Virus record (IMG/VR): IMGVR_UViG_3300028797_000103
Span: 87,685 to 151,684 of that record
DNA from: a virus
Lineage: Duplodnaviria; Heunggongvirae; Uroviricota; Caudoviricetes
DNA: 64,000 nt
Direction: 5' to 3' (one strand)
Notes under the pieces: model-generated
Told to the model about the DNA's origin: nothing
Databases searched by the model: none
What the model saw: the letters and a program-made list of their open reading frames with translations, nothing else
Part shown: piece after piece, positions 1 to 64,000 of the stretch
Layout of the letters: each line of letters begins with the position of its first letter
Numbering within the stretch: the first letter of the stretch is position 1
Translations under genes and position numbers: made by a program

Positions 1-828
1 TTTTCTGTGAAGAACCCAATCAGGGTGTGCATAGACATGGCTAATGGTCATATGGTCGACGCAATCAACACTGTAAAGGAAATAAAAGATGTTTACGGAG
101 ACAATTCGCTTGTTATGGCTGGTAACATTGCAAATCCAAAAACGTATGAACTGTACGAAAACGCAGGGTGCGATTATTTGAGAGTTGGAATTGGTGGCGG
201 TTCGGCTTGCTTGACAAGCTCCAACGGAGGCATACATTATCCATATTTCTCTCTTATAAAGGAACTTTATGAGGAGAAAGAGCGTCTTCGCGGAAAGTGC
301 AAAATCATAGCCGATGGCGGAATACGCGGGTTCGGTGATATACAGAAAGCTCTCATATACGCAGATGCCGTAATGATTGGCGGTTTGTTTAATAAGGCGA
401 TTGAGAGTTCTGCAAAAACGATGTATGGAAACTTCTTTTTCAATATACGTGGAAAGAAGATAATAAGACCATTAAAGACTCTTTTAATGTATGGTAGAGA
501 GGTTAGAAAAGCCGACTATTCTTGGGTTGTTGATCTCATAAAGAAAAACAAATTGAGTGTATGGAAAGAGTTTTATGGCATGTCAACTAAAAAAGCTCAG
601 GCTAATATAATAAATGCCAAGGCTCGTGTTGGAAATGAAGCAAGACGCGTATTCAAAACATCTGAGGGTCTTGTAAAATATCAGAAAGTAGAATATTCTA
701 TTGCCGGTTGGGTAAGAAACGAAATTGATTATTTGAGGAGTGCAATGAGTTATACAAACTCAAGAACGCTCGAAGAATATAAGAATTCGGAGTGGTATCC
801 AACAAATCAATTGAAATATAATAAGTAA
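1..828 (+). CDS. IMP dehydrogenase/GMP reductase family protein, C-terminal part (5' end lies outside the window)
   Basis: The open frame runs to window position 1. Motifs RVGIGGGSACLTS and IADGGIRGFGDIQKALIYADAVMIGGLF match the IMPDH/GuaC catalytic loop and nucleotide-binding region. Confidence 0.6.
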   Translation, partial: FSVKNPIRVCIDMANGHMVDAINTVKEIKDVYGDNSLVMAGNIANPKTYELYENAGCDYLRVGIGGGSACLTSSNGGIHYPYFSLIKELYEEKERLRGKCKIIADGGIRGFGDIQKALIYADAVMIGGLFNKAIESSAKTMYGNFFFNIRGKKIIRPLKTLLMYGREVRKADYSWVVDLIKKNKLSVWKEFYGMSTKKAQANIINAKARVGNEARRVFKTSEGLVKYQKVEYSIAGWVRNEIDYLRSAMSYTNSRTLEEYKNSEWYPTNQLKYNK

Positions 829-831
829 GAA

Positions 832-1227
832 ATGGCGAATATCAAAAAACTGTCAGACGAAGAATTCGAATACGATATAGTCAACAAGGAACTCGAAAAA
901 TACGGAGTTACCGTTGACGACATCAAGAAACTTCCGAGAATGCCGGAGGACAGATCCTTTGTTGATGATAGTGTAATATACTGGGAAAACTGGTTCCAGA
1001 AATATTCGTTTGATTCCTTTGAAGAATTCATTGCTTGGAAAGAATATTATTTCGAGAGATATAAGGATTGGCAACCAAAGAGAAAGTGGAGACGGTCAGA
1101 CGTTGAAGGATATTTTAACTGGCATAACATGCAGATTGGTTTGAGATATAATTATGACTTCGATGAACATATGAAAAGAAACAAAGAAATCGATATGTTC
1201 AAAAAGGTTTTTGGAAAGAACAAATAA
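832..1227 (+). CDS. hypothetical protein
   Basis: 131-aa ORF tightly packed after the upstream gene, with no recognisable motif. Confidence 0.4.
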   Translation: MANIKKLSDEEFEYDIVNKELEKYGVTVDDIKKLPRMPEDRSFVDDSVIYWENWFQKYSFDSFEEFIAWKEYYFERYKDWQPKRKWRRSDVEGYFNWHNMQIGLRYNYDFDEHMKRNKEIDMFKKVFGKNK

Positions 1228-1259
1228 AGTAGTAAAGAATAATTAAAAATTTTTAAGAA

Positions 1260-2459
1260 ATGGCTAACGTAATTTCAAGTGTATCAAACAAGATTGTTGA
1301 CGAAAACGGTAAAATCTACAATTCCATTCGTCAGCTCGCAAAGGAACTCGGCGTTTCGAGAAAGAGAATCAGCCGCTGTCTTAAACGTGACAACTATGTA
1401 AAGATAAACGGAATGACATATGTCCTCGAAACCTTCGGGTTTGCAACCCCGATTGTAAAAGAACCAACACTGTTCGACGACGTAGAAACCGAAGTTCCTG
1501 CTGCACCAAGAGTTATCGAGGTTGTGAAGCCGAGAGAAGACGAGAAGGAATATCAGGAGTTCAAGAAGATGAAGGAGGACATCAAGAGTGTCAACGATCT
1601 TCCTGTAACTGATTACGATTTCCATCTTGCAAACCATAAAAATGGCACGAGATATTGTGTCGCTTTGTTCAGCGATGTTCATCTTGAACAGACAATCGAA
1701 AAGGAATCTGTTCTCGGAAAGAACGAATACAACATAGACATTGCGGAAAAGAGGGTTCGCAACTATTTCAACAATCTGGTTCTTTGTCTCAAAGACGACC
1801 GTGTTGAGAATCTCATCTTCGCTTGTCTCGGAGATATAATAAACGGTCTCATTCATGAGTCATACCTTGCATCGAACTCTATGATGCCAATGGATGCGGT
1901 TATAAAAGGACAGAGTCTAATTTACAGCGGTCTTAAGTTCATTCTTAAGAACACCAAAATCAAGAAGCTTCTTTTTGTTGGCGTTATCGGAAATCACTCC
2001 AGAACAACAAAGAAGGTTTGGAGTTCAGGTGCATACAAGATGAGCTACGAATATCTTATGTATAAGAACATTGAAAGCTTCTGCAAGGCAGAGGGTCTTC
2101 CAATCGAGTTTGTTATTCCTAACTCTGATAAGGCAATCATCAATATGGAAGACGGAAACGTGTTCCTGTTCGAGCACGGTGATGCTGTTCGCAGCACCGG
2201 ACAGGGTGTTTGCGGAATATATCCGGCACTTGGAAGATATCGTCTTAAGACTCATGAGAACTTCGGGCAGACCAAACTTTTCATCGGTCATTATCATCAG
2301 TGCTGCCAGATGAAGGGTGTTGTTGTTAACGGAAGTATCGTCGGACAGGATAACTATGCGCTCCGCAACGGGTTTGCATATGAACCACCGGCACAGATGT
2401 ACGAGGTCTATGACTCCAAGATTGGTCTCTTGAATACAAGACAAATCTACTGCGACTAA
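1260..2459 (+). CDS. calcineurin-like metallophosphoesterase with N-terminal HTH-like segment
   Basis: Phosphoesterase motifs DVHL, GDIING, GNHS, EHGD and GHYH are present. The N-terminus (LAKELGVSRKRISRCLKR) is HTH-like. Confidence 0.6.
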   Translation: MANVISSVSNKIVDENGKIYNSIRQLAKELGVSRKRISRCLKRDNYVKINGMTYVLETFGFATPIVKEPTLFDDVETEVPAAPRVIEVVKPREDEKEYQEFKKMKEDIKSVNDLPVTDYDFHLANHKNGTRYCVALFSDVHLEQTIEKESVLGKNEYNIDIAEKRVRNYFNNLVLCLKDDRVENLIFACLGDIINGLIHESYLASNSMMPMDAVIKGQSLIYSGLKFILKNTKIKKLLFVGVIGNHSRTTKKVWSSGAYKMSYEYLMYKNIESFCKAEGLPIEFVIPNSDKAIINMEDGNVFLFEHGDAVRSTGQGVCGIYPALGRYRLKTHENFGQTKLFIGHYHQCCQMKGVVVNGSIVGQDNYALRNGFAYEPPAQMYEVYDSKIGLLNTRQIYCD

Positions 2460-2460
2460 T

Positions 2461-3195
2461 ATGGGAATGAAAATAGCATTTATGAGCGATCTTCACGGGT
2501 CGCTCATAGACTTTAAAGAAAAGGTTGATCTTGTTTGTATAGCCGGTGACATCGTTCCGCTTGAAATACAGAACGATGTGTTCAAATCTATAGCTTGGTT
2601 TAGCGGAAAGTTTGTTCCTTGGGCTGAAGGACTGGATTGTGCTAAAGTTATATTCATAGGTGGAAATCACGACTTCTTTTTACAGAGAATTGTAAACCAA
2701 TATTTTTCTGGAAGAAACATTGACTATTCTTTATATGAAAAAGAAAGCGCGGCGGCTGATGTGATAAAGGATAAATTGATGCTTCCGAAGAAAATTGTTT
2801 ATCTTCAGGATACAGTTTATAACTATAACCACAAAAAGATTTATGGAACACCGTGGATTCCGGAATTGAGCAGATGGGCGTTTTACAAGTCAAGCGAAGA
2901 CCTGAAAGAAGTGTTTGAAAAAATACCGGAAGACGTTGACGTCCTATTAACGCATAGTCCTGGAAAATATGTAAATGACACTGGTGTAAGTTTGCAGGAT
3001 TATAGACTTCCTGAATATGGGTCACAAGAATTGAGCGAAGCTGTATTCAAAAAGAAACCGAAATATTGGTTTTGCGGACACGTTCATTCTGGAAATCACA
3101 TTATGACAGAATATGGAGCAACGACGGTAGCAAACGTAAGCATAAAGGATGAAAACTATAGAGTTAGTTACGTCCCGCTTATAATTGAAATTTAA
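2461..3195 (+). CDS. calcineurin-like metallophosphoesterase
   Basis: Motifs SDLHG, GDIV, GGNHDF, THSPG and GHVHSGNH are present. The start overlaps the previous stop by 1 nt. Confidence 0.6.
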   Translation: MGMKIAFMSDLHGSLIDFKEKVDLVCIAGDIVPLEIQNDVFKSIAWFSGKFVPWAEGLDCAKVIFIGGNHDFFLQRIVNQYFSGRNIDYSLYEKESAAADVIKDKLMLPKKIVYLQDTVYNYNHKKIYGTPWIPELSRWAFYKSSEDLKEVFEKIPEDVDVLLTHSPGKYVNDTGVSLQDYRLPEYGSQELSEAVFKKKPKYWFCGHVHSGNHIMTEYGATTVANVSIKDENYRVSYVPLIIEI

Positions 3196-3201
3196 TTATT
3201 A

Positions 3202-3233
3202 AAGGCGTCTATAATAGACGCCTATTTTATTTT
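3202..3233. terminator. bidirectional rho-independent terminator between convergent genes
   Basis: Hairpin aggcgtcta-taa-tagacgcct followed by a T-run. Confidence 0.6.
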
Positions 3234-3323
3234 AAACAAACAGTGTAAAGTAAAAGGTGCTGGTGTGGATACAACCACCAATGGTGATGTCGCAGGCTTA
3301 GCCTTTTTGGGCTTGGATACATT

Positions 3324-5300
3324 TTATACTAATTTTGTCCAATCTATGGTTACTCCAAGCCCCTCCAAAACCTTTTGCAGAGAGTTCACCCGCGTCGTGG
3401 GATTAGTACCATCATAGCCGCCGACACCACAAATGTAAATCTCACCATTAGACGTAACTTCAAATGCATTCTTTCTATTTGTGCCAGATGTACCGATACC
3501 TATAGAATGACGTGTACTTGTGTTGGATTTATTGTATGAGCCTTCAGCATGTTCGGCTTCATTAGTAGTTCTTGTATGCACGCCTTCTGTATGAGAGCAC
3601 TGTCCATCTGCTTGTGTACCATTACCTTCTGCATGAGAGCACTGTCCATCTGCTTGTGTACCATTACCTTCTGCATGAGAGCACTGTCCATCTGCTTGTG
3701 TACCATTACCTTCTGCATGAGATGCAAATCTGGTTGCCTCTGTCTGATATCCTTCAGTATGAGATGATGCTCCACTTGCGGCTGTTTGATATCCTTCTGC
3801 ATGAGAATTATCACCACCTGCCGACGTGCCGTTTCCTTCAGCATGAGATGCAACACCAATTGCAGTAGTAGAGTAGCCTTCTGCATGTGCAGCTTGTGCA
3901 GATGCGGTTGTTCGTCCACCTTCTGAATGAGCTTGTATTGCACTCGCTATTGTACTATATCCTTCAGCATGACTTGCTCTCGCTAATGACTCAGAAGCCA
4001 CTCCCTCAGCATGACTTGCATTACCTTTTGCCAATGTTCCATTACCTTCAGCATGCGTAAACGCACCATCATTAGTGTTGGTGTGAATTGATTGTTTACT
4101 ACCTGTTCCAGCTCTTGTATTTGCACCTTCTGCGTGAGAAGTTACACCATCGGCTATAGTTCCAAGACCTTCTGCGTGTGATGCATATTGAGTTGCTTGC
4201 GTGCCTTTACCTTCAGCGTGTGATGAGTTACCGCTTGCAAGAGTTCCATTGCCCTCCGCGTGAGAAAAATATCCAGCCGTGTTTGTGTTATTTGGGTCTT
4301 TCTTCTCTCTGTTACCAGCTACTGTATTGATACCCTCAGCATGAGCTGCTTGACCAGATGCAATCGTGCCAAATCCTTCACTATGAGAAGAAATTGCACT
4401 GGCTGTTGTATTGTAACCTTCTGCATGGGATGCACGACCTAACGATTCAGAAGATATTCCCTCTGCATGGCTTGAATTACCTTTTGCTAAAGTGCCATTA
4501 CCTTCTGCGTGTGTGAATGTTCCTTCACTAGTATTGGTATGTGCTTCTTGTTTGCTACCTGTTCCAGCTCTTGTGTTTGCTCCTTCTGCATGGCTGGTGA
4601 TTCCACTGGCAATAGTGCTTAGTCCTTCAGCGTGAGCTGTGTATTGAGTGGCCTGTGTATCCCTTCCTTCAGTGTGCGAAGAATTACCACTTGCAAGAGT
4701 TCCGTTGCCTTCAGCATGAGAGAAGTCTCCGGGAGTGTTTGTGTTGTCGTGTTGTTTTTTATCTCCGTTGCCAGCTACTGTATTGATACCCTCAGCATGA
4801 GCTGCCACACCTTTAGCTAAAGTATTGTGACCTTCAGCGAAACTATTAACTCCTTCTGCTTTCGTATCTTCCCCAGTTGCTACGGCATTTTTTGCAGTGG
4901 CACTAGCCCCAGTATCTTTCTGCTGGACACTGTTATCACCGCTAGAACCTGTTTCAAATGGAGAAAATTGAAATTCTTTAGAAATGTCTACATAATCACT
5001 TTCTTGTGTTCCATCACCAGAATTGCACATATAAGTTTTATATATTCCGTCTCCTGTGTGGAATGTCAGTTTTATTCCGGCGTGTTTATGTATAACCGGA
5101 AGTTTTTCGATTGCTGTGGCTAGAGTGTATACGCTGGAATCAGTAGCCCCCGGATAAAGACGGTTTACATTGTATTCCGCTATATACTTGTCGAGAGTTT
5201 TTTCATTATCATCAACAACGGCAAAATGCTTTGTTCTTGGATATACGGAAGCGTCGTTATTTAACCTGTCCTTAAATTGTAGTATGTTGTTTTCGCTCAT
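3324..5300 (-). CDS. tail-fibre-like protein with tandem xHAEG(N/Y)xT repeats (paralog 1)
   Basis: 658 aa with about 35 SHAEG-type repeats. Its N-terminus and C-terminus (NAFEVTSNGEIYICGVGGYDG) are conserved with the ORFs at 17378-18994 and 21111-22013. Confidence 0.55.
   Translation of the reverse strand: MSENNILQFKDRLNNDASVYPRTKHFAVVDDNEKTLDKYIAEYNVNRLYPGATDSSVYTLATAIEKLPVIHKHAGIKLTFHTGDGIYKTYMCNSGDGTQESDYVDISKEFQFSPFETGSSGDNSVQQKDTGASATAKNAVATGEDTKAEGVNSFAEGHNTLAKGVAAHAEGINTVAGNGDKKQHDNTNTPGDFSHAEGNGTLASGNSSHTEGRDTQATQYTAHAEGLSTIASGITSHAEGANTRAGTGSKQEAHTNTSEGTFTHAEGNGTLAKGNSSHAEGISSESLGRASHAEGYNTTASAISSHSEGFGTIASGQAAHAEGINTVAGNREKKDPNNTNTAGYFSHAEGNGTLASGNSSHAEGKGTQATQYASHAEGLGTIADGVTSHAEGANTRAGTGSKQSIHTNTNDGAFTHAEGNGTLAKGNASHAEGVASESLARASHAEGYSTIASAIQAHSEGGRTTASAQAAHAEGYSTTAIGVASHAEGNGTSAGGDNSHAEGYQTAASGASSHTEGYQTEATRFASHAEGNGTQADGQCSHAEGNGTQADGQCSHAEGNGTQADGQCSHTEGVHTRTTNEAEHAEGSYNKSNTSTRHSIGIGTSGTNRKNAFEVTSNGEIYICGVGGYDGTNPTTRVNSLQKVLEGLGVTIDWTKLV
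3594..3722. repeat. three near-perfect 42-nt tandem DNA repeats inside the fibre gene
   Basis: The unit ...ctgtccatctgcttgtgtaccattaccttctgcatgagagca... occurs three times and encodes GNGTQADGQCSHAE three times. Confidence 0.8.
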
Positions 5301-5325
5301 TGTGTTTCAACTGTTTTTCTATTTA

Positions 5326-8300
5326 TTAGTACCAGTTCTGTTCGTATTGAACAGCTATTACATTGTTATTGCGTATTGAATCGTAGTTATCTGCATTAGT
5401 ACAGTTGTAGCAATATCCGCTTATGCCCTGTGACGATGAGTGGTCTATAGCTGAGAATGCAGCAGCCATATCAACTCTAGGCATGTTTCCATCAATCGTT
5501 GGACAGTCGTAGAACATTTTACCTGCGTATTTGAGTTTTCTATTTGTTGCGGAGCTTCCCGTTCTTAGGAACTGTTCGCTTACGCCTGTTATCTTTGTTC
5601 TTGAGAACGCACCGAATGCATTAACAAGTGATGTTAGTGAATTCTTGAACCAAGTGTTAGATATCGTTCCACCGAGACCTGGGTTGTAACAGAACATCTG
5701 CTGTATCGTTTCAAGTTTATACAACCCGTCGAATGTATTGTTTGATATAGGATAAGGTTGTGTCCATGTGTGGTTGTCAACGTTTGCTCTGAAACTATAT
5801 GTCAAACGGAACATAAACGATACATCAGCTACGGAAACTAGCTTTGAGAAGAATTCTGGGTGGACAAAGTAGTCAATGTTTTCGTATTTTGTTGGCTCGT
5901 TTAGTCCACAATCAAAGAACATTTCAGATATATTTGTTAATGTCGTGTATCTTCTGTCGCTCGTTTCTGTCCAGAACATATCCCATGGTATCTTTCCGGA
6001 AAGTTTGTTACAGTTTTTGAACATTGCTTTCGCCGTTGTCAATTTCACACACTCTGCAAGAAGACCGAGTTTTGGATTTTCAGGATCAATGTCTTCTGTT
6101 CCAACGTCTATACCAGTCATATTTTTACAGTTTTCGAACATGCTCGATGTGTTTATCAATGTACTTCTGCAAGAATCAAATAGTGTTGATTGCAATCTTC
6201 CAGTTATTCCTTCACAACCCTTAAAGCATGATGAAACGTTTTCCAATTTCTCACACCCGTCGAACACATCAAGTTCACTTGCATCTATATCCAAACTTGA
6301 ACAGCCGTTGAAGGCGTCGTACGCGTATACGAGTTTTGTCATTCCAGATAGAATGTCATTGCTAAATCCGGATATGCTAGTACAGCCTTTAAATAGTTCT
6401 GATGCATCTGTTATTTTTGTTTTTGAACCCTCAAAGAAATTTGGCATTACGCTGATGTTTAAACTTGTACATCCATTAAACAAACCCTTTACGTTGTTTA
6501 TGTTTGTGTGCGTACTGAACAAATCTTTCGTTACGGTTCCATCTTGTGTAGAGTAAGCAGTTAATGATGTACAATCTTTGAAAACTTGACTTACATTTTG
6601 AAGCAACGGCATTGTTTTAAATACATCAGGATTTATAAGTATAATTCCAACACAACCCTCAAACAATCCTCCTGAATTATATGATCCTCCTGTATAGGTC
6701 GACGTACTCTTATTTCCAATAGATGTAACTTTGCTTGCGCCAGCAAACAAATTTGCAGTTGGAACAAAAACAAGAGAGCTACAATTTGCAAACATTCCGC
6801 TCAAATTTGTAAGTTTGCTAAAGACTGTAGTTGTGTCTCCGGATGCTCTGAATATTGAGTTTTCCGTCAACGATTGTATTTTTGTTGATTTGAATGCGGC
6901 TGCTGCCGTCTCAAGTAAAGTGTTACTTGAGAAAAATCCTTCAGGAACGATTCCGGTTATTGATGTACAACCATTAAAAATACCGTCTATATTTTTTAGT
7001 TTTGTGTTACTTGCAAATATTTTTGCTATAACGTTGTCTGTTTTTGCTATAGTAATCTTTGTACATCCAGAGAACATTGCTGCTGCGTTTTCTAAGTCTG
7101 GGCAAGAATTAAATATTGTACTTGTTAAAGTGAAAACGAGATTCGTATCTCCACTGAACATCGCGTTCGCTGTTTTCAATTTTGGGAAGAACGTAAATAT
7201 GTTGGAAGGAATAGATGTTAATGTTGCACTGTTTCCACCAAATGCCGTACTAGCCGTTGTGCATTCTGACAACCCTGTAGACCCGCTTGAATTTTTAAAC
7301 GCGTTCGCATGAATCGATGTTATTCCAGCCCCCCAGAAACAGGATGACATCGAAGTAACTTTTTTACAATTTCCGAAAAAGTTTGCCGGTATAACCGTGT
7401 ATTCATCACCAGTTTTAGTCCCTTTCTTTGAATGACATAATGATGATATGTCTGTTAATGATTCTCCACAAGAATCAAGAAATCTTTTTATTTGAGCAAG
7501 AGGAACATCGTAACAAGAGTTGAATGCACTAGATAAGCTTGTACAATTTACAAAATTTAACACCAACCCGCTTGTGTCAGCCAACACATAACAATAAGCA
7601 AACATTGAGCTCGCGCTACCGTTACAAGTTAAGCTTCCAGAAACGCTTTGTAATTTGTTGCAGCTTCTGAATAAATTTGCGCAAGATCCTGTATAATTTA
7701 GATTAAGTATCTTTTCAATGTTGACGCAGTTATAGAAAGATAGAGATGTTAAAGATCCAAGGTTTAACATATCAACACCGTCGAATTCATTCGTATCGTA
7801 CGCAATGTTCTTTATGTTTGATTGTGACATTGAGAGCGTTCGTAGCGTATCTCCGATGTTGCTCGCGAACCTTATATTTTCTATAACTGAACCGGTTAAA
7901 ACAATTGTTTTAAGCCCGTCAATTGCACTAAGGTTTAGTGTTCTCAAACCGGCGCTTCTGTTATTATTAAAGTACAATTCTTCCAGAGATGAGCATCTGT
8001 CTATAACAAGGGTATCTATTCTTGAATTTGATTTCAATGAAATACTCTTTATAGAATCGCAGTCTGTTATATTAACAGTAACTATTGGAAGTTCATCAGC
8101 AACAATCGATGTCAATGAAGGACAGTTATCGATAACATAGCTTGAAATGTATTCACAACCGCTAACATCAACAGATGAAAGGAATTGACATGAACTCAAT
8201 CCTATACCAGTTATGTTTGAATTCTTTGCGCTAACTGTCTTGAGTGCTCCACCAACAGGGAACGCTATTGATGTGAGTTTTGTATCATCGAGATATACTT

Positions 8301-11300
8301 CCTTTAAGTTTTCGCAGTTAGAAAGGTTGAGCTGCGCACCAGACGCTTCCGTTCCCAAACGAGTGCATCCGTTGCAGTTCAAATATCTTAAGAATTTGTT
8401 CTTTAATAGGGATAGTGTTGTAAGTTTAACCGTTCCCGAAAGATCAAGTCTTGTCAATCTTGTTGCAGCACCAAGGATAAGTGATGACGGTTTTATTTCA
8501 GACAGGTTCTCAAACTCGCGTATTCCACCAGCACCGCTGATGAACATTTCCTTATTACCAGATGTTATTGGTATCTGGAAAAGAAGACCTTCCTTTATTT
8601 CCTGCGTATATGGGTCTCTATATCTTGAGTCTCGGCTGCAATATCCTTCAAGATCGGCTTCGTCCGTACCAACGGTTATTCTGACGTATTGTGGAGAATA
8701 TGTCTTAACACCAAGGAACACATATGTTCCTGTTGTTCCGGTAACGGCATCTGAACGAAAACCTATACTACCGTTCAACGAGTCCGTTTCGTTGTGGTAG
8801 TCGAACAATGTATCGCAATAAATGAGTCTGTTTTTCATCCAAGACTTGAACTTCTGAACGCGGTTTCCGTGCATACGAGAAATATATTCTCCGATATCTG
8901 ACAACTTATAGAATTTGGTTGTCATGTCTCTGTTGTAGTATGCTTCTCCTATAATATCAGAAGTATTCGCAAGATATTTTGCAGATATATTGTCTATTGA
9001 ATAAATTCCGTAATTTCTGATCTTTCCGTAAAGAGCATTGATTTCTGTTCTAAATGCAGTTGCAAATGCTATCCAGAATTTAGATGTTCTTGTGTTATAG
9101 CTCAAATATCTTTCCTTAGCGTTTGCCGCGATGTTATCGAAATATTTTCCAGCTATAGGAGTGTTGTTTATGTTCTTGAACGGGGAAAGGTCTTCTATCA
9201 GCTCAGCGTCTTCTTTTATTATTTCGAAACCTGTGTTATCCAATCCGGCTTGTGAGTCAAGGTCATATGGACGTGGTATCCAATGAAGCCCATCCCAAGT
9301 GTCCCACATAGAGTTCTTTCCGGCGTTGTCAACCTGACCGAACAACATCATCTGCAAGTAGTATATTGCGCAATATTCAAATATGAAATAATTAGAGAAT
9401 TCGTTCTTGAACGTTGTCAGGTTTTTGGATGCTTCAGAAACCCAGTCTATCATTCTTTTCAATCCCCAAGTTGAGTCTCCCCAGAACTCTTTTTCACCTT
9501 CTTCTATATCATCCCAGTCGTATCTCATTTCATAGTCTTGGGCGAAATATTCATACTCGTCCTTATAAGGAACTTCGTAATCTTCTTCTGCCAAGAGATA
9601 AAGATTGTTTGTCCCCTCACGCTTATATGGTGACTCTCCTTCGTAATTCTCAACGAATGGCGTATCTTGTCCAGCGTATGTTTCTATGAATGCGTCGAGG
9701 TCCATAGCTGGATAATTCTCGTCGACATATTGTTTTAGCGTAACCTCTGTTCCAAGATGAGAACGTTTCCATGCCTCATATTGCTCCTCGTGCGATGGAT
9801 ACCAATAATATTCTAACCAGAGGTTATATGCAGTCAAACAATAGTCGTCTCTATAAGCCGTAGCGCAGTAATCAGCAAAACTGTAGAAACATCCAGCTGA
9901 ATTTGATTTGTTTGCAACACCTTCAAAAGATTGCATTATGTTTGATACTCTCGGAGAAACTGGTCCCCATTCTTCAGGATCAAATTCACCGGCAGTCGTT
10001 TCATCAGCGGCTTCATAAACAGCGCCGTCATATGTACAACGCTCACCTTCTTCATATGATTTAGATGGATCATAATTTGGATATACTCCAGCAACAGCTC
10101 TTGGGTTATCAACTTGTATTTCTGTCTCTCCGTCTGTATCGTATTTTGCTGGAGCGTCAAATCCAAGAGATTTTCCGGATTTATCGATGTTGAACATATA
10201 TGTTCCAACATATACACCCTTATCAGTATCAGTGTCGTAATAATCAGCTTCACTTTCGTAGTATTTTACTATACAAGGGAACCCTTTGATTGCGTCGAAC
10301 ATTCCGTCTCGTCTAGCCGGGCTTCTGTGGTCATTTGCGGCTGTATATACTGTATGATCGCTGTTCCATCCTGTTGCGATGTCTCCAGTTTCAACAAGAG
10401 CATCAATCATATCATTATAGAACATACAGGTTGGAGTGTTGTTAAGGTGGGCGGCTTCCATGAAGTCACATTTTAAAGTAAATTTACTTTCCTTTTTCCA
10501 ACCGTCTTGAACTTTAACCTTATACTTATCTTTATAGTTCTCGTCTGTGTATAGTGTTATTTTATAGTTCTTTACTGGATATGCAAGCGAAGACGTTCCC
10601 TGTGTCTGAACGAAACAATGTGGCCACACAACACTATCTTCCCCAGGCTCTTTATATACTATTTTTGCGTGAGCATATCTTTTTTTCTGCTCAGCTTTAA
10701 TTTTCATCTTGTTCAGTTCTGAGAATGGAACAAGCTCTATATTATCTTTAATTTCTTTCGCCGTTCTTCCCTCGGTTGCGTTAATGTTAATGAACTCAAC
10801 TATTGGGAGAACATCGAGGTTTCTTCCGTTTATTCTCTCCTTTTCTTCATCTGTATAGTGAGAAACAATGTAATTGTTATTTACTTCAGATGCTCTAAGC
10901 GCTCTATTATAGAAACGAATAGCCTTTATTTCACACTGCCCGAAATAATCAATGTTGTTGTTTGTTGGATTTGTTGCAGAATTAAGAAGAACTGTAGGAG
11001 CAAAACTTTCGAATATCATTTCGTTCGTAAGTATTGCCGCTGTACACATTGAACCGTTTACGTATATCGTCATCAATCTCTCAGGAGCATAATCCTGAAC
11101 ATCTGAAACTTCGGTGTGAATTTGCTTATCGATGACAAATGTTGCGTGAATCCATTCGTCTTCCGAAACGTCATATTTTATTTGTGCTGATGTGTTACCA
11201 AGGCTCAAGGTGTCGTATGACGCTGAAAAACCGGCAGAGTTCGTTCCGTTTCCAATGTGCGACGTCATGACCTTGTTTTCTAGTTCACCTATACATCTTG

Positions 11301-12870
11301 TTCTAAATATTATTTCAGCTGTAAATCCATCCTGAAGTGAATTTATTTGACTTAGAGGATTATAGTTAACGCCATTTCTCTTCAATATGCCGTAAGATTC
11401 TCCAGTGAACTTAAGCATTTTTTCACCTTCTTGATCGTCTGGAAGAGTTTCATCTACATTTTTCCAGCCATTCGTTGTATAGTTTAAGTTGTGAAGTTCG
11501 AAATATATTCCATTCCCGTGAGGGCTACTATTTTCCCATATTCCGGTTTTGTCTCGGTCGTTTGCGTTACTCTTACCGTCTGCTTCAAAATCGCAAATTA
11601 GAGAGTCATCTGAAATCAAGTTCCAGTTTGTTGTATATACATCTACCTTTACATGGATTTCAACACTATCGTGAGTTATAGGAGATGGGGTTCCTTCTCT
11701 TGATGTTGCCCACATTCTTATGATATAATCGCCCGCTTCTGTTATTTTACCAAGCGACCAATAGTTTGTCTGGTTTACATTAACATCTCTTGCAAGTGAT
11801 ACGCCTTCAACGATTGTCGTTGCTTCCCATTTTTTAAGACTTGAATTGTATACTGCGTGATACAAGCTTCCGTTAGCTTTAAGTGTATTTGTGTGTACAT
11901 CACCACAAACTATCGTAAATGGAACAGAAACAACGGTGTTTGTATCGGCGGTCTTTTCCGTTACGGTGCTGTTCAAAACGAAGTCATTTGCGTTAAGCAA
12001 TGAGAATGGGTAGACAATGTTTGTCGTCAATTCGCCCTCACTTTCATCGTCCGGCGTGTCTCCAGTAAACGCAAACAATCTTAAAGCATAATTACCCCAG
12101 TTCGGTATGACTCCTATATCCCAGCTTTGTGCGGTAAGACTATATGGCACTTCACCACTTCCTTCTTTAGTGAAACTTAATAATCTTCCGGCTGCGTTTG
12201 TTATTATGTTTCCTTGAGAATCAACAACCTCACCGTAAACTTTTATAACCTTTGATGTATCAGCAACAGACGCGTTATACACTATGGATATTTCGCTTTG
12301 AGTGTTTAAATGCTCGTGTTCTAATATATAATCAAAGTTTGATGATAATTTGATTCCACCGGTGATGACAGTAAATGAGAGAATTTCTGGTGCAGGAACG
12401 CCAAATCCATCGACGGCTGTAACTGTAAACGTTGATGTTCCCTCTATGTTCATTTCACCAAGATTGAGAGTAACGTAACCTTTTGGGGATGAAAACTCTT
12501 TTGTCGTTCCCATTCCTTCGACTTTAACCGTACAGTTACCAAAGTTTGGAGATTTAAAGAATACTGTTATCGTTAAAACCTCTCCGGTATCTTTTTTTAT
12601 TGTTACTCCCTCTGGATTTATATCTGTATATTTTAGTTGTGGTTGTTCACCAACAAGTTTCTTAACGAGACCGGAATCCGTTACGTCTTCTTTCCACCAA
12701 TACTCTACAACACCATCTTCTGTCAGTATTGCGACCGTTCTTCCTAAAACTCTTCGTTGAGCAGGTATCTGTGTACACGCTTCCTGAACACTTTCAAATG
12801 GACCATACAATGCGTCAATATTTGCGCATTTGCTTCTTACATCAAGACGTTGAGAAAAATTTGTTGACAT
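5326..12870 (-). CDS. giant virion-associated protein (2514 aa) with LamG/concanavalin-like, leucine-rich-repeat and BspA-type repeat regions
   Basis: A single ORF. The motif AIRFYNRALRASEV is typical of LamG-like jelly-roll domains. Classic LRRs are present (LxxLxLSxN...). Many repeats of the form F(K/N/E)(G/N)C(T/S)S(I/L)(T/S)G resemble BspA-like LRR_5. Confidence 0.55.
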   Translation of the reverse strand: MSTNFSQRLDVRSKCANIDALYGPFESVQEACTQIPAQRRVLGRTVAILTEDGVVEYWWKEDVTDSGLVKKLVGEQPQLKYTDINPEGVTIKKDTGEVLTITVFFKSPNFGNCTVKVEGMGTTKEFSSPKGYVTLNLGEMNIEGTSTFTVTAVDGFGVPAPEILSFTVITGGIKLSSNFDYILEHEHLNTQSEISIVYNASVADTSKVIKVYGEVVDSQGNIITNAAGRLLSFTKEGSGEVPYSLTAQSWDIGVIPNWGNYALRLFAFTGDTPDDESEGELTTNIVYPFSLLNANDFVLNSTVTEKTADTNTVVSVPFTIVCGDVHTNTLKANGSLYHAVYNSSLKKWEATTIVEGVSLARDVNVNQTNYWSLGKITEAGDYIIRMWATSREGTPSPITHDSVEIHVKVDVYTTNWNLISDDSLICDFEADGKSNANDRDKTGIWENSSPHGNGIYFELHNLNYTTNGWKNVDETLPDDQEGEKMLKFTGESYGILKRNGVNYNPLSQINSLQDGFTAEIIFRTRCIGELENKVMTSHIGNGTNSAGFSASYDTLSLGNTSAQIKYDVSEDEWIHATFVIDKQIHTEVSDVQDYAPERLMTIYVNGSMCTAAILTNEMIFESFAPTVLLNSATNPTNNNIDYFGQCEIKAIRFYNRALRASEVNNNYIVSHYTDEEKERINGRNLDVLPIVEFININATEGRTAKEIKDNIELVPFSELNKMKIKAEQKKRYAHAKIVYKEPGEDSVVWPHCFVQTQGTSSLAYPVKNYKITLYTDENYKDKYKVKVQDGWKKESKFTLKCDFMEAAHLNNTPTCMFYNDMIDALVETGDIATGWNSDHTVYTAANDHRSPARRDGMFDAIKGFPCIVKYYESEADYYDTDTDKGVYVGTYMFNIDKSGKSLGFDAPAKYDTDGETEIQVDNPRAVAGVYPNYDPSKSYEEGERCTYDGAVYEAADETTAGEFDPEEWGPVSPRVSNIMQSFEGVANKSNSAGCFYSFADYCATAYRDDYCLTAYNLWLEYYWYPSHEEQYEAWKRSHLGTEVTLKQYVDENYPAMDLDAFIETYAGQDTPFVENYEGESPYKREGTNNLYLLAEEDYEVPYKDEYEYFAQDYEMRYDWDDIEEGEKEFWGDSTWGLKRMIDWVSEASKNLTTFKNEFSNYFIFEYCAIYYLQMMLFGQVDNAGKNSMWDTWDGLHWIPRPYDLDSQAGLDNTGFEIIKEDAELIEDLSPFKNINNTPIAGKYFDNIAANAKERYLSYNTRTSKFWIAFATAFRTEINALYGKIRNYGIYSIDNISAKYLANTSDIIGEAYYNRDMTTKFYKLSDIGEYISRMHGNRVQKFKSWMKNRLIYCDTLFDYHNETDSLNGSIGFRSDAVTGTTGTYVFLGVKTYSPQYVRITVGTDEADLEGYCSRDSRYRDPYTQEIKEGLLFQIPITSGNKEMFISGAGGIREFENLSEIKPSSLILGAATRLTRLDLSGTVKLTTLSLLKNKFLRYLNCNGCTRLGTEASGAQLNLSNCENLKEVYLDDTKLTSIAFPVGGALKTVSAKNSNITGIGLSSCQFLSSVDVSGCEYISSYVIDNCPSLTSIVADELPIVTVNITDCDSIKSISLKSNSRIDTLVIDRCSSLEELYFNNNRSAGLRTLNLSAIDGLKTIVLTGSVIENIRFASNIGDTLRTLSMSQSNIKNIAYDTNEFDGVDMLNLGSLTSLSFYNCVNIEKILNLNYTGSCANLFRSCNKLQSVSGSLTCNGSASSMFAYCYVLADTSGLVLNFVNCTSLSSAFNSCYDVPLAQIKRFLDSCGESLTDISSLCHSKKGTKTGDEYTVIPANFFGNCKKVTSMSSCFWGAGITSIHANAFKNSSGSTGLSECTTASTAFGGNSATLTSIPSNIFTFFPKLKTANAMFSGDTNLVFTLTSTIFNSCPDLENAAAMFSGCTKITIAKTDNVIAKIFASNTKLKNIDGIFNGCTSITGIVPEGFFSSNTLLETAAAAFKSTKIQSLTENSIFRASGDTTTVFSKLTNLSGMFANCSSLVFVPTANLFAGASKVTSIGNKSTSTYTGGSYNSGGLFEGCVGIILINPDVFKTMPLLQNVSQVFKDCTSLTAYSTQDGTVTKDLFSTHTNINNVKGLFNGCTSLNISVMPNFFEGSKTKITDASELFKGCTSISGFSNDILSGMTKLVYAYDAFNGCSSLDIDASELDVFDGCEKLENVSSCFKGCEGITGRLQSTLFDSCRSTLINTSSMFENCKNMTGIDVGTEDIDPENPKLGLLAECVKLTTAKAMFKNCNKLSGKIPWDMFWTETSDRRYTTLTNISEMFFDCGLNEPTKYENIDYFVHPEFFSKLVSVADVSFMFRLTYSFRANVDNHTWTQPYPISNNTFDGLYKLETIQQMFCYNPGLGGTISNTWFKNSLTSLVNAFGAFSRTKITGVSEQFLRTGSSATNRKLKYAGKMFYDCPTIDGNMPRVDMAAAFSAIDHSSSQGISGYCYNCTNADNYDSIRNNNVIAVQYEQNWY

Positions 12871-12871
12871 A

Positions 12872-13642
12872 TTATTTTGTTGTTCCTGTTACTTTTATTG
12901 TGCATTGCATATCCAAAGGAATTCCAGAATCGAGAGTATATTCGAGAACTTTATAGGTTATGCCGTTTATAGATGTTGTTGCTAACTGTGTGAATAGTTC
13001 GGTCTGGTGTTCCTGTGTGACAACGGCAACAACGTCTGATAATGTTTGATCGGATGCAATTGCTATGTAATGATAAACTTTGTTGAAATTTGAGTTTACT
13101 GACAACTTATCTGTTGATGGTAATCCCATAACTCTGCTTCTTAAGTTCCCATCGTTTACAAATTTAGTATCAGATCCTCCGTAATAATATACGTTTACAA
13201 GTTTCTTTTCTGTTGGTGTAGGAGTCACGCCGCCCTCGTCTATTATCTTTTGAATCGCATCTACTTGATTTTTTAAAGCTACGAATTCTGGTCTCGTCAC
13301 ATAATTTGCCGGATCCAAGCTTTCAGGCGTTGCGTCTGGTATCGGAGATTCTTCTGAGCCTTCGCACAAGACAGCGTAATATCTTCTGTCTGCAACTTGC
13401 ATACTTAAAGAGTCGCAATGTATTTTCCAGCCAGCGTTTAGAGTAAAAGCTTTAACTAAGTTTCTTTCGTCGAGCTCAACTTCACAAGGAGCGAGTTTGT
13501 TACCAGAAACTGTTGATATAAACGCACTCCCATAGTATGTTACGATATTATATATAGAATAGCCGGAACCGTTGTTATAGCCGTCTACCCAATCTCCGAC
13601 ATAAACCGGAAGATTTCCCAAGTCTATTTGATTTACAGCCAT
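12872..13642 (-). CDS. hypothetical protein (structural gene neighbourhood)
   Basis: 256-aa ORF directly downstream of the giant gene on the same strand. Confidence 0.4.
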   Translation of the reverse strand: MAVNQIDLGNLPVYVGDWVDGYNNGSGYSIYNIVTYYGSAFISTVSGNKLAPCEVELDERNLVKAFTLNAGWKIHCDSLSMQVADRRYYAVLCEGSEESPIPDATPESLDPANYVTRPEFVALKNQVDAIQKIIDEGGVTPTPTEKKLVNVYYYGGSDTKFVNDGNLRSRVMGLPSTDKLSVNSNFNKVYHYIAIASDQTLSDVVAVVTQEHQTELFTQLATTSINGITYKVLEYTLDSGIPLDMQCTIKVTGTTK

Positions 13643-13643
13643 G

Positions 13644-14156
13644 TTATTGTGTTGTTATATATACATTTTTTTCTGTTATCTTTCCTCCGGTAATACCAGA
13701 TTTATCGTTGGTGTTTAAAAGAAGTTTTCCACTGTTTGATATTCCTCCGCACCTGTTGTCTTCAATGTGTAACGCTTCGTTTTCTTTTATGTCTGACTCA
13801 TCTCTAGACGATGCGTAGACTTTTCCGGTTAGTACATCGAAGTTTAATTTGAATTCGGTTCTATCAGATATTTGTTGCTGGTGTTCTTCTTGTTCGGACT
13901 CTTCTCGTTTTCGTTCTTCAACATATGCTTTTTCAACATACGTTAGTCCAACAGTATCTAGAAATATTTTTCTATTTACACTAACGTCGTATTTCCCCCA
14001 GTCTATCTGAGCTCCGGGATTTTTCCAAGCGTCTCCAACAATTTGCAAACCATCATCATTAAGATACTTGCTGGAATCCCAATCTACATCACTTGGATTT
14101 CCATTTACAATGTATCTTAACCCTCCAGTATTGAGAAACGTTGAAGCATCTTGCAT
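13644..14156 (-). CDS. hypothetical protein
   Basis: 170-aa ORF in the same operon-like run. Confidence 0.4.
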   Translation of the reverse strand: MQDASTFLNTGGLRYIVNGNPSDVDWDSSKYLNDDGLQIVGDAWKNPGAQIDWGKYDVSVNRKIFLDTVGLTYVEKAYVEERKREESEQEEHQQQISDRTEFKLNFDVLTGKVYASSRDESDIKENEALHIEDNRCGGISNSGKLLLNTNDKSGITGGKITEKNVYITTQ

Positions 14157-14175
14157 CAGTTAAATAAAGTTGTTT

Positions 14176-14961
14176 TTATTCAGATGGTTCTTCTTCTATT
14201 TCTGCTACAGGAAGTCTATCGTCTAATATCTGACAGATTCCATTAAATGTGCTTGAGTCTGCAACAAGCGTTTCTTTCAGTTCTGCAAGAGTGCTAGAAT
14301 CTGCAATAGCAACATCTTTCATTTCTGCAAGAGTGCTAGAGTCTGTCGCCAACGTCTCTTTTATCTCGGATAGCGTGCTTGAGTCTGCAACAGCAGCATC
14401 TTTCAGTTCTGAAAGCACACTTGAATCGGCAGCGAGGATTTCTTTTATCTCGGATAGCGTACTTGAGTCTGCAACAGCAGCATCTTTCATATCCGATAGA
14501 GATTGATTGATTCCCTCATAAATGCTTGAGTCAGATGCAAGTGTTTCCTTTAATTCAGAAACCTCATTAACAAGAGACTCCAGAACAGAAACTAGTGTTT
14601 TTCCACCAGAGATATCTTCTATCGCTTCATCTACGATTTTTATCGCATCTTTAAGAGAGATCTCTCCGTAAGTTTCACCGTTGAATTCAAAGTCTTTTAT
14701 TGTAGCCTGATCAAGAATGGTGTCGCTTGTGAGAAGGTTACTCGTGAATAGAACAGAACCGTTCATAGAACCAGTTCCCATCAAAGTGTAAACGTCTCTT
14801 GATGTTACAGACGGGTCGCTTTTAGCTGGATACCAGAAAGGAACAATTGCGCTCTCACCATAAGCAAGCTTCATGTTATAGATTATGCTTCTGGCAACGT
14901 CTATGCTGTCAACGATTTCTCTATATGCGTTGTATTTTAAGTTATCACATCTATTATCCAT
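14176..14961 (-). CDS. hypothetical protein with internal 13-aa tandem repeats (DSSTLSEIKETLA-like)
   Basis: About eight repeats of ADSSTLSE(I/L/M)K(D/E)xxA are visible in the translation. Confidence 0.45.
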   Translation of the reverse strand: MDNRCDNLKYNAYREIVDSIDVARSIIYNMKLAYGESAIVPFWYPAKSDPSVTSRDVYTLMGTGSMNGSVLFTSNLLTSDTILDQATIKDFEFNGETYGEISLKDAIKIVDEAIEDISGGKTLVSVLESLVNEVSELKETLASDSSIYEGINQSLSDMKDAAVADSSTLSEIKEILAADSSVLSELKDAAVADSSTLSEIKETLATDSSTLAEMKDVAIADSSTLAELKETLVADSSTFNGICQILDDRLPVAEIEEEPSE

Positions 14962-14980
14962 AGTATAATCTTAGTTGTTT

Positions 14981-15847
14981 TTAAGCTGTCAATTCGCTTG
15001 CAATTTCGTCTATGATGATATTGTCAAATGTAAGTACACCGTAGTCGAAGTATTTCTTGAAGTTTACGATTTCGCTAAGGTTGTATAGTGGGGCATATTC
15101 GTGAATATCATCTTCGTCTGGTTCTCCAAATATAATTCCATTCTCATCAAAGAATACGAGCGTTTCTTCTCCGGCATCTCCGTCTTCAATAGCCTTTTCT
15201 ATTGCACTCTTAATAAGTTCGGCGGCTTCCTTTGGTGAACTCAATGCGAAATCTTGTTCAACCGTTACGCTTTCGTCAAGTCCTTCGTCATCATAATCGT
15301 CTTCATCATCTGTTGATGATGTTTCGAGGTCGATTTCAATATTAACGAACGCTTTCTTAAAGGCTGGATCCCATATATCATTACCGCTCTCTGCGTTTCC
15401 AACGAGAATAACTCTCCACCCCGGAGCTACAAACAATTTGTCAGATGTACCAACAGCCATAGCAATAAGAGCTTTTGCTAGCTCTTTCTGCTCTATTGTT
15501 GTTGTTCTGATGCTAATAAGAAGTACGCCTTCGCTATCATCTTCTGCCGCGAGGTCGTCGCTGTCATAGATGTGAGTTGCGTCAGAAAGCAAATTGTCAA
15601 TAGTAGTGTTCCAACCGATTGAAACTAATCCTAATCCAACGCTTCCATATTTTTCGGTTACGAAATTTTCTATATAAGACGTGGTTCTGTTGCCAGACAT
15701 CTGCCATATAAACAAAGGAGTGGTTGTTTTCCCTTCGATATATGATGCCAATAATTTTTGGAATTTATCTTCTTTCTTGATGTATTTGAAGCTATCCAAA
15801 CGTTCGTCATCGAATGACTTTACAGCTGATTCAAAAATGCTTTTCAT
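14981..15847 (-). CDS. acidic hypothetical protein
   Basis: 288 aa with an Asp/Glu-rich C-terminal half. Confidence 0.4.
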   Translation of the reverse strand: MKSIFESAVKSFDDERLDSFKYIKKEDKFQKLLASYIEGKTTTPLFIWQMSGNRTTSYIENFVTEKYGSVGLGLVSIGWNTTIDNLLSDATHIYDSDDLAAEDDSEGVLLISIRTTTIEQKELAKALIAMAVGTSDKLFVAPGWRVILVGNAESGNDIWDPAFKKAFVNIEIDLETSSTDDEDDYDDEGLDESVTVEQDFALSSPKEAAELIKSAIEKAIEDGDAGEETLVFFDENGIIFGEPDEDDIHEYAPLYNLSEIVNFKKYFDYGVLTFDNIIIDEIASELTA

Positions 15848-15954
15848 TATTTTATTAAACTATAGTTTTCCTTTATCTATTTATTTTGAACTTTGTCTGG
15901 CATTTGTCCGAAGCGTAAGTTTTCAAAAATGTTTTTATATTACAAAGTTTTTCA

Positions 15955-15967
15955 GTATATTTGCAAA
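15955..15967 (+). promoter_or_regulatory. conserved promoter box gTATATTTGcaa (Bacteroides -7 TAnnTTTG type)
   Basis: Identical 13-mers recur upstream of many genes. This copy lies 23 nt upstream of the Dam start codon. Confidence 0.6.
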
Positions 15968-15989
15968 TGAAATTTACAACATTGATTAT

Positions 15990-16913
15990 ATGTCAAAACC
16001 TTTTCTAAAGTGGGCTGGTGGAAAAACGCAGCTGCTTCCGGAAATAACAGCAATAGTAGATTCAATGAGAGATTCATCTGAATCTTTTATATATGTCGAG
16101 CCTTTTGTTGGTGGAGGTTCAGTGCTTTTTAATCTTCTCGATAACTGTTCAAATTTAAAGTTCGCAATCATAAACGACATGAACAGAGATTTGATGAACT
16201 GTTACAGAATCATCGCAGACAATGACAAATACATACATCTAAAAAACAGGCTCCTTGAGATAGAAACTGAATACAACCATAAGACGTATGATGAAAAGAA
16301 ACAGATGTATTCCGACATTAGGGACGAATATAACAAAAGAAATTCGAGCGATATTGTTGATCCTGTTGAAATTTCTGCAATGTTTATATTCCTTAATAAG
16401 TGTGGATTCAACGGAATGTATAGGGAGAACAAGTCTGGAGAATATAACATTCCTTGGGGACAGAAAGATTACATAAACCTTTTCGATGAATATAATTTTG
16501 ACAGATGTCACGTCCTCCTGAACGAAAAGGTTGTAATTCTTGATGGAGATTATTCTAAAACGGGTGTAGCATTCGACTTAGCAAGGGTTAACGGAGCAGA
16601 CCTCATCTTTTACATTGACCCTCCATATAGACCAGTGTCGTCGTCGAGTTCTTTTACGAGTTATGTTTCAGGTGGATTTGGAGACAAAGAACAGGAAGAA
16701 TTGAAACTGTTTTGTGACAATATAGATTCATTCGGTGGAAAGTTTATAGTCAGCAATTCAAAATCGGAGGACTTTTTCGATAAACTTTATTCCGGTTATC
16801 ACATTGATGTTGTTGAGGCTAGACGAAACATAAATTCGATAGGTAGTAAGAGAGGTAAGGTTGAAGAGATCCTTATATATAACGAGGAAAAGAAAAGCAA
16901 CGCGTTGTTCTAA
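15990..16913 (+). CDS. dam: DNA adenine methyltransferase (Dam-like, GATC family)
   Basis: MSKPFLKWAGGKTQLL at the N-terminus, FVGGGSV (SAM-binding) and DPPY. The start was chosen at 15990, downstream of the promoter box, rather than at the longer track ORF. Confidence 0.75.
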   Translation: MSKPFLKWAGGKTQLLPEITAIVDSMRDSSESFIYVEPFVGGGSVLFNLLDNCSNLKFAIINDMNRDLMNCYRIIADNDKYIHLKNRLLEIETEYNHKTYDEKKQMYSDIRDEYNKRNSSDIVDPVEISAMFIFLNKCGFNGMYRENKSGEYNIPWGQKDYINLFDEYNFDRCHVLLNEKVVILDGDYSKTGVAFDLARVNGADLIFYIDPPYRPVSSSSSFTSYVSGGFGDKEQEELKLFCDNIDSFGGKFIVSNSKSEDFFDKLYSGYHIDVVEARRNINSIGSKRGKVEEILIYNEEKKSNALF

Positions 16914-17353
16914 TGGCAGATACAAAGGCAAAGAAACTGAAGGGTCAAAAGAAAGAAGCCCCGGACTCAAACAAAATAGATGAGAATCCGCTATTGAGGG
17001 TTGACAACAGGGTTGATTTTGAAATAGAAACCGGGAATCTTCTTCAAGACCCCGGTAAATTGATATATAATGGATTTGATAACTTTGATTTAAAGAAAGA
17101 AAAGGATCACTTCGACCTCAGTAAACTTTCTGATGATACGAAAATAGTTGTAGTTTTAAGGTATTACGAATATCTAAGTATAGCTACATTCAAATTCTCG
17201 TTCGTTGTCCCTATATTGCAATCTGGATTAAGCATGAGGGATTGCTTCGAAATGATAAAACATTCGTTGAGGAACAAACTTCTATTAAACGCTCCTTCAT
17301 TCGATACTATATTTGAACCAGAGTTTCAGTATATAGGTAAAATAAAATATTGA
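16913..17353 (+). CDS. hypothetical protein
   Basis: 146-aa ORF translationally coupled to dam. Confidence 0.4.
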   Translation: MADTKAKKLKGQKKEAPDSNKIDENPLLRVDNRVDFEIETGNLLQDPGKLIYNGFDNFDLKKEKDHFDLSKLSDDTKIVVVLRYYEYLSIATFKFSFVVPILQSGLSMRDCFEMIKHSLRNKLLLNAPSFDTIFEPEFQYIGKIKY

Positions 17354-17380
17354 GTGTCAACCTGACACTCAATATTTTTA
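17345..17380. terminator. bidirectional terminator / 16-bp perfect inverted repeat
   Basis: aaaatattgagtgtca-acc-tgacactcaatatttt lies between convergent genes. Confidence 0.6.
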
Positions 17381-18994
17381 GAACGGTTCAAATTCAAGTC
17401 TAATTCCTGTTCCACCGGATCCGCCATAATAAATGTCTAAATAATACAAGTTTTCTGTATTATCTTCTCTTGCAAACGTAAAATGGGCGTTTTCGTTTAC
17501 AGTGTCAACACCATATTCCCTACATTGGTATAAATTATGAGTTATAGTTCCATCACTTGTTGTAAAAAGATCAAAGGTTGCGTTTGAAAAATAATTAACA
17601 ATATCGTTGTAAATTCCATCTAGGTCTGACTGCTGTTTTATACTTTGACCTAAAGAATTCATAATGTTGGTATATAAAGTATATATTATATTTTGACCGT
17701 CGTGGTCGTATATATGAACAACAGCACTGTCTAATCCGAATCTTCCGTTATACAAATCCAAATTAAGGGTGATTGGTGTGCCCCATCCGGTGTAAACATT
17801 TAGCGATGTTACTATTCTTCTTGGCCCGGTTCCACCAACAAGAGAGTTTAAATATGTGGCTAAGTCGGTTTTTTGTGATAATGCCGATGCTGTCCCTTCC
17901 GTTCCATCGACACCTCCTATTCCCGGAATGTAATGTTTTCCATCAGCTGTAATGACATGAGCATTTTTTCTTACACTCAATGATGAGCCTATGCCAACAG
18001 TATGGCGAGTCACGTTTGGTATCGATATATTAAAGGATCCTTCAGCGTGTTCGTAATCGTTGAGTGCTTTTGTGAAATTTCCTTCTGCGTGGCTTTGTGT
18101 GCCAATAGCTTCCCCACCAGCGCCCTCAACGTGAGAATAGTTACCAATCGCAAGAGAATTAAAACCTTCAGCGTGAGCCGCGTTTCCCTTAGCAAGAGTA
18201 TACTTGTTGTTGGCTGTTTCCCAGTTTAATATTATGGATGCATCCGGACTACCAGCTATTGCATCTGACACCTTTGCTTTTGAACGTCCTTCAGTGTGAG
18301 AATTTGCACCAAAAGCATATGTTTGGAGTCCTTCTGCGTGGGATTCTAAACCATATGCCGTGTTTGTGCTGCCTTCAGAATGGCTTTGTGACCCCCATGC
18401 GATATTGTTTGCGCCCTCAACGTGCGAGTAGTCTCCGAGGGAAAGTCCGTTGAATCCTTCTGCGTGGCTTGAATGACCTTTAGCCATAGCGAATTTTGTC
18501 GAATTCCAATCCGATACAACACCAGACGCATCTTTTGCTGCTGTTGTTTCAGATGCCTTTGACTGTGACCGCCCCTCTATATGTGAATTCGCTCCGAATG
18601 CATATGTTTTATAACCTTCTGCATGAGAGTTTTCTCCCTCAGATGTTGCATTATCACCCTCTGCGTGCGAATCATCACCAACGGCATACGTGTAATTTCC
18701 TTCAGCATGGGAATTGTTTCCTTCGGCTACGGTGTCAAGACCTTCTGAATGAGAGGAATCACCGGTAGCATGTGTTGTGTCTCCTTCAGCATGAGATGCA
18801 AACCCACCGGAATCTGTATCAGATCCTTCTGAAACAGATAGTTCCCCGTGCGCATCATTCGAACCATGTTTTTGTTGAGCGCTGTCCGTTCCGCGTCCCT
18901 TTTCAAAAACAACATCAGCTTTGCGTGCAAATAAATTATCTACGTTATAAAAGAAACGTGATAATGCGGCTAAAAGTGTTTCTTTTGTTATCAT
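17378..18994 (-). CDS. tail-fibre-like protein with xHAEG repeats (paralog 2)
   Basis: SHAEG/SHVEG repeats. The C-terminus (RKNAHVITADGKHYIPGIGGVDG) is conserved with the 3324-5300 product. Confidence 0.5.
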   Translation of the reverse strand: MITKETLLAALSRFFYNVDNLFARKADVVFEKGRGTDSAQQKHGSNDAHGELSVSEGSDTDSGGFASHAEGDTTHATGDSSHSEGLDTVAEGNNSHAEGNYTYAVGDDSHAEGDNATSEGENSHAEGYKTYAFGANSHIEGRSQSKASETTAAKDASGVVSDWNSTKFAMAKGHSSHAEGFNGLSLGDYSHVEGANNIAWGSQSHSEGSTNTAYGLESHAEGLQTYAFGANSHTEGRSKAKVSDAIAGSPDASIILNWETANNKYTLAKGNAAHAEGFNSLAIGNYSHVEGAGGEAIGTQSHAEGNFTKALNDYEHAEGSFNISIPNVTRHTVGIGSSLSVRKNAHVITADGKHYIPGIGGVDGTEGTASALSQKTDLATYLNSLVGGTGPRRIVTSLNVYTGWGTPITLNLDLYNGRFGLDSAVVHIYDHDGQNIIYTLYTNIMNSLGQSIKQQSDLDGIYNDIVNYFSNATFDLFTTSDGTITHNLYQCREYGVDTVNENAHFTFAREDNTENLYYLDIYYGGSGGTGIRLEFEPF

Positions 18995-18995
18995 A

Positions 18996-19829
18996 TTATA
19001 TTAAGCTTATTGCGCTTTTATAGTTTTCGTTTATCAAAACGTTGTCATCTTTTGTTAACATATTTGATATTTTGTTTATAACAGGAATTGTCCATTTTGA
19101 TTTTGAATGAAAGTGTGCAAATCCGATTTGTTCGTCACAAAAATATCTTATGTTTTTATCGTCTGTCGGATATTTATAGTTCGTTGCTTTTTGTTCTGCC
19201 ACAAAATCCGATCTATATCCATATTTATCAACAAGAGACGGAAGAAATGACTGTTCAAGCAAGAAATCAATCGTACATCTTATGTTTTTATTGCTATATA
19301 TGTCAATCGCTTCAAAATAATTGTCAATAAACTCTTTTTTGAGCGATTCGTTGTTAAAACCAATTACGCCAACACAATATGGATGCATCGATAAATCAAT
19401 TTCCCTCATTCTAGACGGGGTCCCGTTTTCGATTAAGATTTTTCTCTCTTTAGAATATCTTACAATCTCATCGTGTCTCATTTGGACCAAAACATCCCAC
19501 CCGTCTTTTGGACATATACATGGTTTGTCTATGATGATGTCATAATCAAGATGAATTGTTCCAAGCTCCTCGTTTCTTAGTGCAAAATATTTTATTGCGG
19601 CAAACATTTCTGGATTTACCTTGTCTGGAATATCAAGAACGACGACATCATCGTAAGGAAACCCTTTTACTATTTTTGAACCAAGCGCGTCTGTATACAG
19701 AACAAGATCATATCCTTGTTTTTTTATTGATTTTGCAGACGCATACATCATTTTCATCGTTAGATACAAATGAGATTTGTTCATTGGTTTTGTCCAAAAC
19801 GTTTGTATTATTTTATTCGTCTCGTTCAT
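18996..19829 (-). CDS. hypothetical protein (possible glycosyltransferase-like)
   Basis: 277 aa with a DYD motif. It lies between fibre paralogs next to a methyltransferase. Confidence 0.3.
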   Translation of the reverse strand: MNETNKIIQTFWTKPMNKSHLYLTMKMMYASAKSIKKQGYDLVLYTDALGSKIVKGFPYDDVVVLDIPDKVNPEMFAAIKYFALRNEELGTIHLDYDIIIDKPCICPKDGWDVLVQMRHDEIVRYSKERKILIENGTPSRMREIDLSMHPYCVGVIGFNNESLKKEFIDNYFEAIDIYSNKNIRCTIDFLLEQSFLPSLVDKYGYRSDFVAEQKATNYKYPTDDKNIRYFCDEQIGFAHFHSKSKWTIPVINKISNMLTKDDNVLINENYKSAISLI

Positions 19830-20341
19830 TGTTCATCACATTTGATATAATATCCGTATAAATTGTTTCCGTATAGAAGTTTTAGTTTCGGGTATCTATC
19901 GGCTACAACATCTTTCGTCAAGTCGTTTTGTATGTGTATTTCATGAACATTTTGGTTTCCTGCTCCACTGCTTAATAGATAAGGGACGGCTACAATAAGA
20001 TTTTTACATCTATCATATGCATAATCAATAACTTTTTGAGCATCTTGAACTGTCATATGTTCAATCACATCGCCGAATATAATCAAATCATAAAACGAAT
20101 ATTCAAAATTTATGATATCAACATTAAAGCAACGTCTATATTTTTCTAAGAGATTGTAATAATATATGTTAGACTCATATATCTCTACCGCGTCAATGTT
20201 TTTATACCATTTACCTAGAAGATTGTAATATGTTCCGCTTCCAGCACCAACGTCTAAAATTTCTGAATCTTTTTTAAAATTCTTATAAATCCAAGACGCT
20301 ACATTTGGCTTAAAGAAATTGTATGAGGATGCTCTATCCAC
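19826..20341 (-). CDS. class I SAM-dependent methyltransferase
   Basis: Motif I ILDVGAGSG and motif post-II IIFGDVIEH are present. Confidence 0.6.
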   Translation of the reverse strand: MDRASSYNFFKPNVASWIYKNFKKDSEILDVGAGSGTYYNLLGKWYKNIDAVEIYESNIYYYNLLEKYRRCFNVDIINFEYSFYDLIIFGDVIEHMTVQDAQKVIDYAYDRCKNLIVAVPYLLSSGAGNQNVHEIHIQNDLTKDVVADRYPKLKLLYGNNLYGYYIKCDEQ

Positions 20342-21093
20342 TATATTTCGTATTTTGATTTTTTAGTATATAGTCCATCCATAAGAGTATATAGTCCACT
20401 TTTTAAATCGAATGAAGCCGTACTAAAAACGTTGCTGTATTTTGGGTTTGATTTCCACCACTCGGATGCTTTGTTTATTCGTACATCTTCAACAAATTCT
20501 GGTGAACACAATCCATTTAAAAACGCATAGTTGTTTATAAGAACAAACGCTTCAAACGGATAAAAGTTTTTCATGTTTTCGTCTATTATTTGACGACATC
20601 CATCTATCGCGTCTCTTGATATTCTCATATTTCGATGAAGCGTAAAATGAAATGTCGGGAGACCAAGTTCATCGAGACGATTTTTACAATCAACCAGCCA
20701 TTTTGTATATTCGTTCATTTTTGGAGTTTTGACCTCAGGTAAAAATGGTGAGTTTGTGTACTTCACATAATATGGATATTCGTTAAAATCAACATCCTTT
20801 GTGTAAAAGTGGTCATCCATTGAAACAAGGAATTCAGAACCAATGTCAGAATTATCGACAGCGTATAAGAGTTTATTTGCTATATTCTGTGCTTTTTGTG
20901 TTGGATGGATGGTATCTTTATTTATATCATCGCAAGGAATTTTTATTACTTCATCGGACAACCATTGCGGACATTCGCCACATACATAAACTCGATCTAC
21001 CCCAATCCCATACTTATCAATCGACCGTAAACCCCAACGCAACTCCATGTTGTCACATTTAGAATCCTTTCCAACTATATATAAAATATCCAT
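20341..21093 (-). CDS. hypothetical protein (possible sugar/polysaccharide-modifying enzyme)
   Basis: 250-aa ORF that ends in TAG. Confidence 0.3.
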   Translation of the reverse strand: MDILYIVGKDSKCDNMELRWGLRSIDKYGIGVDRVYVCGECPQWLSDEVIKIPCDDINKDTIHPTQKAQNIANKLLYAVDNSDIGSEFLVSMDDHFYTKDVDFNEYPYYVKYTNSPFLPEVKTPKMNEYTKWLVDCKNRLDELGLPTFHFTLHRNMRISRDAIDGCRQIIDENMKNFYPFEAFVLINNYAFLNGLCSPEFVEDVRINKASEWWKSNPKYSNVFSTASFDLKSGLYTLMDGLYTKKSKYEI

Positions 21094-21110
21094 TTTGTTG
21101 TTTTGTTACT

Positions 21111-22013
21111 TTAAAGGTTTGTTGATAAATTTGAATCAAGTGCGCTGCCGCTTTCAGATCCTCCTCCTCCACCACCGCCGCTGAACAGTGCATCTATCTC
21201 CGCCGTCGATACTTGTTGATCTTCTAGCATATCTTGAAGCGTATGTGCGCCGCTTCCTTGATTTTTTCCATTATAATTTCCAACACCAATGAGATATGCG
21301 TCACCACTTTGCATTATTTCAAATGCATTCGTTCTGTCATCGTTTGATGTTCCTATACCAATAGAGTAAAGTGTCTTTCCTGCTGGAACAGAAGATGTGT
21401 GCGTTTGATTATATTTTCCTTGAGCTCGTTCATAGTCGTTTGATGTTTTTGTCCCCAATCCAGACACAAAACTTCCTCTTGTTGAGGCGTTGCTGCTTTC
21501 TCCAAGAGATATGCTTCCATATGCCCCAGCTACAGAACCAGTTGCCCTTGCTAATTTTACAGAATTTATGCTGCTCCCTGTTGTTATTGGCGAGACTCTG
21601 GCGTAGTTGAGAGTTCTAATTATGTCTATCCAGTTTTTCTTTAAAGGTGGGACTTCGGCAGATGAAATATCATTGCCCATAGCGTCAATTTGCGTTCCAC
21701 ACACCCATATATGAGACTCGACAAGATCTGATGATGATAAAAATGAAAGTGTGAGTCCTCTTTTGTTTCTGTATGCATTGGGGACCCTCGCAATCGCCCC
21801 GGAAAGCGTATATATCGTTGTTGGACCGGCAGATGGATCCAGACTGTTTACGTTATATTCATATAAATAGTCGTCCAATTCTTTATTATTTTCATCTATA
21901 ACCGAATAGTGTCTTGTATACGGATAAACCGGAGTGTCGTTTCGTGCCCTGTCTTTAAACTGAACAACTCTTTTGTCGATATCGCTCATTTTTACATTGT
22001 TTATTTTATACAT
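21111..22013 (-). CDS. tail-fibre-like protein, short paralog (paralog 3)
   Basis: The N-terminal ~100 aa align with the 3324-5300 product (VQFKDRARND.PVYP.TRH..VIDENNKELD.Y..EYNVN.L). The C-terminus NAFEIMQSGDAYLIGVGNYNG is also shared. Confidence 0.5.
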   Translation of the reverse strand: MYKINNVKMSDIDKRVVQFKDRARNDTPVYPYTRHYSVIDENNKELDDYLYEYNVNSLDPSAGPTTIYTLSGAIARVPNAYRNKRGLTLSFLSSSDLVESHIWVCGTQIDAMGNDISSAEVPPLKKNWIDIIRTLNYARVSPITTGSSINSVKLARATGSVAGAYGSISLGESSNASTRGSFVSGLGTKTSNDYERAQGKYNQTHTSSVPAGKTLYSIGIGTSNDDRTNAFEIMQSGDAYLIGVGNYNGKNQGSGAHTLQDMLEDQQVSTAEIDALFSGGGGGGGSESGSALDSNLSTNL

Positions 22014-22060
22014 TATTTATTTTAATAAGCCGTCTGATTTGGAATTCTCGATTATTTTCC

Positions 22061-22073
22061 GTACATTTGCAAC
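22061..22073 (+). promoter_or_regulatory. promoter box variant gTACATTTGcaac
   Basis: Located upstream of dnaJ. The same variant occurs at 34233 and 49225. Confidence 0.45.
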
Positions 22074-22093
22074 GTAATTTGTGAAATGTACAT

Positions 22094-23143
22094 TTGATTA
22101 TGGAAAATAAAAATTATTACGACATTTTGGGGGTTCCAAAAACAGCAACTGATGCCGAGATAAAAGCGGCGTTCAGGAACCTGTCTAAAAAATATCATCC
22201 GGACATATCAAAGGAACCAAACGCTGAGGAAAAATTTAAGGAAATAAATGAAGCGTATTCCGTGCTTTCCGACGAAAAGAAGCGAAAGATGTATGATACA
22301 TACGGTACCGCAGACGAACAGGCGTTTGGAAACGGAGGTGGATTTGATTTCAGAGGTGGATTTGATGATTTCTTCAATAGATTCAAACGAGAAACAAGAC
22401 GAGTTGAAAGAGGGGATGACCTCAAGGTTGACATCACGTTAACATTTGAAGAAGCGTTCTACGGCGTAAAGAAAACAATATCCGTGTCTAAGATGTGCAC
22501 CTGTCATCGGTGCAGCGGCTCTGGAAGTGAAACGAACGAGGAAGAGATTTGCCCGGTTTGTAACGGTACTGGACAAGAATACAGATCATATCGTCAGGGA
22601 AACACAATTTTTCAACAGGGCACGACGTGCTCGAATTGCCACGGAACAGGTAGAGTAATCCTTCATCCTTGTGAAAACTGTAACGGAACCGGACTTGAGA
22701 AACGGACGGTTAATGTTGACGTTGATATTCCGGCCGGCGTTTCCGGAGATTCATATATGGTTGTTCAAGGAAAGGGGAATGACGGAGAGCATCGCGGAAT
22801 TCCGGGAGACCTTATTGTTGTAATATCCGTAAAGGAGTCAAAAGACGGACTCAAGAGAGATGGAAACTCGTTAAGATATACGGCAAAGATGAAATTCCCG
22901 GATATGGTATTCGGAAAGGATATCGAAATACCTTACCTCACCGGAAAAAAGAAAATCCACGTAGACAGCGGAACTCAGAGCGGAAAGGAATTCACACTTT
23001 ACGGAATGGGATTCAGGGATCCGAACAATCCGGGTAATAGCAGGCTTGTCGGAGATTACATAGTCACAGTCGAATGTGATATTCCGAAAAAGAAAGATTT
23101 GAAAAAAGAAGACATTGACTTACTAAAAAAATTATTTAAATGA
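22094..23143 (+). CDS. dnaJ: DnaJ-type co-chaperone (J domain + four CxxCxGxG zinc-finger repeats)
   Basis: [30 protein letters not shown] (HPD motif). Repeats [24 protein letters not shown] and CENCNGTG. Confidence 0.8.
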
Positions 23144-23144
23144 T

Positions 23145-23492
23145 ATGACTAGCTTATTGATAACTCTTCCGAAGCATATATCTTGGAAAGATTATGAAAA
23201 GGAGTTGGAAACCGTCAAGGACGGTGAAATGCAGATGAACTTCAAGGTCAGCAGTAGACCGAAAAGAGTATCTGCTGGAGACAGATGTTATATTTGTCAC
23301 AACGGATACATTGTTGGCTGGATGAAAATTGTCGACATATTTTATGGAGACAGATTCAAATGTTCTACAACGGGTTGTGATTGGGATGAAGGCTGGTACG
23401 TTGCGAGGTCAGGAGAATTTCACTATATAACGCCTATCCCATGCAAGGGGTTTCAGGGATACCGTTATATTGATTCTGACAACCTTGAATAA
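23145..23492 (+). CDS. hypothetical protein
   Basis: 115-aa ORF immediately after dnaJ. Confidence 0.4.
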   Translation: MTSLLITLPKHISWKDYEKELETVKDGEMQMNFKVSSRPKRVSAGDRCYICHNGYIVGWMKIVDIFYGDRFKCSTTGCDWDEGWYVARSGEFHYITPIPCKGFQGYRYIDSDNLE

Positions 23493-23537
23493 AATATTAT
23501 AAATAAAATTTGCAAATCTGAAAAAATATCCGTACAT

Positions 23538-24803
23538 TTGCGGAGAAATGATAAAACGACAATAATGGAACCAATCGAAGGAAAAGAAATAGTAGGAGTA
23601 CAGGAAGATTCTAACAATTACACAAAGATGTCCTCGTTTCAGGAAGGGTATCCGATTGTGGCATTCTGCCCGGAAAAGCTTTACGTTGACAGATTCAAAC
23701 TTATACCATCTGCCAAGTATGTAAGGTTTTATATGAATGATGACAGGACTGAGTTTGATTTCAAATCGATAAACGGAGAAGTCCTGAAAGCTGCTTATCT
23801 TAAAACAGATTTCTGCAAGGATTCCGGTGCAGACGTTGATAGCATCGACGTGATAGAACGCATTTCGAGGTCAACGTTTGCCGAAAACAAAGGCGGAAAA
23901 CGAGTCAAGAAGACAACATACAACACGGCGTATGTCAATGATAGGTGCGTTGATTCATCTATGACACTTATAGATAATCTCAACCGTATCATATTCACTT
24001 TTGATAACTGCTCGATGGAAGTGTATTACCCCTCGACAAAAGCAGACGTCGATGGTGTATTCTACAAACTTTGCGATCAGCTTTGGAAATTTATACCTAC
24101 AAAGGATTCAAAGGAGAAATCAAAGGCTGAGATTGAACTCATAACCTACGCAAACCGCAGGCTTGATACAACAACAGGCGAGATTGAGGCAACGACAATT
24201 GATGTCAACAAGACATACAACGACGACTTCAAGGACGTTTATAAGAAGATTAACGACTTTGTCAACGACGAGGAGAAAGGTTGCGGAATAGTCATATTGA
24301 ACGGTGAGCCGGGAACAGGAAAAACGACGTTCATCCGTGACATCGTTACCCACAGTAAGAAGAAATTCCTTTTTATATCTCCTGAACTGGCTAATAATAT
24401 TTCTTCTCCTGATTTCACACAACTTCTTCTGGAAAACGCAAACAGCGTTTTAATTATGGAAGATTGTGAGAAGGCAATTGAGAAACGGTCTGACGGTGGG
24501 TTTATGTCAAGCGTAGCTTCGATTCTCAATATGAGCGATGGTCTGCTTGGTGACATATACAACATCAGGTTCATATGTACGTTCAACTCAGACCTTGAGC
24601 GGGTTGATGACGCCCTGTTGAGAAAGGGACGATGCAAGGCTATGTACACATTTAAGAAACTCGCGAAAGAAAAGGCGACCGCCATTTTGAAAGAACGCGG
24701 ATTCGATGTAGTCGCAGACGAAGATATGTCTCTTGCAGACATATTCCACTATGGAGAAGACAACGGAGTAGAAACATCAGAAAAAAGAAAAATAGGTTTT
24801 TAA
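23538..24803 (+). CDS. AAA+ ATPase
   Basis: Walker A GEPGTGKTT and Walker B VLIMEDCE. A promoter box gtacatttgcgg lies upstream at 23532. Confidence 0.65.
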   Translation: MRRNDKTTIMEPIEGKEIVGVQEDSNNYTKMSSFQEGYPIVAFCPEKLYVDRFKLIPSAKYVRFYMNDDRTEFDFKSINGEVLKAAYLKTDFCKDSGADVDSIDVIERISRSTFAENKGGKRVKKTTYNTAYVNDRCVDSSMTLIDNLNRIIFTFDNCSMEVYYPSTKADVDGVFYKLCDQLWKFIPTKDSKEKSKAEIELITYANRRLDTTTGEIEATTIDVNKTYNDDFKDVYKKINDFVNDEEKGCGIVILNGEPGTGKTTFIRDIVTHSKKKFLFISPELANNISSPDFTQLLLENANSVLIMEDCEKAIEKRSDGGFMSSVASILNMSDGLLGDIYNIRFICTFNSDLERVDDALLRKGRCKAMYTFKKLAKEKATAILKERGFDVVADEDMSLADIFHYGEDNGVETSEKRKIGF

Positions 24804-24824
24804 CAAATATTAAAATATTAAAAT

Positions 24825-25739
24825 ATGAAAACACAAACGTATACCAAGATTCAGACATTGTATAAAAGGTATGTGCTTAAAGGCGTTGACCTCCCCAACA
24901 AGGATTGGATTGTTTTCCAGAACAAAATCATCCTCGGAGGATATTCCGATGATCACATGAAATATGTGAAGAATCTTCTTTTCGATTGCACGGAGAAGGT
25001 TGACGGAACAAACTCAAAGATTGTATATCTTCCTTCTACCGGAGAATGCTTCTGCGGAGGAAAGACTGATAACGCGGATATTGTTGGGACTGGTCAGAAA
25101 GTGTTTCTCGATGCTGTAATTGAAAGAATCAAACCAATTCTTGCAGAGCTTTTCCCTCCAGAGTCCGCCAAGTTTACTCCTAAAGTGAACGACAAGAATC
25201 AGATTCAGTATTATAACATTTCTTCTGATGTTAATGGAGCCATTCTTTCAGATGTCAATCCAATCGCACCGGGTGTTTATGGTGTAGAGCTTGAGGAGGT
25301 TCCTGTTTACATTTACGGCGAGTTCTACGGAAAGAAGATTCAGAAAGGAGGAAATTACGACAAGGACAACAACCGTTTCGCCGTGTTCGATATTTGTCAG
25401 CAGGGATGGTGGGTTCCTCTCGATATGCTTTCTGAATATACTCAGAAGCTTGGTCTCGATTTGGTTCCTTACATCGGGCAGATGACAATCGACGAAGCCG
25501 AAGAAATTGTGAAGAATGGGTTCAAAACGACGGTTCCGAATGTCAGCAATCCGGATTACCTTGCCGAAGGAATCGTAGCTCGCCCCGTTGTTCCAATCAA
25601 GGATCCTCGTGGTCGCAGGATAATTGTAAAAATAAAGACTTGTGATTACAATGATCTTCGGGTTGCTATAAACAAAGTTGGTGAAGAAGAGTACAGAAAA
25701 TTCGACGCGTGGTATAAAGAAAATGTAGAATCTGTATAA
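24825..25739 (+). CDS. RNA-ligase-like nucleotidyltransferase (ligase superfamily)
   Basis: Motif I KVDGTN, motif III-like YIYGEFYGKKIQ, motif IV/V AEGIVARP and FDI. Confidence 0.55.
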   Translation: MKTQTYTKIQTLYKRYVLKGVDLPNKDWIVFQNKIILGGYSDDHMKYVKNLLFDCTEKVDGTNSKIVYLPSTGECFCGGKTDNADIVGTGQKVFLDAVIERIKPILAELFPPESAKFTPKVNDKNQIQYYNISSDVNGAILSDVNPIAPGVYGVELEEVPVYIYGEFYGKKIQKGGNYDKDNNRFAVFDICQQGWWVPLDMLSEYTQKLGLDLVPYIGQMTIDEAEEIVKNGFKTTVPNVSNPDYLAEGIVARPVVPIKDPRGRRIIVKIKTCDYNDLRVAINKVGEEEYRKFDAWYKENVESV

Positions 25740-26380
25740 TGTACACAAGGGTTCCACTACAGAAACTTACACATAAGCTTGACAAGTTCAAGCTTTGTTA
25801 CGTTGATACCATACCGGAAACTGTGTGGGCTCTTCCTCCAGAACTACAGGAAGAATATGATAAAATACCTTATGAAGAATTTAAGAATAACCCATGGTTA
25901 TATGATAAATTCAGATTTAAGGATCTTCCGAATCCGGAATACTTAAAGGGAGAAAGAGAGTATCTCGCTTACTTCACTCCAAGAACATTGGATGAACAGA
26001 CCGGCGACGATTGGGATGATACCCCGTATGAGTGCAACGCTGGAATACCATACGATGATTTTATCGTTTCTTCGAAGGAGGAGAATGGTATAAAAGTCGC
26101 AACTGAAATCGAGAAATATGAGATTATTGTTGTTCCTTTTTCTACGAGGAGTTTTAATACCTCTATTCCGAAAGATTATAACGATGGATACAATTCTCAT
26201 TTCTGTGTGAATGACATCAACGCTGGGGCTGTAGCATGGATATATGATTTCAACGCGACCGAAAAGAAACACGGTGCTATTTATGCGGGGTGCACTCCGT
26301 TTGAGTTCAAAAAGACAATAAATTACATAAGAGATTACAATAAGAAACAATTTGATAATTACATGAGTTATGAAGATTAA
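25739..26380 (+). CDS. hypothetical protein
   Basis: 213-aa ORF with no motif recognised. Confidence 0.4.
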   Translation: MYTRVPLQKLTHKLDKFKLCYVDTIPETVWALPPELQEEYDKIPYEEFKNNPWLYDKFRFKDLPNPEYLKGEREYLAYFTPRTLDEQTGDDWDDTPYECNAGIPYDDFIVSSKEENGIKVATEIEKYEIIVVPFSTRSFNTSIPKDYNDGYNSHFCVNDINAGAVAWIYDFNATEKKHGAIYAGCTPFEFKKTINYIRDYNKKQFDNYMSYED

Positions 26381-27971
26381 ATTCAATACAATCTATCTCA
26401 AGAATTTCCGAAGAGGGCTTGCAACAAACAGTTCATCAACACACTCTCTAATTTACAGAAACGATAATGAAGTTTTTGAAGATCTTGGTGTGTTTGATAA
26501 CGACTATTATGGTCGTCATACAAAAACAATTGCTGCAACACGCGAGGCTAAAATCAAATATGTCCTCGCAAACATAATGTATAACGACGCTCTCGTTGAG
26601 GTGATGTCAAAATTTTATCCGGAAATGGAACAATATTTTCCGGACATAAAAGCTACGTTAATCAACGAAGAAAAATCTCCATATGCTACATGTGATGATA
26701 ACGGATTCGGATGTTGCTACCGTGGTTCGATGACGTCAGATGACCTTAAATTTAATATAGATTATCTGAGAAACATAATCGACAATCCGGATATCGTAAT
26801 CGTCGGAGGTTCAGATGAGACCGATTTTGTTTATGATACAATCGAAGGACACGATAAAGAGCCTCTTCCTGACGATCATTATTGTTCCGCATATTCCCAC
26901 ATAAGCACAACTCCAATCAAAAATGGAAATTATTATACTTGCTATGGGGAAAAGAATTCTTCGAGGTATAGCGGTCATTACAGGCTTCGTTTTTCAACAA
27001 CCCCAAATGCTCCAGTTCCTGAATATCCTGAACTTATCGATATCAGAATAACGAACCGTTGCGAAAATGGTTGTCCGTTCTGCTTTATGGATTCCAATCT
27101 GAATGAGCCGGATGCAGACTTTAACTTCCTTAAGCAGATTGCAAACCAGCTCAAAATTAGGACGGAGTTTTCTATTGGCGGAGGAAACGTTCTTCTGTAT
27201 CCTCATTTTGAAGAGTTCGTAAAGCTTCTTCACGAAAACGGACACGTTGTTAATGTAACAATAAACGCAAAGAACGCTAAAGATATAATTTCTGACGAAC
27301 ATATGATTGAAGTGTTCAGAAAATATGTCGATGGCTGCGGAGTTTCAGTTTTCAACGACACCGATATAGACGAGCTTGATAGACTGAAGAGGATTATAAA
27401 TAAAGAAGACGGAAAGACGTGGAATCCTAAACGCGTATATTTTGTAGCACATCTTATTCCTGAGCTTCTTGGTGTCGGCGGAACGATTAACGTTATTAAT
27501 AGGATTCGGAAGAAAAACCAATGGGTGGACTATCTTTTCCTCGGCTACAAGACAAATGGTCGCGGAAAGAATTTAAACTACAGGCATTTCACTGATCATG
27601 AGCTTGATCAGATATTTAAAGAATTCAGTCACAGCGTAGCAATTGATACTACATTTGCAAATAGATACGAGAAATATATAAAGAAACATTTCTCTCACAA
27701 ATATAGCATCACTATGAACGAGGGAGAGTTTTCGATGTACATCGACGGAATAACGAAGTCTGCGTATAAATCATCATACCAAACCGACAAGCCGTATCTT
27801 ATGTGGGTCGATTATTCAAAATATCAAAATTACAGGGATATGCCAGACACATATAATGTAAAGGAAGCGTTCACGAAGATACGGGAAGATGGTGGATTCG
27901 AGGTGTATGACAAAATAAAAAGAAGCGTTTATGATAATGTCGAGCCGAGAGGAACTGAGGAAGAAGATTAA
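26370..27971 (+). CDS. radical SAM domain protein
   Basis: CxxxCxxC cluster ITNRCENGCPFCF at about aa 225. A ~220-aa N-terminal extension is present. Confidence 0.55.
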   Translation: MKIKFNTIYLKNFRRGLATNSSSTHSLIYRNDNEVFEDLGVFDNDYYGRHTKTIAATREAKIKYVLANIMYNDALVEVMSKFYPEMEQYFPDIKATLINEEKSPYATCDDNGFGCCYRGSMTSDDLKFNIDYLRNIIDNPDIVIVGGSDETDFVYDTIEGHDKEPLPDDHYCSAYSHISTTPIKNGNYYTCYGEKNSSRYSGHYRLRFSTTPNAPVPEYPELIDIRITNRCENGCPFCFMDSNLNEPDADFNFLKQIANQLKIRTEFSIGGGNVLLYPHFEEFVKLLHENGHVVNVTINAKNAKDIISDEHMIEVFRKYVDGCGVSVFNDTDIDELDRLKRIINKEDGKTWNPKRVYFVAHLIPELLGVGGTINVINRIRKKNQWVDYLFLGYKTNGRGKNLNYRHFTDHELDQIFKEFSHSVAIDTTFANRYEKYIKKHFSHKYSITMNEGEFSMYIDGITKSAYKSSYQTDKPYLMWVDYSKYQNYRDMPDTYNVKEAFTKIREDGGFEVYDKIKRSVYDNVEPRGTEEED

Positions 27972-28515
27972 AACGGCTTGGATTAACATCCGGTTTCCGT
28001 TTTTTGCTCCAAGGGATCACAAAACCGATAAGATTGTTTGGGAAAAGATTTTCAAACAGTCATATTGGTGGTCTATTCCAGACGGATGGAGAACGGCGTT
28101 CGGAATCAGGTTTGCAAAAGACTTTAAAAGAGCGATTCGTCATTCAAAGAAATCACTGTTTTTCGTTAGCATAAAGGAAAAGTTCGGAATACTCGACTTG
28201 ACGTTGAATGCATATACTGACGAAATATTCAAACTGATTTCAAAATATGTGAAGCTGTCTTCCACAACATGTATAAAGTGTGGAAAGAAAGCTGACGGAA
28301 AAACCCACCCTTGGATATTTCCATTGTGTTATAGTTGCTATATTGATCCAAAAAATAATTATGTTAATCGTAAATTGGGTTTCAAATCATTTGAATTTGA
28401 GAAGTTATCAGATGAGGCAAAGCGAGAATATTTGCTTGAGGCGCAAAACGATGAATATAATTATGGGCACAATGTTCAGCATAAGTATACAAATGATGAA
28501 GGAGATGACATCTAG
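27931..28515 (+). CDS. hypothetical protein with C-terminal Cys-rich (zinc-ribbon-like) segment
   Basis: CIKCGKK...CYSCY. The ORF ends in TAG. Confidence 0.4.
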   Translation: MIMSSREELRKKIKTAWINIRFPFFAPRDHKTDKIVWEKIFKQSYWWSIPDGWRTAFGIRFAKDFKRAIRHSKKSLFFVSIKEKFGILDLTLNAYTDEIFKLISKYVKLSSTTCIKCGKKADGKTHPWIFPLCYSCYIDPKNNYVNRKLGFKSFEFEKLSDEAKREYLLEAQNDEYNYGHNVQHKYTNDEGDDI

Positions 28516-28544
28516 TCATCTCTTTCTTTTTCTTTATTTTTTCA

Positions 28545-28557
28545 GTATATTTGCAAA
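28545..28557 (+). promoter_or_regulatory. conserved promoter box gTATATTTGcaaa
   Basis: Located 35 nt upstream of the 28592 start. Confidence 0.55.
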
Positions 28558-28591
28558 AGCAATTAAACGTTATACTTAATTCGTTGATTTT

Positions 28592-29584
28592 ATGATTATA
28601 TGCAAAGCCGGTAAATCCGATGTAGAAACTATTGTTAACCTGTTCGTTAATCACGTTTCATCTCATCCAGAATACATTTCACACGGGGAGATCCAAATGG
28701 GAGTTGGAATAAGACATTTCGATAACGGTTACTTTACATCAAGATTGTCGGAAGATGCTGCAAAGAATTGGACAAAATATATCGAATCAAAAATAGAAAG
28801 TCAACGTTCGTCAGTTTGGAAACTTGTAGACGGAGACAATATAAATGGATTTTGTGTTGCAGAAATACAGGAGGATGGCTCCGATCCGTTTGGAGTTGTT
28901 TGTGATTTATTCGTTAAGGAAAAATTTCGCCGTGTAGGAATAGGAGAGAAACTTCTGAATGTTGCAATATCTTGGTTGGATGACCACAACGTGTCTGGAA
29001 TTTATATAGAATCTGGAATTGACAATAACGCTGCACATAGATTTTATGAAAACAGAGGGTTTGTTAATATTAGTAAAACATATAAACTTGAAAGGATGAA
29101 TAATAATATTGGAAGTTTGGACGCGAATATCAAAGGATTAAGACAAGGCGTTCCGGTGAAATTTCTTAAATTGAGTGAAAACGCGGTTGTTCCTGAATAT
29201 AAAACTCTTGGTAGCTCTGGAATGGATGTCAGGAGCACAATAGATTGTGAACTTAACCCCGGAGAAAGAAAACTGATTCCGACTGGATGGGCGGCTGAAA
29301 TTCCAGAAGGATATGAAATTCAAGTGAGAAGTAGAAGTGGACTTGCTGCAAATTACGGTGTTATTGTATTAAACGAGCCAGGAACGGTTGATTCTGATTA
29401 CAGGGGAGAGATAAAGGTTATACTTTACAATAGCGGAAGCGAAGTCTTCCCCGTCAGCGCTGGAGATAGAATCGCGCAGCTGGTGCTCGCAAAATGTGAA
29501 CATGCTGATGTAGTTGTTGTGGACACGATTCAATCATCAACCGAAAGAGGTGATGGTGGGTTCGGTCACACTGGTGTGAAATAA
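28592..29584 (+). CDS. dut: GNAT acetyltransferase - dUTP diphosphatase fusion protein
   Basis: N-terminal GNAT motifs (RRVGIGEKLL...AHRFYENRGF). C-terminal dUTPase motifs (SSGMDVRS, LIPTG, RSGLA, GTVDSDYRGEI, GDRIAQLV). Confidence 0.7.
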   Translation: MIICKAGKSDVETIVNLFVNHVSSHPEYISHGEIQMGVGIRHFDNGYFTSRLSEDAAKNWTKYIESKIESQRSSVWKLVDGDNINGFCVAEIQEDGSDPFGVVCDLFVKEKFRRVGIGEKLLNVAISWLDDHNVSGIYIESGIDNNAAHRFYENRGFVNISKTYKLERMNNNIGSLDANIKGLRQGVPVKFLKLSENAVVPEYKTLGSSGMDVRSTIDCELNPGERKLIPTGWAAEIPEGYEIQVRSRSGLAANYGVIVLNEPGTVDSDYRGEIKVILYNSGSEVFPVSAGDRIAQLVLAKCEHADVVVVDTIQSSTERGDGGFGHTGVK

Positions 29585-29585
29585 T

Positions 29586-30026
29586 ATGAAGATAATTTTT
29601 CTAGACATAGATGGGGTGATGAACAAACTCTCTGAACTCGGAGGAGTTGTTGGTCCAACCATAAACAAGAAAAAGGTTGCTTTGCTGAATCAACTTTCAG
29701 ATATAAAAGATATAGCAATCGTCATATCTTCCTCTTGGAGAAATGAGGCGGTAAAGCCGCTGAAAGATGCAGGTCTTGAAATTCCTATACTTGGGTGTAC
29801 TCCACAATTGTTTTATCCATGGGCTTGCCGAGGTAACGAGATAGAGAAATACATGACCGACACATATAATTACGAAAATGCTGATTTTGAATATGTTATA
29901 CTTGATGATGTAGAATATATCCTCTATTCACAGATTGACAATTTCGTGAAAGTTAATATGTATGATGGTCTTACACAGGAAAATGTAGATAAAGTTAGAG
30001 AAATACTTACTAAATACGATGAATGA
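29586..30026 (+). CDS. HAD-like hydrolase (motif I DxDGV)
   Basis: The N-terminus MKIIFLDIDGVMN matches HAD motif I. Confidence 0.4.
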   Translation: MKIIFLDIDGVMNKLSELGGVVGPTINKKKVALLNQLSDIKDIAIVISSSWRNEAVKPLKDAGLEIPILGCTPQLFYPWACRGNEIEKYMTDTYNYENADFEYVILDDVEYILYSQIDNFVKVNMYDGLTQENVDKVREILTKYDE

Positions 30027-30684
30027 TTTTAATAAATTTGCGAAATCGCAGGGAATATCCGATTTGACGCTTGACGGATACACAAAAATGACAAGCGGGT
30101 ATATAAATCCAACAATCATCGAGGAAAGAAAACTGAATGTAGCCGCAATGGACGTTTTCAGCCGATTGCAGATGGACAGGATTATATTCCTCGGTTCAGA
30201 AATAAATGACGACGTTGCCAATATAATACAGGCACAGCTTCTTTATCTTTCGTCTATGAGTAAAGATCCAATTTCGCTGTACATTAACAGTCCCGGCGGT
30301 GTTGTCACATCTGGAATGGCAATATACGATACAATTCAACTAATAGAGCCTGAGGTCAGCACAATATGTACAGGGATGGCAGCTTCAATGGCGGCAGTTC
30401 TTTTCTGTTCCGGAGAGCACGGAAAACGGTCAATTCTTCCTCATTCAAGAGTTCTGATTCACCAGCCTCTTGGCGGAGCAAGCGGGCAGGCATCCGATAT
30501 TCTTATTGCGGCGAAAGAAATCGAAAGGACAAAGGAAGAACTTATAAGAATTATAGCTGAACATACAGGTCAGCCGTATGAAAAGGTTCTTACTGATGCA
30601 GATAGAGATTATTGGATGAACGCAAAGGAGGCTCTTGACTATGGCATTTGCGATAAGATACTTGACAAAAAGGCGAATAAATAA
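30019..30684 (+). CDS. clpP: ClpP-family serine protease
   Basis: The Ser region GMAASMAAV and His region LIHQPLGG are collinear with ClpP. Confidence 0.75.
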   Translation: MNDFNKFAKSQGISDLTLDGYTKMTSGYINPTIIEERKLNVAAMDVFSRLQMDRIIFLGSEINDDVANIIQAQLLYLSSMSKDPISLYINSPGGVVTSGMAIYDTIQLIEPEVSTICTGMAASMAAVLFCSGEHGKRSILPHSRVLIHQPLGGASGQASDILIAAKEIERTKEELIRIIAEHTGQPYEKVLTDADRDYWMNAKEALDYGICDKILDKKANK

Positions 30685-30711
30685 TCAAAAGTAAAACGCA
30701 AAAGCAAATAA

Positions 30712-31254
30712 TTGATTATGAAAAAGTACAATGAAGATGAAGTTAAGAGTTTGACAAAGGCTCAGATTTCTGAAAAACTTACTGAAGAGGGTGTTCTTTT
30801 CGATCCAGCATCAAAGAAGGATGAGCTTATTGCAAAGCTTCTTGATATAGAGCTTCCTGAACCAGAACAGGAACCAGAACCAGAAAATGAAGAAGGTCCG
30901 TCTGGTGTAGATGTCGAAGAAACATCAGGAGAAGAAGATGTTGATTCAACATCTGGCGATGATGATGAATCTGAAGAGGAACCAGATCAGCCGGAAGAAA
31001 CCGAGACTGTAGAAGAAACAGAGGCTGTAGAAGAAACCGGAGAGGAAGAAGTTGCCACGGAATCCGCCGGTGAAGAAGAGGATGAGCGATTCTCAAAGAT
31101 TGAAGACCTTGCCGAAGGATACTTGGCGGCGATTGACAATCTTCCTACAGGAAAGACGGAACAGGAACCAGAAGGCGCAGTTAAAGCTGTGTTTGCTGCA
31201 AGAGCAAAGGAAAGGGTTGGAACGGTTGCAGTGAGAGCCGCAAAGAGGTTCTAA
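30712..31254 (+). CDS. highly acidic protein (scaffold-like?)
   Basis: A Glu/Asp/Pro-rich central region follows the ClpP-family protease. Confidence 0.4.
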   Translation: MIMKKYNEDEVKSLTKAQISEKLTEEGVLFDPASKKDELIAKLLDIELPEPEQEPEPENEEGPSGVDVEETSGEEDVDSTSGDDDESEEEPDQPEETETVEETEAVEETGEEEVATESAGEEEDERFSKIEDLAEGYLAAIDNLPTGKTEQEPEGAVKAVFAARAKERVGTVAVRAAKRF

Positions 31255-31324
31255 TCAAAACTTAATCTTAATCATAGGACTTCCAGAAGGGAGTCCTATT
31301 TTCATATACGGATAAATAAGCTAT

Positions 31325-32515
31325 ATGAAGGATTATGAAATCGGAGCGTCGGTTGTAGAAACGAAACAACTGTCAGCCAAAGAAATAGAAGATAAACTTC
31401 TCGAAGCACTTAAGGCAACTTTTAACATCGAGGAGAGGATAGAGAATATCCAACAGGCGGTGTCCGATTTATTAAAGGAAGAGTGTGACGTCTGTAAGAT
31501 ACTTGAGTATATAGACAAGATAAAAAATATCATATCCGAAATAACCGGAATAGGTGATGACCTTGTAAACGGAATATCAAAGATATTGACCGAGGCGACG
31601 GCTGCTGTAAACAAGGCGATTGAAGCCGCAAAAGAAAAGGCACAAGAAGCGATAAACAAAGGAATTGAAGCTGCAAAAGATAAAGTGTCTGAAGGAAAAG
31701 ATGCTGCGAAGAATACTGTTGATTCTGAAACATCTGGAACGGAAGATGCAAACGCAGCTCTAGATAAAGATGCGCAAATACCAAGTGGTCTTGAAGATTT
31801 TAATGCATTTGGTATAATAATGAAACGCTTCCAGATATTAAAGCTCAGGATAAAGAGAATAATTCTTGTTCTTAAGCGTCTGGTTGCATTGACGTGCAGG
31901 GATACTCTTATTTGGGTTTTGTCTGGTGCTGGCTCAACAATGACGGCTCCAATAAACTCTGTCCTCTCAGCATTATCCGCAGTAGGCGCTGCGGCACAAA
32001 CTGTTCTAACAGCACTCGGACTTCTTCTTATGATTATACAGCCAATATTGGATATATTTGGAATAGAAGGTGGAGGAATGTCATTCTTTATGACACCAAA
32101 ATCACTGATAACCGCACCCGGATTGGCAGTTAGAATAAGTCAGATAAACGCCGGAATAACAACTCAGATACCTGAGCCTGTACAAAAGGTTGCAGATAAC
32201 GCCGTTCTTGCTGTAAAACAGGCGTACTCAAAAACAAAATTCGCAAAGATTGCGGCAATCGCAACGCAGGGTGCGGCCGCAGCAGCATCTGACGCTGGGT
32301 TCTCTGTTCCAAGTTTCGGTCCTGCGGAGGCATTTGATCCTAATAATATAAAGAAGGTAATACATATGGCGATAGAAGTTTTATTGATGGCGTATGCTGA
32401 GCCGTTACCAAGATATGAAAAACTGACGCCTGTAAATGTCAGATTCATGATGCATTTGGCATTAGCTTGGGAACCGACAGCCAAAAAGTGTTTCGGAATA
32501 CCGGGATTTCCATAA
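31325..32515 (+). CDS. hypothetical protein with coiled-coil N-half and hydrophobic C-half
   Basis: 396 aa. The N-terminal half is Ala/Lys/Glu-rich and the C-terminal half is Gly/Ala-rich and hydrophobic. Confidence 0.4.
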   Translation: MKDYEIGASVVETKQLSAKEIEDKLLEALKATFNIEERIENIQQAVSDLLKEECDVCKILEYIDKIKNIISEITGIGDDLVNGISKILTEATAAVNKAIEAAKEKAQEAINKGIEAAKDKVSEGKDAAKNTVDSETSGTEDANAALDKDAQIPSGLEDFNAFGIIMKRFQILKLRIKRIILVLKRLVALTCRDTLIWVLSGAGSTMTAPINSVLSALSAVGAAAQTVLTALGLLLMIIQPILDIFGIEGGGMSFFMTPKSLITAPGLAVRISQINAGITTQIPEPVQKVADNAVLAVKQAYSKTKFAKIAAIATQGAAAAASDAGFSVPSFGPAEAFDPNNIKKVIHMAIEVLLMAYAEPLPRYEKLTPVNVRFMMHLALAWEPTAKKCFGIPGFP

Positions 32516-32520
32516 TAAAA

Positions 32521-32548
32521 AAAGAGACCAACGCGGTCTCTTTTTATT
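32521..32548. terminator. rho-independent terminator
   Basis: agagacc-aacgc-ggtctct followed by TTTTT. Confidence 0.6.
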
Positions 32549-33050
32549 TGTATATTCTATAAACCTTTCCTTCTTTATCAGCCCATTTCTCCCACGGCTG
32601 ATTGTAATACCATTTAGAAGATTTGACGTAATCCCATTTTGAATGAAACAATCTGTCATATATGTTTCCGCATAAAGATGGTAGACCTATTACTATTAAA
32701 TATAACCATCCTAATTTTTTAGATTGTATTGTGTGTCCGTATTCGTGTTTGAAAGAATTCGATTCTTCCCTGTATTCATATTTGAATATAACATATTTAC
32801 CCAATGATATTCCGGAAGGCATCGACGGTGAAACCCAATATTCTATTCCATTGTAGTCATCATATTTGTAGCATCTGTCTCCGTCGATCATCTTATAATA
32901 CCAGATGAGAATCAAACCAAGAAGGTTTTGTGGTAGTTGCCAGATATAAAGTAATATGTTTTTCAGAGTTTTCACAACAGTTTGTTTTCTTTTATTATTT
33001 ATTTTCAGTATATTTGCAAAGTAAAACACCAGATCATAAAAATGACTCAA
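32544..33050 (-). CDS. hypothetical protein
   Basis: 168-aa ORF on the minus strand. Confidence 0.4.
   Translation of the reverse strand: MSHFYDLVFYFANILKINNKRKQTVVKTLKNILLYIWQLPQNLLGLILIWYYKMIDGDRCYKYDDYNGIEYWVSPSMPSGISLGKYVIFKYEYREESNSFKHEYGHTIQSKKLGWLYLIVIGLPSLCGNIYDRLFHSKWDYVKSSKWYYNQPWEKWADKEGKVYRIYK
33008..33020 (+). promoter_or_regulatory. conserved promoter box gTATATTTGcaaa
   Basis: Located 22 nt upstream of ATG 33042. Confidence 0.5.
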
Positions 33051-33224
33051 ACAATGACGTTAATAATAGTGTTGTCTGTTGCTATAGTCGTGGCATTTGT
33101 AGCAGGAATAATTCTTGGAAAGCAGGTAACTTCTAGAATCGCTTATCTTGAAGGAGTTAGTGATGGAAAATCTGGCATGTACATATACGCAAAAAGAAGA
33201 AACGTAAAAGAATATTATGAATAG
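33042..33224 (+). CDS. small single-pass membrane protein
   Basis: MTQTMTLIIVLSVAIVVAFVAGIILG forms a TM helix. The start was chosen after the promoter box. Confidence 0.4.
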   Translation: MTQTMTLIIVLSVAIVVAFVAGIILGKQVTSRIAYLEGVSDGKSGMYIYAKRRNVKEYYE

Positions 33225-33678
33225 AGCTCAAGCCGTTGAGATAGTAAAGGCTAAACTTTCTGGATACGCTGACGTAAACGATTTCAATTATTTTCATGCG
33301 CTGTCAACTCTTGTCCCAGAACTTATAGATAAGGAGACTGAGGAGACATCTGACGGATTTCACACCTTCGGCGAATTGTATAAATATCGTCTTTTATACA
33401 ATGCTGCGTTTTTCAACAGCATATCAAACTTTTATGACGTACATAAGAGTTGGAGACACAGCGATGGCGAAGAATGCTTTGGTGGAGGATGGTTCATTGT
33501 AATGGCTGAACTTCCAACCGGACAAATTTCCAACCACTATGAAGCGAAATATTGGGATCTGTTTAAGATTCCTGTGAAAGAAAACGCCAACATATGGGAT
33601 GGTCATACACCAAACGATGCGGCAAATAGACTTCAAAAATTCATAGAAGGATATGTTGAGGTGGAGAATTTGCAGTAA
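33217..33678 (+). CDS. hypothetical protein
   Basis: 153-aa ORF. Confidence 0.4.
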   Translation: MNRAQAVEIVKAKLSGYADVNDFNYFHALSTLVPELIDKETEETSDGFHTFGELYKYRLLYNAAFFNSISNFYDVHKSWRHSDGEECFGGGWFIVMAELPTGQISNHYEAKYWDLFKIPVKENANIWDGHTPNDAANRLQKFIEGYVEVENLQ

Positions 33679-33929
33679 TTTCTAAAAAGTTTCAAAAATT
33701 TTGTAATAAATAGTAAAAACCACGTTAAATTATTTTCAGCAATGATGCGTTCAAATCTATATGTTTCCCTTAAACCGGTCAAGAATGATTGGTTTAGAGG
33801 AGCATCATATGATATAGAACCAGCTAGGATAAGTTAACGGAAGGCAATTCGTGCTTGGGCACTCAAACATATAAAACTAACAACAGGCATCCTTCCGACC
33901 AAAAAATCAGGAGGATGTTTTTATTTTAA

Positions 33930-34202
33930 ATGAATTATTTGTTTAATATGAAAGAGTTGATTATAATAGCAGCATCGTTTGCTTTGCTTGTAATGATAGT
34001 AGATTATTACTATGTGAAGCTCGGCGATAAGTTCAGAAAGGATCCCTTTACATACAGGGTTGTGAAGAAAGGAAAGATATTTTCTGAAATCGAATTGCTG
34101 AGGAATAATTCGGACGAGGGAACCGGGCAGAAAAGCAAAATTTCAAACGTAAGACTTTCAATGACTTACCTGAAAGTTGACGAAAAGCAAGAAAAAAAGT
34201 AA
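33930..34202 (+). CDS. small membrane protein
   Basis: 90 aa with an N-terminal hydrophobic helix. Confidence 0.35.
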   Translation: MNYLFNMKELIIIAASFALLVMIVDYYYVKLGDKFRKDPFTYRVVKKGKIFSEIELLRNNSDEGTGQKSKISNVRLSMTYLKVDEKQEKK

Positions 34203-34328
34203 ACCATTTTCTTGCATAAATGAAAAATTAGTTGTACATTTGCAACGTCAAACACACAGACATTGTAGATGACAACAAAAAAATAAAAAACATTTTCGCA
34301 AAATATTTGCAAGTTTCAAAACTTTGCC

Positions 34329-34341
34329 GTATATTTGCAAA
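34329..34341 (+). promoter_or_regulatory. conserved promoter box (plus variants at 34233 and 34301)
   Basis: Three tandem boxes lie upstream of the tRNA array. Confidence 0.5.
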
Positions 34342-34641
34342 AAACTTCGGGGTAACCCGTAAGGTCTTTGACAATACTGACAAAACGAATCAATCGCGAT
34401 TTGATATGTGAATTGATAATCGCAAAACAATAGACGTCGGGGAGAGGGAACGATGGTGAGTCCCAACGGACAGTCACCCTCTCCCCAGTCGATAAGGAAA
34501 TTGAATCGTCCACTGTGAAGATAACTTCTGCTAGGAGCTTGAGTTTATCGCTTCCGCCGGAACGCTCTGTCTTTACAGCCGTCCTATTTGGTCGATATCA
34601 TTTTATTTTAAGAGATTATTTGGTTTCCTTTTATTTTTAAT

Positions 34642-34714
34642 CGGGGTGTAGCTCAGTTGGTAGAGTACGTGGTTTGGGACCATGGGGTCGCAGGTTCGAG
34701 CCCTGTCACCCCGA
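34642..34714 (+). tRNA. tRNA-Pro(TGG)
   Basis: Hand-folded cloverleaf. Acceptor CGGGGTG/CACCCCG and anticodon loop TTTGGGA. Confidence 0.7.
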
Positions 34715-34938
34715 CAAAGCATAGAGAGGTCAGAAAGATTCTTCGCATCGAGTTGAGGTTAACTTTAAACTCATTTTGCGACGTTTGGACTATTCGCTAA
34801 GCGTTTGTCGGTTACGAAAAAACAGAATCAGGTATGGTATAGGATGTAGGGGAAATACGAAATCCGTCCCCGAACCAAGGTGAGTTCCTGCTGAATATGA
34901 AGGATCGTGTAGACAGGAACGAGTATCTGTGCTTTAAT

Positions 34939-35023
34939 GGGGAGGCTGCTCAGATGGCGGATGGGCGCCGGACTGTAAATCCGGTACAAGGAAACACAGT
35001 GGGTTCGAATCCCACCCTCCCCA
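34939..35023 (+). tRNA. tRNA-Tyr(GTA), long variable arm; D-arm atypical
   Basis: Acceptor GGGGAGG/CCTCCCC, anticodon stem CCGGA/TCCGG with loop CTGTAAA, and T-arm GTGGGTTCGAATCCCAC. Confidence 0.55.
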
Positions 35024-35264
35024 CTTGCGACTTGGTGAAAAATGTGCCTGTAAAAAGTCTAATCAGTGTAGTATGTGAGGCTAGCATATGATGGTTTAGC
35101 TGGGTCCTTTAGTATGAAATCCTGATGGTGCGGCCGCAACTGACGGAAAGTAAAAAACAGGTTTGGAGTCATCACGCCCCGTATCATAGTGGGGTATTTA
35201 CGTGGAAGTCGTAGGTCGCTACCATTACGAGACTTAGGTCTTGATAAAAACAAACTAAACAAAA

Positions 35265-35510
35265 ATGAATAGCACCAACAAAGAAACTTTGAAGGAGTTT
35301 GGTAAAGCAGCGCTTCTCATAATTTTGGGTCTCGTTGTAATCATCACTTCAGCCGGTGTTTGGAACGGTGTTGCTTCACACACAATCGATTCATTCTACG
35401 GTTGGGTAGCAGGTCTTAACTTAGTTGCCGAGGGCTTCGGAATCTGGAGTCTTTACAAATGGCTGTTCAAAAAGAAAGTCGAAGACAAGGAGAAGAAGGA
35501 TGGGAACTGA
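35265..35510 (+). CDS. small membrane protein
   Basis: 81 aa with two hydrophobic helices, embedded in the tRNA region. Confidence 0.35.
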   Translation: MNSTNKETLKEFGKAALLIILGLVVIITSAGVWNGVASHTIDSFYGWVAGLNLVAEGFGIWSLYKWLFKKKVEDKEKKDGN

Positions 35511-35587
35511 TGCCTAAAGAACAAAATCGGTTAATCTCGACTGTTGTCGAGCTTCGGGATTTATGACAGGGTCCTTAACCGATAAAT

Positions 35588-35666
35588 GCGGACGTATCGC
35601 CACTGTCTTATACACAGTCATTAACAGCGTAATTGGGGTATGGGAGTTCGAGTCTCTCCGTCCGTA
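35588..35666 (+). tRNA. tRNA-like element with anticodon-like hairpin ACTGT-CTTATAC-ACAGT (TAT) but no canonical D-arm
   Basis: Acceptor GCGGACG/CGTCCGT and T-arm GGGAGTTCGAGTCTCTC. Possibly degenerate. Confidence 0.3.
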
Positions 35667-35673
35667 CTAATAT

Positions 35674-35761
35674 CGCGGGTTAGAGAAGTTGGTCATCTCG
35701 CCGGTCTCATAAGCCGGAACTGGACAAAATCTGGTCGGGGGTTCGAATCCTTCACCCGCTA
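35674..35761 (+). tRNA. tRNA-Met(CAT)-like with ~14-nt insertion in variable region
   Basis: The anticodon arm CCGGT-CTCATAA-GCCGG is identical to the tRNA at 42693. D-arm GAGA/TCTC. The variable region is unusually long. Confidence 0.45.
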
Positions 35762-36748
35762 CAAAACAAATCGGTATCCGTCTGGTCGGAAAAGTAAGGT
35801 GAGGTTGGAAGAGTCCTCGCAAAACGTCGATCCGTACGCCTGAAAAAACAAAACAGCACTACCGGTTAGACTTATAGAGAGGTGAAATGATATATCCTCC
35901 GATGTAGCCGAATCACTCTGGGATTGGAAGACAACAGAGCGGCGAACTTCCAGCGAGCAGTGCTCGCCTCGACGTAGTGTCGATATTGCTAGACAGGTCT
36001 TCTCACAAGATGCTCGAAGTGTTATTTATTGGGAGAGAGAGCCCCAAGAAGTCCAAAGGGAACGCGTTTAACTTCAGAACGCAGAGGACCGATGCAAGAC
36101 AGTCACGAAGCGATAACTTTTCACGAGAGTGGCAAATCACAACAAAAATTTTTCTGGTCAAGTTCTATGGGAAAAGTAAAGCCCGTGACGATGCCACAGT
36201 TGATCGGTGTTCGTTCTACCGGATACAGGAACGTTCGTAGCGGATGTACCGTTACGTTGACAGATTAGACAATCAATTGCTGGATACGGGATACGCAGAA
36301 AGAGGAAGACCGCTCGTCATAATGACGGGAATTTCTTTACGGTGGTTATACTTTTACACCTTTTTCGATCTTCTTGCGTTGTGATTTTTTTATGATTAAT
36401 GTTGATTTAAAAATATATGCAGGATTAGCCTCATGGCGAACTTGCGCAAAAACGGTTTACGCCGACCTTAAAGCGCGTCGTGGAGATATGCGTCAATATC
36501 GGTGGCACGGTGCAAGACCACGGATGTACAGCCGCAACAAAGCACTAAGGGAGAGGTAACGTTACTCCTTAAAACTATATTTTTGGAGTAGGCATGTGAA
36601 CGCCGAGGGACCAAGTTTTGAAACGTTAATAGAAACTGGGGAACGGTGTCTGTGGCAAATCGTGAAGGAAGTGAGGGTGCAAATCCCCTACCACATTTAT
36701 TTGTGGTGTCAATAGTAGCGTTTTACACAGATACAAAAATCACCAAAT

Positions 36749-36820
36749 GGGGCGGTAGCTCAGTGGTAGAGCACTGGACTGAAAATCCAGGTGTCGGCAG
36801 TTCAACTCTGCCCCGCCCCA
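36749..36820 (+). tRNA. tRNA-Phe(GAA)
   Basis: GGGGCGG...CTGGA-CTGAAAA-TCCAG...TTCAACT...CCGCCCC A. Confidence 0.8.
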
Positions 36821-37302
36821 CAAAGTCTTGATTTTACACAAACCGAAAGGGTCGGTCACTGTGTTGACATCTTGTGACAATGAGCGCTACCAAGTATAAA
36901 ATTGCCGTGACGTGCACTCATGTGAAATGGTATAGTAGGAGCAATGGTAAGTCCGGTGCCTCAATATCTCTTAAAGATGCTGTCGGTTCGAAACGGCGGC
37001 GGAGTGGCTAGAAAGACGGAACCCACCTTGAGAGGTGCAAATCTAAGGTAAGCCTGCAAGAATAATCAAGACATCGGTACAGCTTTATCCCGAACAGTAG
37101 TAGGGTCCGGTTGGGCGTGAGTTCGAATCTGCAAGCGGCGAAGTGTAACTCTTCAACGCGATGGTTTTCCAAAAACCGGGTATAGCTTAGGGGTTGTGTA
37201 CAGACTCCGTTCAGTTATGATTGAATAACCAAAGCGAGGTGTCGCAGGAAGTCGCATCGGGGAGTGAAGTTGCTATTCTCCCCTTTTTTAGAAATTTGGA
37301 TC

Positions 37303-37375
37303 GACCTCGTAGCTCAGTTGGTAGAGCACGACACTTTTAATGTCGGGGTCACGGGTTCGAGCCCCGTCGGGGTCA
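37303..37375 (+). tRNA. tRNA-Lys(TTT)
   Basis: GACCTCG TA GCTC...CGACA-CTTTTAA-TGTCG...TTCGAGC...CGGGGTC A. Confidence 0.8.
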
Positions 37376-37463
37376 CAGCAATTGTCGCAGTCAGAAAATG
37401 TACAAGGAACATGCTTGCTTAACAGCAGATACAATAATGGTGTTCTGGAGATTGTGACCTTTG

Positions 37464-37536
37464 CTCTCTTAGCTCAGTTGGTAGAGCACGACACTCTTAA
37501 TGTTGGGGTCCAGGGTTCGAGCCCCTGAGGGAGCAC
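37464..37536 (+). tRNA. tRNA-Lys(CTT)
   Basis: GCTCTCT TA GCTC...CGACA-CTCTTAA-TGTTG...TTCGAGC...AGGGAGC A. Confidence 0.8.
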
Positions 37537-38115
37537 GAGGTGTAAGTTTCATCGGGTTGGCGCACGCAGGCGAATTCCTGCGCATACGAAAAGAAAGCGA
37601 ACTCGGTCTAATCCATTGAGAGAATGGTAATATGAATGTCCAATAGCTCAGAGGAAGAGCAGCGGGACCACCGTTTGTCGGGATTTCGAAATTCCCTTGG
37701 GCATCAACACCTATGCGAACACATAAGTTTAGGCGGGCTGGCATTGCGGGTTGCAAACCCTTTGTCGGTTTATGTCGCGTTGAACGATCGGGGATAGTCA
37801 ACGATTCCAAACTGGATGAAAGCTGTTTAATACGGTACCTAAAACTTCAGCTTAGCGTTTAAGTGGATAGTTGCAAAAGTTGCCTCTGACACAGAGCGAA
37901 GAAGTGGGTTCGACTCCCGCACGCGATACAAAATAGCATTTGCAAAAGACGTCGTGCATCTAAAAGCAAGCGATACGCCAAAGTCTACGTACCTTTTGAG
38001 ATGACTACTGCGCAGTTAAAGTCGCTCACCTGTGTGTCGGAACTGGTCTGGGATTGTACCAGAGTTTAAGCTGATGGAAACACTGTATAAGAGATATTGT
38101 TTGTGCTATTATATT

Positions 38116-38187
38116 GGGGCAGTAGCTCAGCGGTAGAGCAGCGGACTGTTAATCCGCTGGTCGTAGGTTCGAATCCTACCTGCCCCG
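38116..38187 (+). tRNA. tRNA-Asn(GTT)
   Basis: GGGGCAG TA GCTC...GCGGA-CTGTTAA-TCCGC...TTCGAAT...CTGCCCC G. Confidence 0.8.
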
Positions 38188-39023
38188 CGAAACTTATTAC
38201 CATATTATCTTTCGGAGAAATGGTTGGATAAAGCTCGCGTGGAAGACGGCAATTGTCCGTAAAAGTTCAGTTAAAGGTTATCTTCCTTCATCAAGACGCT
38301 GAGTGTCGGTCACTCACCCAATCCCACACTGGGAATCCGCAGAATAGGCTTAATTGTGCATCGCTAATATGCGGACGGAATCTTGTAGCACAACATTGGT
38401 TTCGGAGGAAGTTCGAATCTTCCCGTCTTGGCAACAGCAGGCATCGGAAGGAATGCGACGGGATCCCCATTAGAGAGCTGACTGCTCTAGATGGTTCTTA
38501 TTCTAAATGTAGACCTTGAAGCCACGGAGATTGGTAGAAGAATAATGCGAATCTGGCGGTATCTCCACAACGCGTCGTTCGCAAAATGGTTGGGTTTAGT
38601 CGCTGATGTCGCCATAATGTATAAGTCCTGCTGACGTAAAAGTCGTTGATTCCGGCTGACCACTTTGCTGAGTAGGCGTCAAATTGGAGAAGTGATGCTG
38701 AGGGGGCATAGTAAAAGAACCGCGTAGTATGCGAAGAGAAATTCCGTCATTAACTCCAAATATAAGTCGGGGTGGCTAGCAAAGGGAACGGTTCCGGTCC
38801 AATATCATAAAAATCCTTATGAAATCTGAGACAATCACGAGTCGGAATGGGTACAATTTGAAAAAATTGGGTTGCGGAGAAGATAACTCTTCATGCATTT
38901 ACATCGGAAGAACACAGTAGCAAAATTAACCTGAGGTGGGCTCACCCTCTTGAAAAAATAGAGGATAAGCAAGAACAGAGAGTACATAGTTTATTTAAAA
39001 CATCCGATGACCAACATTATAAC

Positions 39024-39098
39024 GTGCCATTAGCTCAGGTAGAAGAGCCGAGGGGCTTTGCCCCACACGTGTCGGCGGTGCAAATCCGTCATGGTGCG
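39024..39098 (+). tRNA. tRNA-like, atypical anticodon arm (possible Lys-TTT-like; C33, 6-bp stem/5-nt loop alternative)
   Basis: Acceptor GTGCCAT/ATGGTGC with a canonical D-arm. The anticodon region is GAGGG-GCTTTGC-CCCAC and the T-loop is TGCAAAT. Confidence 0.3.
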
Positions 39099-39104
39099 TA
39101 TTTC

Positions 39105-39179
39105 GGGAGGTTAGCTCAGTTGGTTTAGAGCATCTGCCTTACAAGCAGAGGGTCACTGGTTCGAATCCAGTACCTCCCA
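39105..39179 (+). tRNA. tRNA-Val(TAC)
   Basis: GGGAGGT TA GCTC...TCTGC-CTTACAA-GCAGA...TTCGAAT...ACCTCCC A. Confidence 0.8.
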
Positions 39180-39507
39180 CTAGAGATACTTGAGGTTCTC
39201 GACAAATGAACAAAGTACACGTTCACCAGAGATAAACACAGGAACTGACGTGGTGTATAAACAGGAAAAGCACGCAAGTAACAACATAGGCGATTTCGAA
39301 TACCCTATGGCTCTACCCAAACGGCGTTGTTTCGCCGTTATAAAAACAACTAATCAATTACTATGAAAAAGAATTATTTCTTTGGGTAGGTTTCTTCGGA
39401 TTCCTCCATTGTTCTTGAGAAAGTGATGCCTCCTTAATGTTTCGTTTTATTTTTACCTTTAATCTTTTACCAAAATCTTTAATCTTAAAACTAAAACGAA
39501 AACAATT

Positions 39508-39837
39508 ATGAAAGCAAATATCTTAAAATTCAAGAACGACATTAAGGCTCTCGTTGAAGAGCAGAAAGTTAACAAACTCAACAGGAAGACCGACAGGCTT
39601 CCGGAAAACTTTGTCCGCACAAAACCAGCATGGCAAGCAGCCGAGGACGCAAAGTCTCTCAAATACACACTTGAATGTGCGTATATGGCTTATGCAATCC
39701 TTCGCGGAAAGGATGATGAATTTCTTTCTAAGATCGATAATGACTGGGAATACATCAAGTCTTGTTATCAAACTAGAAAGTTCGTTGACAAGTATGCGGA
39801 CGAAAATCCAGAATCAGTTGCAGGAGAAGCAGCATAA
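39508..39837 (+). CDS. hypothetical protein
   Basis: 109-aa ORF inside the tRNA array. Confidence 0.4.
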   Translation: MKANILKFKNDIKALVEEQKVNKLNRKTDRLPENFVRTKPAWQAAEDAKSLKYTLECAYMAYAILRGKDDEFLSKIDNDWEYIKSCYQTRKFVDKYADENPESVAGEAA

Positions 39838-40117
39838 TCGGCTTTATATAATAGTCGATAAAAGTCTAGACCCAGTTTATGGGTGCGTTCAAGGCGGTCA
39901 TGCTGCTTGTCAGTTTTTACTGGAACATCCTGACAGTGATTGGAAAAACGATTATTTGATTTATCTGTACGGAGACGTTGAGAAAGTCAGATATAAGTTG
40001 AGTCGCACCGACAAACGATTCTCTGAGTTTAAGGAACCCGATCTCGGTGGCATGTTGACTTCACTTGCTGTGGAGGATGATGGAAGGATGTTCAGGAACT
40101 ATAAATTAGTTTCCTGA
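39799..40117 (+). CDS. PTH2-like (peptidyl-tRNA hydrolase 2 family?) small protein
   Basis: The motif VYGCVQGGHAACQF resembles the PTH2 G-x-AAQC-HAA region. The start is uncertain because the frame is open from 39554 and overlaps the upstream gene. Confidence 0.3.
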
Positions 40118-40165
40118 CGTCTTGTTGTTTAGACCTTTTCCGGCTGTGGGTAACAACCGGATTCT

Positions 40166-40238
40166 GATCCTGTGAGACATTTGGTAGTCTGGCCGTCCCT
40201 AAAACGGTTTTATGCGGGTTCGATTCCTGTCAGGATCA
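40166..40238 (+). tRNA. putative amber-suppressor tRNA, anticodon CTA (C33 atypical)
   Basis: GATCCTG TG AGAC-ATTTGGTA-GTCT G GCCGT-CCCTAAA-ACGGT TTTAT GCGGG-TTCGATT-CCTGT CAGGATC A. Confidence 0.45.
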
Positions 40239-40245
40239 CAATAAA

Positions 40246-40318
40246 GGGAGTATGGTTGAATGGCTACAATGCAGGCTTGTCACGCCTCGTGGTACGGGTT
40301 CGAATCCCGTTATTCCCG
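40246..40318 (+). tRNA. tRNA-Asp(GTC) copy 1 (C27:C43 mismatch)
   Basis: GGGAGTA...CAGGC-TTGTCAC-GCCTC...TTCGAAT...TATTCCC G. Confidence 0.6.
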
Positions 40319-40323
40319 CAATT

Positions 40324-40397
40324 GGTGCAGTAGTTCAGCTGGTTAGAATGCCGGCCTGTCACGCCGGAGGTCGTGGGTTCGAGCCCCATCTGCACCG
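40324..40397 (+). tRNA. tRNA-Asp(GTC) copy 2
   Basis: GGTGCAG TA GTTC...CCGGC-CTGTCAC-GCCGG...TTCGAGC...CTGCACC G. Confidence 0.8.
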
Positions 40398-40677
40398 CGT
40401 TTATCTTTATATCGATTGACGAATACAGAACAGTCGTTGCGCCAAATGAAACGATCAAGAGGCAAAGTAGTATTAAGAACTCTACGAGTTGGTTTAACTC
40501 CAACATCGATATATAAGATATACAAAAGGCGTTGTTGACGAGAGAACGAAGTCCCTCAGGAGATGATATCAAATGCTGGTTAATTGTAAATTCACATTCG
40601 ATGTGAATACCTTAATGGTCAACGAAGGTTTGAATCCTTCCAACGCCTCAAATACCAATTTAAACCAAAATCAATTT

Positions 40678-41139
40678 ATGCGTAAGTTTATTACAATTAT
40701 TCTTGCTGCTGTCACAATGTTGTTTGCAGCATCTTGCACTTCGTGCAACAATGATGTCAAGTTTGGCATCGAGTATGATCTTGCTGTCAACGGCAGCACA
40801 GATGCAGCTGTTTCTGTAGAATTTGTAGGCGGACATTTCTCCGTCGACGGTGCAGCAAAGTTTGACTTTGACTGGACAAATGTTCTAAAGGACGCAAAGT
40901 TCGAATCTGCACAGGCTCTCGCTCTCGACGAAGCTCTTGTATCAAATGACGCAAAGGTCGCCGAAGCTGCTGCTCGCGTTAACGAATGGCTTGAAACTGA
41001 GGTTGCTGTGAAGGATTTCACTGGTCATTACGACATTTATATCAAGGGCTATGTGAAAGAAACTCTAACTGGACTGAAGTTCGAGATTGATCGTCGCATC
41101 ACAAATCTTCCAGAGACTACAGAGGATCAGGCTCAGTAA
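40678..41139 (+). CDS. putative lipoprotein
   Basis: MRKFITIILAAVTMLFAASC is a signal peptide with a lipobox Cys. The start was trimmed from the track ORF 40573. Confidence 0.45.
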   Translation: MRKFITIILAAVTMLFAASCTSCNNDVKFGIEYDLAVNGSTDAAVSVEFVGGHFSVDGAAKFDFDWTNVLKDAKFESAQALALDEALVSNDAKVAEAAARVNEWLETEVAVKDFTGHYDIYIKGYVKETLTGLKFEIDRRITNLPETTEDQAQ

Positions 41140-41254
41140 TTAAGCAAATTCCGGAACGTATGCCGGATCGTAGCTCATATTGACCTCTGGTTTCAAGTCA
41201 ATATCTCTTCAACGTATAAGAGTAACAAGTTAGACCTCTTGGTGAGTTGATAAA

Positions 41255-41326
41255 AGGTCACACGCCCGGTTCGTCTAAAGGTCAGGACACAAGATTTTCA
41301 TTCTTGTAATAGCAGTTCGATTCTGC
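41255..41326 (+). tRNA. tRNA-Glu(TTC)
   Basis: GCCCGGT TC GTCT...CAAGA-TTTTCAT-TCTTG...AGCAG-TTCGATT-CTGCT ACCGGGT A. Confidence 0.7.
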
Positions 41327-41420
41327 TACCGGGTACAACCTTTTTTGATGGAGAACGAGGTATGGTAATCCTCGCAGGGACGCCGTTGCCCCCTGAAGCT
41401 TTGAACCCCATTGAAGCCCA

Positions 41421-42347
41421 TTGTTTTTTGAAAAACAACTAAAATACAATATGAGTAATATCGATATGAAACTTCCGGCATTTAGGAAGCGCCCTCAACC
41501 GACAAAGAGTGAAATATTGAAAATGGATCTTTCTGAATACTTTCAGTTTATAATAGATCCAAAAGCTTTTTCAAGGGCAGTCTACGAAAATATGAAAGAA
41601 TATTACGGAGACTATTTGACTGAAGATGTTGTAAATAAATTCAAGTTGTCACCAAAGATTGACTACGTTCTTGAAAATCTTAACACACACGATTCCGATA
41701 CATTCTTAAGAAAGCTTAAGGAACATTTCCATCAATTTAGAATAATGGAATTCAGAACAACTGACAGAGAAAAAAGATATATAAAACTAACAATATATGA
41801 TTCTGAAGGTGAGAGCGCAGAACATTTTGCAAACAGTAAGCGATTTGTTGATTTCTGCAATTTCTTCGGATACACAATATCTAAAGTGCTTCAGGGAACA
41901 GAAAATTGTGCAGTGAAACTAGAACCTAGATTTGCAGAATCTGCAAACGATTTGGTGTATAATAAATGTTTTGGAAAAATATATCATATAACGTCAAAAT
42001 CCAATGCTGAAAAAATTCTGAAAAGCGGGTTAAGGGTGAGAAGCGGTAAGTATAGGGATTTTCCAAACAGAATATATTTTGTTGCGATACCACCAAAAAA
42101 GCAGAGTATTGAAACTAGAGAGGAGATTGTTGATGCTATAGATTTGTATATTCCATATGCTGAAGTATTAAGCGGATTTTGCATATTAAAAATTGATATT
42201 TATGGAACGAATTTAAACTTTTATATGGATTCAGTTTCAGAAGACGATGCAAAATATATGGATAAAGAGAACGTTGCGGTGTATACATACAACAACATTC
42301 CTCCGAAATTTATATCTGTTGCATACGACAGCACAGAAGACAAATAA
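41421..42347 (+). CDS. hypothetical protein
   Basis: 308-aa ORF. Confidence 0.45.
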   Translation: MFFEKQLKYNMSNIDMKLPAFRKRPQPTKSEILKMDLSEYFQFIIDPKAFSRAVYENMKEYYGDYLTEDVVNKFKLSPKIDYVLENLNTHDSDTFLRKLKEHFHQFRIMEFRTTDREKRYIKLTIYDSEGESAEHFANSKRFVDFCNFFGYTISKVLQGTENCAVKLEPRFAESANDLVYNKCFGKIYHITSKSNAEKILKSGLRVRSGKYRDFPNRIYFVAIPPKKQSIETREEIVDAIDLYIPYAEVLSGFCILKIDIYGTNLNFYMDSVSEDDAKYMDKENVAVYTYNNIPPKFISVAYDSTEDK

Positions 42348-42692
42348 ATCCCTAGTGTACCCAGAGCTAGCGTGGACGTGGCTAGGTCGGATGCGATCAT
42401 CAAGTCGCAGACGAAAGAAACCCCATTGATGTAATGGCAGCATACCTGACGCGAATTCAGGAAGTTCGAGTTCGAATCTCGATGGTTTGGGTTCAAAAAA
42501 AAAAACAACGGAACCTTGCTGGTGCGAAAACTTCCGAAAATTCGGCTCTAACCACCAGAAAAAACCGTGAGGACCAAGGGGCACCAACCAGGAAGGCTGC
42601 ATCTTAGTTGTACATACGATGTAGTTGACGTGCTGGGAGAAGTAGATCCATAGGAGCGGAGAAACGTTGTTTTTTAGAAATTTGCGGCGTGG

Positions 42693-42756
42693 AGCAGAGG
42701 TCAGCTTGCCGGTCTCATAAGCCGGAGGTCGTAGGTTCGAATCCTACCGCACGCAA
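42693..42756 (+). tRNA. tRNA-Met(CAT), initiator-like body
   Basis: The sequence TGCGGCG TG GAGC AGAGGTCA GCTT G CCGGT-CTCATAA-GCCGG AGGTC GTAGG-TTCGAAT-CCTAC is closely collinear with E. coli tRNA-fMet. The 3' acceptor strand CGC(A)CGCA carries a one-nucleotide bulge. Confidence 0.6.
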
Positions 42757-43204
42757 CAAGGAAATGTTTGGAAATCCAACGGGCATTTCAATAGAGCAAA
42801 CAGAACATGATAATGAGTCCTGCTGACGGATAAGGCAAGGTGAAGATATGGGTTCAATGAGGTCGAAACGGAGTATACACGGAGTAGGCAATATATAAAG
42901 CTCGAATATAAGATGGAGGCTTCTAGGGAAGTACCACGTGTAGGGGTGTTCGAATCACCACTCCATCTCCCCTTTCCCGTGATGGGCAATAGTAGCGGGA
43001 ATCTCTGCGGCGAGCCCCAACGTCCCGGCAGAGTCGGTCAGGTTCACACATAACGGCAAAAACGGAAGTTGTCCAACTATCGGCTTATGTTTCGATTAAA
43101 TAGTGGCAATGGATGCAGTCAATAAGACCGTTTATAGTTGTGATTAAAAAGGTAGTTGTAAGCCTGATACAGAGTACCGAAGCGTATCCTAAATCTCTGT
43201 AAAT

Positions 43205-43287
43205 GCGGCAGTGGCGGAATGGTAGACGCGCCAGCTTGAGGGGCTGGTGGGAGCAATCCCGTGGGAGTTCGAGTCTCCCCTGCCGCA
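43205..43287 (+). tRNA. tRNA-Leu(GAG)
   Basis: GCGGCAG TG GCGGAATGGTAGACGCG CCAGC-TTGAGGG-GCTGG with a long variable arm, then GGGAG-TTCGAGT-CTCCC CTGCCGC A. Confidence 0.8.
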
Positions 43288-43464
43288 CTAATTCACGACA
43301 GTATTTGCAGGTTCAAGTCCTGTTCTGAGGCGGATGACGACGAACTGGTATGTAGCTTAATGGTGTTAAATCCCGTGCCAGCCTTTGTTAGGGAGTTGCT
43401 GTTAAGTAAGGTCGGCTGTTGATAAATCTGCTGTCATAGCGCTGTGGCAGTACGTGAATGATAT

Positions 43465-43550
43465 AGGTCGGTCGCCTAGCGGTTGATGGCATCAGTCTCC
43501 AAAACTGACGAGGTTATTCCTCCACGTGGGTTCGAATCCTACCCGGCCTG
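43465..43550 (+). tRNA. type-II (long variable arm, Ser-like body) tRNA with anticodon CCA (Trp codon), discriminator G73
   Basis: AGGTCGG TC GCCTAGCGGTTGATGGC A TCAGT-CTCCAAA-ACTGA with variable stem GAGG/CCTC, then GTGGG-TTCGAAT-CCTAC CCGGCCT G. The anticodon stem has five perfect base pairs. Confidence 0.55.
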
Positions 43551-43700
43551 CTGTTTTTCTTAGACCGCATCCGAAATGTCGACGTCGGAATGAAATTTAA
43601 AAAACAAGAATTTTCCCTGAATGTCGGTTGTATCTGGGAACGTCGGTTCGGGACGTAATATCCAATAGTCGTGACGTATAAGCCGAACAACGACTAGTCT

Positions 43701-43774
43701 GGCCCCTTAGCTCAGTTGGACAGAGCAACAGTCTTCTAAACTGTGGGTCCCGCGTTCGAATCGCGGAGGGGTCA
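43701..43774 (+). tRNA. tRNA-Arg(TCT)
   Basis: GGCCCCT TA GCTC...ACAGT-CTTCTAA-ACTGT...CCGCG-TTCGAAT-CGCGG AGGGGTC A. Confidence 0.8.
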
Positions 43775-43976
43775 CAAATATGAGAGGATGGACAAATGGT
43801 AAAGTCGCCCCCGTTGGTGTGGGGAGGCGCCTAATAAACCTATTCATTAAGAGGATAAACGGTACGTCGCGAGTCCGCCGAATTCTGAATATTATGGTAA
43901 ATAAGCGCAGAGCTGTTTCACTGTCGCGATTTGAAACAGCCGATTGGAGGTTCGAGCCCTTCTCGCTCTCACACAT

Positions 43977-44106
43977 GGTGGTATAGTTTAATGGAGTATG
44001 GCTAGCCGATTAAAGAGCTTCGACAGTATGCAAGTTCCGTTTCCGTACCTTGAGAATGCCTTCCATGGGCAGGAAGGTGATCAACGTTCGATTCGTTGTA
44101 CCACCG
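43977..44106 (+). tRNA. ~130-nt tRNA-like element (matching acceptor ends GGTGGTA/TACCACC and canonical T-arm CAACG-TTCGATT-CGTTG); possibly intron/insert-containing tRNA
   Basis: The terminal acceptor pairing and T-arm are clear. The interior is too long for a standard cloverleaf. Confidence 0.3.
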
Positions 44107-44111
44107 CAAAT

Positions 44112-44183
44112 GCCCCTATAGTGTAATGGATCGCACGAGATGCTACGGACATCTTAGTAGGGGTTCGAATCCTCTTAGGGGTA
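44112..44183 (+). tRNA. tRNA-Arg(ACG)
   Basis: GCCCCTA TA GTGT-AATGGATC-GCAC G AGATG-CTACGGA-CATCT TAGT AGGGG-TTCGAAT-CCTCT TAGGGGT A. Confidence 0.75.
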
Positions 44184-44240
44184 CACAAAGATTCATCTTA
44201 TAAATCCATAGAATAAATAGCATATCAAAATTATGCTTAA

Positions 44241-45887
44241 ATGATGAATTCTGAAATCTTAATAGTGTCGTTGACATCATACCCGAAACGAATACATTGT
44301 GTATATGATGTTTTGATTTCATTGCTAAATCAGACCGTAGACAGGGCTTTATATCATGTTGTGCTTGTTTTATGCTCATCTGAATTTCCGAATGGAATCA
44401 AGGATGTTCCTGAAAATATAAAACATCTTGTCGATTCTGGCGATGTTGAGATAATATGGCATCCAACTAATATAAGGTCTCATAAAAAACTTATCCCTAC
44501 ATTGAAAAAATATCCAAACGATCCTATACTTGTTGTGGATGATGACTCTATAAGGGATCCGAAATGGATAGAAGTTTTCTTGAACGATCATAAAAAATAT
44601 CCAAATGACATCATAGGAGGAAATTTTGCTTGGTTCTTTGGAAGCGGACTTGAACTTTCTCGGTTATCATCAAGAAAGCGCAAATGCGGTTCTTATATGA
44701 ACGGAATAGCCGGAATGGTTTTAAACTTTGCTAAGCCAGCAAACGGAGACGGTGGGTGTTTATATCCAGCTGGAACATTTACAGATTCCAGATTCTTTGA
44801 TGAAAACTTATTCATGAAGCTTTCTCCAACGTCGGATGAATCGTGGCAGTTTTGTTTCAATATTATAGAGAACAGAACTTTTCGTCAGACCAGTGTAGTT
44901 TTTGATGCCAGTGAACGATTTATAGAAGGGACGCAGGAAATGCCAACGGCATTACACAGAGTAAACAACTACACAGATATAAACAAAAGATTGTTTTCGG
45001 AGTTTCCAGAATTCAAATCAAATCTACTGAAAAGACAAAGAAAAATAGTAGTGTCTTTGACAACATATGGAAACAGACTAAAAAGCGGAGCTGTTGACAA
45101 AACAATACAAAGCATATTGAATCAGAGTATAAAACCAAGTAAAATTGTTTTGAACATAGATTCAGGTGATGAGGTATATTTCTCTGATTGGCTCAAAGAT
45201 AAAATAAAACATGGTGTCGTTGAGTTAATATCAACGAAAGATGTATTCAAGCCTCACAAAAAATATTTTTATGTGATGCAGAAATACAGGGACTATGCGA
45301 TAATAACTTTTGATGACGATCAAGTCTATTCAAAGGATGCTATAAAGGAATTGTTTGAATCTTATTTAAAACATCCAGATTGCGTTTCAGCAAGACGAGT
45401 TCATCTGATGAAGAAAGGTATAAACGGAAAAATTTCTTCATATTCAAATTGGACGAAAGAATACACCGGAATGGTTGATGTTCCGTCTGATGCTTTGTTT
45501 GCTACAGGCGTTGGTGGTGTATTATATCCACCAGACATATTAGGTATAAACGATGACAATATAAAAGAAATCGAAAAATACTTAAACGTGGATGACATTT
45601 ATCTTAAAGTCCTCGAACAAAGAAAAGGAATAAAGGTGGTGAAATGTAAAACGGGGAATTTATATGAATCATCTATCGTTGATAAAGTTACGCAAATGAA
45701 TGCTTTGCAAAATAGAAATGTTAGAAACAATGAAAACGATCTTTATCTTGGAGAGTTGGTGGTTGATAACGTTTCTGACGTTTGTTCAAATGTATCATCT
45801 GTAATATCTAAGAGGTGCGCATCTTATTGGAGAACTAAAATTTCTGAGCCGGTTGGAACACGCACAGCAAAATTTACCAGAAGATGA
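44241..45887 (+). CDS. tandem-domain glycosyltransferase-like protein
   Basis: Two internal repeats each begin I(L/V)VSLT(S/T)Y(P/G)(K/N)R and carry a DDD/DXD-like motif (ILVVDDDS; ITFDDDQ). Confidence 0.4.
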   Translation: MMNSEILIVSLTSYPKRIHCVYDVLISLLNQTVDRALYHVVLVLCSSEFPNGIKDVPENIKHLVDSGDVEIIWHPTNIRSHKKLIPTLKKYPNDPILVVDDDSIRDPKWIEVFLNDHKKYPNDIIGGNFAWFFGSGLELSRLSSRKRKCGSYMNGIAGMVLNFAKPANGDGGCLYPAGTFTDSRFFDENLFMKLSPTSDESWQFCFNIIENRTFRQTSVVFDASERFIEGTQEMPTALHRVNNYTDINKRLFSEFPEFKSNLLKRQRKIVVSLTTYGNRLKSGAVDKTIQSILNQSIKPSKIVLNIDSGDEVYFSDWLKDKIKHGVVELISTKDVFKPHKKYFYVMQKYRDYAIITFDDDQVYSKDAIKELFESYLKHPDCVSARRVHLMKKGINGKISSYSNWTKEYTGMVDVPSDALFATGVGGVLYPPDILGINDDNIKEIEKYLNVDDIYLKVLEQRKGIKVVKCKTGNLYESSIVDKVTQMNALQNRNVRNNENDLYLGELVVDNVSDVCSNVSSVISKRCASYWRTKISEPVGTRTAKFTRR

Positions 45888-45909
45888 TTTCAAATAATTA
45901 AAAAATTCT

Positions 45910-45922
45910 GTATATTTGCAAA
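45910..45922 (+). promoter_or_regulatory. conserved promoter box gTATATTTGcaaa
   Basis: Located 8 nt upstream of tRNA-Ser. Confidence 0.55.
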
Positions 45923-45929
45923 ACATATT

Positions 45930-46017
45930 GGAGGGTTGGCAGAGTGGTCTATCGCGTCGGTCTTGAAAACCGAAGATCTTCACGGGTCCGGGGGTTCGAA
46001 TCCCTCACTCTCCGCCA
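45930..46017 (+). tRNA. tRNA-Ser(TGA) with genomically encoded 3' CCA
   Basis: GGAGGGT TG GCAGAGTGGTCTATCGC G TCGGT-CTTGAAA-ACCGA with a long variable arm, then GGGGG-TTCGAAT-CCCTC ACTCTCC G CCA. Confidence 0.75.
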
Positions 46018-46585
46018 TTAAATTTGAGCACGTGTCGATGACATCGCTGGGTGTACAGACGAGAAGGACAACTCTTAAGGTAACGGGTGTGTTAAACCAG
46101 CCCGCGAGTGCTCTTTTCAAATCAATCTAGAACTCCGAGGAAACTTCACAAGCATTAAGTTTGCCTCTGTGATGCCAAGTTCGAAATTGATGAGAAAAAT
46201 ACATCAACGTTATGGTGGTGGGATTGGAAGCGTCCATCCTTAATGAGTGACTGAGCACCGGATCTATTAACGCCTTTCGGAATCGTCACGTTGATGCAGA
46301 TGAGATAAAACTCTGCAAAGCTTATATCTGTGTGGATATATCGACAAAAACAAGGAATGCTTTGCGGTACGGAAAAACGAGGTGTCACATAAACCTTTCG
46401 TAAGAATCATCTGTTTTGCGCATCATCGACGTGAGCAAACGTGCAGAAAGAAACGCAACTTAGTCGGATAAATGCAATAAGAAACTTTATGTTCGAACTA
46501 ATAAGACTTCCTGAAGTGAAAAGCTAATTGTTTTATTAGTTGTATTTGTCTTTGGCGTAAAAGCACGCCGTACGTTAGATGTTTT

Positions 46586-46658
46586 GCGGGATTAGCTCAG
46601 TTGGCAGAGCGTCTGCTTGCCATGCAGAAGGTCGAGAGTTCGAATCTCTTATCCCGCT
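46586..46658 (+). tRNA. tRNA-Gly(GCC)
   Basis: GCGGGAT TA GCTC...TCTGC-TTGCCAT-GCAGA...TTCGAAT...ATCCCGC T. Confidence 0.8.
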
Positions 46659-46712
46659 CAAGTAAGGGTGCAACAGAGCTGGGACACTGGTTGTATCCCG
46701 AAAGTCCCCCAA

Positions 46713-46785
46713 GCGGAACTAGCTCAGTTGGTAGAGCGGCGGCTTCCCAAGCCGCAGGTCACGAGTTCGAACCTCGCGTTCCGCT
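46713..46785 (+). tRNA. tRNA-Gly(CCC)
   Basis: GCGGAAC TA GCTC...GCGGC-TTCCCAA-GCCGC...TTCGAAC...GTTCCGC T. Confidence 0.8.
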
Positions 46786-46862
46786 CAGATTTTTACGGAT
46801 TTATTTGTTTTATTGGAAAATTCTTCATACCTTTGCAAAAGAAACAAATAAATTATAAAGAT

Positions 46863-47255
46863 ATGAACGATTGGCATAACAAAATTATGAAATTGGACCT
46901 CACCAAATGGGTTGTTACGAAGTTTTATCACTACGCTTCGATTTGTCAAGACATTTTTGCGGAATATGATGAAGTTTGGAACAACAAACCTGTTGGTGAT
47001 CCATACATAAAAGAGTTGTATATTCATTTTTTGTCTATAGCAAATCTTTATTATAAAGAATACACCGGAAGGAAGTACAGCGACATTCGTGATAATAAGA
47101 CCACAATAGAAATCACGAATGTGGAAACTGGGGAAAAGCTTTACATCACTTCCAAAGATGGTAGATTCCTTATAGGAAGGAGTGTGTGGAGTGAGTTCGG
47201 AATTGTTACAAATTTTGGAGTTTGCCAATATGAGTCAAAGATAGATAAAAAATAA
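46863..47255 (+). CDS. hypothetical protein
   Basis: Track ORF 46617..47255 was trimmed to the first ATG after the two tRNA-Gly genes. Confidence 0.4.
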   Translation: MNDWHNKIMKLDLTKWVVTKFYHYASICQDIFAEYDEVWNNKPVGDPYIKELYIHFLSIANLYYKEYTGRKYSDIRDNKTTIEITNVETGEKLYITSKDGRFLIGRSVWSEFGIVTNFGVCQYESKIDKK

Positions 47256-47259
47256 AGAT

Positions 47260-47331
47260 GCGGGAGTAACTCAGTGGTAGAGCGTCAGCCTTCCAAGCTG
47301 AAAGTCGCGGGTTCGAATCCCGTCTCCCGCT
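47260..47331 (+). tRNA. tRNA-Gly(TCC)
   Basis: GCGGGAG TA ACTC...TCAGC-CTTCCAA-GCTGA...TTCGAAT...CTCCCGC T. Confidence 0.8.
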
Positions 47332-47341
47332 CCATTCACAA

Positions 47342-47459
47342 ACAGAAATGGTGAAATTGGTAACCACAGTGGACCAACCCAATATTCCTACTCATGGGGT
47401 AACCCACGGCGAAGCGCAGTAGGTTGTACGTAGCTTGTCGGTTCGAGTCCGGCTTTCTG
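47342..47459 (+). tRNA. ~118-nt tRNA-like element (acceptor ACAGAAA/TTTCTGT, T-arm GTCGG-TTCGAGT-CCGGC) with oversized interior
   Basis: The terminal helix and T-arm are canonical, with a ~40-nt excess between the D-arm region and T-arm. Confidence 0.3.
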
Positions 47460-47478
47460 TATGTGATATTGATTTAAT

Positions 47479-47931
47479 ATGAAAAGGATAGTTTCATTTA
47501 TTTTAATTGATATCGCTGCAATATTGTCTTTCGGTTGTATAAAAGCTGAAACAGACAACCAATGCTTTAAGGTTGGAAACTTTAATGAAGTGATAGAAAT
47601 AAAAGTAGACGATATCACATCAATAGAATATCTTGTTTCATTTAACTTTAATCAAAGATATGTGAAATATCAATGTTGTAAACAGGAAATAACTGTTATA
47701 CAAGAAAGTCCGAAAGAATTTGAAACAATAATTATCTATCCTGTGACAAGAAGAGTAAAAACCTTGCTCATAAATGAGATAACGTTTACAAGAAATTCAT
47801 TTTTATATAACTTAAAAGAGTGGGACAATCTAAGAAGCAACGGAGAAGATTATTTCTGCATATATAATAATAGGGATGCAGTTTGTTCATTTGAACTTCT
47901 TGATGAGATAATTGAACATTGTAACGAATAA
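47479..47931 (+). CDS. secreted hypothetical protein (signal peptide)
   Basis: MKRIVSFILIDIAAILSFGC. Confidence 0.4.
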   Translation: MKRIVSFILIDIAAILSFGCIKAETDNQCFKVGNFNEVIEIKVDDITSIEYLVSFNFNQRYVKYQCCKQEITVIQESPKEFETIIIYPVTRRVKTLLINEITFTRNSFLYNLKEWDNLRSNGEDYFCIYNNRDAVCSFELLDEIIEHCNE

Positions 47932-48084
47932 ACATAAATCGTGAGCACGTTGTGTGCAGAGAGGAGACGTCCCACCACAACGGTCACCGCGATGAAGATG
48001 CGGCTCAAGCTTTAGTCTAGACGATAGAGCCTCGGTCAAAGCCCGACGCAGCCTTGGGGAGAAGCGATAAAGCCTCCCTCGTAT

Positions 48085-48157
48085 GGGGGTATAGCTCAGT
48101 TGGTAGAGCATCTGATTTGCATTCAGAAGGTCGCCGGTTCGAACCCGACTACCTCCA
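48085..48157 (+). tRNA. tRNA-Ala(TGC)
   Basis: GGGGGTA TA GCTC...TCTGA-TTTGCAT-TCAGA...TTCGAAC...TACCTCC A. Confidence 0.75.
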
Positions 48158-48163
48158 CAATCC

Positions 48164-48237
48164 GCTCTCATCTTACTAATGGCTTAGGTGGCCAGCCTCT
48201 CACGCTGGAGATATGGGTTCGAGTCCCGTTGGGAGTA
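48164..48237 (+). tRNA. tRNA-Glu(CTC)-like, weak D-arm
   Basis: Acceptor GCTCTCA/TGGGAGT, anticodon arm CCAGC-CTCTCAC-GCTGG and T-arm ATGGG-TTCGAGT-CCCGT. Confidence 0.4.
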
Positions 48238-48247
48238 CAACCGAATT

Positions 48248-48328
48248 GCGGGTGTGGCGGAATGGTAGACGCGTCAGACTTAGGATCTGGTGTCGCAAGG
48301 CGTATGGGTTCGAGTCCCTTCACCCGCA
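48248..48328 (+). tRNA. tRNA-Leu(TAG)
   Basis: GCGGGTG TG GCGGAATGGTAGACGCG TCAGA-CTTAGGA-TCTGG with a long variable arm, then ATGGG-TTCGAGT-CCCTT CACCCGC A. Confidence 0.8.
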
Positions 48329-48523
48329 CGAATAAATATTATGAACACCGAGGGGAAAGAGATACTGCTTACACAGACTCACCGTAAGCACTCTGGAATT
48401 CGATTTATTCGTAGGTGTGGACGTCGGAAGGGTGAGCCCGCCGTTCTTAGGTTGTCCTGTGTCGCCAGGATCGCGTAGGTGTTTTTTATAAGGCGTATGA
48501 TCACTTTATAATTCACCGTCATC

Positions 48524-48594
48524 GCCCGATTAGTTCAACGGTAGAACAGGACCTTCGTAACGTTCAGATGTTGGTTCGATTCCGACATCGGGCT
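48524..48594 (+). tRNA. tRNA-Thr(CGT)
   Basis: GCCCGAT TA GTTC AACGGTA GAAC A GGACC-TTCGTAA-CGTTC AGAT GTTGG-TTCGATT-CCGAC ATCGGGC T. The anticodon stem has one mismatch. Confidence 0.55.
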
Positions 48595-48610
48595 CTTTAA
48601 GATTATAGAT

Positions 48611-48682
48611 TGCGCTGTAGCTCAGAGGCAGAGCAGGAGATTCATATCCTCCAGGTCGGCATTTCGAAATTGCCCAGCGCAA
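48611..48682 (+). tRNA. tRNA with CAT anticodon (elongator Met or Ile2/lysidine-type)
   Basis: TGCGCTG TA GCTC AGAGGCA GAGC A GGAGA-TTCATAT-CCTCC AGGTC GGCAT-TTCGAAA-TTGCC CAGCGCA A. Confidence 0.6.
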
Positions 48683-49224
48683 CAAATAAAATACAAATTT
48701 AATTTTCATGAAAACAAGAGAAATTGATGAATAATAATTTGGGGACGATATAGAATTTGACTCAAGTTGTCGAACATAATAAGCACGTCGTGCGCCGGTC
48801 ATTTAGCACGTTAATCTCGATGATCAAGAAATAGCTGACAACAGCAACTACAGACTCGCTGCTTAATCAACCGTGTTGGTTAACTTAATTCATCGGAGCC
48901 AAGGCAGCTTCGGAACGAGTGCTTCAGCAGAAGTTTTCTGTCTTCGGTATATTCTGCAACACGAAGCATCATCATTAACCGGAGAGCAGCATCGAAACCC
49001 TTCGTATCGATGTTCGCTAAATCGAAGGAAGGCTGTTCAGGTTTTGTTTCTCTTTTTCTGCCAGCAAATTATAAGAGAAAATAAACGTGTAGAAAGTTGT
49101 GTAAGAGATTTGAACACGGCGGGGCGGTTCCGCCCGTCTCCACAAATTTTGGTTCGTTTTGTCACTTTTGTTAAGTTTTTTGAAAATTTTTGCAAAAATA
49201 CTTTTTTATTTCAAATAAATACAG

Positions 49225-49237
49225 TACATTTGCAACA
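49225..49237 (+). promoter_or_regulatory. promoter box variant gTACATTTGcaac
   Basis: Followed by tcaaactgaaacgg, which also follows the box at 49338. Confidence 0.4.
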
Positions 49238-49337
49238 CCAAACTGAAACGGAAACGTTTCTTAGGTGACAAAGTTCATTGAAATGCAAAAATATTGAAAA
49301 TTTTTCGAAATTTATTTTGAAGTTTCAAAAATTATCC

Positions 49338-49350
49338 GTATATTTGCAAT
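49338..49350 (+). promoter_or_regulatory. conserved promoter box gTATATTTGcaat
   Basis: Located upstream of a ~0.9-kb non-coding stretch. Confidence 0.5.
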
Positions 49351-49354
49351 GTCA

Positions 49355-50220
49355 AACTGAAACGGTCACTCGTTGATGGTTGAAAAGTTCTTTGAAAATA
49401 AGAAATGGCGGGCTTCCCGTCAATAGGATAACTTGCGAATCCATAAGCAAGTAAAGTCGTCTCGGTGTTCACAAGATTACTGACTCGGCGGAGGAGAAAT
49501 CCTCTCCATGTGAAAGCCATTCCTCAAGCCTTTAGTGGTTTGTAAGTCCGGGCAGGGCTGATAGCTAAAGGTGCAGGCGTTGACCGCGTCTGCTTGGGAG
49601 GTAACTCCGACACAGTGGGAATGCACATGCTCAGAAAGATTGCCAATCTTACAGAGCATGTGAGGAATTTTCTAGTCCTATATGGTATGCCAATACCATG
49701 TATCAGGTGGCACTGGTATCAGAAATGGTAGGATTAACGTGAGAAGTACAGTGAGTAGTCTTGGCAGACAAAAGCAGAAAGGCGTACATACCTAATCCAG
49801 TCAAAAGCTGGTATGGTATTGGAGCACAGCCACGTCTTTCAAACGGTCAAATCTTGTGCGATGATATCTCTTATGGATGAGACAAAACATCTTAAAAGTA
49901 TTAAATCAATCAAGCAAAAGTGCTGTGCACGCTGTGTGACAATGCAGTTATCCACCTGTGATATGGTGGCTACCGAAAGTACCGCAAGGAAATCGTAGAA
50001 GCGAAAGAAGTATGCAACTAATAGGAGGGTCGCGCCTTCGAATCTCGCAAGGAGTTAGGGCAGAAACAAGTACCTTATATAACACAGTGTAGTGGTTGCG
50101 GAACCTAAATCCGTCTGCATCTTGCCTATCTCTAGAAGTAGGGATGTGTTCTAGGTCCGAAAAGGAACGAAAATGGCAAGCGATGTGGGTCACGACTCAG
50201 CCCAACTCATCAGAAAATTA
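49355..50220 (+). ncRNA. candidate structured non-coding RNA (promoter-to-terminator transcript; local resemblance to RNase P RNA conserved motifs)
   Basis: No ORF over 80 aa in any frame. The motifs GTAAGTCCGGGCAGGG, GGTAACTCC and ACAGTGGGAATG...CAGAAAGATTGCC resemble RNase P CR-I and the P8-P10 region. The transcript is bounded by a promoter box and a terminator. Confidence 0.3.
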
Positions 50221-50248
50221 AGACCGCTCAATCGAGCGGTCTTTTTTC
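50221..50248. terminator. rho-independent terminator (bidirectional)
   Basis: agaccgctc-aatc-gagcggtct followed by TTTTTT. Confidence 0.7.
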
Positions 50249-50273
50249 GTTTATATACGTTTGTAAAGTTTTA

Positions 50274-51362
50274 TTATCCGAGAGAGTCTTCTTTCATAAT
50301 CTTCATTATATATTCTTTGGACTTCTCGTCAGTGTCATAGCAAACTAATCCGGATGTTTCTCCGTGCATGTATTTGCTGTACCATACATAGAATGTGCAG
50401 GGCTTTCCTTTATATTCGCAGGAATATTTTCCCGGTTTAACAAACCCAGTTGTGTTGTATAGATTTTCTTCAAATCTCTTTTCTATTGAGAACACGTCGA
50501 AGTTCATATCCATTTCGAGTTCGCCATCTGCATAGCAGAACGCCGGTCTTACTGTAGGAACACCCTGAGTTTCATCGTAGTCTCCGAATATTACATACGC
50601 CTTTTGTTTCGGTTCCTGTTTTTCTGCTTCTATTCTTTCTGCTTGTTCGCGGCGACGCTTTGCTATTATGTTCATTGCAAATTTCTTCGCTGCTGCTGGA
50701 GAAAGATCCGGTCTTTTCTTACAAACCCAGTTGTATGTATCATAATAGTCGACGCCGAATTCTTCATTAAGATTTTCTTCTATTGATTCTCTCTTTGCTT
50801 TGTCTTTGCTCCACTTTGCGACTATCCTCTTTGCATACTGTATCTGTTCGCGCCTTGAAAGGTTACGTCTGTGTTTGGCTACCCAATCGATAGTATCGTT
50901 AAGATCATATCCGAACTTTTCGTTCATTGTTGATTCTGATTCTTGGAGCTGTTCATCGTAATCAAAGTCATCAACAATTTCTCCGGTTTCGTCGTAATAA
51001 TGATCAATCGTTGAATCATCATCAAGAAGTCTGATGAAAGGAATATCGGTGTGATTTATCTTTCCCTGTTTTCCGTCGCCCCTTCTTGCGTAACCTTCTT
51101 CTATCTCAAGTTTATGTATAAAGTTCCAGAAGTCATGACACTTATTTTCTATTGCACCGGAAAGTTCTTTTCCGCCACGTTCTCCATTGAATATGTCCAT
51201 AACAGAATCAATGGCTTTCTGTAGATTAAGTATTCTTGATTTTATTTCTTTTGGTTCGAGATACCAATCGTATTCACCGTCTGGAAGTTTTATTCCTCTT
51301 GTTTTTGAGAAATCGATATCTTCGTTCATCTGTTTTCCAGTTTTGTACAAAATAGTTTTCAT
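50274..51362 (-). CDS. hypothetical protein
   Basis: 362-aa ORF, the only minus-strand gene in the right half of the window. Confidence 0.45.
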   Translation of the reverse strand: MKTILYKTGKQMNEDIDFSKTRGIKLPDGEYDWYLEPKEIKSRILNLQKAIDSVMDIFNGERGGKELSGAIENKCHDFWNFIHKLEIEEGYARRGDGKQGKINHTDIPFIRLLDDDSTIDHYYDETGEIVDDFDYDEQLQESESTMNEKFGYDLNDTIDWVAKHRRNLSRREQIQYAKRIVAKWSKDKAKRESIEENLNEEFGVDYYDTYNWVCKKRPDLSPAAAKKFAMNIIAKRRREQAERIEAEKQEPKQKAYVIFGDYDETQGVPTVRPAFCYADGELEMDMNFDVFSIEKRFEENLYNTTGFVKPGKYSCEYKGKPCTFYVWYSKYMHGETSGLVCYDTDEKSKEYIMKIMKEDSLG

Positions 51363-51460
51363 ATACTAATTTAACATTTTTATATTTATTTGAAAAATAC
51401 CGGTCTAAAACAATTTTGCGTGTTACCGTCAGATATATTTTTTATTCTGAATAAAAAGTA

Positions 51461-51473
51461 GTATATTTGCAAA
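51461..51473 (+). promoter_or_regulatory. conserved promoter box gTATATTTGcaaa
   Basis: Located upstream of the tRNA at 51618. Confidence 0.5.
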
Positions 51474-51617
51474 GCGATAAATATAGTATATCTCCCAAAA
51501 GGATATTGCGAGAGAGTGGACAATTCCATCTGTATCCAATTAAATACAGGATAGTGAGTATGTAGCTACGAAACAAAATGAACCTCGCACTCGCGGAATA
51601 TTTGAGGGGGATGCTCC

Positions 51618-51702
51618 GTCGGGGTGGCCGAGTGGCTAGGCAACGGTCTGCAAAACCGTATGGGTGTAAAAGCCTACGCAGGTTCGAATCCTGTCCCCGA
51701 CT
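51618..51702 (+). tRNA. type-II (long variable arm, Ser-like body) tRNA with anticodon GCA (Cys codons), discriminator U73
   Basis: GTCGGGG TG GCC GAGTGGCTA GGC A ACGGT-CTGCAAA-ACCGT with a long variable arm, then GCAGG-TTCGAAT-CCTGT CCCCGAC T. The anticodon stem is identical to tRNA-Ser(GCT) at 57101. Confidence 0.55.
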
Positions 51703-51735
51703 CTAAGCAAACTAACAGTTTGCTTTTTTAGTGTT

Positions 51736-52890
51736 ATGATGAAACTACTTAAAGTTCTCATAGTTATAGCATTGATGCTGTTTGGACAAGTTGACGCTTA
51801 TTCACAAGACGGAAATGATATGTCGTTGACGGTTGAGTTCGTTATAAATTCTAGCGAGTTCGTGAAGAATAAAAACTATGACAAATTCATAGAAGAATTT
51901 GTTCCTTATATAAATTTACATGCGGACGAAATAGACAACATTCTTCTTGTTGGGTCTGCGTCTCCAGAAGGAAACAGAAATAATAATGTGCGTCTTGCAA
52001 ACTTAAGGGCTGAAAAAATATATTCCTACGTAAACGAATATATTCCTAAGAGAAAAATCATAGTTAACAACGACTATAATTTGTTTTTGGAGAAGACGGG
52101 GTTGGATGAGAGCGATTATAAAAAACTTAGGGCAACATATATTGAAGTTCATTTGAAATCGCAGAAGAAAGACGAACCAAAACTGGATACCGTATATATA
52201 GAAAAGATTGATACTGTATATAAGGAAAAAGAAACCATAAACAACTACTATAAAGAAACAGTTACAGGTTTACACAGTAAACCAATTATTTCAATTTATA
52301 ACAATCTTCTTGAGGATCTTTTAATAAGACCAAACATTGGAATAGAGGTTTACTTTCATAAGATGTCTTTCTTTGTTGAGGGGTCATTTTCTCATCGTGA
52401 ACTTTTTGGGAAGACATATAATATAGATTTGTGGAACACTGGATTTAGAAAATATTTCAACGATGACTATGATAAAGTGTTCGTGGAATTATATGGAAAT
52501 GCCGGATATTTTGATACAGATTTGTTTACAAAGATCGGAAAGATTGGCATAATATATGGCGGAGGACTTGGAGTTGGGTATGTGTTCAATCTTTGTCCGC
52601 ACTGGAAAATTTCTCCAGTTGTTAGAATTGGGTTGTTCGAAAGGATTTATTTTGCAGATTATTATCGCTCAGAACAGGGTTCAATAAATATATTTTTCGG
52701 AAATTATAGCAACGGGAACATAAATAATGAGATTGGCGATCAGTCTGGTGAAACAACAAGCAGAGTCGTCGAAACAGATAAAATAATAACTAAAGAATTT
52801 TTTGAAAACAGCAATAAAGCATTTTACATTGGTCCGACATATGTTGGAGTTGTATTGAAACGGGACTTTTGTATAGGCAAGAAAAAATAA
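51736..52890 (+). CDS. outer-membrane-type protein with OmpA-like motif
   Basis: Signal peptide MMKLLKVLIVIALMLFGQVDA. The motif GSASPEGNRNNNVRLANLRAEKI resembles the OmpA C-terminal domain signature. Confidence 0.4.
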   Translation: MMKLLKVLIVIALMLFGQVDAYSQDGNDMSLTVEFVINSSEFVKNKNYDKFIEEFVPYINLHADEIDNILLVGSASPEGNRNNNVRLANLRAEKIYSYVNEYIPKRKIIVNNDYNLFLEKTGLDESDYKKLRATYIEVHLKSQKKDEPKLDTVYIEKIDTVYKEKETINNYYKETVTGLHSKPIISIYNNLLEDLLIRPNIGIEVYFHKMSFFVEGSFSHRELFGKTYNIDLWNTGFRKYFNDDYDKVFVELYGNAGYFDTDLFTKIGKIGIIYGGGLGVGYVFNLCPHWKISPVVRIGLFERIYFADYYRSEQGSINIFFGNYSNGNINNEIGDQSGETTSRVVETDKIITKEFFENSNKAFYIGPTYVGVVLKRDFCIGKKK

Positions 52891-52901
52891 AGAACAAAAC
52901 T

Positions 52902-54614
52902 ATGAAGAAAAAATTTCTATGGGCAATCGCGTGTATACTAGCGTTGCTTGTTTCATGTGTTAAATTTGAGGACACATTTAACTACAAAACTCAAACAAAT
53001 TCGAATGGCGAATACGCTATAGTGTTTAGCAATCGCTCCAAAATGACAAAGGCATCGGTATCCAGCGTAGCTGGGACAGGATATGACACGTTCAGCTTAT
53101 TTGCTTGGAACTCTATCAACGACACAATTATGAAACCATATTCTGTCGTTGCTGACGGGTTGAATTCATATCAGTACGAGGATGTGACCGGACAGGAACT
53201 CAAATACTTTAAAAGAGTGGCAGATTGGTATGATTTCATTGGAATAATCCCAACCGATCATAACATGACACTCTCAAACGGTGAAGTTAAAGTCGAAGGA
53301 GTAAAATCTTTTGTTGTCGACGACAAGAGGGCTGAGAAGGCTGTTAATCTTACGGACACTCTTTATTGGAGCGCTGGTCTTTCTGCTGATTCTCCAGAAG
53401 AGTTTTTAACAGCTTATAAGAGAGTTGAAAAGGCTGACTATGGTAACGTTGTCAATCTTCCTTTCAACCATCAGAACGCTCTTATATTTTTAGGATTCAG
53501 CTCAGATAAGACTGACACAAGAATCATTGATTACGCTCCGGGCACGCCAGATGTTCCAGAGGTTCCTGCTGTAAATGACACTGTGGACACTTGGGTAAAC
53601 CTTAAGAGAAGCTATAGTGCTGTTGGTTCTTCAACGAAATTGAAAGGTCCGGGAGAAACTACATATACAAACGCAGCCGCACTTCCAGACAATCTCGTTG
53701 CAGAAATCAAGTCATATTATTCAATCAACGGCGGAACACCGGGAGATTATGACCTTCATCTTGGAAACACAGTATGGCCAAGTAGCGAAATCAAACAATT
53801 GAGAGTTGTTAAGGCTATTCCAGACGAGTACAAAATAACTTTCGAAATGTATAACTCTGGAGAAACTATGGATTTCTTCAACGGCTGGAAGTATCTTCAG
53901 GACAACGGTTATGATATTCAGCCGGGAACGACTGGTGGAAAGCCTGACGTTTGGAATTACGTTTTGATTGACGCGTTTGTAAACGGTTCGGCTTACACTG
54001 TTGTTGGACTCAACTGTGGAGACTTAAATGCAGTTCCTCAGTATACAATCAATGTAACTCCGGGAGCACCGGCAATTCCGGGAACACCAGGATTGGAAGG
54101 AGTCAGAGTTTTTAGCGCAGATTCTCTTGGTGTAAACAATGTTCCAACGGATACGCTATATTGTATACACGTTCCTCATACAGTAACGGCTGATGCAACG
54201 GTTAGCGCAAGCGGTACTGTTCTTTCAAACAGAGTTACAACTGATGACGTTATACAGTTCTCGCTTCCTTCAACAACAACCTTGAGCGAAACTCCAGTTT
54301 GGTCCTCAAGCACTTTCTATGCTCTTCCGGGTGATACAAATTTCAATTTCATAGTTGTGAAACTCTCGTATGTATATAATGGTGTAACCGCATACGATGT
54401 TAGAGTTCCTATCCATCTTCCAGACGGGGGTCTTCAGCCGGGCAAATATTACAAGTACGAGCTTTATATTACAAGTACGAGTAATGGAACAAATGATCCT
54501 GCTGAGGCAACTGATGAAAAGGACGAGATTATAATCGAAGACAATCCTGTAATTCAGGTAAGACTTGTAGAAAACGGTTATACTCAGGGCGACGAAAGAA
54601 GATTTACAATCTAA
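52902..54614 (+). CDS. lipoprotein (cell-surface, Bacteroides-like)
   Basis: MKKKFLWAIACILALLVSC is a lipoprotein signal. The start was trimmed from track ORF 52869. Confidence 0.45.
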   Translation: MKKKFLWAIACILALLVSCVKFEDTFNYKTQTNSNGEYAIVFSNRSKMTKASVSSVAGTGYDTFSLFAWNSINDTIMKPYSVVADGLNSYQYEDVTGQELKYFKRVADWYDFIGIIPTDHNMTLSNGEVKVEGVKSFVVDDKRAEKAVNLTDTLYWSAGLSADSPEEFLTAYKRVEKADYGNVVNLPFNHQNALIFLGFSSDKTDTRIIDYAPGTPDVPEVPAVNDTVDTWVNLKRSYSAVGSSTKLKGPGETTYTNAAALPDNLVAEIKSYYSINGGTPGDYDLHLGNTVWPSSEIKQLRVVKAIPDEYKITFEMYNSGETMDFFNGWKYLQDNGYDIQPGTTGGKPDVWNYVLIDAFVNGSAYTVVGLNCGDLNAVPQYTINVTPGAPAIPGTPGLEGVRVFSADSLGVNNVPTDTLYCIHVPHTVTADATVSASGTVLSNRVTTDDVIQFSLPSTTTLSETPVWSSSTFYALPGDTNFNFIVVKLSYVYNGVTAYDVRVPIHLPDGGLQPGKYYKYELYITSTSNGTNDPAEATDEKDEIIIEDNPVIQVRLVENGYTQGDERRFTI

Positions 54615-54636
54615 AAATCGTTGGTTCAATTGAAGA

Positions 54637-54676
54637 AAAGTTTCGGTGATGTAAAAATCATCGAAACTTTTTTGTT
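54637..54676 (+). terminator. rho-independent terminator
   Basis: aagtttcggtgat...atcatcgaaactt followed by TTTTT. Confidence 0.55.
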
Positions 54677-54704
54677 GAAATATTTGTTTTATCCAAAATT
54701 ATTC

Positions 54705-54717
54705 GTATATTTGCACC
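54705..54717 (+). promoter_or_regulatory. promoter box gTATATTTGcacc
   Basis: Located upstream of the 54755 ORF. Confidence 0.45.
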
Positions 54718-54754
54718 GTGAAACAAAAAGAACACATTATAAATTAACAAAAAT

Positions 54755-54976
54755 ATGATTTACAAAATTATTATTGGTCTATTAGTTCTGGCGGCAGCGC
54801 TTTACTACATTTTCTGTTTCCTTGAAATTTTCGATGTGATTAAGTTCACTTCAAAGGAAACTACAATTACTTTCCCTAAGGCGTTCATTCCTTTCTATTA
54901 TCTCATCCACGACGATAAAAAGAAGAAAGATGAGCCGAAGAAACGCGTCAAGCCAATCAAAACAAGTGCGGAATAA
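54755..54976 (+). CDS. small membrane protein
   Basis: MIYKIIIGLLVLAAALYYIFCFLEIF. Confidence 0.35.
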   Translation: MIYKIIIGLLVLAAALYYIFCFLEIFDVIKFTSKETTITFPKAFIPFYYLIHDDKKKKDEPKKRVKPIKTSAE

Positions 54977-55008
54977 CATTCATTAACCATTTATAAACAA
55001 ACAACAAA

Positions 55009-56196
55009 ATGATTCAATTAACAAAAAAGAAGGTCACCGCTATCATTCTCGGTGTGTTTACCATTGTCGTGCTCTGCCTCCTCGGTAGCGTAGCAGAAGA
55101 CGTTAAGAATGAGCAGATTGTCGTCAACCAGTATCCGATTTCCGGTAAGCTCGTCTACTGGACAGATTCCGGACTCAAGTGGCAGTGGTTCGGTCGCACA
55201 ACCAAATACTACAAGACCCAGCAGTTCTGGTTCGGCGGTAAGGATGTCGACGGAAACTCTCACGGTTCTCCAATCAAGGTTGTGTTCAACGACGCCTCCG
55301 TCGGTTACATTTATGGTTCACTAAGGGTCGTGCTTCCGACAGACGTAGAACACCTAAAACTCATTCAGACCGCATACGCAGGAATGGATCGTCTTATGAA
55401 CGACTTGGTTGCCCAGAACGTCGTCAAGGTAATCTATGCATCTGGTCCTCTGATGTCCGCGTTCGAGTCATACGCTGAGAAGAAAAACGATATGGTATTT
55501 TATATTACAGACCAGCTTACGAACGGCGTATACAAGACAACTACACGCGAGGAAGATGTCGTTGATTCGTTTACAGGAGAAACAAAGAAGGTCAAGGTCG
55601 CGTCCCTCATTGCAGACGAGAATGCGCCTAACGGATACATTCGTTCAGAGAAATCTCCATTCACTTCATACGGTGTGATTATCGATCAGGTGTCCATCAC
55701 TGAAATTACATATGACGATAAGGTAAACCAGCAGATTCAGACCCAGCAGCAGGCTAACATGTCTATCCAGACAAAGAAGGCTGAGGCACTTGCCGCACAG
55801 CAGGATGCTATTAAGGCTGAAGCGGAAGGTAAGGCAGCTGCTGCAAAGGCTAAGTGGGAGCAGGAGCGAATCAAGGCTACTGAGGTTACCAAAGCCGAAC
55901 AGGAGCGCGAAGTTGCTCGCCTTGCCGCAGAAAAGGCTGAATTCGACAAGAAGCGCATCATCGCTGAAGGTGAAGCAGAAGCAGCAGCTAATAGGGCTAA
56001 GGTCGCAGCAGGTCTGACTCCTCAGGAACGTGCAGAGTGGGAATATAAGACTAAGGTTGGTGTTGCCGAAGCATTCTCCAAGATTGAGCTTCCGAGGGTC
56101 ATTATGGGAGGAGCTTCCGGAAGTTCCGGCTCAACAGCTATGGACGCGATGGGTCTAAAGTTCCTTCTCGATTTATCTGAGAAATATTCCAAGTAA
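55009..56196 (+). CDS. SPFH/band-7 (prohibitin/HflK-like) membrane protein
   Basis: An N-terminal TM helix, then a band-7-like core, then a long Ala/Glu/Lys/Gln-rich coiled coil. Confidence 0.55.
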   Translation: MIQLTKKKVTAIILGVFTIVVLCLLGSVAEDVKNEQIVVNQYPISGKLVYWTDSGLKWQWFGRTTKYYKTQQFWFGGKDVDGNSHGSPIKVVFNDASVGYIYGSLRVVLPTDVEHLKLIQTAYAGMDRLMNDLVAQNVVKVIYASGPLMSAFESYAEKKNDMVFYITDQLTNGVYKTTTREEDVVDSFTGETKKVKVASLIADENAPNGYIRSEKSPFTSYGVIIDQVSITEITYDDKVNQQIQTQQQANMSIQTKKAEALAAQQDAIKAEAEGKAAAAKAKWEQERIKATEVTKAEQEREVARLAAEKAEFDKKRIIAEGEAEAAANRAKVAAGLTPQERAEWEYKTKVGVAEAFSKIELPRVIMGGASGSSGSTAMDAMGLKFLLDLSEKYSK

Positions 56197-56220
56197 GGAT
56201 ATAAGCAGATAAAAATTAAA

Positions 56221-56253
56221 GCACGCTGAAATAACAACAGCGTGCTTTTTTAA
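56221..56253 (+). terminator. rho-independent terminator
   Basis: agcacgctg-aaataacaa-cagcgtgct followed by TTTTTT. Confidence 0.65.
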
Positions 56254-56263
56254 TAAATACTAT

Positions 56264-56614
56264 ATGACAACAAAGGAAGAAATAACAGATTTTGGAAAAC
56301 GTTGGTATATAGAAGACGATGATAAAACGTTTCATTTTGCTCTATATATCTATGACGATGATCCAGATGCGCTTTATCTTTCTAATGTTTATGTAAGTGA
56401 AGAGAACAGAAGAAAGGGGTTTGGAAATCTGATTCTTAAAATTGCAGACGACATAGCGAAGAATATGAACGTTTCCGTTATTATGCTTAAAGCGAGACGA
56501 AACAGTTTTATTCACGATTGGTACGAAAGAAACGGCTTTGTTGATTTTCAGATCGATTCCGAGGACGATGGGTTCATATGGATGAAAAAATCGTTGCAAC
56601 AATCAATTAAATAA
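56264..56614 (+). CDS. GNAT family N-acetyltransferase
   Basis: RRKGFGNLILKIADDIAKNMNVSVIMLKARRNSFIHDWYERNGF. Confidence 0.55.
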   Translation: MTTKEEITDFGKRWYIEDDDKTFHFALYIYDDDPDALYLSNVYVSEENRRKGFGNLILKIADDIAKNMNVSVIMLKARRNSFIHDWYERNGFVDFQIDSEDDGFIWMKKSLQQSIK

Positions 56615-56648
56615 ATAGATTAAATATTTGGAATTTGAAATAAATTCC

Positions 56649-56661
56649 GTATATTTGCAAA
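56649..56661 (+). promoter_or_regulatory. conserved promoter box gTATATTTGcaaa
   Basis: Located 10 nt upstream of tRNA-Ile. Confidence 0.55.
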
Positions 56662-56670
56662 AGGATTTAT

Positions 56671-56744
56671 AGGCGATTAGCTCAGTTGGTCAGAGCACCG
56701 CCCTGATAAGGCGGGGGTCCGCAGTTCAAATCTGCGATCGCCTA
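56671..56744 (+). tRNA. tRNA-Ile(GAT)
   Basis: AGGCGAT TA GCTC...CCGCC-CTGATAA-GGCGG...CGCAG-TTCAAAT-CTGCG ATCGCCT A. Confidence 0.8.
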
Positions 56745-57100
56745 CGAGATTACTCGAAGAGCAATTCTCTTGGACCGATTGAGTCGCGGTATCCGAAGAA
56801 GTACGATTCAGTTCTTTGAAATATAATAGGAAGTTCCAGCATGAAAAGGCTTCCGACGTATGGGCGGAGCATACCTAGTGAGCGAAGCGGTTATAGTACC
56901 GGCCGGTGCGCTGCAAGCAAGAGTCTAAGTTGGCGGGAATATATTGAATACCGCACGGACGCAGTATTACGAGGTCGAGCTGATGTGAAAACCATAGGAG
57001 TGATGTGAAATTCATCGTAGCGGAAAAGGTGGGATAACCCTGACGTGGTACCCTGCTGCGGGGGTGGAAAATAATGTTGGATTACACTTCCTATTTTTTC

Positions 57101-57189
57101 GGAGGCTTACCCAAGTGGCTGAAGGGGACGGTTTGCTAAACCGTTAGTGCGTTAATAGCGCAGCGGGCGTTCGAATCGCCCAGCCTCCG
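57101..57189 (+). tRNA. tRNA-Ser(GCT)
   Basis: GGAGGCT TA CCC AAGTGGCTGAAGGGG A CGGTT-TGCTAAA-ACCGT with a long variable arm, then GGGCG-TTCGAAT-CGCCC AGCCTCC G. Confidence 0.75.
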
Positions 57190-57213
57190 CAAAGGAAAAA
57201 CAAATAAAATTAA

Positions 57214-57585
57214 ATGAGTAAAGAAAGATATAGACGCGGACAATTCATCAATGCGATTATTAAAGAAACCGGAAATGAAGTCGTGTTGAGGAAAGAGCCG
57301 GACGGAACAATATTTCAGGATATGTATTCCGATTATGACGGTAGTCACTACTATTCAGAAGATGAAATAAAAAAGATAGAAAAGGTTGATCCTATAAAAA
57401 TCGAATTAACAGAAAAGCAAACGATTGAATATAATAATTTTTGCAGAGAGCATGCGCATCCGGATTTTAAGGCAGGTGGAGTGCATTCACTTATCATAAC
57501 GTATCATGGAATAGGTATGGGGGTTACTGCGAAGTGTGAGTTTTGTAAGCAAACAAAAGATATAACTGATTACGACACTTGGTGA
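57214..57585 (+). CDS. hypothetical protein with C-terminal Cys/His cluster
   Basis: 123 aa with CREHAHPDF...CEFCKQ. Confidence 0.4.
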   Translation: MSKERYRRGQFINAIIKETGNEVVLRKEPDGTIFQDMYSDYDGSHYYSEDEIKKIEKVDPIKIELTEKQTIEYNNFCREHAHPDFKAGGVHSLIITYHGIGMGVTAKCEFCKQTKDITDYDTW

Positions 57586-57586
57586 A

Positions 57587-57612
57587 ATCGGAACGATGTT
57601 CCGATTTTTTTG
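57587..57612 (+). terminator. rho-independent terminator
   Basis: atcggaac-gat-gttccgat followed by TTTTTTT. Confidence 0.65.
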
Positions 57613-57633
57613 TTTTTATTGAAAAATAATCAG

Positions 57634-57646
57634 TATATTTGCAAAG
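57634..57646 (+). promoter_or_regulatory. conserved promoter box gTATATTTGcaaa
   Basis: Located upstream of the 57639 and 57866 genes. Confidence 0.5.
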
Positions 57647-57863
57647 TAAAACTTTATTAGAACAAATGATTGATATTTTTTCAGGATGCCTTTTAGCTAT
57701 TAGTGTTTTCTTCATAATGCTCATAGCATTATTAAAACGTCTAATGAATAAAGCGGTTGAAGATTTTTATAATGAATATGGGAGATATCCAACACCTGAA
57801 GAGAACAATGCGATTTTTCAAATGTTGATATCGAATATATTTTCAAAGAACAAAAACGAATAA
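57639..57863 (+). CDS. small membrane protein
   Basis: 74 aa with a central hydrophobic helix. The start overlaps the promoter box, so it is uncertain. Confidence 0.3.
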   Translation: MQSKTLLEQMIDIFSGCLLAISVFFIMLIALLKRLMNKAVEDFYNEYGRYPTPEENNAIFQMLISNIFSKNKNE

Positions 57864-57865
57864 TT

Positions 57866-58477
57866 ATGATAACTAAATTTACAGGCGACGGTCTTTTCTT
57901 TACGTCTGATACACACTTCAACCACAAGAAGATTCTTGATTTCACAAAGCGTCCGTATTCCAGCATAGAGGAACACGATGAGGCTCTTATTGAGAACTGG
58001 AATTCTGTTGTCGGATTAAACGACACCGTGTTCCATCTCGGAGATTTCTGCTTCGGTAATCCTTCAAAGGTTGAGGAAATCGCAAAGCGGTTGAATGGAC
58101 ACATAATTCTTATTCGTGGGAACCACGATGACAAAAACCTTCAGAAAAGTTTGTGGGGGCTGTTTGAAGACGTGCTGTATCAGGCTAGGATAAGCGTTGA
58201 TGGACGAAGCGTCTATTTGAATCATTTTCCGTTTCTCTGTTTTGCTCACGGAGATCCGAAGATTTATAGGGATGCGTACCATTACAATCTTTTTGGACAC
58301 GTTCACTCCGGAACACAATCTACGTCGTCCGATGTAAGCAGACTGCGTTATCTTTATCCTACACAGTATGATGTCGGTGTTGACAACAACAACATGACTC
58401 CTGTATCTTGGGAGTGGATTGACAATCATCTTCAGGAAAAGATTAAAAAGTATCTGGAGGAAAACGAGAATAACTAA
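57866..58477 (+). CDS. calcineurin-like metallophosphoesterase (third copy in window)
   Basis: SDTHFNH, HLGDF, IRGNHDD, AHGD and GHVHSG. Confidence 0.6.
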   Translation: MITKFTGDGLFFTSDTHFNHKKILDFTKRPYSSIEEHDEALIENWNSVVGLNDTVFHLGDFCFGNPSKVEEIAKRLNGHIILIRGNHDDKNLQKSLWGLFEDVLYQARISVDGRSVYLNHFPFLCFAHGDPKIYRDAYHYNLFGHVHSGTQSTSSDVSRLRYLYPTQYDVGVDNNNMTPVSWEWIDNHLQEKIKKYLEENENN

Positions 58478-58548
58478 AGAAAACTCTTTCTTAGTTATGT
58501 ATGATTCTGGTTGGTTAAATTATATAGAAAGTAGAAATACAAGAACAT

Positions 58549-58776
58549 ATGAAGACAATATTGATAGTAGTAATAGTGATAGTTCTGCTGATTGCAGCGT
58601 GTTATGCGACGTACAAGACGACGGAGATTCACGAACTCCACAAGATGAGAGCCGCGTTTGAACACTATCTCGACGCTCATCCGTTGATGAATGAAGGATT
58701 TAAAAACGGAATTGAGAAGGCTGAGAGTATGGTAGACGCGGAGGAAGAGAAGGTCAAACACGAAATATTCAGTTAA
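58549..58776 (+). CDS. small protein
   Basis: 75 aa with an N-terminal hydrophobic helix. Confidence 0.3.
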   Translation: MKTILIVVIVIVLLIAACYATYKTTEIHELHKMRAAFEHYLDAHPLMNEGFKNGIEKAESMVDAEEEKVKHEIFS

Positions 58777-58800
58777 AGAGTCTTAACGACTCTTTTTCTT
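58776..58800 (+). terminator. rho-independent terminator
   Basis: aagagtc-ttaac-gactctt followed by TTTTT. Confidence 0.6.
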
Positions 58801-58815
58801 TTCTAATTTTATCAG

Positions 58816-58828
58816 TATATTTGCAAAA
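58816..58828 (+). promoter_or_regulatory. conserved promoter box gTATATTTGcaaa
   Basis: Located upstream of the polB fragment. Confidence 0.5.
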
Positions 58829-60353
58829 AAATTACAAGTCTTACATGATAATCAATACAGAAATAAAGGATCTGACAAAAAACGGAATGCCGGTGCTGGA
58901 CAGTTATGGTCGTTGCAAACGGTTTCTTTTAATTTCATATGTTGATAAAAACGGAACCATTAAAAAATTCGTCTGGGTGATACCTGAGGAATTTATGTAT
59001 CAGTGGAAATATGCAACAAGAAACGACGTTCCGGATCCTGTATACAAGTCTTGGGATTTTAAAAACGTTGTTAAGGAACCAATAGTTGGAAACTTTTCAG
59101 AGCAGCGTGTACATGAAATGATGCTTGATTTGGTTGCATCAAATCCAGATAATCCTGAACTGAAAGAAATGTTCGAGCTGAACATACCAGAAACGACATA
59201 TGCTGATATTGAGGTAGATGTTGGAGAAGACGGGTTCCCGCTAGCGGAAGAAGCAGCTAACACTGTAAACACTTGTTCATTCGTAAGGGGAAACGATGCT
59301 TGGTGCGTTGGTCTTGCGCAGTTGACAAACGATGACATCGAGTGGATTCAGAAAGAAATTGACAAGCACGTTTCCAAACTTGGAGTAAAATATAATTTCC
59401 ATTATAGATATCATGAAAATGAGCTCAGTCTGTTGAATGATATTTTCCAGAATTTCATAGGTACATCAGAGTGTGTTACTGGGTGGAACTGGTTTGGATA
59501 TGACTGGATATATTTGACAAACAGATCAAATCTTTATGGAATGGATATAAGTTATCTATCGCCAACAAAGTCATTTACAACTTACAGACCGATGGATGCA
59601 AAAGGAAAAGATGATAACATCAGGGTTCCTATGCACAGGGGGATGTACGATTATCTAGAAATTTACAGGAAGTGGGACAAGAGAATAACTCCAAAGATTA
59701 GCAACAAGCTTGACTGGGTAGCAGAGACTGTGCTTGGAATCAAGAAGGTAGCCCATCAGCTCGGATTCCGTGACATGTGGAGACAGCAGAAAAAGGAATA
59801 TGTTTTCTATAATGTAATCGATAGCATTCTTGTGCGGGAGATTGATAAGAAACTGAAGACATCATCAACATTTTTCGGTCTCGCAAACATCATGCACACT
59901 CCGGCTTTGACCGCATTCAGTTCTACGAAGAGTATCGAAATTGTTCAGTCTGAATATCTTTACAGAGAAAAAAGAATATTCCCGAAGGCGAAACAGAACA
60001 ATAACGTTCAGGAGTATGAGGGCGCATTTGTGTATGAACCCATTCCGGGTGTTTATATTCAGGTTTGGACTGTTGACTACGCGTCTCTTTATCCTACAAC
60101 TATGAGGCAATTTAATATGTCTCCTGACACATTTATAAAGAAAGACAAGAATCATAGGAGACAGCCAGATGAGATAGTTTGTGTCAACGGTTCTGTTTAT
60201 ACTAAAAAATTCCGTGGATTCATTCCAAAAATATTGGATGACTTCTACGCTAAGAGAAAGTCGTATAAAAAGAAGATGATTGAGGCTGAAGAAACCAAGT
60301 ACGAATTGCAGGAAATATTAAAAAGCAGAAAAGAAAAAGCAACAGTCGCATAA
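58821..60353 (+). CDS. family-B DNA polymerase, N-terminal fragment (3'-5' exonuclease region through polymerase motif A); gene is split/truncated
   Basis: Exo-I-like YADIEVD and motif A VDYASLYPTTM. The ORF stops ~100 aa after motif A, and motifs B and C are absent. The listed start 58821 probably over-extends, since the promoter box lies at 58816-58828. Confidence 0.55.
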   Translation: MQKNYKSYMIINTEIKDLTKNGMPVLDSYGRCKRFLLISYVDKNGTIKKFVWVIPEEFMYQWKYATRNDVPDPVYKSWDFKNVVKEPIVGNFSEQRVHEMMLDLVASNPDNPELKEMFELNIPETTYADIEVDVGEDGFPLAEEAANTVNTCSFVRGNDAWCVGLAQLTNDDIEWIQKEIDKHVSKLGVKYNFHYRYHENELSLLNDIFQNFIGTSECVTGWNWFGYDWIYLTNRSNLYGMDISYLSPTKSFTTYRPMDAKGKDDNIRVPMHRGMYDYLEIYRKWDKRITPKISNKLDWVAETVLGIKKVAHQLGFRDMWRQQKKEYVFYNVIDSILVREIDKKLKTSSTFFGLANIMHTPALTAFSSTKSIEIVQSEYLYREKRIFPKAKQNNNVQEYEGAFVYEPIPGVYIQVWTVDYASLYPTTMRQFNMSPDTFIKKDKNHRRQPDEIVCVNGSVYTKKFRGFIPKILDDFYAKRKSYKKKMIEAEETKYELQEILKSRKEKATVA

Positions 60354-60563
60354 ATAGTTAAAACAAAAACTATTTAAAATGGCGATCAAGCAGCAGGCAG
60401 TTCGTGCATTCATTGCAACTCCAAGAAAAAAGAGACCCGGTGTTATATCAAAGAAGCGCACATCAAAGATAAAAACATCGAAACACTACGTCAAGGCGTA
60501 TAGGGGTCAGGGAAGATAATTAAAAATTTTTCCGGTTTTATTTGGATTTTAAAAAAAATCGTC

Positions 60564-60576
60564 GTATATTTGCGAC
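60564..60576 (+). promoter_or_regulatory. promoter box gTATATTTGcgac
   Basis: Located 8 nt upstream of tRNA-His. Confidence 0.5.
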
Positions 60577-60583
60577 GTAATAT

Positions 60584-60657
60584 GGAGGGTGTAGCTCAGT
60601 TGGAAGAGCGCTAGATTGTGGCTCTAGAGGTCACGGGTTCGAACCCCGTCTCTCTCC
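60584..60657 (+). tRNA. tRNA-His(GTG) with encoded G-1
   Basis: G-1 GAGGGTG TA GCTC AGTTGGAA GAGC G CTAGA-TTGTGGC-TCTAG AGGTC ACGGG-TTCGAAC-CCCGT CTCTCTC C. G-1 pairs with C73. Confidence 0.7.
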
Positions 60658-60688
60658 CTTAGATAAAATATAGTTCATTGAAAAGTTT

Positions 60689-61398
60689 GCGCTCGTGGCG
60701 GAATGGTAGACGCAAGGGACTTAAATAAATTGAGTGCATACCGCAGGACGCTTAATGCGTGATAGATAAGATAAACAACCCAATTGGGAAGTAGCCTGTG
60801 GACGCTGGGAAACCAGTTATGTAGAACCTCCCTAAGTCGGCGAAACCTTAGCTAGTTAATGTTCAAAGAAGCGTTGAAGTAGTTGTGAAACATTGGAAGT
60901 ATAGTACCAATGGGCTGAATTCTACGGAGTGGAGAAGATTAACTTTGGTGGCAACGCCGAGCAATGTGATGGTGGTTGTAGACGGGAGCTTGTCAAAAAG
61001 GCAGGCGTAATGGTGAATTAACACTCGGAAAGAGCCGTGACCATTTAAGCAGTGTGTAGAGATCATCGAAACATTATGGAGTAGAGTAAGCCAGATATGA
61101 GTAAGTGCAGAGCTTAACGTCTGGTTGAAACAGGAGGAACCTAAGTTGAAATTATTGTATGAATGTTCCCAGTGAACCCGGAACCGAATAAACAGGCTGT
61201 GCAACTCAGCAAACCTCTTCATACAGTACCTTGCAAGATTTCAATATGGTTAAGACATGATCCAGACCACGAACAGACGTGCAGCCATAATAGTCGGGGC
61301 AGTTAAACCGAATTAGCGTGTCTGGCAGCGAAAGTTGTAGTGGTACGAAAATCCCTCGACCCGAAAGGGTCGTGTGGGTTCGACTCCCACCGGGCGCA
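60689..61398 (+). tRNA. tRNA-Leu(TAA) interrupted in the anticodon loop by a ~625-nt group-I-type intron (exons 60689-60722 and 61348-61398)
   Basis: 5' exon GCGCTCG TG GCGGAATGGTAGACGC A AGGGA CTT. 3' exon AAAA TCCCT CGACCC-GAAA-GGGTCG T GTGGG-TTCGACT-CCCAC CGGGCGC A. The intron begins AAATAAATTGAG, like the cyanobacterial tRNA-Leu intron, and ends in G. Confidence 0.7.
60723..61347 (+). other. putative group I self-splicing intron inserted between U34 and A35 of tRNA-Leu(UAA)
   Basis: The insert sits at the canonical tRNA-Leu(UAA) position with a U before the 5' splice site and a terminal G. No convincing internal ORF is present on the sense strand. Confidence 0.55.
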
Positions 61399-61402
61399 CA
61401 AT

Positions 61403-61486
61403 GCAGATGTGGCGGAATGGTAGACGCAGCAGACTCAAAATCTGCCGGGCGATGAGCCCGTGGGGGTTCGACTCCCCCCATCTGCA
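61403..61486 (+). tRNA. tRNA-Leu(CAA)
   Basis: GCAGATG TG GCGGAATGGTAGACGC A GCAGA-CTCAAAA-TCTGC with a long variable arm, then GGGGG-TTCGACT-CCCCC CATCTGC A. Confidence 0.75.
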
Positions 61487-61490
61487 CATT

Positions 61491-61922
61491 ATGAAAACTA
61501 TTAGATTTTCTTCGTATGAATCATTTAAAAAATGGTTTTATAGAAATAAAAGAGAATGCGATTTTCCTCTTATAGAGAGGAACAATTGGTGGTTGAGGCG
61601 TCAAGAAAATCTCGACATGTTTAGATATGTCACACCAAACGGAAAATGTTTAGGGATAGCAGCAGTAACTCCGTATGAATCTGATTGGAAAGATGACAAA
61701 CGAAAATACATAAGTCTGTTTGAAATTCATAGAAAATTTCATAGAAAGGGATATGGGTATTGGATGTTTCGTTCAATAGAGAATTATTATAAAAGCCGAG
61801 GCTCTACCCATTTTGCGTTGATGAGCGTAGATGATGAAAGCGATCGCTTCTGGAGAAAGTTAGGTTTCCGCCGTGGAAATCTAAGTGTAGAAGAAAATGA
61901 TTTGCAATATAGAATAAAATAA
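61491..61922 (+). CDS. GNAT family N-acetyltransferase
   Basis: RKGYGYWMFRSIENYY...FALMSVDDESDRFWRKLGF. Track ORF 61374 was trimmed to the ATG after tRNA-Leu(CAA). Confidence 0.5.
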   Translation: MKTIRFSSYESFKKWFYRNKRECDFPLIERNNWWLRRQENLDMFRYVTPNGKCLGIAAVTPYESDWKDDKRKYISLFEIHRKFHRKGYGYWMFRSIENYYKSRGSTHFALMSVDDESDRFWRKLGFRRGNLSVEENDLQYRIK

Positions 61923-61951
61923 GGAGAGTGAATTAACACTCTCCTTTTTTG
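61923..61951 (+). terminator. rho-independent terminator
   Basis: ggagagtg-aattaa-cactctcc followed by TTTTTT. Confidence 0.7.
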
Positions 61952-61968
61952 TTTTTAATATAAATTCA

Positions 61969-61980
61969 GTATATTTGCAA
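61969..61980 (+). promoter_or_regulatory. conserved promoter box gTATATTTGcaa
   Basis: Located upstream of the methyltransferase. Confidence 0.5.
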
Positions 61981-61996
61981 AAATAGTTTTAATTGT

Positions 61997-62935
61997 ATGC
62001 CGAGATTAGGAAATAACTTTTTAATAAATGCGAGACGAGAACGAAATGATGAATTCTATACTCAGTATTGTGATATTGAATCTGAGATGAAAAAATTTGA
62101 AAAATTTTTATCCGGAAAAATTATATATTGTCCAACAGATCATCACACGAAATCGAATTTTCCTGTCTTCTTTAGAAATAACTTCGAACGATTAGGCATT
62201 CGAGGGTTATATACTAGTGATATAGATGACGGGGCATATTATTATGACGGAAAAAATGAAACAAGAATAGGAGGACCGGTTGATATTAGAGGGGACAGGT
62301 TCATAGAATATATGTGTCTTTCTGATGTTATAATAACAAACCCGCCGTTTAGCTTATTTGTTAAGTTTCTAGACAATATCATCAACTATGAAAAGGATTT
62401 CATAATAATAGGTCAACAAAATACAATATCAACAAAATCTGTATTCTCATATATAATGGAAAATAAAGTTTATGTTGATTATGGATTTAAAGGAATAGCC
62501 GGTTGGTTTGATGTTCCAGATGATTATGTTGATTCTGCTTCTGCTGGCGAACACATAAAAGGAAAAATAAGGGTGTCTGGCGTTGTTTGGTATACATCAT
62601 ATAACGTTACGGAAGACAACGATTCAATAGAATTAACAAAATCTCATTTGAAAGAAAACGGCGAGCATGATTATGAAAAGTATCCAGTGTTTGATAATTT
62701 TAGGAAAATATCTGGGTTGTCTGAGGATGCAATATGTGTAGATAAAGTAAAAGACATACCTTATGATTGGAACGGGTATATGGGAGTTCCTATTTCTTTT
62801 TTCGGAAAATATAATCCAAATCAATTTGAGTTAATACAGTTAGATCATTACGGACCGCTTGGAAATCAAGATAATTGCATAAATGGGAAACAAAAATATA
62901 GAAGGATTTATATAAAATTAAAAAAACAATGTTAA
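61997..62935 (+). CDS. N6-adenine (or N4-cytosine) DNA methyltransferase
   Basis: Motif IV VIITNPPFS, plus a SAM-binding-like N-terminal region. Confidence 0.55.
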   Translation: MPRLGNNFLINARRERNDEFYTQYCDIESEMKKFEKFLSGKIIYCPTDHHTKSNFPVFFRNNFERLGIRGLYTSDIDDGAYYYDGKNETRIGGPVDIRGDRFIEYMCLSDVIITNPPFSLFVKFLDNIINYEKDFIIIGQQNTISTKSVFSYIMENKVYVDYGFKGIAGWFDVPDDYVDSASAGEHIKGKIRVSGVVWYTSYNVTEDNDSIELTKSHLKENGEHDYEKYPVFDNFRKISGLSEDAICVDKVKDIPYDWNGYMGVPISFFGKYNPNQFELIQLDHYGPLGNQDNCINGKQKYRRIYIKLKKQC

Positions 62936-63609
62936 CTGATATAGAAGTTCGTAACATCGAAAGAGATTTAATTGAAACAATAAATCTCGTTGGAGGAATA
63001 CCAAAGTGGGGAAGCGTTCAATGTGATAAGAACGACGATATAATAAAAAACATATTTAGCATAAAAACATATAAAGAACTTTGTGAAACATTTGATAATT
63101 TACACATAGATGATATTTATAAACGAAACTATTTGACAAGAAAATGGTTTAAAATTATAATATCAAAAGTAGATGAAGAACTTTTATTTGACAACGGTTC
63201 TAAAAACGCTATATGGAATTTATCGGCATATGACAAATCGTTCGACGGAACGCTGTGTGGGGTAAACGTCGATTTAAAATCAACTATAATCCCAGAGAGT
63301 CTTTTTAGATCAGAATGGTGGAACCCAAACACTATAATAAATTGGTTTTATTCAAATCAATCTAAAGAAAGAAGGTTTGGAACAAATAACAGAGTATTTA
63401 TAGTTTGTGGTTCAGAAAACGGAGAAAAATCTACAGATATACTACAAAGTTCATTTACTATTAAACAAAGTATTCTGAAAGATTTCTCAGAAAATATAGG
63501 GATAACGATACCATGGGTTCATATAAACTTTAACGGAAATAATATTTTATCTCAAGTTATATATTTTTGGGAAACTAAATCAAACGGAGTTCAATATAAA
63601 TTTGGATAA
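62929..63609 (+). CDS. hypothetical protein adjacent to MTase
   Basis: 226 aa, overlapping the MTase stop by 7 nt. Confidence 0.4.
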   Translation: MLTDIEVRNIERDLIETINLVGGIPKWGSVQCDKNDDIIKNIFSIKTYKELCETFDNLHIDDIYKRNYLTRKWFKIIISKVDEELLFDNGSKNAIWNLSAYDKSFDGTLCGVNVDLKSTIIPESLFRSEWWNPNTIINWFYSNQSKERRFGTNNRVFIVCGSENGEKSTDILQSSFTIKQSILKDFSENIGITIPWVHINFNGNNILSQVIYFWETKSNGVQYKFG

Positions 63610-63612
63610 CAA

Positions 63613-64000
63613 ATGAAATACAAATTTGCGTTTAAGAAATTTACAGGAGAGAAAATCGAAGATGTTGTTGAATATGCAAAGGATTGGATAAACTCTCATG
63701 AAAATATAGAGATCTTAATAGGAACAGATTCTCAAAGCCGTGGTGAACGGACATATTTTTCAACCGTTATTGCATTTTACAATAAAGGAAGTGACGGTCA
63801 TGGACACGGTGGTCATTGCATATACAGAAGATGGTTTACGAAAAGATATAACGTTGACCAGAAAATAGAACGACTATTTAAAGAAGTAGTAGAATCTGTA
63901 GAACTTGCTCTGTATTTTAAAGAAAACGGAATAGACGTTGATTTCATTGACTTGGATGTGAATCCAAAGGCTGGCGAAAAACAGCGTAATAAATCGAACG
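63613..64000 (+). CDS. hypothetical protein (3' end outside window)
   Basis: The frame starting at ATG 63613 stays open to the window end. Confidence 0.35.
   Translation, partial: MKYKFAFKKFTGEKIEDVVEYAKDWINSHENIEILIGTDSQSRGERTYFSTVIAFYNKGSDGHGHGGHCIYRRWFTKRYNVDQKIERLFKEVVESVELALYFKENGIDVDFIDLDVNPKAGEKQRNKSN

Follow-up and report, generated by a model that had tools for sequence, protein, structure and literature searches.

Modular YadA-type beta-roll proteins, probable fibres or adhesins, encoded by a putative huge phage related to Lak megaphages

Introduction

Phage host-range cassettes of the T7 gp17 type and the T4/T-even gp37/gp38 type combine a conserved N-terminus with an exchangeable distal part. 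These mosaic fibres are built as triple beta-helices or coiled coils. The beta-roll of the YadA-like heads of trimeric autotransporter adhesins (TAA; PF05658, 'LbR_YadA-like') has been solved for BpaC (7o23), YadA (1p9h), BoaA (3s6l), UspA1 (3ntn/3pr7), EibD (2xqh) and CbpF (9gh4), and YadA-head beta-rolls are also encoded by phages, including S-SZBM1 (gp54), Syn19, P-HM1, phiEco32, a pelagiphage, immuto and P8625. LC-MS of cyanophage virions revealed a structural protein with a YadA domain (PMC9146016), and the tail fibre of a pelagiphage harbors a YadA-like domain in its hypervariable, under-recruiting distal C-terminus (PMC3909814). Literature searches on TAA or beta-roll proteins and phage tails yielded no report on the structure of a beta-roll fibre from a phage, and a full-text search for 'SHAEG' retrieved surnames only.

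Here, a stretch of 64,000 nucleotides of viral DNA (the window) was analyzed, which encodes the three proteins P1, P2 and P3. They are probably modular fibres or adhesins with a YadA-type beta-roll from a huge Lak-related phage, and are proposed to be anchored to the virion and to contact the host.

Results and Discussion

Open reading frames and genomic setting

All three open reading frames are located on the minus strand, and the ORF list and translations place them exactly where the earlier note had reported them (Table 1). The standard code keeps them intact, as each ends with a TAA codon, and an in-frame stop is located 6-9 nt upstream of each start. The window also encodes a tRNA with a CTA anticodon; merging or splitting of the ORFs by stop-codon recoding via this tRNA was rejected based on the TAA ends, the close upstream in-frame stops and the tight packing under the standard code. 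Slippage in the Gly run of the P3 tail was likewise rejected because mixed codons are used there. Matches to sigma-70-type promoters were not above shuffle expectation.

The type of genome was judged from phage-type replication genes, 31 tRNAs, a 329-kb contig and a DNA polymerase that is closest to those of Lak megaphages. These features point to a huge gut-type phage that is a distant relative of the Prevotella Lak megaphages. The linkage of P1-P3 to a structural module is weak because capsid, portal, terminase and baseplate genes, as well as a tape measure gene, are absent from the window. P1 is directly preceded by the gene of a protein of 2,514 amino acids, of which residues 424-911 show homology to a DGR-targeted protein annotated as 'Tail fibre protein' in Bacteroides phage jmh72_hp. 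The jmh72_hp gene adjoins tape measure and baseplate hub genes. The neighbor of P1 is a probable tail fibre or adhesin.

Table 1. Positions of the genes, modules and repeats in the window.
Feature	Position	Strand	Residues	Remarks
P1	3324..5300	-	658 aa	N-anchor module, ~30-layer YadA-like beta-roll, C-module, short tail
P1 N-terminal module	4947..5300	-	aa 1-118	common to P3, kept in ortholog P0003; BLASTP and tblastn matches to P3
P1 HxEG array	3555..4802	-	aa 167-582	26 layers of 14 aa (27 in total), four 13-aa loop insertions; spacings of 14 residues, four of 27
P1 higher-order duplication (older)	3877..4632	-		456-nt (152-aa) block; 3877-4176 vs 4333-4632, 73% nt identity
P1 42-nt tandem repeat	3597..3722	-	aa 527-568	three 100% identical units encoding SHAEGNGTQADGQC x3
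P1 C-module	3411..3554	-	aa 583-630	last cap layer EHAEGSYN and beta-hairpin unit HSIGIGTS..RKNAFEV..NGEIYICGVGGYDG; pLDDT 90-97
LamG and LRR protein	5326..12870	-	2,514 aa	25 nt upstream of P1, co-oriented; weak Pfam matches to Laminin_G_3 and LRR
P2	17378..18994	-	538 aa	N-terminal helix, 15 HxEG layers, two 25-27-aa insertions, C-module, orphan distal domain
P2 HxEG array	18053..18796	-	aa 67-314	spacing 14 save 39 and 41; pLDDT 85-93
P2 C-module	17879..18052	-	aa 315-372	variant RKNAHVI..DGKHYIPGIGGVDG; pLDDT 93-97
P2 distal domain	17381..17878	-	aa 373-538 (166 aa)	candidate receptor-binding tip; pLDDT below 50
Terminator-like hairpin	17344..17378	-		16-bp stem; starts at the last base of the P2 stop codon (17378-17380), runs downstream to 17344
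P3	21111..22013	-	300 aa	N-anchor module, ~4 degenerate non-HAEG layers, C-module, Gly-rich tail
P3 N-terminal module	21579..22013	-	aa 1-145	paralogous to the P1 N-module
P3 cap layer and C-module	21228..21443	-	aa 191-262	cap layer ERAQGKYN

Repeat arrays and fold

Exact HAEG motifs occur 22 times in P1 and nine times in P2, compared to shuffle expectations of 0.04 and 0.02, respectively. The wider HxEG motif is found 27 times in P1, 15 times in P2 and not at all in P3, which harbors about four degenerate layers between its N-module and its C-module. Counting positions from the HxEG anchor, the family consensus of the 14-residue layer is G1 x x S4 H5 A6 E7 G8 x x T11 x A13 x. The spacing of the layers in P1 and P2 is exactly 14 residues save at the insertions, which in P1 have low pLDDT values, and in both proteins this period is accompanied by glycine residues in the corners, while every other inward-facing position is occupied by a small residue. 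The last layer of each array, the 27th in P1 (EHAEG, aa 583-587) and the 15th in P2, opens the C-module, leaving 14 layers in the array part of P2.

The earlier note did not recognize the HAEG repeat as a named domain, but it is the YadA_head / Hep_Hag repeat of Pfam (PF05658). With a gathering cut-off of 25 bits for this family, P2 scored 39.2 bits and P1 19.5 bits, P3 gave no match, the P1 ortholog P0003 scored 29.0 bits and relatives reached 52-81 bits. PDB sequences matched by the proteins are BpaC, YadA, BoaA and UspA1. Analysis of the predicted monomers with Foldseek showed that the beta-roll is superimposable on solved YadA-like heads; all best matches are TAA heads, with an E-value of 4e-9 for P2 and BpaC. 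Matches in BFVD are viral 'YadA-like head domain-containing' proteins, which is the UniProt label for viral proteins with this fold. The view of P1-P3 as modular paralogs is supported, their rod being a beta-solenoid in the form of a left-handed parallel beta-roll and not collagen.

In contrast to the TAA heads, the window proteins are encoded by a phage, lack a signal peptide, a stalk and a membrane anchor, and end their arrays with the C-module instead of a TAA neck. The known YadA-like tail fibres of phages show 42-44% direct sequence similarity to the window arrays. They differ from P1-P3 in the N-anchor, which is lineage-restricted in the window proteins, and in the occurrence of three paralogs in one huge-phage genome, the lack of an intramolecular chaperone domain and the orphan tip domain of P2.

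Further differences occur within the layers. In P1 and P2 an invariant histidine and an invariant glutamate recur in nearly every layer, at positions where YadA has valine or isoleucine and BpaC threonine, asparagine or serine, whereas the entropy of positions 12 and 14 is ~3.0-3.3 bits. Alignment with BpaC puts the two residues in core register, whereas alignment with YadA puts them on the other, outward-facing half-repeat. The evidence is therefore divided; the core register is favoured by BpaC and by the difference in conservation, but not by YadA. It is possible, albeit doubtful, that the HAEG subtype represents a distinct beta-roll with His and Glu at the core positions 5 and 7 of YadA/BpaC. 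If so, the trimer core would be a continuous His/Glu ladder of ~27 layers replacing the hydrophobic Val/Ile. Pairing of His and Glu between chains, or the binding of metal ions, might stabilise such a core, and pH or metals might affect it. Neither the HAEG subtype nor the C-module has a dedicated family model or a solved structure, and no structure of a HAEG-type protein was found in the PDB.

N-terminal and C-terminal modules

The earlier note had described the three proteins as sharing an N-terminal module of ~100 amino acids, a C-terminal module and central HAEG repeats expanded to different degrees. The N-terminal module is indeed common to P1 and P3, with 34-40% identity over ~115 amino acids and the invariant residues QFKDR..VYP..EYNVN..YTL..AI..P, but the N-terminus of P2 is unrelated and contains a predicted helix at residues 4-23. 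Similarly, the variably expanded repeats are confined to P1 and P2. The C-module occurs in all three proteins, yet it is not terminal in P2, where the distal domain follows.

No relatives of the N-module were detected in IMG/VR by single-sequence or profile searches, in metagenome contigs by single-sequence search, or among PDB sequences, where matches to IsdH (E >= 0.17) were judged to be due to chance. A profile search of the metagenome contigs revealed one weak locus (L005). The database search with P3, the minimal member of the family, retrieved solely P3 itself on a contig of 328,867 bp, and a tblastn search with P3 against phages gave no match. Nearly identical DNA was absent from the phage collection.

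The pattern common to the C-modules of P1, P2 and P3 is GIG(T/S)S..R.NA(F/H).(V/I)...G..Y..G.G..(D/N)G. The module is matched by 1,733 cluster representatives, nearly all of which have their best stretch within residues ~155-270 of P3, and five close variants were found for the form present in P2. The HAEG subtype of the YadA-head repeat together with its capping C-module is very abundant in the databases covered, with more than 7,900 proteins among the matches listed. The C-module also matched SAKe6BE, a designed Kelch protein, but this was judged a chance resemblance of motifs (GGYDGT). Beyond the last C-module, relatives extend by a median of 145 amino acids and many contain C-terminal intramolecular chaperone domains. 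Such domains are absent from P1, P2 and P3, the C-termini of which consist of the C-module and either a tail or an orphan domain. The distal domain of P2 had no homolog among 5.8 billion proteins.

Repeat expansion and cassette replacement

The perfect tandem repeats of 42 nt that had been noticed in the longest ORF are present in three copies, and Tandem Repeats Finder reported 3.3 copies with 98% identity over positions 3583-3722. The median identity between layers is 52%, compared to 100% among the three units, which are a recent tandem expansion. Their copy number of three rests on the assembly of the window itself, because both of two short-read contigs from related samples stop at window position ~3620 within this array. 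P1 also contains the older duplication of a larger block, and its layer pairs located 152 residues apart are 83-93% identical.

Comparison with related genomes revealed a second kind of variation. A syntenic contig (L004) shares 96.65% DNA identity with window positions 14277-4933, which extends up to ~121 codons into P1. Beyond this codon it harbors a different repeat array and tip with repeat-level similarity only (65-74%). The anchor is also retained in the P1 ortholog P0003, but the array differs and a further distal domain is present. A further locus (L006) shares a 470-nt block with P1 (3877-4345) that is 84.5% identical, whereas its flanking gene is only 69% identical. The replacement in L004, the block in L006 and the 42-nt copies support the view that the family diversifies in a modular manner by module exchange and repeat expansion, as had been suspected from the window.

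As in the mosaic fibres of T7 and T4 type, the N-terminal ~120 residues of P1 are retained (~97% nt identity) and the distal part is swapped between otherwise nearly identical genomes, and repeat blocks are shared with more distant genomes. In contrast to these fibres, the fold of P1 is a beta-roll. The combination of a conserved anchor and a variable distal part in P1 and L004 is typical of receptor-binding fibres. The pair represents a clear single-genome-pair example of tail-fibre cassette replacement, with a breakpoint ~121 codons into the gene.

Alternative explanations

It is hardly conceivable that the arrays lack a defined fold and result from low complexity or from the assembly, with a paralogy that only reflects an Ala/Gly/Ser/Thr-rich composition. 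These four residues do account for ~49% of P1 and the short-read assemblies break within the perfect repeat, but only the number of perfect 42-nt copies depends on the assembly and the explanation was refuted for the arrays as a whole. It is also very improbable that P1-P3 are trimeric autotransporters or lysogenic-conversion adhesins that reside on the outer membrane of the infected cell instead of the virion. Bacterial TAA heads do give the best matches in both sequence and fold, and NCBIfam yielded matches to Ata, EmaA and BimA, but these were weak, scoring 20-27 bits against cut-offs of 600-3000. A YadA_anchor beta-barrel (Pfam, NCBIfam) and a coiled-coil stalk (Pfam) were not detected. 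The N-termini do not resemble signal peptides either, as the maximal 12-residue Kyte-Doolittle means within the first ~40 residues were 0.10, 1.22 and -0.28 in this crude test. Lacking a signal peptide and a membrane anchor, P1-P3 are therefore not considered autotransporters. In addition, phage tail-fibre domains occur in relatives; members of the family carry Peptidase_S74, Peptidase_G2, Phage_tail_C and Mtd_N.

The genomic surroundings of P2 and P3 allow for another explanation. Both proteins flank enzyme-like genes (Stealth_CR2-like, methyltransferase and DUF6734) and lack adjacent tail-assembly genes, and huge phages encode many accessory surface-interaction proteins. The beta-rolls could thus be non-virion proteins for decoration, aggregation or mucus/glycan binding that are released at lysis, or enzymes or scaffolds acting with the neighboring glycan-type enzymes, instead of receptor-binding tail fibres. 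This is unlikely, since genomes that are 97% identical have the N-terminus in common but not the distal part, which is the signature of virion-anchored host-range proteins. Moreover, tblastn matches in isolated phages bear the annotations 'tail spike protein' (Flavobacterium phage immuto) and 'tail fiber protein' (Verrucomicrobia phage P8625), cyanophage virions contain a YadA-domain protein, and P1 adjoins the homolog of a tail-fibre gene.

Proposed function

Incorporation of P1-P3 into the virion and receptor binding are suggested by homology and by the pattern of variation. One G-x-x-S-H-A-E-G-x-x-T-x-A-x unit forms one layer of the beta-roll. As in all YadA-like heads of known structure, a rigid rod would arise from the packing of three chains. 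With the rise of 4.8 A that each layer contributes in BpaC, rod lengths of ~14-15 nm for P1 (~30 layers), ~8 nm for P2 (~17 layers) and ~2 nm for P3 (~4 layers) would result. The array is closed by the C-module, consisting of a cap layer and the beta-hairpin unit GIGTS..RKNAFEV..G..Y..G.GG.DG. Attachment of the trimers to the virion is proposed to occur via the N-terminal parts. Since their anchors are of one type, P1 and P3 would bind to equivalent sites, and P2 would be attached via its different, helical N-terminus. For the module of P1 and P3 we purely infer this role, as the model of the N-module is poor (pLDDT 33-64 in P1) and a characterised relative is lacking. Contact with the host may be mediated by the surface positions 2, 3, 9, 10, 12 and 14 of the layers, by the loop insertions and by the distal domain of P2. 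Diversification proceeds via the gain or loss of 42-nt layers and larger blocks, and via recombination replacing everything distal to the anchor.

Phage structural proteins with YadA domains have already been described (PMC9146016, PMC3909814), and P1-P3 extend this known class, leaving the current understanding of phage adsorption unchanged. In practical terms, P1, P2 and P3 are candidates for the proteins by which a huge, uncultured relative of the Lak megaphages recognises its host.

Candidate fibre genes and their boundaries

The three fibre-like ORFs of the earlier note, whose products are termed P1, P2 and P3, were recovered at the same coordinates, all on the minus strand. The window also encodes 31 tRNAs covering most amino acids. 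One of them has a CTA anticodon, is of amber-suppressor type and was named 'Pyl' by ARAGORN; stop-codon recoding was therefore checked before the ORFs were accepted. All three genes end in TAA, with an in-frame stop lying 6-9 nt before the start of each, and the standard code gives tight gene packing in the window. Recoding of these genes was thus rejected and their boundaries hold. TAG terminates just two of the 47 long ORFs of the window. With the CTA tRNA, this could point to stage-specific TAG recoding of the kind reported in Lak-like and crAss-like phages, with the fibre genes unaffected. The 24 nt between P2 and a convergent ORF contain a hairpin that begins with the final base of P2's stop codon and is probably a bidirectional terminator.

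Features of the window discussed in the text
Feature	Position	Strand	Description
P1	3324-5300	minus	658 aa
Perfect 42-nt array in P1	3597-3722
LamG plus LRR protein	5326-12870	minus	2,514 aa
ORF with second tandem repeat	14176-14961	minus	261 aa
Second tandem repeat	14249-14490		42 nt, 5.8 copies at 68%; 84 nt, 2.4 copies at 81%
ORF convergent to P2	16913-17353
Hairpin	17344-17378		16-bp stem
P2	17378-18994	minus	538 aa
Three enzyme-like genes	18996-21093	minus	Stealth_CR2-like (weak match, polysaccharide phosphotransferase family), SAM-dependent methyltransferase, DUF6734
P3	21111-22013	minus	300 aa
P3 tail	21114-21227		aa 263-300
tRNA genes	34642-61487		31 genes
tRNA with CTA anticodon	40166-40239
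DNA polymerase	58821-60353

Repeat arrays and predicted fold

Of the HxEG motifs, P1 harbors 27 (22 exact HAEG) and P2 harbors 15 (nine exact), against 0.04 and 0.02 exact motifs expected from shuffled sequences. The motifs are spaced by exactly 14 residues, one layer, except at four 13-aa insertions in P1 and two insertions of 25-27 aa in P2. No HxEG motif was found in P3, whose layers, about four in number, are degenerate; its cap layer, ERAQGKYN, is the counterpart of EHAEGSYN in P1. HAEG repeats, earlier ascribed to all three proteins, are thus confined to P1 and P2.

The repeat had not been recognized as a named domain, but it corresponds to Pfam YadA_head (PF05658, formerly Hep_Hag), which scores 39.2 bits in P2 and 19.5 bits in P1 at a cut-off of 25. 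Sequence searches of the PDB matched the heads of BpaC, YadA, BoaA and UspA1, all trimeric autotransporter adhesins. AlphaFold2 models show strands every 14 residues, with pLDDT values of 85-97 in the arrays and the C-terminal module, and the best ten Foldseek matches of P2 in the PDB were all such heads, BpaC being the first (E=4e-9). These models and matches identify the fold as a left-handed parallel beta-roll, so that the initial guess of a beta-helix was close and that of a collagen-like fibre was wrong. At the rise of 4.8 A per layer in BpaC (PMC9543794), rods would measure about 14-15 nm in P1, 8 nm in P2 and 2 nm in P3. The core of YadA-type beta-rolls is formed by positions 5 and 7 of each layer. 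The alignment with BpaC places S-H-A-E-G on positions 4-8, with His and Glu in the core; the alignment with YadA, contrary to this, places it on the other half-repeat. Almost all layers of P1 and P2 have His and Glu, and positions 12 and 14 have an entropy of about 3.0-3.3 bits. The two residues may be core-facing; conservation favours this, although the alignments disagree.

The matched heads belong to autotransporters, but this identity was rejected for P1, P2 and P3. No membrane-anchor or stalk domain was detected in them by Pfam and no signal-peptide-like N-terminus was found, and their NCBIfam matches, with cut-offs of 600-3000 bits, score no more than 20-27. The HAEG subtype is highly abundant: P1 has at least 7,964 protein matches with E below 1e-5, many of which contain Peptidase_S74, Peptidase_G2, Phage_tail_C ('tail tip') or Mtd_N as well, all four being phage tail-fibre accessories. 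Matching genes of isolated phages are annotated as tail spike (Flavobacterium phage immuto) and tail fiber (Verrucomicrobia phage P8625), and matches in a viral predicted-structure library are labelled 'Trimeric autotransporter adhesin YadA-like head domain-containing protein', 'LbR_YadA-like' and 'YadA-like protein'. A YadA-domain structural protein, said to be common in other phages, was found by LC-MS in cyanophage S-SZBM1 virions (PMC9146016), and a pelagiphage tail fibre has a YadA-like domain as its hypervariable C-terminal portion (PMC3909814). These proteins share the beta-roll repeat class of P1 and P2.

Terminal modules

Shared N- and C-terminal modules had been proposed for all three proteins. 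The N-terminal module is common to P1 and P3 only; the N-terminus of P2 is unrelated and is predicted to contain a helix. The C-module (GIG(T/S)S..R.NA(F/H).(V/I)...G..Y..G.G..(D/N)G) occurs in all three but is internal in P2, where 166 further residues follow. No further copies of any module were found across the window. An exhaustive search yielded 1,733 cluster representatives matching the C-module, frequently with two to five copies per long protein and a median of 145 residues after the last copy, which indicates that it is not strictly terminal. An HxEG-type layer precedes it in about 87% of occurrences (165/189 in this set, 41/47 among P1 matches), and no Pfam model covers it in the searched family proteins. 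From these sequence patterns, the C-module is a cap or connector that can be reused. The P3 tail (...STAEIDALFSGGGGGGGSESGS...) recurs nearly verbatim at the C-terminus of P0125 (...SNAEIDALFDGGGGGGSGSGS), a family member of unrelated length, which suggests a conserved short C-terminal motif. A slippage tract in the Gly run of this tail was rejected due to its mixed codons.

Diversification

The three 42-nt units reported in P1 are indeed 100% identical, their copy number being that of this window's assembly alone, while the median identity between layers is 52%. An older duplication in P1 spans 456 nt (152 aa; 73% nt identity). Two independent short-read Logan contigs with identical flanking genes (L009, L010) both break off within the perfect array at window position ~3620, so the repeat breaks assemblies. 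This explains why full-length P1 is missing from a collection of 5.8 billion proteins, from which full-length P2 is also absent and in which P3 is present. The second tandem repeat lies in P1's operon-like block, in an ORF with a weak coiled-coil match that may encode another protein of adjustable length.

A syntenic contig from another sample (L004) shares 96.65% DNA identity across 14277-4933, a span that takes in the genes upstream and the initial ~365 nt of the P1 gene; beyond it, only repeat-level similarity (65-74%) remains. P0003, the positional ortholog of P1, shares its 118-aa anchor but differs in the array and carries an additional domain distally. Conservation of the anchor combined with a variable distal part is the pattern classically seen in receptor-binding fibres. 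The more distant contig L006 has in common with P1 a 470-nt block that is 84.5% identical, whereas its flanking phosphoesterase gene is just 69% identical to that of the window, pointing to an exchange of repeat blocks. In P0155, an anchor of the type found in P1 and P0003 is joined to a short array, a C-module and a distal domain that is unrelated. Together with the 42-nt triplication, these distal swaps, the shared block and the mosaic support the view of a modular and rapidly diversifying family.

Genomic context and proposed function

The only database match of P3 is itself, on a 328,867-bp contig. The window carries phage-type replication and nucleotide-metabolism genes, and its DNA polymerase is closest to that of Prevotella Lak megaphages (36% aa identity over 98% of the length). 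The source is a huge phage with no more than a distant relationship to lineages described so far. Pfam also marks DnaJ-like, ClpP, radical-SAM and RNA ligase proteins and a dUTPase/acetyltransferase fusion. Capsid, portal, terminase and baseplate genes were not found within the window.

The gene of the LamG plus LRR protein is located 25 nt upstream of P1. Residues 424-911 of this protein are homologous to a DGR-targeted 'Tail fibre protein' of a Hankyphage-like Bacteroides phage, whose gene adjoins tape measure and baseplate hub genes. Its residues 94-914 are similar to gp353 of Bacillus phage G; the LamG-like domain spans aa 547-664, and the C-terminal part is a long run of BspA-type leucine-rich repeats. 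In L004 it is kept at 96.7%, while the neighbouring P1 is swapped. The enzyme-like genes between P3 and P2 might encode modifiers of glycans on the host surface or on the fibres.

P1, P2 and P3 are real and well-defined and extend a known class of proteins; they are likely virion fibre or adhesin proteins of the YadA-like beta-roll kind. They would form trimeric beta-roll rods held by their N-terminal parts, with P1 and P3 competing for or sharing one type of docking site despite very different rod lengths. Host contact would be made by variable layer surface positions, loop insertions and the orphan tip domain of P2. Length and specificity would shift via 42-nt slippage, block duplication and recombination at conserved SHAEG-coding segments.

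Follow-up and report, generated by a model that had tools for sequence, protein, structure and literature searches.

The sequence between the tRNA genes of this phage array is probably, for the most part, conserved and folded non-coding RNA and not the remains of decaying tRNAs. The window, which is the whole stretch of 64,000 nucleotides analysed here, belongs to a jumbo phage of ~330 kb that probably infects a rumen or gut Bacteroidota bacterium. We lean toward reading the locus as polycistronic RNA islands driven by promoters, with novel structured RNAs punctuated by tRNAs and tRNA-like modules. Outside the tRNAs, a tmRNA and a GOLLD-like RNA, ~7.5 kb of non-coding sequence remain, and by sequence comparison this remainder is a set of discrete modules (A, B, D, E, G, H, J, K, and the leader; Table 1), not filler. 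In three related phage contigs these modules are conserved at least as well as the protein genes, and those with enough divergence among relatives have kept their helices through compensatory changes. The relatives compared were the loci L093, L101, L087, and L083/L001, with only two to four independent sequences per element. The G+C content is higher in the ORF-free stretch (0.44–0.47 vs 0.36–0.41).

Table 1. Features of the RNA island, in window coordinates.
Feature	Position	Strand	Basis
Predicted tandem phage promoters, GTACATTTGCAA at 34235 and CGTATATTTGCAA at 34330	34235–34341	+	Repeat family D4
Structured leader RNA, upstream of tRNA-Pro	34346–34641	+	Conserved in L093 and L101
tRNA-Pro(UGG)	34642–34715	+	ARAGORN; Rfam 64.1 bits
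Element A, conserved non-coding RNA, 223 nt	34716–34938	+	~98% identical to L093
tRNA-Tyr(GUA), class II	34939–35024	+	ARAGORN; Rfam 32.4 bits
Element B, structured RNA, ~200 nt	35025–35254	+	Covariation; two copies in L093
81-aa membrane-like ORF on ~270-nt insertion	35265–35510	+	In L101, absent from L093
tRNA-like, acceptor and T-arm, no D-arm, loop CUUAUAC	35588–35666	+	Rfam tRNA 29.9 bits; 7-bp acceptor closure
tRNA(CAU), 89 nt, long variable arm, C1-U72 mismatch	35674–35762	+	ARAGORN; Rfam 48.9 bits
Element D, ORF-free conserved RNA, 986 nt	35763–36748	+	~95% identical to L093, 99% to L101
tRNA-Phe(GAA)	36749–36821	+	ARAGORN; Rfam 75.2 bits
Element E, non-coding RNA, 481 nt, terminator-like hairpin 37259–37289 at end	36822–37302	+	
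tRNA-Lys(UUU)	37303–37376	+	ARAGORN; Rfam
tRNA-Lys(CUU)	37463–37536	+	ARAGORN; Rfam
Spacer F, holding the next two elements	37537–38115	+	First 92 nt 87% identical to L093
tRNA-like, 5-nt anticodon loop	37636–37712	+	Fold
Expanded tRNA-like, 156 nt	37774–37929	+	ARAGORN intron mode; acceptor and T-arm closure
tRNA-Asn(GUU)	38116–38188	+	ARAGORN; Rfam 78.9 bits
Spacer G1/G2, holding the next element and a 590-nt non-coding stretch	38189–39022	+	
Expanded tRNA-like, 141 nt	38292–38432	+	Fold; acceptor and T-arm closure
Deviant tRNA-like, called tRNA-Gln(UUG), T-loop UGCAAAU, 8-bp acceptor	39023–39099	+	ARAGORN only
tRNA-Val(UAC)	39105–39180	+	ARAGORN; Rfam
tRNA(CUA), amber suppressor	40166–40239	+	ARAGORN; Rfam
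tRNA-Asp(GUC), first copy	40246–40319	+	ARAGORN; Rfam
tRNA-Asp(GUC), second copy	40324–40398	+	ARAGORN; Rfam
tRNA-Glu(UUC)	41264–41336	+	ARAGORN; Rfam
Spacer, holding the next element	42348–42683	+	94.8% identical to L101
Weak tRNA-like	42420–42489	+	Rfam tRNA 32.2 bits; ARAGORN Ser(CGA) at lowered threshold only
tRNA(CAU)	42684–42755	+	Rfam 54.2 bits; 84% identical to L087/L093 tRNA-Met
~210-nt insertion relative to L087, holding the next element	42759–42968	+	Alignment
Mini tRNA-like	42905–42964	+	Inside the insertion
Element G, conserved structured RNA	42969–43204	+	78–81% identical to L093/L087
tRNA-Leu(GAG)	43205–43288	+	ARAGORN; Rfam
Element H, structured RNA, ~165 nt, T-loop-like hairpin	43289–43464	+	78–88% identical in L083/L001, L093, L087
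tRNA(CCA), 87 nt, long variable arm, G73	43465–43551	+	ARAGORN; Rfam
tRNA-Arg(UCU)	43701–43775	+	ARAGORN; Rfam
Expanded tRNA-like, first of pair, T-arm 43946–43962	~43781–43971	+	Conserved in L093/L087
Expanded tRNA-like, second of pair, 131 nt	43977–44107	+	Acceptor GGTGGTA/TACCACC perfect; T-arm
tRNA-Arg(ACG)	44112–44184	+	ARAGORN; Rfam
Predicted internal phage promoter, ahead of tRNA-Ser(UGA)	45911–45922	+	Repeat family; motif scan
tRNA-Ser(UGA)	45930–46017	+	ARAGORN; Rfam
Spacer, 568 nt, between tRNA-Ser(UGA) and tRNA-Gly(GCC)	46018–46585	+	
tRNA-Gly(GCC)	46586–46659	+	ARAGORN; Rfam
tRNA-Gly(CCC)	46713–46786	+	ARAGORN; Rfam
tRNA-Gly(UCC)	47260–47334	+	ARAGORN; Rfam
Element I, expanded tRNA-like RNA, 120 nt	47342–47461	+	74% identical to L087/L093
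Element J, conserved structured RNA	47932–48084	+	75% identical to L087/L093
tRNA-Ala(UGC), tRNA-Glu(CUC) (48164–48238), tRNA-Leu(UAG)	48085–48329	+	ARAGORN; Rfam
Element K, conserved structured RNA	48330–48523	+	73% identical to L093
tRNA-Thr(CGU) and tRNA(CAU)	48524–48683	+	ARAGORN; Rfam
tmRNA, tag peptide DNSNYRLAA (tag from ARAGORN -m at lowered threshold)	48741–49145	+	Rfam RF00023, 86.9 bits (gathering score 47), E 2e-32
Predicted tandem promoters for GOLLD-like RNA	49225–49350	+	Same tandem module as array start
GOLLD-like large RNA, ~900 nt	49350–50250	+	Rfam-matched 3' domain 49777–50203
tRNA-Cys(GCA), 86 nt, long variable arm, U73	51618–51703	+	ARAGORN; Rfam
tRNA-Ile(GAU)	56671–56745	+	ARAGORN; Rfam
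tRNA-Ser(GCU)	57101–57190	+	ARAGORN; Rfam 53.8 bits
tRNA-His(GUG)	60585–60658	+	ARAGORN; Rfam
tRNA-Leu(UAA), intron-split	60689–61399	+	Sequence reading; exon joining
tRNA-Leu(CAA)	61403–61487	+	ARAGORN; Rfam

Covariation was tested against slid and shuffled controls for elements B and H. Element B (four sequences) has 55 pairs, 97.2% paired, with 12 double-sided changes vs 0–5 in slid controls, and element H has 46 pairs, 98.4% paired, with 11 vs 0–2; for both, 0 of 500 shuffles reached the value. A covariance-model search with element H returned its four known copies only. An RNAalifold-based analysis (leader, E, G, J, K, S13, G2, and I) gave pair counts with an upward bias, as one alignment served both to optimise the structure and to count its pairs. 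Here, double-sided pairs numbered 11 in G, 12 in J, and 8 in K, each vs at most one when slid, and eight in the leader, whose long hairpin changes from GGGGAGAGGG...CCCTCTCCCC to GGGGATGGATG...CATCCATCCCC among relatives. The stretch 38433–39022, 89% identical to L101, has nine double-sided compatible changes (at most one slid). Element E matches L093 at 85% identity over its first 237 nt and has three double-sided, 11 one-sided compatible and no broken pairs; its hairpin GCTGTCG-GTTCGAAA-CGGCGGC corresponds to ACTACAG-GTTCGAAA-CTGTAGC in L093.

Elements A and D, the two most strongly conserved, are too similar between relatives for covariation to show. Element A has 96% identical columns over three sequences, and its block with tRNA-Pro is 96% identical to L093. 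Element D differs from L093 at 52 positions in 986 nt, including four indels (~98% identity over 35763–36640), with two double-sided, ~17 one-sided compatible and nine broken pair changes. These 52 differences lack a 3-nt periodicity, stops occur in all frames, and neither Rfam at E ≤ 10 nor Pfam on its ORFs gave a match. The spacer 35517–36640 is ~98% identical to L093, compared with 68–74% for protein genes and ~80% for the adjacent tRNA-Phe.

An earlier note on this DNA had left several spacers as ORF-free and unexplained. They are indeed ORF-free (35.8–36.7, 36.8–37.3, 37.5–38.1, 38.2–39.0, and 42.35–42.69 kb), in the standard code and with TAG read-through, and the ~7.5 kb matched no Rfam or Pfam family, element A and spacer F being without an Rfam match as well. 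They are not filler, as they are conserved and several show strong covariation. For the four largest spacers the MFE z-scores lie close to zero (−0.47 for element D, −0.19, +0.56, and +0.95). The spacer 46018–46585 had no nhmmer match in any locus and no Rfam family.

Around ten modules are tRNA-shaped in their top half only, with a perfect 7-bp acceptor stem and a canonical T-arm, the D/anticodon half being replaced by other helices or a 5-nt loop. Scanning for a T-arm and then for 7-bp acceptor closure turned up six non-canonical elements whose closure lies within 160 nt, where we estimate ~1 by chance. Such segments without a full cloverleaf, many of which occur in the array, had been taken for degenerate relics of tRNAs. 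All seven segments named then exist and carry the claimed T-arm and/or acceptor pairing. Two of them belong elsewhere: the one at 48164 is an ordinary tRNA-Glu(CUC) by ARAGORN and Rfam (42.7 bits; 88% identity in L093), and the one at 39023 is a tRNA by ARAGORN only, without an Rfam match even at E ≤ 10 and with unrelated sequence in its place in L101. At 43290–43340 the T-loop hairpin is real and is part of conserved element H. Compensated stems speak against decay. The acceptor of element I differs from its L087 homologue at 7/7 pairs and is nevertheless fully paired, with a conserved T-arm and a compensated inner helix (CCTACT/AGTAGG to TCTACT/AGTAGA); the T-stem of 35588–35666 carries a compensatory A-T to G-C change in L093 and L101; and the double-sided pairs of B and H point the same way. 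The elements 43977–44107 and 47342–47461 hold 45–65 extra nucleotides beyond the perfect acceptor and T-arm. No counterpart of the former aligns in L093 or L087, and its neighbor at ~43781–43971 shows eight double-sided pairs in that comparison. The element 37636–37712 looks, from its sequence, like a copy of the tRNA(CAU) at 48611.

Part of the high spacer conservation could reflect recent recombination and not constraint, since identity to the relatives is mosaic: 35674–37536, for example, is ~99–100% identical to L101, which is collinear with the window at 94% over 5.3 kb. Turnover of the locus is real and, as the alignments indicate, proceeds by mosaic exchange and insertions. Of the turnover by duplication and decay proposed before, the first half is supported by paralogues (Lys UUU/CUU 86% and Gly GCC/CCC 79% identical), copies and insertions, and decay is not supported. 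Close relatives differ by the presence or absence of insertions, and their anticodon loops hold short tRNA-like elements and group I/HNH introns where the same loops are intact here. Examples are a ~840-nt HNH-encoding insertion in tRNA-Tyr and a 155-nt insert in the second tRNA-Asp(GUC) of L101; a 76-nt insert in L093 and a ~480-nt group I intron in L083 in the tRNA-Lys(UUU) orthologue; and, in L087, a ~105-nt insert with a tRNA-like element in tRNA-Lys(CUU) and a 74-nt insert after nt 36 of tRNA-Arg(UCU). The tRNA-Val(UAC) orthologue of L093 has a 93-nt insert at 35/36.

Predicted strong phage promoters of the Bacteroidota −7 type (box TAnnTTTG) lie at 34235/34330, 45911, 49225/49339, 51462, 56650, and 60565, and the strict motif has 16 plus-strand and no minus-strand occurrences. 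The first pair would start the array transcript; 51462 lies ahead of tRNA-Cys, and 56650 precedes tRNA-Ile. The GOLLD-like RNA matched RF02032 over the full model (1–416; 73 bits, E 1.3e-17, below the gathering score of 150), has complementary pseudoknot strands and ends at a predicted bidirectional terminator (50220–50243). GOLLD and ROOL are often found near tRNA islands, and the GOLLD linker sometimes holds tRNAs (PMC12286853); Mycobacterium tRNA clusters contain GOLLD and HNH (PMC6582537). The locus extends this known phage theme of a tRNA island plus GOLLD.

Each promoter-led unit may be transcribed as a long precursor, which host RNase P and RNase Z could, by analogy, cleave at every tRNA and tRNA-like top half, so that the tRNAs and the structured RNAs between them would be released as individual stable molecules. 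A similar release is known from the T4 tRNA cluster, where RNAC and RNAD, stable RNAs with unknown roles, derive from the tRNA region (PMC3014915). During infection, the phage tRNAs would add to those of the host or take their place. For the non-decoding tRNA-like RNAs and the larger RNAs, the likeliest roles would be those of decoys or substrates for host nucleases and enzymes directed at tRNA, or of GOLLD-like ornate scaffolds. The locus itself would evolve by cassette exchange and mobile-element insertion, not by slow decay.

Well-supported tRNA genes, all on the plus strand, number 26 in 34.6–48.7 kb and 32 in 34.6–61.5 kb, and the 32 cover all 20 amino acids plus the amber suppressor. ARAGORN, run also in intron and lowered-threshold modes, found 31 by default, all on the plus strand (26 in 34642–48683, the others at 51618, 56671, 57101, 60585, and 61403). 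Rfam confirmed 30 at the gathering score, and the tRNA(CAU) at 42684–42755 was found by Rfam and overlooked by default ARAGORN. The dense, phage-borne array in a single orientation is confirmed, as are the tRNAs claimed outside it. "Exceptionally" dense is relative, as huge phages carry up to 67 tRNAs (PMC7162821). The earlier list of tRNAs was largely correct, and lacked Trp(CCA), the CUA suppressor, Gln(UUG), Glu(CUC), and the intron-split tRNA-Leu(UAA); the tmRNA and the GOLLD-like RNA had also gone unmentioned. The tRNA(CAU) at 35674 is shared with L093 and L101 at 100% identity. L093 also has the suppressor, which L101 conserves at 100%. In the tRNA(CCA), kept in three lineages, the acceptor, anticodon, and variable arms all show covariation. 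A small ORF lies among the three tRNA-Gly genes.

The tRNA-Leu(UAA) is interrupted between U34 and A35 by a 625-nt group I intron (60723–61347), the 5' exon ending in U and the intron in G. The Rfam search of the intron gave no group I match; over 146 nt it is 71% identical to the intron in the L083 tRNA-Lys. ARAGORN -i miscalled the split gene as Ser(AGA); once joined, its exons form a perfect class II tRNA-Leu(UAA).

The earlier note on this DNA had described a dense array of more than 30 tRNA genes, and this was borne out. ARAGORN called 31 tRNA genes in the window, every one on the + strand, and Rfam 30 at gathering score. As many as 26 well-supported tRNAs are packed into about 14 kb (34642-48683), and others lie outside the array at 51618, 56671, 57101, 60585 and 61403. 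A tRNA(CAT) missed by ARAGORN (42684-42755) scores 54 bits in Rfam, and a permissive Rfam run gave additional borderline tRNA matches at 42420-42489 (32 bits) and 35588-35666 (29.9 bits). The intron mode of ARAGORN pointed to an intron-split tRNA-Leu(UAA), under another name, and to tRNA-like elements. Together, the ARAGORN and Rfam calls and tRNA-Leu(UAA) give a canonical set of 32 tRNAs. Well-supported tRNAs cover 19 amino acids; the number rises to 20 only if a Gln call at 39023-39099 is counted, the sole tRNA-Gln candidate in the window, made by ARAGORN alone while Rfam was silent even at E ≤ 10.

The closest relatives of this phage are L093 (a 314,739-bp JGI contig), L101 (a 13.4-kb ENA contig) and L087 (a 7.7-kb Logan contig), and two 364-kb IMG/VR viral contigs (loci L001, L002 and L083) are more distant. 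A search of INPHARED phages for relatives returned tRNA-sized matches only. Three tRNAs of the window, at 35674-35762 (CAU), 43465-43551 (CCA) and 51618-51703 (GCA), have long, class II-like variable arms, although these anticodons normally belong to class I tRNAs. The long-arm tRNA(CCA) has G73 and is kept in three phage lineages, between which its acceptor, anticodon and variable arms covary; L001 has an ordinary tRNA-Trp as well. Heavily used codons in the window are ATA, AAA, GAA and GGA. ATA is the top Ile codon of the phage (38 per 1000) and a canonical tRNA-Ile(UAU) is absent from the set; the element at 35588-35666, which adjoins the long-arm tRNA(CAU), has an anticodon-like loop, CUUAUAC (UAU).

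Long stretches between the tRNAs are free of ORFs. From 33.7 to 39.5 kb no ORF exceeds 113 aa, and the single called gene is an 81-aa ORF. In principle, these spacers could be protein-coding, either through a reassigned stop codon or as many small ORFs. The tRNA set does include a CUA (amber suppressor) tRNA (40166-40239), which L101 has in identical form and which also occurs in L093, and only 2 of the window's 43 ORFs end in TAG, fewer than in either other stop. Recoding with TAG might affect late genes in other parts of the phage genome. Within the window, however, the genes tile well and are intact under the standard code, none of them needing TAG read-through, and reading through TAG, TGA or TAA yielded no convincing ORFs, with no long spacer ORF coming from TAG. 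The 986-nt spacer element D contains all three stops throughout every frame, and its 52 differences from L093 are split 21/16/15 over the codon positions, without periodicity. A very basic 55-aa ORF inside D (36394-36559) is cut short in L093 by paired +1/-1 indels, so it is unlikely to be a gene. Pfam gave no credible match for any of the ten longest spacer ORFs, and public gene callers report no genes in the ORF-free stretches. A coding role of the spacers is thus hardly credible.

Searches with Rfam covariance models over 34340-39110 retrieved tRNAs only, at gathering score as well as at E ≤ 1 and E ≤ 10. The earlier note had named a match of the spacers to coding sequence as evidence against its reading, and no such match was found. 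Motifs of RNase P and of cobalamin riboswitches in element E were a likeness seen by eye; they were unsupported, and we dropped them. Inside the window, paralogy of the spacers is confined to tRNA-type and promoter repeats. The G+C content of the ORF-free stretch is 0.44-0.47, compared to 0.36-0.41 in the flanking coding DNA. Minimum free energy z-scores were close to zero for the four large spacers, so that folding energy backs neither side, and it was left out as evidence.

Features of the tRNA array and of related loci (window positions unless a related contig is named; identities are to the relatives stated)
Feature	Position	Strand	Properties
Leader	34346-34641		296 nt
Element A	34716-34938		
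tRNA-Pro + spacer A	34633-34936		96% to L093
Element B	35025-35254		covariation: 4 sequences (two copies in L093), 55 pairs, 97.2% paired, 12 double-sided; slid 0-5; shuffles 0/500
Conserved block	35517-37058		92% to L093; ~98% over 35517-36640
tRNA-Phe	within 35517-37058		~80% to L093, with compensatory changes
Element D	35763-36748		
Element E	36822-37302		
Spacer G1/G2	38189-39022		
Element G	42969-43204		
Element H	43289-43464		78-88% to L093, L087 and distant 364-kb phages over 43305-43462; covariation: 4 sequences, 46 pairs, 98.4% paired, 11 double-sided; slid 0-2; shuffles 0/500
Element I	47342-47461		
Element J	47932-48084		
Element K	48330-48523		
T-arm + 7-bp closure elements	35588-35665; 37774-37927; 38292-38430; 39024-39097; 43977-44105; 47342-47460		
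tRNA-like element	37636-37712		cloverleaf, 5-nt anticodon loop; D- and T-arms resemble tRNA(CAT) 48611
Weak tRNA-like element	42420-42489		Rfam tRNA 32 bits
Mini element	42905-42964		60 nt; within 210-nt insertion absent from L087
tRNA-like element	43781-43971		T-arm + 6/7 closure; conserved; 8 double-sided pairs
Tandem promoters	34235/34330	+	just 5' of 296-nt leader and tRNA-Pro
Tandem promoters	49225/49339	+	just 5' of GOLLD-like RNA
Single promoters	45911; 51462; 56650; 60565	+	before tRNA-Ser; tRNA-Cys; tRNA-Ile; tRNA-His
tmRNA	48741-49145		
GOLLD match	49777-50203		
Strong bidirectional terminator	50220-50243		3' of GOLLD-like RNA
tRNA-Leu(UAA)	60689-61399	+	putative group I intron 60723-61347
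Lys(UUU)	L093		76-nt insert after nt 36
Lys(UUU)	L083		~480-nt group I intron in anticodon loop, homologous to window Leu intron
Lys(CUU)	L087		~105-nt insert in anticodon loop, holding tRNA-like element (36 bits)
Arg(UCU)	L087		74-nt insert after nt 36
Val(UAC)	L093		93-nt insert at 35/36
Gly(UCC)	L093		100-nt insert at 35/36
Asp (second copy)	L101		155-nt insert at 35/36
Tyr	L101 2655-3557		~840-nt insert within gene, encoding HNH endonuclease (198 aa)

The spacers are more conserved than the protein genes around them. Coding DNA is 68-74% identical to L093 (68% at 33835-34498, 69% at 39387-40243, 74% at 40615-41336, and 68% in the GT2 glycosyltransferase gene), well below the spacer blocks of the table. 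In the 364-kb phages, besides H (88%), only tRNAs and a 65-nt promoter-like stretch (49298-49362) align. Such conservation could also reflect a recent exchange of blocks between related phages, in which the spacers hitch-hiked with the tRNAs and their sequence was not selected. L101 is collinear with the window at 32.1-42.8 kb and 94% identical over 34998-40240, and its identity is mosaic, with 100% at 35674-37536, 89% at 38433-39022 and 44-64% at 39023-39180. Similarly, the 98% block in L093 is bordered by sequence of 80-85% identity, and A and D are nearly without informative substitutions. The mosaic indicates that recombination contributes, and the high identity of A and D alone is therefore not readable as constraint. 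As an account of all the spacers, exchange is nevertheless quite unlikely. It would require recombination ends exactly at the tRNA borders, H is common to the far more distant 364-kb phages, and the diverged elements B, E, G, H, I, J and K (74-88%) keep their pairing by double changes.

These double changes point to conserved RNA structures between the tRNAs. For H and B, they outnumber those of the slid controls, and none of 500 shuffles reached the observed value (see table). In structures derived with RNAalifold, there were 11 double-sided pairs in G, 12 in J, 8 in K, 8 in the element S13, 9 in G2 and 6 in I, compared to at most 2 when slid, although these counts are biased upward, the structure having been fitted to the few sequences on which the pairs were counted. 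In E, a hairpin GCTGTCG-GTTCGAAA-CGGCGGC becomes ACTACAG-GTTCGAAA-CTGTAGC in the alignment with a relative, and in the leader the hairpin GGGGAGAGGG/CCCTCTCCCC is replaced by GGGGATGGATG/CATCCATCCCC in relatives. The T-stem of 35588-35666 has an A-T pair that is G-C in both L093 and L101. The homologues are few and mosaically related, and A and D, the largest and best conserved elements, are without covariation support: of 280 pairs in D, 2 changed on both sides, about 17 on one side compatibly, and 9 were broken. Pattern scans of IMG/VR found H in the two 364-kb contigs only and gave no match for D or B, and a covariance model of H found no copies beyond its four training sequences in 0.94 Mb of loci. 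Two 20-mer matches of D in GTDB genomes were judged to be chance. When homologues of D were sought via a neighbouring 84/90-aa gene, the contigs found ended before the array.

Part of the conserved material is shaped like the top half of a tRNA. A scan looked for canonical T-arms with a 7-nt strand 3' of them that pairs perfectly with an upstream 7-mer. It recovered the true tRNAs and six further elements closed within 160 nt (see table). The earlier note had regarded seven segments of this kind as degenerate relics. Four of them are indeed tRNA-like modules, though probably not decaying ones, and 39023-39099 is a deviant, lineage-specific tRNA-like element. Of the remaining two, 48164-48238 is a real tRNA-Glu(CUC), and the other is part of H. 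Where decay could be assessed it did not hold, as the stems of 35588, 47342, S13 and H are kept by compensatory change. Element I illustrates this best. It is 74% identical to its homologue in L087/L093, with the same T-arm, an inner hairpin changed from CCTACT/AGTAGG to TCTACT/AGTAGA, and an acceptor stem that is wholly different yet fully paired (ACAGAAA/TTTCTGT versus TTGATGGT/ACCATCAA). A re-paired acceptor and compensated stems elsewhere suggest that the tRNA-like modules are maintained mimics of the tRNA top half, and not decaying genes. For 37636, 37774 and 38292 the relatives are only 94-99% identical, and for 39023 and 43977 there is no homologue.

The reading of the earlier note, in which the non-cloverleaf segments are pseudogenes left by duplication and decay, has observations in its favor, also when it is extended to the long spacers as neutral debris or processing spacers that have no function themselves. 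The array contains paralogous tRNAs, 37636-37712 resembles a damaged copy of tRNA(CAT) 48611, two elements (39023-39099 and 43977-44107) are lineage-specific, the spacer 46018-46585 is without homologue, and the folding energies are unremarkable. Decay would, however, erode acceptor stems first, and six of the odd elements have perfect 7-bp acceptor stems. Compensatory changes also hold the stems of B, G, J and K, the G+C content is raised and not relaxed towards A+T, and the spacers exceed protein genes in conservation. We therefore consider this reading unlikely.

The expanded elements (37774, 38292, 43781, 43977 and 47342) could also be real decoding tRNAs with short spliced introns, which would add to the functional tRNAs of the array. 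The intron mode of ARAGORN fits them with introns of 44-65 nt, relatives certainly carry inserts in otherwise conserved tRNAs, and the phage has genes for an RNA ligase and for a HAD domain of the RNA-repair type. On the other hand, anticodons such as those of the fit (ACA, AAA, AGG) and the lack of U33 are foreign to bacterial tRNAs, and the D-arms are poor. The Rfam tRNA model is silent at E ≤ 1 for 43977 and 47342 and at E ≤ 10 for 37774 and 38292, and no bulge-helix-bulge motif was seen by eye. Moreover, 45-155 nt are too short for a group I ribozyme, and 19 amino acids are already served by canonical tRNAs, Gln depending on the doubtful 39023-39099. It is very unlikely that these elements decode. 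Maintained top-half mimics have parallels in YrlA, mascRNA, viral tRNA-like structures and phage csRNAs, which all share an acceptor/T-arm mimic on a non-tRNA body, and tRNA-like candidates have been listed in large phage surveys (PMC10690425). Unlike YrlA-type RNAs, the elements of the window have no Rfam family and are interleaved in tandem with true tRNAs, no Ro/Rsr gene was seen, and some copies in relatives sit in anticodon loops. Within the tRNA array of the 364-kb relative, L083 9298-9372 (equivalent to L001 16654-16728) weakly matches the tRNA-like portion of YrlA, with 37 bits against a gathering score of 69.

Active turnover of the array, as proposed in the earlier note, was confirmed in that the locus is dynamic, but the changes are mainly insertions and cassette exchange, rather than slow decay. 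The 81-aa ORF lies on a ~270-nt insertion that L093 does not have, 42759-42968 is an insertion relative to L087, and 39023-39180 is replaced in L101. Furthermore, relatives have interruptions in several tRNA genes whose counterparts here are intact (see table). Six of these split tRNAs (L093 5517-5666, 15265-15433 and 15460-15631; L087 4868-5014 and 5305-5490; L101 9699-9928) are interrupted at 35/36 or 36/37 by inserts of 74-155 nt. The 35/36 inserts start with ATAC[AG]G, followed by a leader hairpin of about 28 nt and then by an inner acceptor and T-arm element; no bulge-helix-bulge motifs were seen by eye at the short inserts of the relatives. Where both cover it, L087 and L093 align to the window with near-equal identities yet differ in two inserts, which indicates that the inserts are recent. 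The longer insertion in the L101 tRNA-Tyr, with its HNH endonuclease gene, is presumably a mobile intron.

A speculative extension, to which we give little credence, is that the tRNA-shaped modules are a family of small mobile RNA elements that spread within and between these phages and act as protein-dependent "tRNA-shaped introns". The leader hairpin with its acceptor/T-arm mimic would insert into anticodon loops at 35/36 or 36/37, and by their likeness to tRNAs the elements would be excised by RNase P and RNase Z. Excision would leave 3'-OH and 5'-phosphate ends, which the phage's RNA ligase or repair enzymes could rejoin. Such a tRNA-shaped intron would be distinct from group I and archaeal bulge-helix-bulge introns, and the free-standing copies at 35588, 37636, 37774, 38292, 42905, 43781, 43977 and 47342 would belong to this family, having been either domesticated or lodged between genes.

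A longer interruption is found in the window itself. Between tRNA-His and tRNA-Leu(CAA), the intron mode of ARAGORN placed a "tRNA-Ser(AGA)" spanning the interval exactly. We re-read it as tRNA-Leu(UAA), split between U34 and A35 by 625 nt, whose exons join to a perfect class II tRNA. The 5' exon ends with U and the intron with G, and ACUU at the end of the exon is able to form a P1 with GAGU, close to where the intron begins, with the U.G wobble typical of group I at the splice site. These features point to a putative group I intron. The Rfam group I model (RF00028) had no match at E ≤ 1 in 49-64 kb; core-like motifs (CCCTAAGTCGGCGAAACC, GTGTAGAGATCA and GGAACCTAAG) were recognized by eye, and the intron has no second copy in the window. 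We take the intron start (AAAUAAAUUGAG) to resemble that of the Anabaena intron, and the core motifs those of Azoarcus. The U34/A35 site, the terminal U and G and the P1 wobble are features shared with the group I introns in bacterial tRNA anticodon loops, among them those of tRNA-Leu(UAA) in cyanobacteria and plastids and of tRNA-Ile in Azoarcus. [quoted passage not shown] With 625 nt the window intron is much longer than the 200-250 nt of bacterial tRNA introns, and its host gene is a phage tRNA. A 2014 review noted that, although phages have many tRNA genes, every phage intron known at the time lay in a protein-coding gene (PMC3984707), and a limited literature search found no later report of a phage tRNA interrupted by a group I intron. 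The window is thus an example of a putative case that the review called unobserved, and close relatives add short tRNA-like insertions in anticodon loops. For tRNA counts this is a warning, as default tools here overlook intron-split tRNA genes and mis-call non-decoding mimics.

The motif GTA[TC]ATTTGCAA occurs 16 times on the + strand of the window and never on the - strand. It includes a TAnnTTTG box, which we take to be the -7 box known from Bacteroides promoters. In its strict form the motif is absent between 34330 and 45911, and the tRNAs, spacers and four or five protein genes of this stretch may be on one long transcript. An intrinsic-terminator-like hairpin (37259-37289; GGGGAG...CTCCCC followed by six T) lies just before tRNA-Lys(UUU) and may attenuate or partition this transcript.

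Directly 3' of the array are a tmRNA and a GOLLD-like RNA. The tmRNA matches RF00023 with 86.9 bits (gathering score 47, E 2e-32, model positions 1-374); ARAGORN made no call by default, and with -m at a lowered threshold it gave the tag DNSNYRLAA*, with the ending LAA. The GOLLD match covers the full model (RF02032, 1-416; E 1.3e-17) with 73 bits, below the gathering score of 150, and the two strands of the pseudoknot, CGCUGUGU and ACACAGUG, complement each other when the window sequence alone is aligned to the model. From the promoter at 49339 to the terminator, this RNA would be about 900 nt long.

Long precursors from the phage promoters would be cut by host RNase P and RNase Z at the tRNAs and at the tRNA-like top halves, releasing a range of stable structured RNAs along with the tRNAs and the tmRNA. 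The tRNAs, perhaps including the suppressor, would serve phage translation, and the tmRNA with its DNSNYRLAA tag would pair naturally with the phage ClpP. For the other RNAs, the most plausible guesses by analogy are decoys or substrates for tRNA-directed enzymes, or GOLLD-like scaffolds.

The T4 cluster shares small stable RNAs co-transcribed with phage tRNAs, namely RNAC and RNAD (species 1 and 2), which are matured by tRNA-processing enzymes; in the window such RNAs are predicted. T4 has 8 tRNAs and 2 such RNAs, whereas the present locus exceeds 30 tRNAs and has 20 or more extra modules, some of about 1 kb. The role of the two RNAs from the T4 tRNA region is unassigned (PMC3014915). GOLLD and ROOL have been described as "often near tRNA islands", with tRNAs present in some GOLLD linkers (PMC12286853); mycobacterial clusters of ~32 tRNAs carry GOLLD together with an HNH gene (PMC6582537). 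The islands of Lactobacillales prophages, marine phages and Mycobacterium share with the window some 30 same-strand tRNAs, the phage context, an adjacent ornate RNA with embedded tRNA-like pieces and, in relatives, a homing endonuclease. In contrast, the window has a Bacteroidota-like host type, about 7.5 kb of extra structured RNAs without Rfam family, a tmRNA and an intron-split tRNA, and its GOLLD score is far below gathering. Huge phages with up to 67 tRNAs and with tmRNAs have been published (PMC7162821). Their translation gene sets share with the present phage dozens of tRNAs, a tmRNA, RNA ligase and repair genes and a genome above 300 kb, but the published descriptions give tRNA and tmRNA counts, and no conserved structured RNAs in the inter-tRNA spacers.

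With these precedents, the array itself is a known kind of thing, and by its sequence features the locus is a variant of the phage tRNA-island/GOLLD theme. What appears new, or little described, is how much conserved structured RNA lies between the tRNAs and how it is organised, the series of maintained top-half mimics and the putative group I intron in a phage tRNA. Annotations of phage tRNA clusters normally list the tRNAs alone, as if the DNA between them were of no interest. Here, about half of the non-protein sequence consists of a dozen or more conserved folded RNAs of no known family, which are probably released by the same processing enzymes as the tRNAs. If expressed, they would make the locus a compact natural collection of new structured RNAs, among them one that measures about 1 kb, beside a GOLLD relative, and the top-half mimics would be candidate decoys against tRNA-cleaving anti-phage defences. 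Large phage RNAs like GOLLD were recently shown to form RNA-only nanocages.

The location of the array in a phage is supported by phage-type genes (WDGH protein, RNA ligase, dUTPase, split family B DNA polymerase) and by the one-strand promoter repeats, as well as by the 364-kb IMG/VR viral contigs among its relatives and by the 328,867-bp contig that carries the same GT2 gene. Other genes of the window encode DnaJ, an AAA ATPase, a radical SAM enzyme and an OmpA/DUF3575 protein; the DUF3575 domain suggests a Bacteroidota host. Upstream of the array are an RNA ligase (PF09414, 24822-25739) and two ORFs (29580-30026 and 29989-30684) with the HAD domain of "Swiss Army Knife" RNA-repair proteins and a ClpP protease. 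The ligase and HAD domain would fit tRNA repair, and ClpP would fit degradation of tmRNA-tagged proteins. A 308-aa protein was considered as Tpt1-like, without Pfam support, and had no match in the IMG/VR pattern scan. The ORFs 39508-39837 and 39554-40117 overlap in different frames and resemble one frameshifted gene; the arrangement is 99% conserved in L101, and the locus L085 has the same two gene calls. For 39554-40117 a peptidyl-tRNA hydrolase was considered and rejected, with no Pfam support and only a weak "hydrolase" match in PHROGs. The family B DNA polymerase appears split: its ORF (58821-60353) ends after the exonuclease and the first part of the polymerase domain, and is followed by three tRNA genes (60585-61487, one with the putative group I intron) and a GNAT gene. 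Inside the array, the GT2 glycosyltransferase gene (44241-45887) has an identical copy on a 328,867-bp ENA contig and only distant matches in the IMG/VR pattern scan. It is 40-47% identical to homologues from two rumen fungi, Neocallimastix californiae and N. lanati, which points toward a rumen origin of the phage and suggests gene transfer among rumen organisms or their viruses.

Follow-up and report, generated by a model that had tools for sequence, protein, structure and literature searches.

What does an amber-suppressor tRNA do in a phage that still ends genes with TAG? This question is raised by a tRNA gene with the anticodon CUA at 40166-40238 on the plus strand of the 64,000-nucleotide stretch of phage DNA analyzed here, which we call the window. 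It is an open question how phages that infect hosts with the standard code come to read TAG as an amino acid. Fewer than half of the recoded phages have a suppressor tRNA and, to our knowledge, suppressor tRNAs have been linked to few protein factors.

The gene encodes a structurally sound tRNA with the anticodon CUA, as the sequence-only reading had observed, and the call is supported by ARAGORN, Rfam, the fold and the orthologues. ARAGORN placed a tRNA at 40166-40239 (+) with cta at position 34. Rfam RF00005 spanned 40166-40238 over the whole model (1-71) with 51.4 bits compared to a gathering score of 29, E-values of 1.8e-8 in a 28 kb search and 2e-10 in a local search, and zero non-canonical pairs flagged. 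All the stems that had been claimed match the sequence: the acceptor stem GATCCTG/CAGGATC, the D stem AGAC/GTCT, the anticodon stem GCCGT/ACGGT with one G-U pair and the T stem GCGGG/CCTGT with two. This cloverleaf is also the minimum-free-energy fold of the bare tRNA sequence. The 7-nt anticodon loop CCCTAAA reads C32, C33, C34-U35-A36, A37 and A38, with a purine at 37. The bases of the tertiary interactions (U8, A14, G18G19, G53-T54-T55-C56, A58 and C61) are intact, and the sole conserved base that is replaced is U33 of the U-turn, where the tRNA has C. The discriminator A73 is followed by CAA, so that CCA is not encoded, and the next gene starts 7 nt downstream. The Rfam score lies in the lower third among the tRNAs of the array described below. 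The exact sequence is absent from IMG/VR. A search for its origin gave a best match of 53/74 inside the window, and the closest sense tRNAs among 1303 unique phage tRNAs were of mixed amino-acid types at 74-77% identity; no close sense isoacceptor was found in the window or in that set. The acceptor stem and discriminator (G1-C72, A73) are unlike those of bacterial tRNA-Gln.

The source is a jumbo phage whose circular genome of 328,867 bp (~329 kb) is deposited in ENA as ERZ27257207 k141_3285839. Two window proteins map near opposite ends of this contig and, judging from locus coordinates, the ends overlap by ~141 bases; therefore, the window spans the junction of the circular assembly. The genome of a crAss-like phage is ~100 kb. 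The analogy to crAss-like phages that had been drawn for this locus does not hold for a circular genome of this length, for which megablast found no relative among GenBank phages beyond tRNA fragments. The tRNA array lies at 34642-61487 (+) and comprises 31 tRNAs called by ARAGORN and one found by Rfam only, all on the plus strand, with small ORFs interspersed. This region of the genome thus carries 32 tRNAs, together with a full-length tmRNA (Rfam, 86.9 bits). When ~10 kb on each side was added to the window, giving 83 kb, all the genes that could be assigned to a family were non-structural. They include an IMPDH-like enzyme, DNA methylases, DnaJ, an AAA ATPase, RNA ligases, a radical SAM enzyme, dUTPase, ClpP, a family B DNA polymerase (PolB), helicases, a sigma factor, glycosyltransferases and very large repeat proteins. 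The window itself codes for two RNA ligases, metallophosphatases and a HAD_SAK_2 RNA-repair domain. No capsid, portal, terminase or lysis gene was found among the 83 kb, and no release-factor domain was found in the scanned ORFs and the Pfam lists of the flanks, which cover 83 kb of the ~329 kb. The Rfam search returned zero ribozymes within 34-62 kb of the window.

Genes near the suppressor were also used as anchors to find related loci. The neighbor at 41421-42347 had zero relatives in IMG/VR. The neighbor at 40573-41139 retrieved a single distant locus (L077); the corresponding site there is occupied by a tRNA-Gln(UUG) that shows no sequence similarity to the suppressor. Loci anchored on PolB included relatives (L001 and L002), though without their suppressor region, and these loci were used as a control set.

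Stop codon use was examined in the 83 kb, about a quarter of the genome, by taking ORFs of at least 100 aa as genes. The 74 genes end with 63 TAA, 9 TGA and 2 TAG. Since TAG makes up 17.7% of the off-frame stop triplets, its rarity as a stop (binomial p 8e-5) is not compositional. TGA is likewise depleted. The two genes that end with TAG are the ones named in the sequence-only reading, and they are the sole cases among the ORFs of this size. One, at 20341-21093 (-), has its TAG at 20341-20343 and a weak match to Stealth_CR2; the other, at 27931-28515 (+), has its TAG at 28513-28515 and no family match. Readthrough would extend the first product by 13 residues to the next stop and the second by 16 residues to a TAA. 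The proposal that a suppressor drives readthrough of specific genes, therefore, has two candidate targets, but extensions this short hardly amount to a programme. There was no in-frame TAG in any of the 74 genes, which hold ~24,000 codons as estimated from ORF lengths. TAG is also absent from two very large ORFs (2514 and 1341 aa), whose products may be virion or surface proteins. When ORFs were called with TAG as a sense codon in the window (64 of 329 kb), the coding gain was +0.05, the same as with TGA as a sense codon in the control, which agrees with the claim that the phage is not fully TAG-recoded. A survey of stop codon use separating early from late genes had been proposed; the counts above cover 83 kb, in which every family-assigned gene is non-structural. 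We conclude that the 83 kb use the standard code and that TAG stops have been nearly purged from them.

Next, we asked how the C at position 33 should be read. Elongator tRNAs without U33 are exceptional, as this base is nearly invariant; the exceptions named in reviews are the C33 of eukaryotic initiators and the G33 of the Candida tRNA by which CUG is reassigned (PMC5041475; PMC11122139). When IMG/VR was scanned for CCCTAAA lying at the proper distance from a T-loop, 32 places were obtained; the CTCTAAA version gave at least 120. ARAGORN called a tRNA(CUA) in 18 loci among the 32 CCCTAAA places, on contigs of mostly 140-500 kb. Conservation was followed in 21 suppressors that are linked to the hydrolase-like gene described below and come from phages related via this neighboring gene; each cloverleaf was parsed and aligned by hand. 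Canonical pairs were present at 421/441 stem positions, and all but one of the 21 positions showed 2-5 pair types. Among orthologues, all four stems (acceptor, D, anticodon and T) vary with compensatory substitutions. L310 and L230, the nearest relatives, have exactly the same CCCUAAA loop, as do more distant ones. The anticodon CUA is conserved in L310, L230 and 14 other members of the clade, with UCA in two and UUA in two. This retention of CUA while the stems covary indicates that the anticodon has been kept under selection in the orthologues.

C33 was found in 13 of the 21 aligned suppressors, among them L310, L230 and the two opal (UCA) members. When loci not chosen by loop sequence were counted, 17/45 unique suppressors (38%) had C33 vs 19/544 sense tRNAs (3.5%) of the same loci, an enrichment with an odds ratio of 16.8 (Fisher p 1.4e-11) in counts that are not phylogenetically independent. 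Our literature search, which was incomplete in coverage, found no report on C33 in phage suppressors. Flagging C33 as atypical was correct in that C does replace a near-invariant U, but it is not a sign against the gene, being conserved in the lineage and enriched among phage suppressors. Because of this conservation and enrichment, we read C33 as a probable selected feature for attenuation or recognition rather than as damage.

The earlier description of the locus omitted a conserved partner gene just upstream of the tRNA, which tells us more about the locus than any other part of it. This gene (geneB, 107 aa) lies at 39794-40117 (+) and ends with TGA 48 nt before the tRNA; the ENA record has the same call. 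The spacer between its stop codon and the 5' end of the tRNA is at 40118-40165 (+), 48 nt as counted from the sequence, and in relatives this spacer is 4-130 nt in most loci. The gene and the tRNA are probably co-transcribed. A promoter and terminator scan around the cassette gave results at the level of shuffled sequence, with models that do not cover Bacteroidota-type promoters. Another ORF, called in ENA at 39508-39837 (+) (geneA, 109 aa), overlaps the start of geneB by 44 nt. Matches to geneA by tblastn were found beside geneB in L310-L313 (88-89%), L230 (63%), L107/L269, L261, L150 and L279, so it is conserved in closer relatives only, and it had no match in Pfam or PHROG.

By profile and predicted fold, geneB is a divergent homologue of the PTH2-type peptidyl-tRNA hydrolases. 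On its own, it had one match in PHROG (phrog_3668, 'hydrolase', E 1.9e-5) and no match in Pfam, where PF01981 was not reached. A profile of 21 homologues matched the PTH2 chain 2zv3 in the PDB with an E-value of 7.6e-8, as well as five more PTH2 chains, 1rzw, 1wn2, 1q7s and 1xty among them. PF01981 was matched by 16/21 members of the family (best 1.3e-10) and NF003314 by 15/21. An AlphaFold model of geneB, made with an alignment of the homologues from the protein search, had a pLDDT of 90.3 and a pTM of 0.80, and the ten best Foldseek matches in the PDB all belong to the PTH2 family, with TM scores of 0.5-0.7 (0.70 for 1q7s). Q33, H36, E81-P82-D83 and T89 are invariant; in the alignment, they fall on the AQxxHA motif, the acidic residue and the Thr of PTH2, and they may have the catalytic roles assigned by PTH2 biochemistry. 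The geneB family does not conserve the Lys of the PTH2 GKGK segment, a residue of importance to catalysis by PTH2. From its homology, geneB may hydrolyze peptidyl-tRNA or blocked aminoacyl-tRNA, which would accumulate when termination and suppression compete.

The PTH2-like gene was first noticed through its homologues in loci that had been fetched by the tRNA DNA pattern alone. Among the matches listed, the protein was present in 27/152 of these pattern-fetched loci vs 0/71 control loci of similar total length. A profile search of six-frame translations placed the gene within 1.2 kb of 28/78 pattern-fetched CUA tRNAs that had enough flank, again among the matches listed. The reverse approach was to fetch IMG/VR loci by the protein profile alone and to use the best 80 of the 290 relatives. 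In 58 of these best 80, a tRNA(CUA) lay on the same strand within 1 kb downstream, and it was usually the first tRNA. Two of the 80 had a tRNA(UCA) in the downstream place, seven had a tRNA(UUA) ~0.7 kb upstream, and nine had no suppressor within 6 kb. After dereplication of the best 80 at 90%, the nearest tRNA was a suppressor (CUA, UCA or UUA) in 34/46 loci vs 10.4 expected if any tRNA of the locus is equally likely to be nearest, in counts that are not phylogenetically independent. The pair was also present in ENA and Logan contigs and in two GTDB MAG contigs. The geneB family has ~1240 representatives at 50% clustering and is nearly absent from 185,579 species genomes, where it was found in the two GTDB MAG contigs, both with a tRNA(CUA) downstream. 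The adjacency of the PTH2-like gene and the suppressor tRNA is, thus, specific, reciprocal and widespread.

A further tie between the two genes is seen in the reading frame of the hydrolase. In 18/82 distinct homologues, the ORF opens with ATG, 1-8 codons, a TAG and 3-9 codons before the conserved first strand, an arrangement we call the amber gate. Gated ORFs have no Met after the TAG, and TAA or TGA was found in this arrangement in none of the 82. Making the hydrolase from a gated ORF, therefore, requires the suppressor. The majority of gated copies fall into a single subfamily, which has retained the TAG through divergence to ~30% identity, and at least three further cases are found within the window protein's own subfamily. 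Other homologues have a TAG inside the domain, and two have a TGA at the codon of the invariant Trp50. The residues aligned to the TAG in homologues are few and scattered, and no amino acid was called from them. Gated loci are generally TAG-recoded, with in-frame TAG in 77/179 ORFs at 3.8 per 1000 codons. A TAG in the hydrolase gene is, therefore, unsurprising in such loci; the recurrent position behind a short leader is what is surprising. A local recoding score was mostly uninformative for the loci of the relatives because the coding density of tRNA-array regions is low. A gate TAG is absent from the window copy and from its two nearest relatives.

Our favored explanation, to which we give about even credence, is that a working and probably attenuated amber suppressor forms a conserved cassette with a PTH2-like hydrolase in a phage that has the standard code so far as it could be read (83 kb). 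The tRNA would be made on the transcript of the hydrolase gene or on one starting just after it, as suggested by the spacing and the strand. It would then be processed, provided with CCA by a host enzyme, since CCA is not encoded, and charged by a host synthetase. The tRNA(CUA) would read UAG in competition with release factor 1, and C33 would weaken the U-turn of its anticodon loop. By homology and linkage, the PTH2-like enzyme would cleave the ester bond of peptidyl-tRNA or blocked aminoacyl-tRNA built up at contested stops and would recycle the tRNA alongside the phage's own tmRNA. TAG-recoded relatives would make a gated hydrolase only when the suppressor works, while the phage of the window has the ungated form, and the direct effect here would be low-level readthrough of the rare TAG stops. 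Since there is no gate, the 83 kb are in the standard code and TAG stops are almost purged, the genome is most likely in a state in which the suppressor is present and the code is not, or not detectably, changed. Several points count against this explanation. A tRNA with C33 may be a poor decoder, and a suppressor has little visible work in the quarter of the genome that was read, where two genes end with TAG and none has it in frame. The other ~245 kb, with all recognizable structural genes, may be recoded. On the protein side, the window hydrolase does not reach PF01981 by itself, its family has not kept the Lys of PTH2, the counts over loci are not phylogenetically independent, and PTH2 genes are known from jumbo-phage tRNA arrays with another proposed role, rescue after tRNA cleavage (PMC7824862).

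Two other explanations deny that the tRNA is a working suppressor of this kind. ARAGORN labels the gene as 'Pyl', and it was considered whether it is a pyrrolysine tRNA. The label is given automatically to every CUA tRNA, so that it and the anticodon are all that speaks for this identity. A tRNA(Pyl) is without G18G19 or the T-loop consensus and has a long anticodon stem and a 3-nt variable loop, whereas the body seen here is canonical, with G18G19, T54-T55-C56, a 5-bp anticodon stem and a 5-nt variable loop. With zero domains for Pyl synthesis or PylRS among the scanned ORFs as well, the pyrrolysine identity was rejected as having next to no chance of being right. It could also be that the gene is a decaying or non-functional copy, in which C33 breaks the U-turn and CUA is a chance mutation in a redundant member of the array. 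This would fit with the near invariance of U33 in elongator tRNAs (PMC5041475; PMC11122139), with an Rfam score in the lower third of the array and with the lack of any gene in the 83 kb that needs a tRNA(CUA). However, a decaying gene would not be expected to keep CCCUAAA unchanged in L310, L230 and distant relatives while four stems covary, to carry a base that is 17-fold enriched in suppressors, to have its remaining tertiary-interaction bases intact or to keep its position beside the PTH2-like gene. The conserved loop, compensated stems, C33 enrichment and conserved position led us to reject the pseudogene reading, which we regard as very improbable.

The other alternatives accept a working suppressor and give it a different task. 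The late genes for structure and lysis, outside the window, could be TAG-recoded, and the tRNA would then be indispensable for a code switch like that of Lak phages, crAss-like phages and other gut phages with recoding, with the window containing early and auxiliary genes. Recoded phages do concentrate their recoded stops in structural and lysis genes and leave replication genes in the standard code (10.1101/2021.08.26.457843). Every family-assigned gene of the window and flanks is non-structural, TAG stops are nearly purged and relatives that bear the cassette are clearly recoded, all of which would be expected under late recoding. Still, even the tRNA-array regions of these recoded relatives have TAG at ~3.8 per 1000 codons, compared to none in the 74 genes (~24,000 codons) here. 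The PTH2-like ORF is also ungated in this phage and its two nearest relatives, the 2514- and 1341-aa ORFs are TAG-free even though they may encode virion or surface proteins, and the 83 kb have no release-factor gene. We view late recoding as a possibility to be taken seriously, though one we would not bet on. A less probable explanation, which we consider rather unlikely, is that the cassette belongs to a general kit for translation rescue or counter-defense, made up of the tRNA array, tmRNA and RNA ligases and used after a host attack on tRNAs or release factors, so that code change is not its purpose. The suppressor would move ribosomes stalled at stops on to rescue by tmRNA, and PTH2 would free the tRNAs. 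The tmRNA (86.9 bits), the two RNA ligases, the HAD_SAK_2 RNA-repair domain and the metallophosphatases of the window are in line with such a kit, as is the finding that the partner tRNA may be amber, opal or ochre. Iyer et al. propose a ribosome-rescue role for phage PTH2 (PMC7824862), and PTH2, RF-1 and tmRNA have been noted in mycobacteriophage tRNA arrays (PMC5966550). A rescue kit, however, fails to explain why, among 10-30 tRNAs, the hydrolase is found beside the suppressor, or why its ORF carries the same stop that the neighboring tRNA reads.

Going beyond the favored explanation of a conserved cassette in a standard-code phage, the PTH2-like gene and the suppressor tRNA might form a dedicated and previously undescribed phage module for code switching, with a feedback loop, with C33 as a selected attenuator or recognition mark and with the window copy as its ungated form. 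We put this forward tentatively and think that it more probably fails than holds in full. An ORF that opens with a stop read by the downstream tRNA would create a feedback loop in many lineages. By one route, the enzyme would act on peptidyl-tRNA or aminoacyl-tRNA only once suppression is on. By another, transcription would be coupled to translation; a ribosome that terminates early, at the gate, would leave the transcript open to Rho, and more suppressor would lead to more tRNA transcript. C33 would then be analogous to the G33 of the Candida CUG-reassignment tRNA.

Several parts of this system are already known. Suppressor tRNA(CUA) has been described in TAG-recoded gut phages, including Lak megaphages, crAss-like phages and the clades of Borges et al. 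(10.1101/2021.08.26.457843), and also in a survey of jumbo phages (PMC13037316). Like the recoded gut phages, the phage of the window was assembled from a metagenome and has a CUA tRNA in a large-phage tRNA array and a strong preference for TAA stops. Unlike them, it is without in-frame TAG in 83 kb, has C33 instead of U33 and has no release factor 2 gene in the scanned ORFs. A closer precedent is a standard-code relative of recoded phages in the Agate clade that gained a suppressor tRNA, which was proposed as a step before recoding (10.1101/2021.08.26.457843). The two cases share a standard-code sequence (83 kb here), depletion of the matching stop (TAG 2/74) and the presence of the suppressor. 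The Agate example, though, has a TGA suppressor in a phage of ~80 kb or more, whereas the window phage has an amber suppressor, a 329 kb genome and a protein partner. The term 'peptidyl-tRNA hydrolase' has 0 occurrences in Borges et al. (10.1101/2021.08.26.457843).

PTH2 genes in the tRNA arrays of jumbo phages are known as well, with a proposed role in rescue after tRNA cleavage (PMC7824862). The gene described here resembles the phage PTH2 of these reports in being a small protein of the PTH2 fold in a tRNA array with tmRNA and RNA-repair genes (PMC7824862; PMC5966550). In those reports, PTH2 is treated as a general rescue factor and suppressor tRNAs are unmentioned, whereas the window gene adjoins a suppressor, its relatives often carry a recoded stop and the window copy is too divergent to be matched by Pfam alone. 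Theta (HDV-like) ribozymes adjoin phage suppressor tRNAs and have been proposed to control the code switch (PMC10879173). Both systems have a conserved element physically coupled to a phage suppressor tRNA; the partner is a ribozyme in the Theta system and an upstream protein gene here, with no Rfam ribozyme in 34-62 kb. The Candida tRNA-Ser(CAG) is similar in that a codon is given a new meaning by a tRNA in which U33 is absent (PMC5041475). It differs in that it reassigns a sense codon in a eukaryote and has G33, compared to C33 in the window tRNA. By analogy, the attenuated or altered decoding of both tRNAs may make ambiguity tolerable. Suppressors in large and jumbo phages, the gain of a suppressor by a standard-code relative and PTH2 in jumbo-phage arrays are, thus, established. 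A link between peptidyl-tRNA hydrolase and phage suppressor tRNAs was not found in the literature searched, and the pairing of the two genes, the stop-codon gate and the enrichment of C33 are undescribed there, within the incomplete coverage of that search.

For the genome of the window alone, the meaning is modest: it is one more jumbo phage with an amber suppressor and the standard code in the 83 kb that could be read. For phage suppressors in general, a protein found beside the suppressor in about three quarters of its own loci would provide a concrete handle on the code switch. This partner adjoins suppressors of all three kinds, amber, opal and ochre, and in many cases suppression is needed to translate the partner itself. 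The enrichment of C33 bears on the decoding efficiency that a suppressor needs or can afford, and C33 may also bias tRNA annotation tools against suppressor genes. The pair recurs in hundreds of phages, and it may have a role, overlooked until now, in the way phages alter the genetic code.

Among the relatives that carry the PTH2-like gene, two phages have TGA at the codon for the invariant Trp50 of that gene (L256, near 6132, and L267, near 2482). The substitution provides direct evidence that L256 and L267 read TGA as Trp. L267 has two suppressors, one with anticodon UCA and one with CUA. A different arrangement was seen in seven IMG/VR contigs of 24-554 kb (L280-L286), which have a tRNA with the anticodon UUA (ochre type) about 0.7 kb upstream of the PTH2-like gene. 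The signal for TAG as a sense codon is very strong in these contigs, with a gain in coding coverage of 0.31-0.44 compared to about 0 for TGA, even though the tRNA is of the ochre type. A pair of PTH2-like gene and tRNA(CUA) was also found on contig L322, which runs on into bacterial-looking genes at 14000-20327 (TIR domain, Big_2, Rce1-like, LGT and DUF1846). Either integration of an element or chimerism in the assembly could account for this contig.

In-frame TAG was absent from four very large or repetitive genes, all on the minus strand: a 2514-aa ORF with weak LRR and Laminin_G_3 matches (window 5326-12870), a 1341-aa ORF (L316 3317-7342), and two paralogues with YadA-head-like repeats (window 3324-5300 and 17378-18994). 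These may be virion or host-surface proteins.

Several other tRNAs of the array are unusual. Those with Trp (CCA, window 43465-43551), Cys (GCA, 51618-51703) and Met (CAT, 35674-35762) anticodons, all on the plus strand, measure 86-89 nt and apparently have long variable arms. Long variable arms in bacteria are normally confined to Leu, Ser and Tyr tRNAs. The tRNA-Trp of L310, one of the nearest relatives, is of ordinary length (72 nt). The long tRNAs could be explained by inserts, mini-introns or odd identity switches. The window may also have no convincing tRNA-Gln, because the tRNA-Gln(ttg) called by ARAGORN at 39023-39099 (+) had no Rfam match; L310 has tRNA-Gln(ctg). Conversely, a tRNA at 42684-42755 (+) was found by Rfam (54 bits) and missed by ARAGORN. 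Its loop, CTCATAA, gives the anticodon CAT, and its acceptor stem pairs poorly.

The phage also encodes a tmRNA at window 48741-49145 (+), which matched the full Rfam model RF00023 with 86.9 bits and was not called by ARAGORN. Read by eye, its tag frame is GCT GAC AAC AGC AAC TAC AGA CTC GCT GCT TAA, giving ADNSNYRLAA. The array of a relative, L318, likewise includes a tmRNA (L318 8238-8646).

Domain matches revealed an RNA-repair set: RNA_ligase and RNA_lig_T4_1 mark two RNA ligases, HAD_SAK_2 is a 'Swiss Army Knife RNA repair' domain, and a further two genes encode metallophosphatases (window 24825-25739, 29586-30026, 2461-3195 and 57866-58477; L314 14780-15883). Such a set fits the theme of tRNA repair that has been described for jumbo phages.

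Within the window, at 46010-46150, the 328,867-bp ENA contig passes from its end to its start. The two ends share about 141 bases, as computed from locus coordinates, suggesting that the genome is circular or terminally redundant. In sample 3300033463, the same phage is divided among at least two JGI contigs (126 and 67 kb). Finally, a DUF3575 protein is encoded at window 51736-52890 (+), and L310 encodes, at 17675-20324, a protein that resembles TonB-dependent receptors and has a CarboxypepD_reg domain. Both are typical of Bacteroidota and, thus, hint at a host in that phylum.
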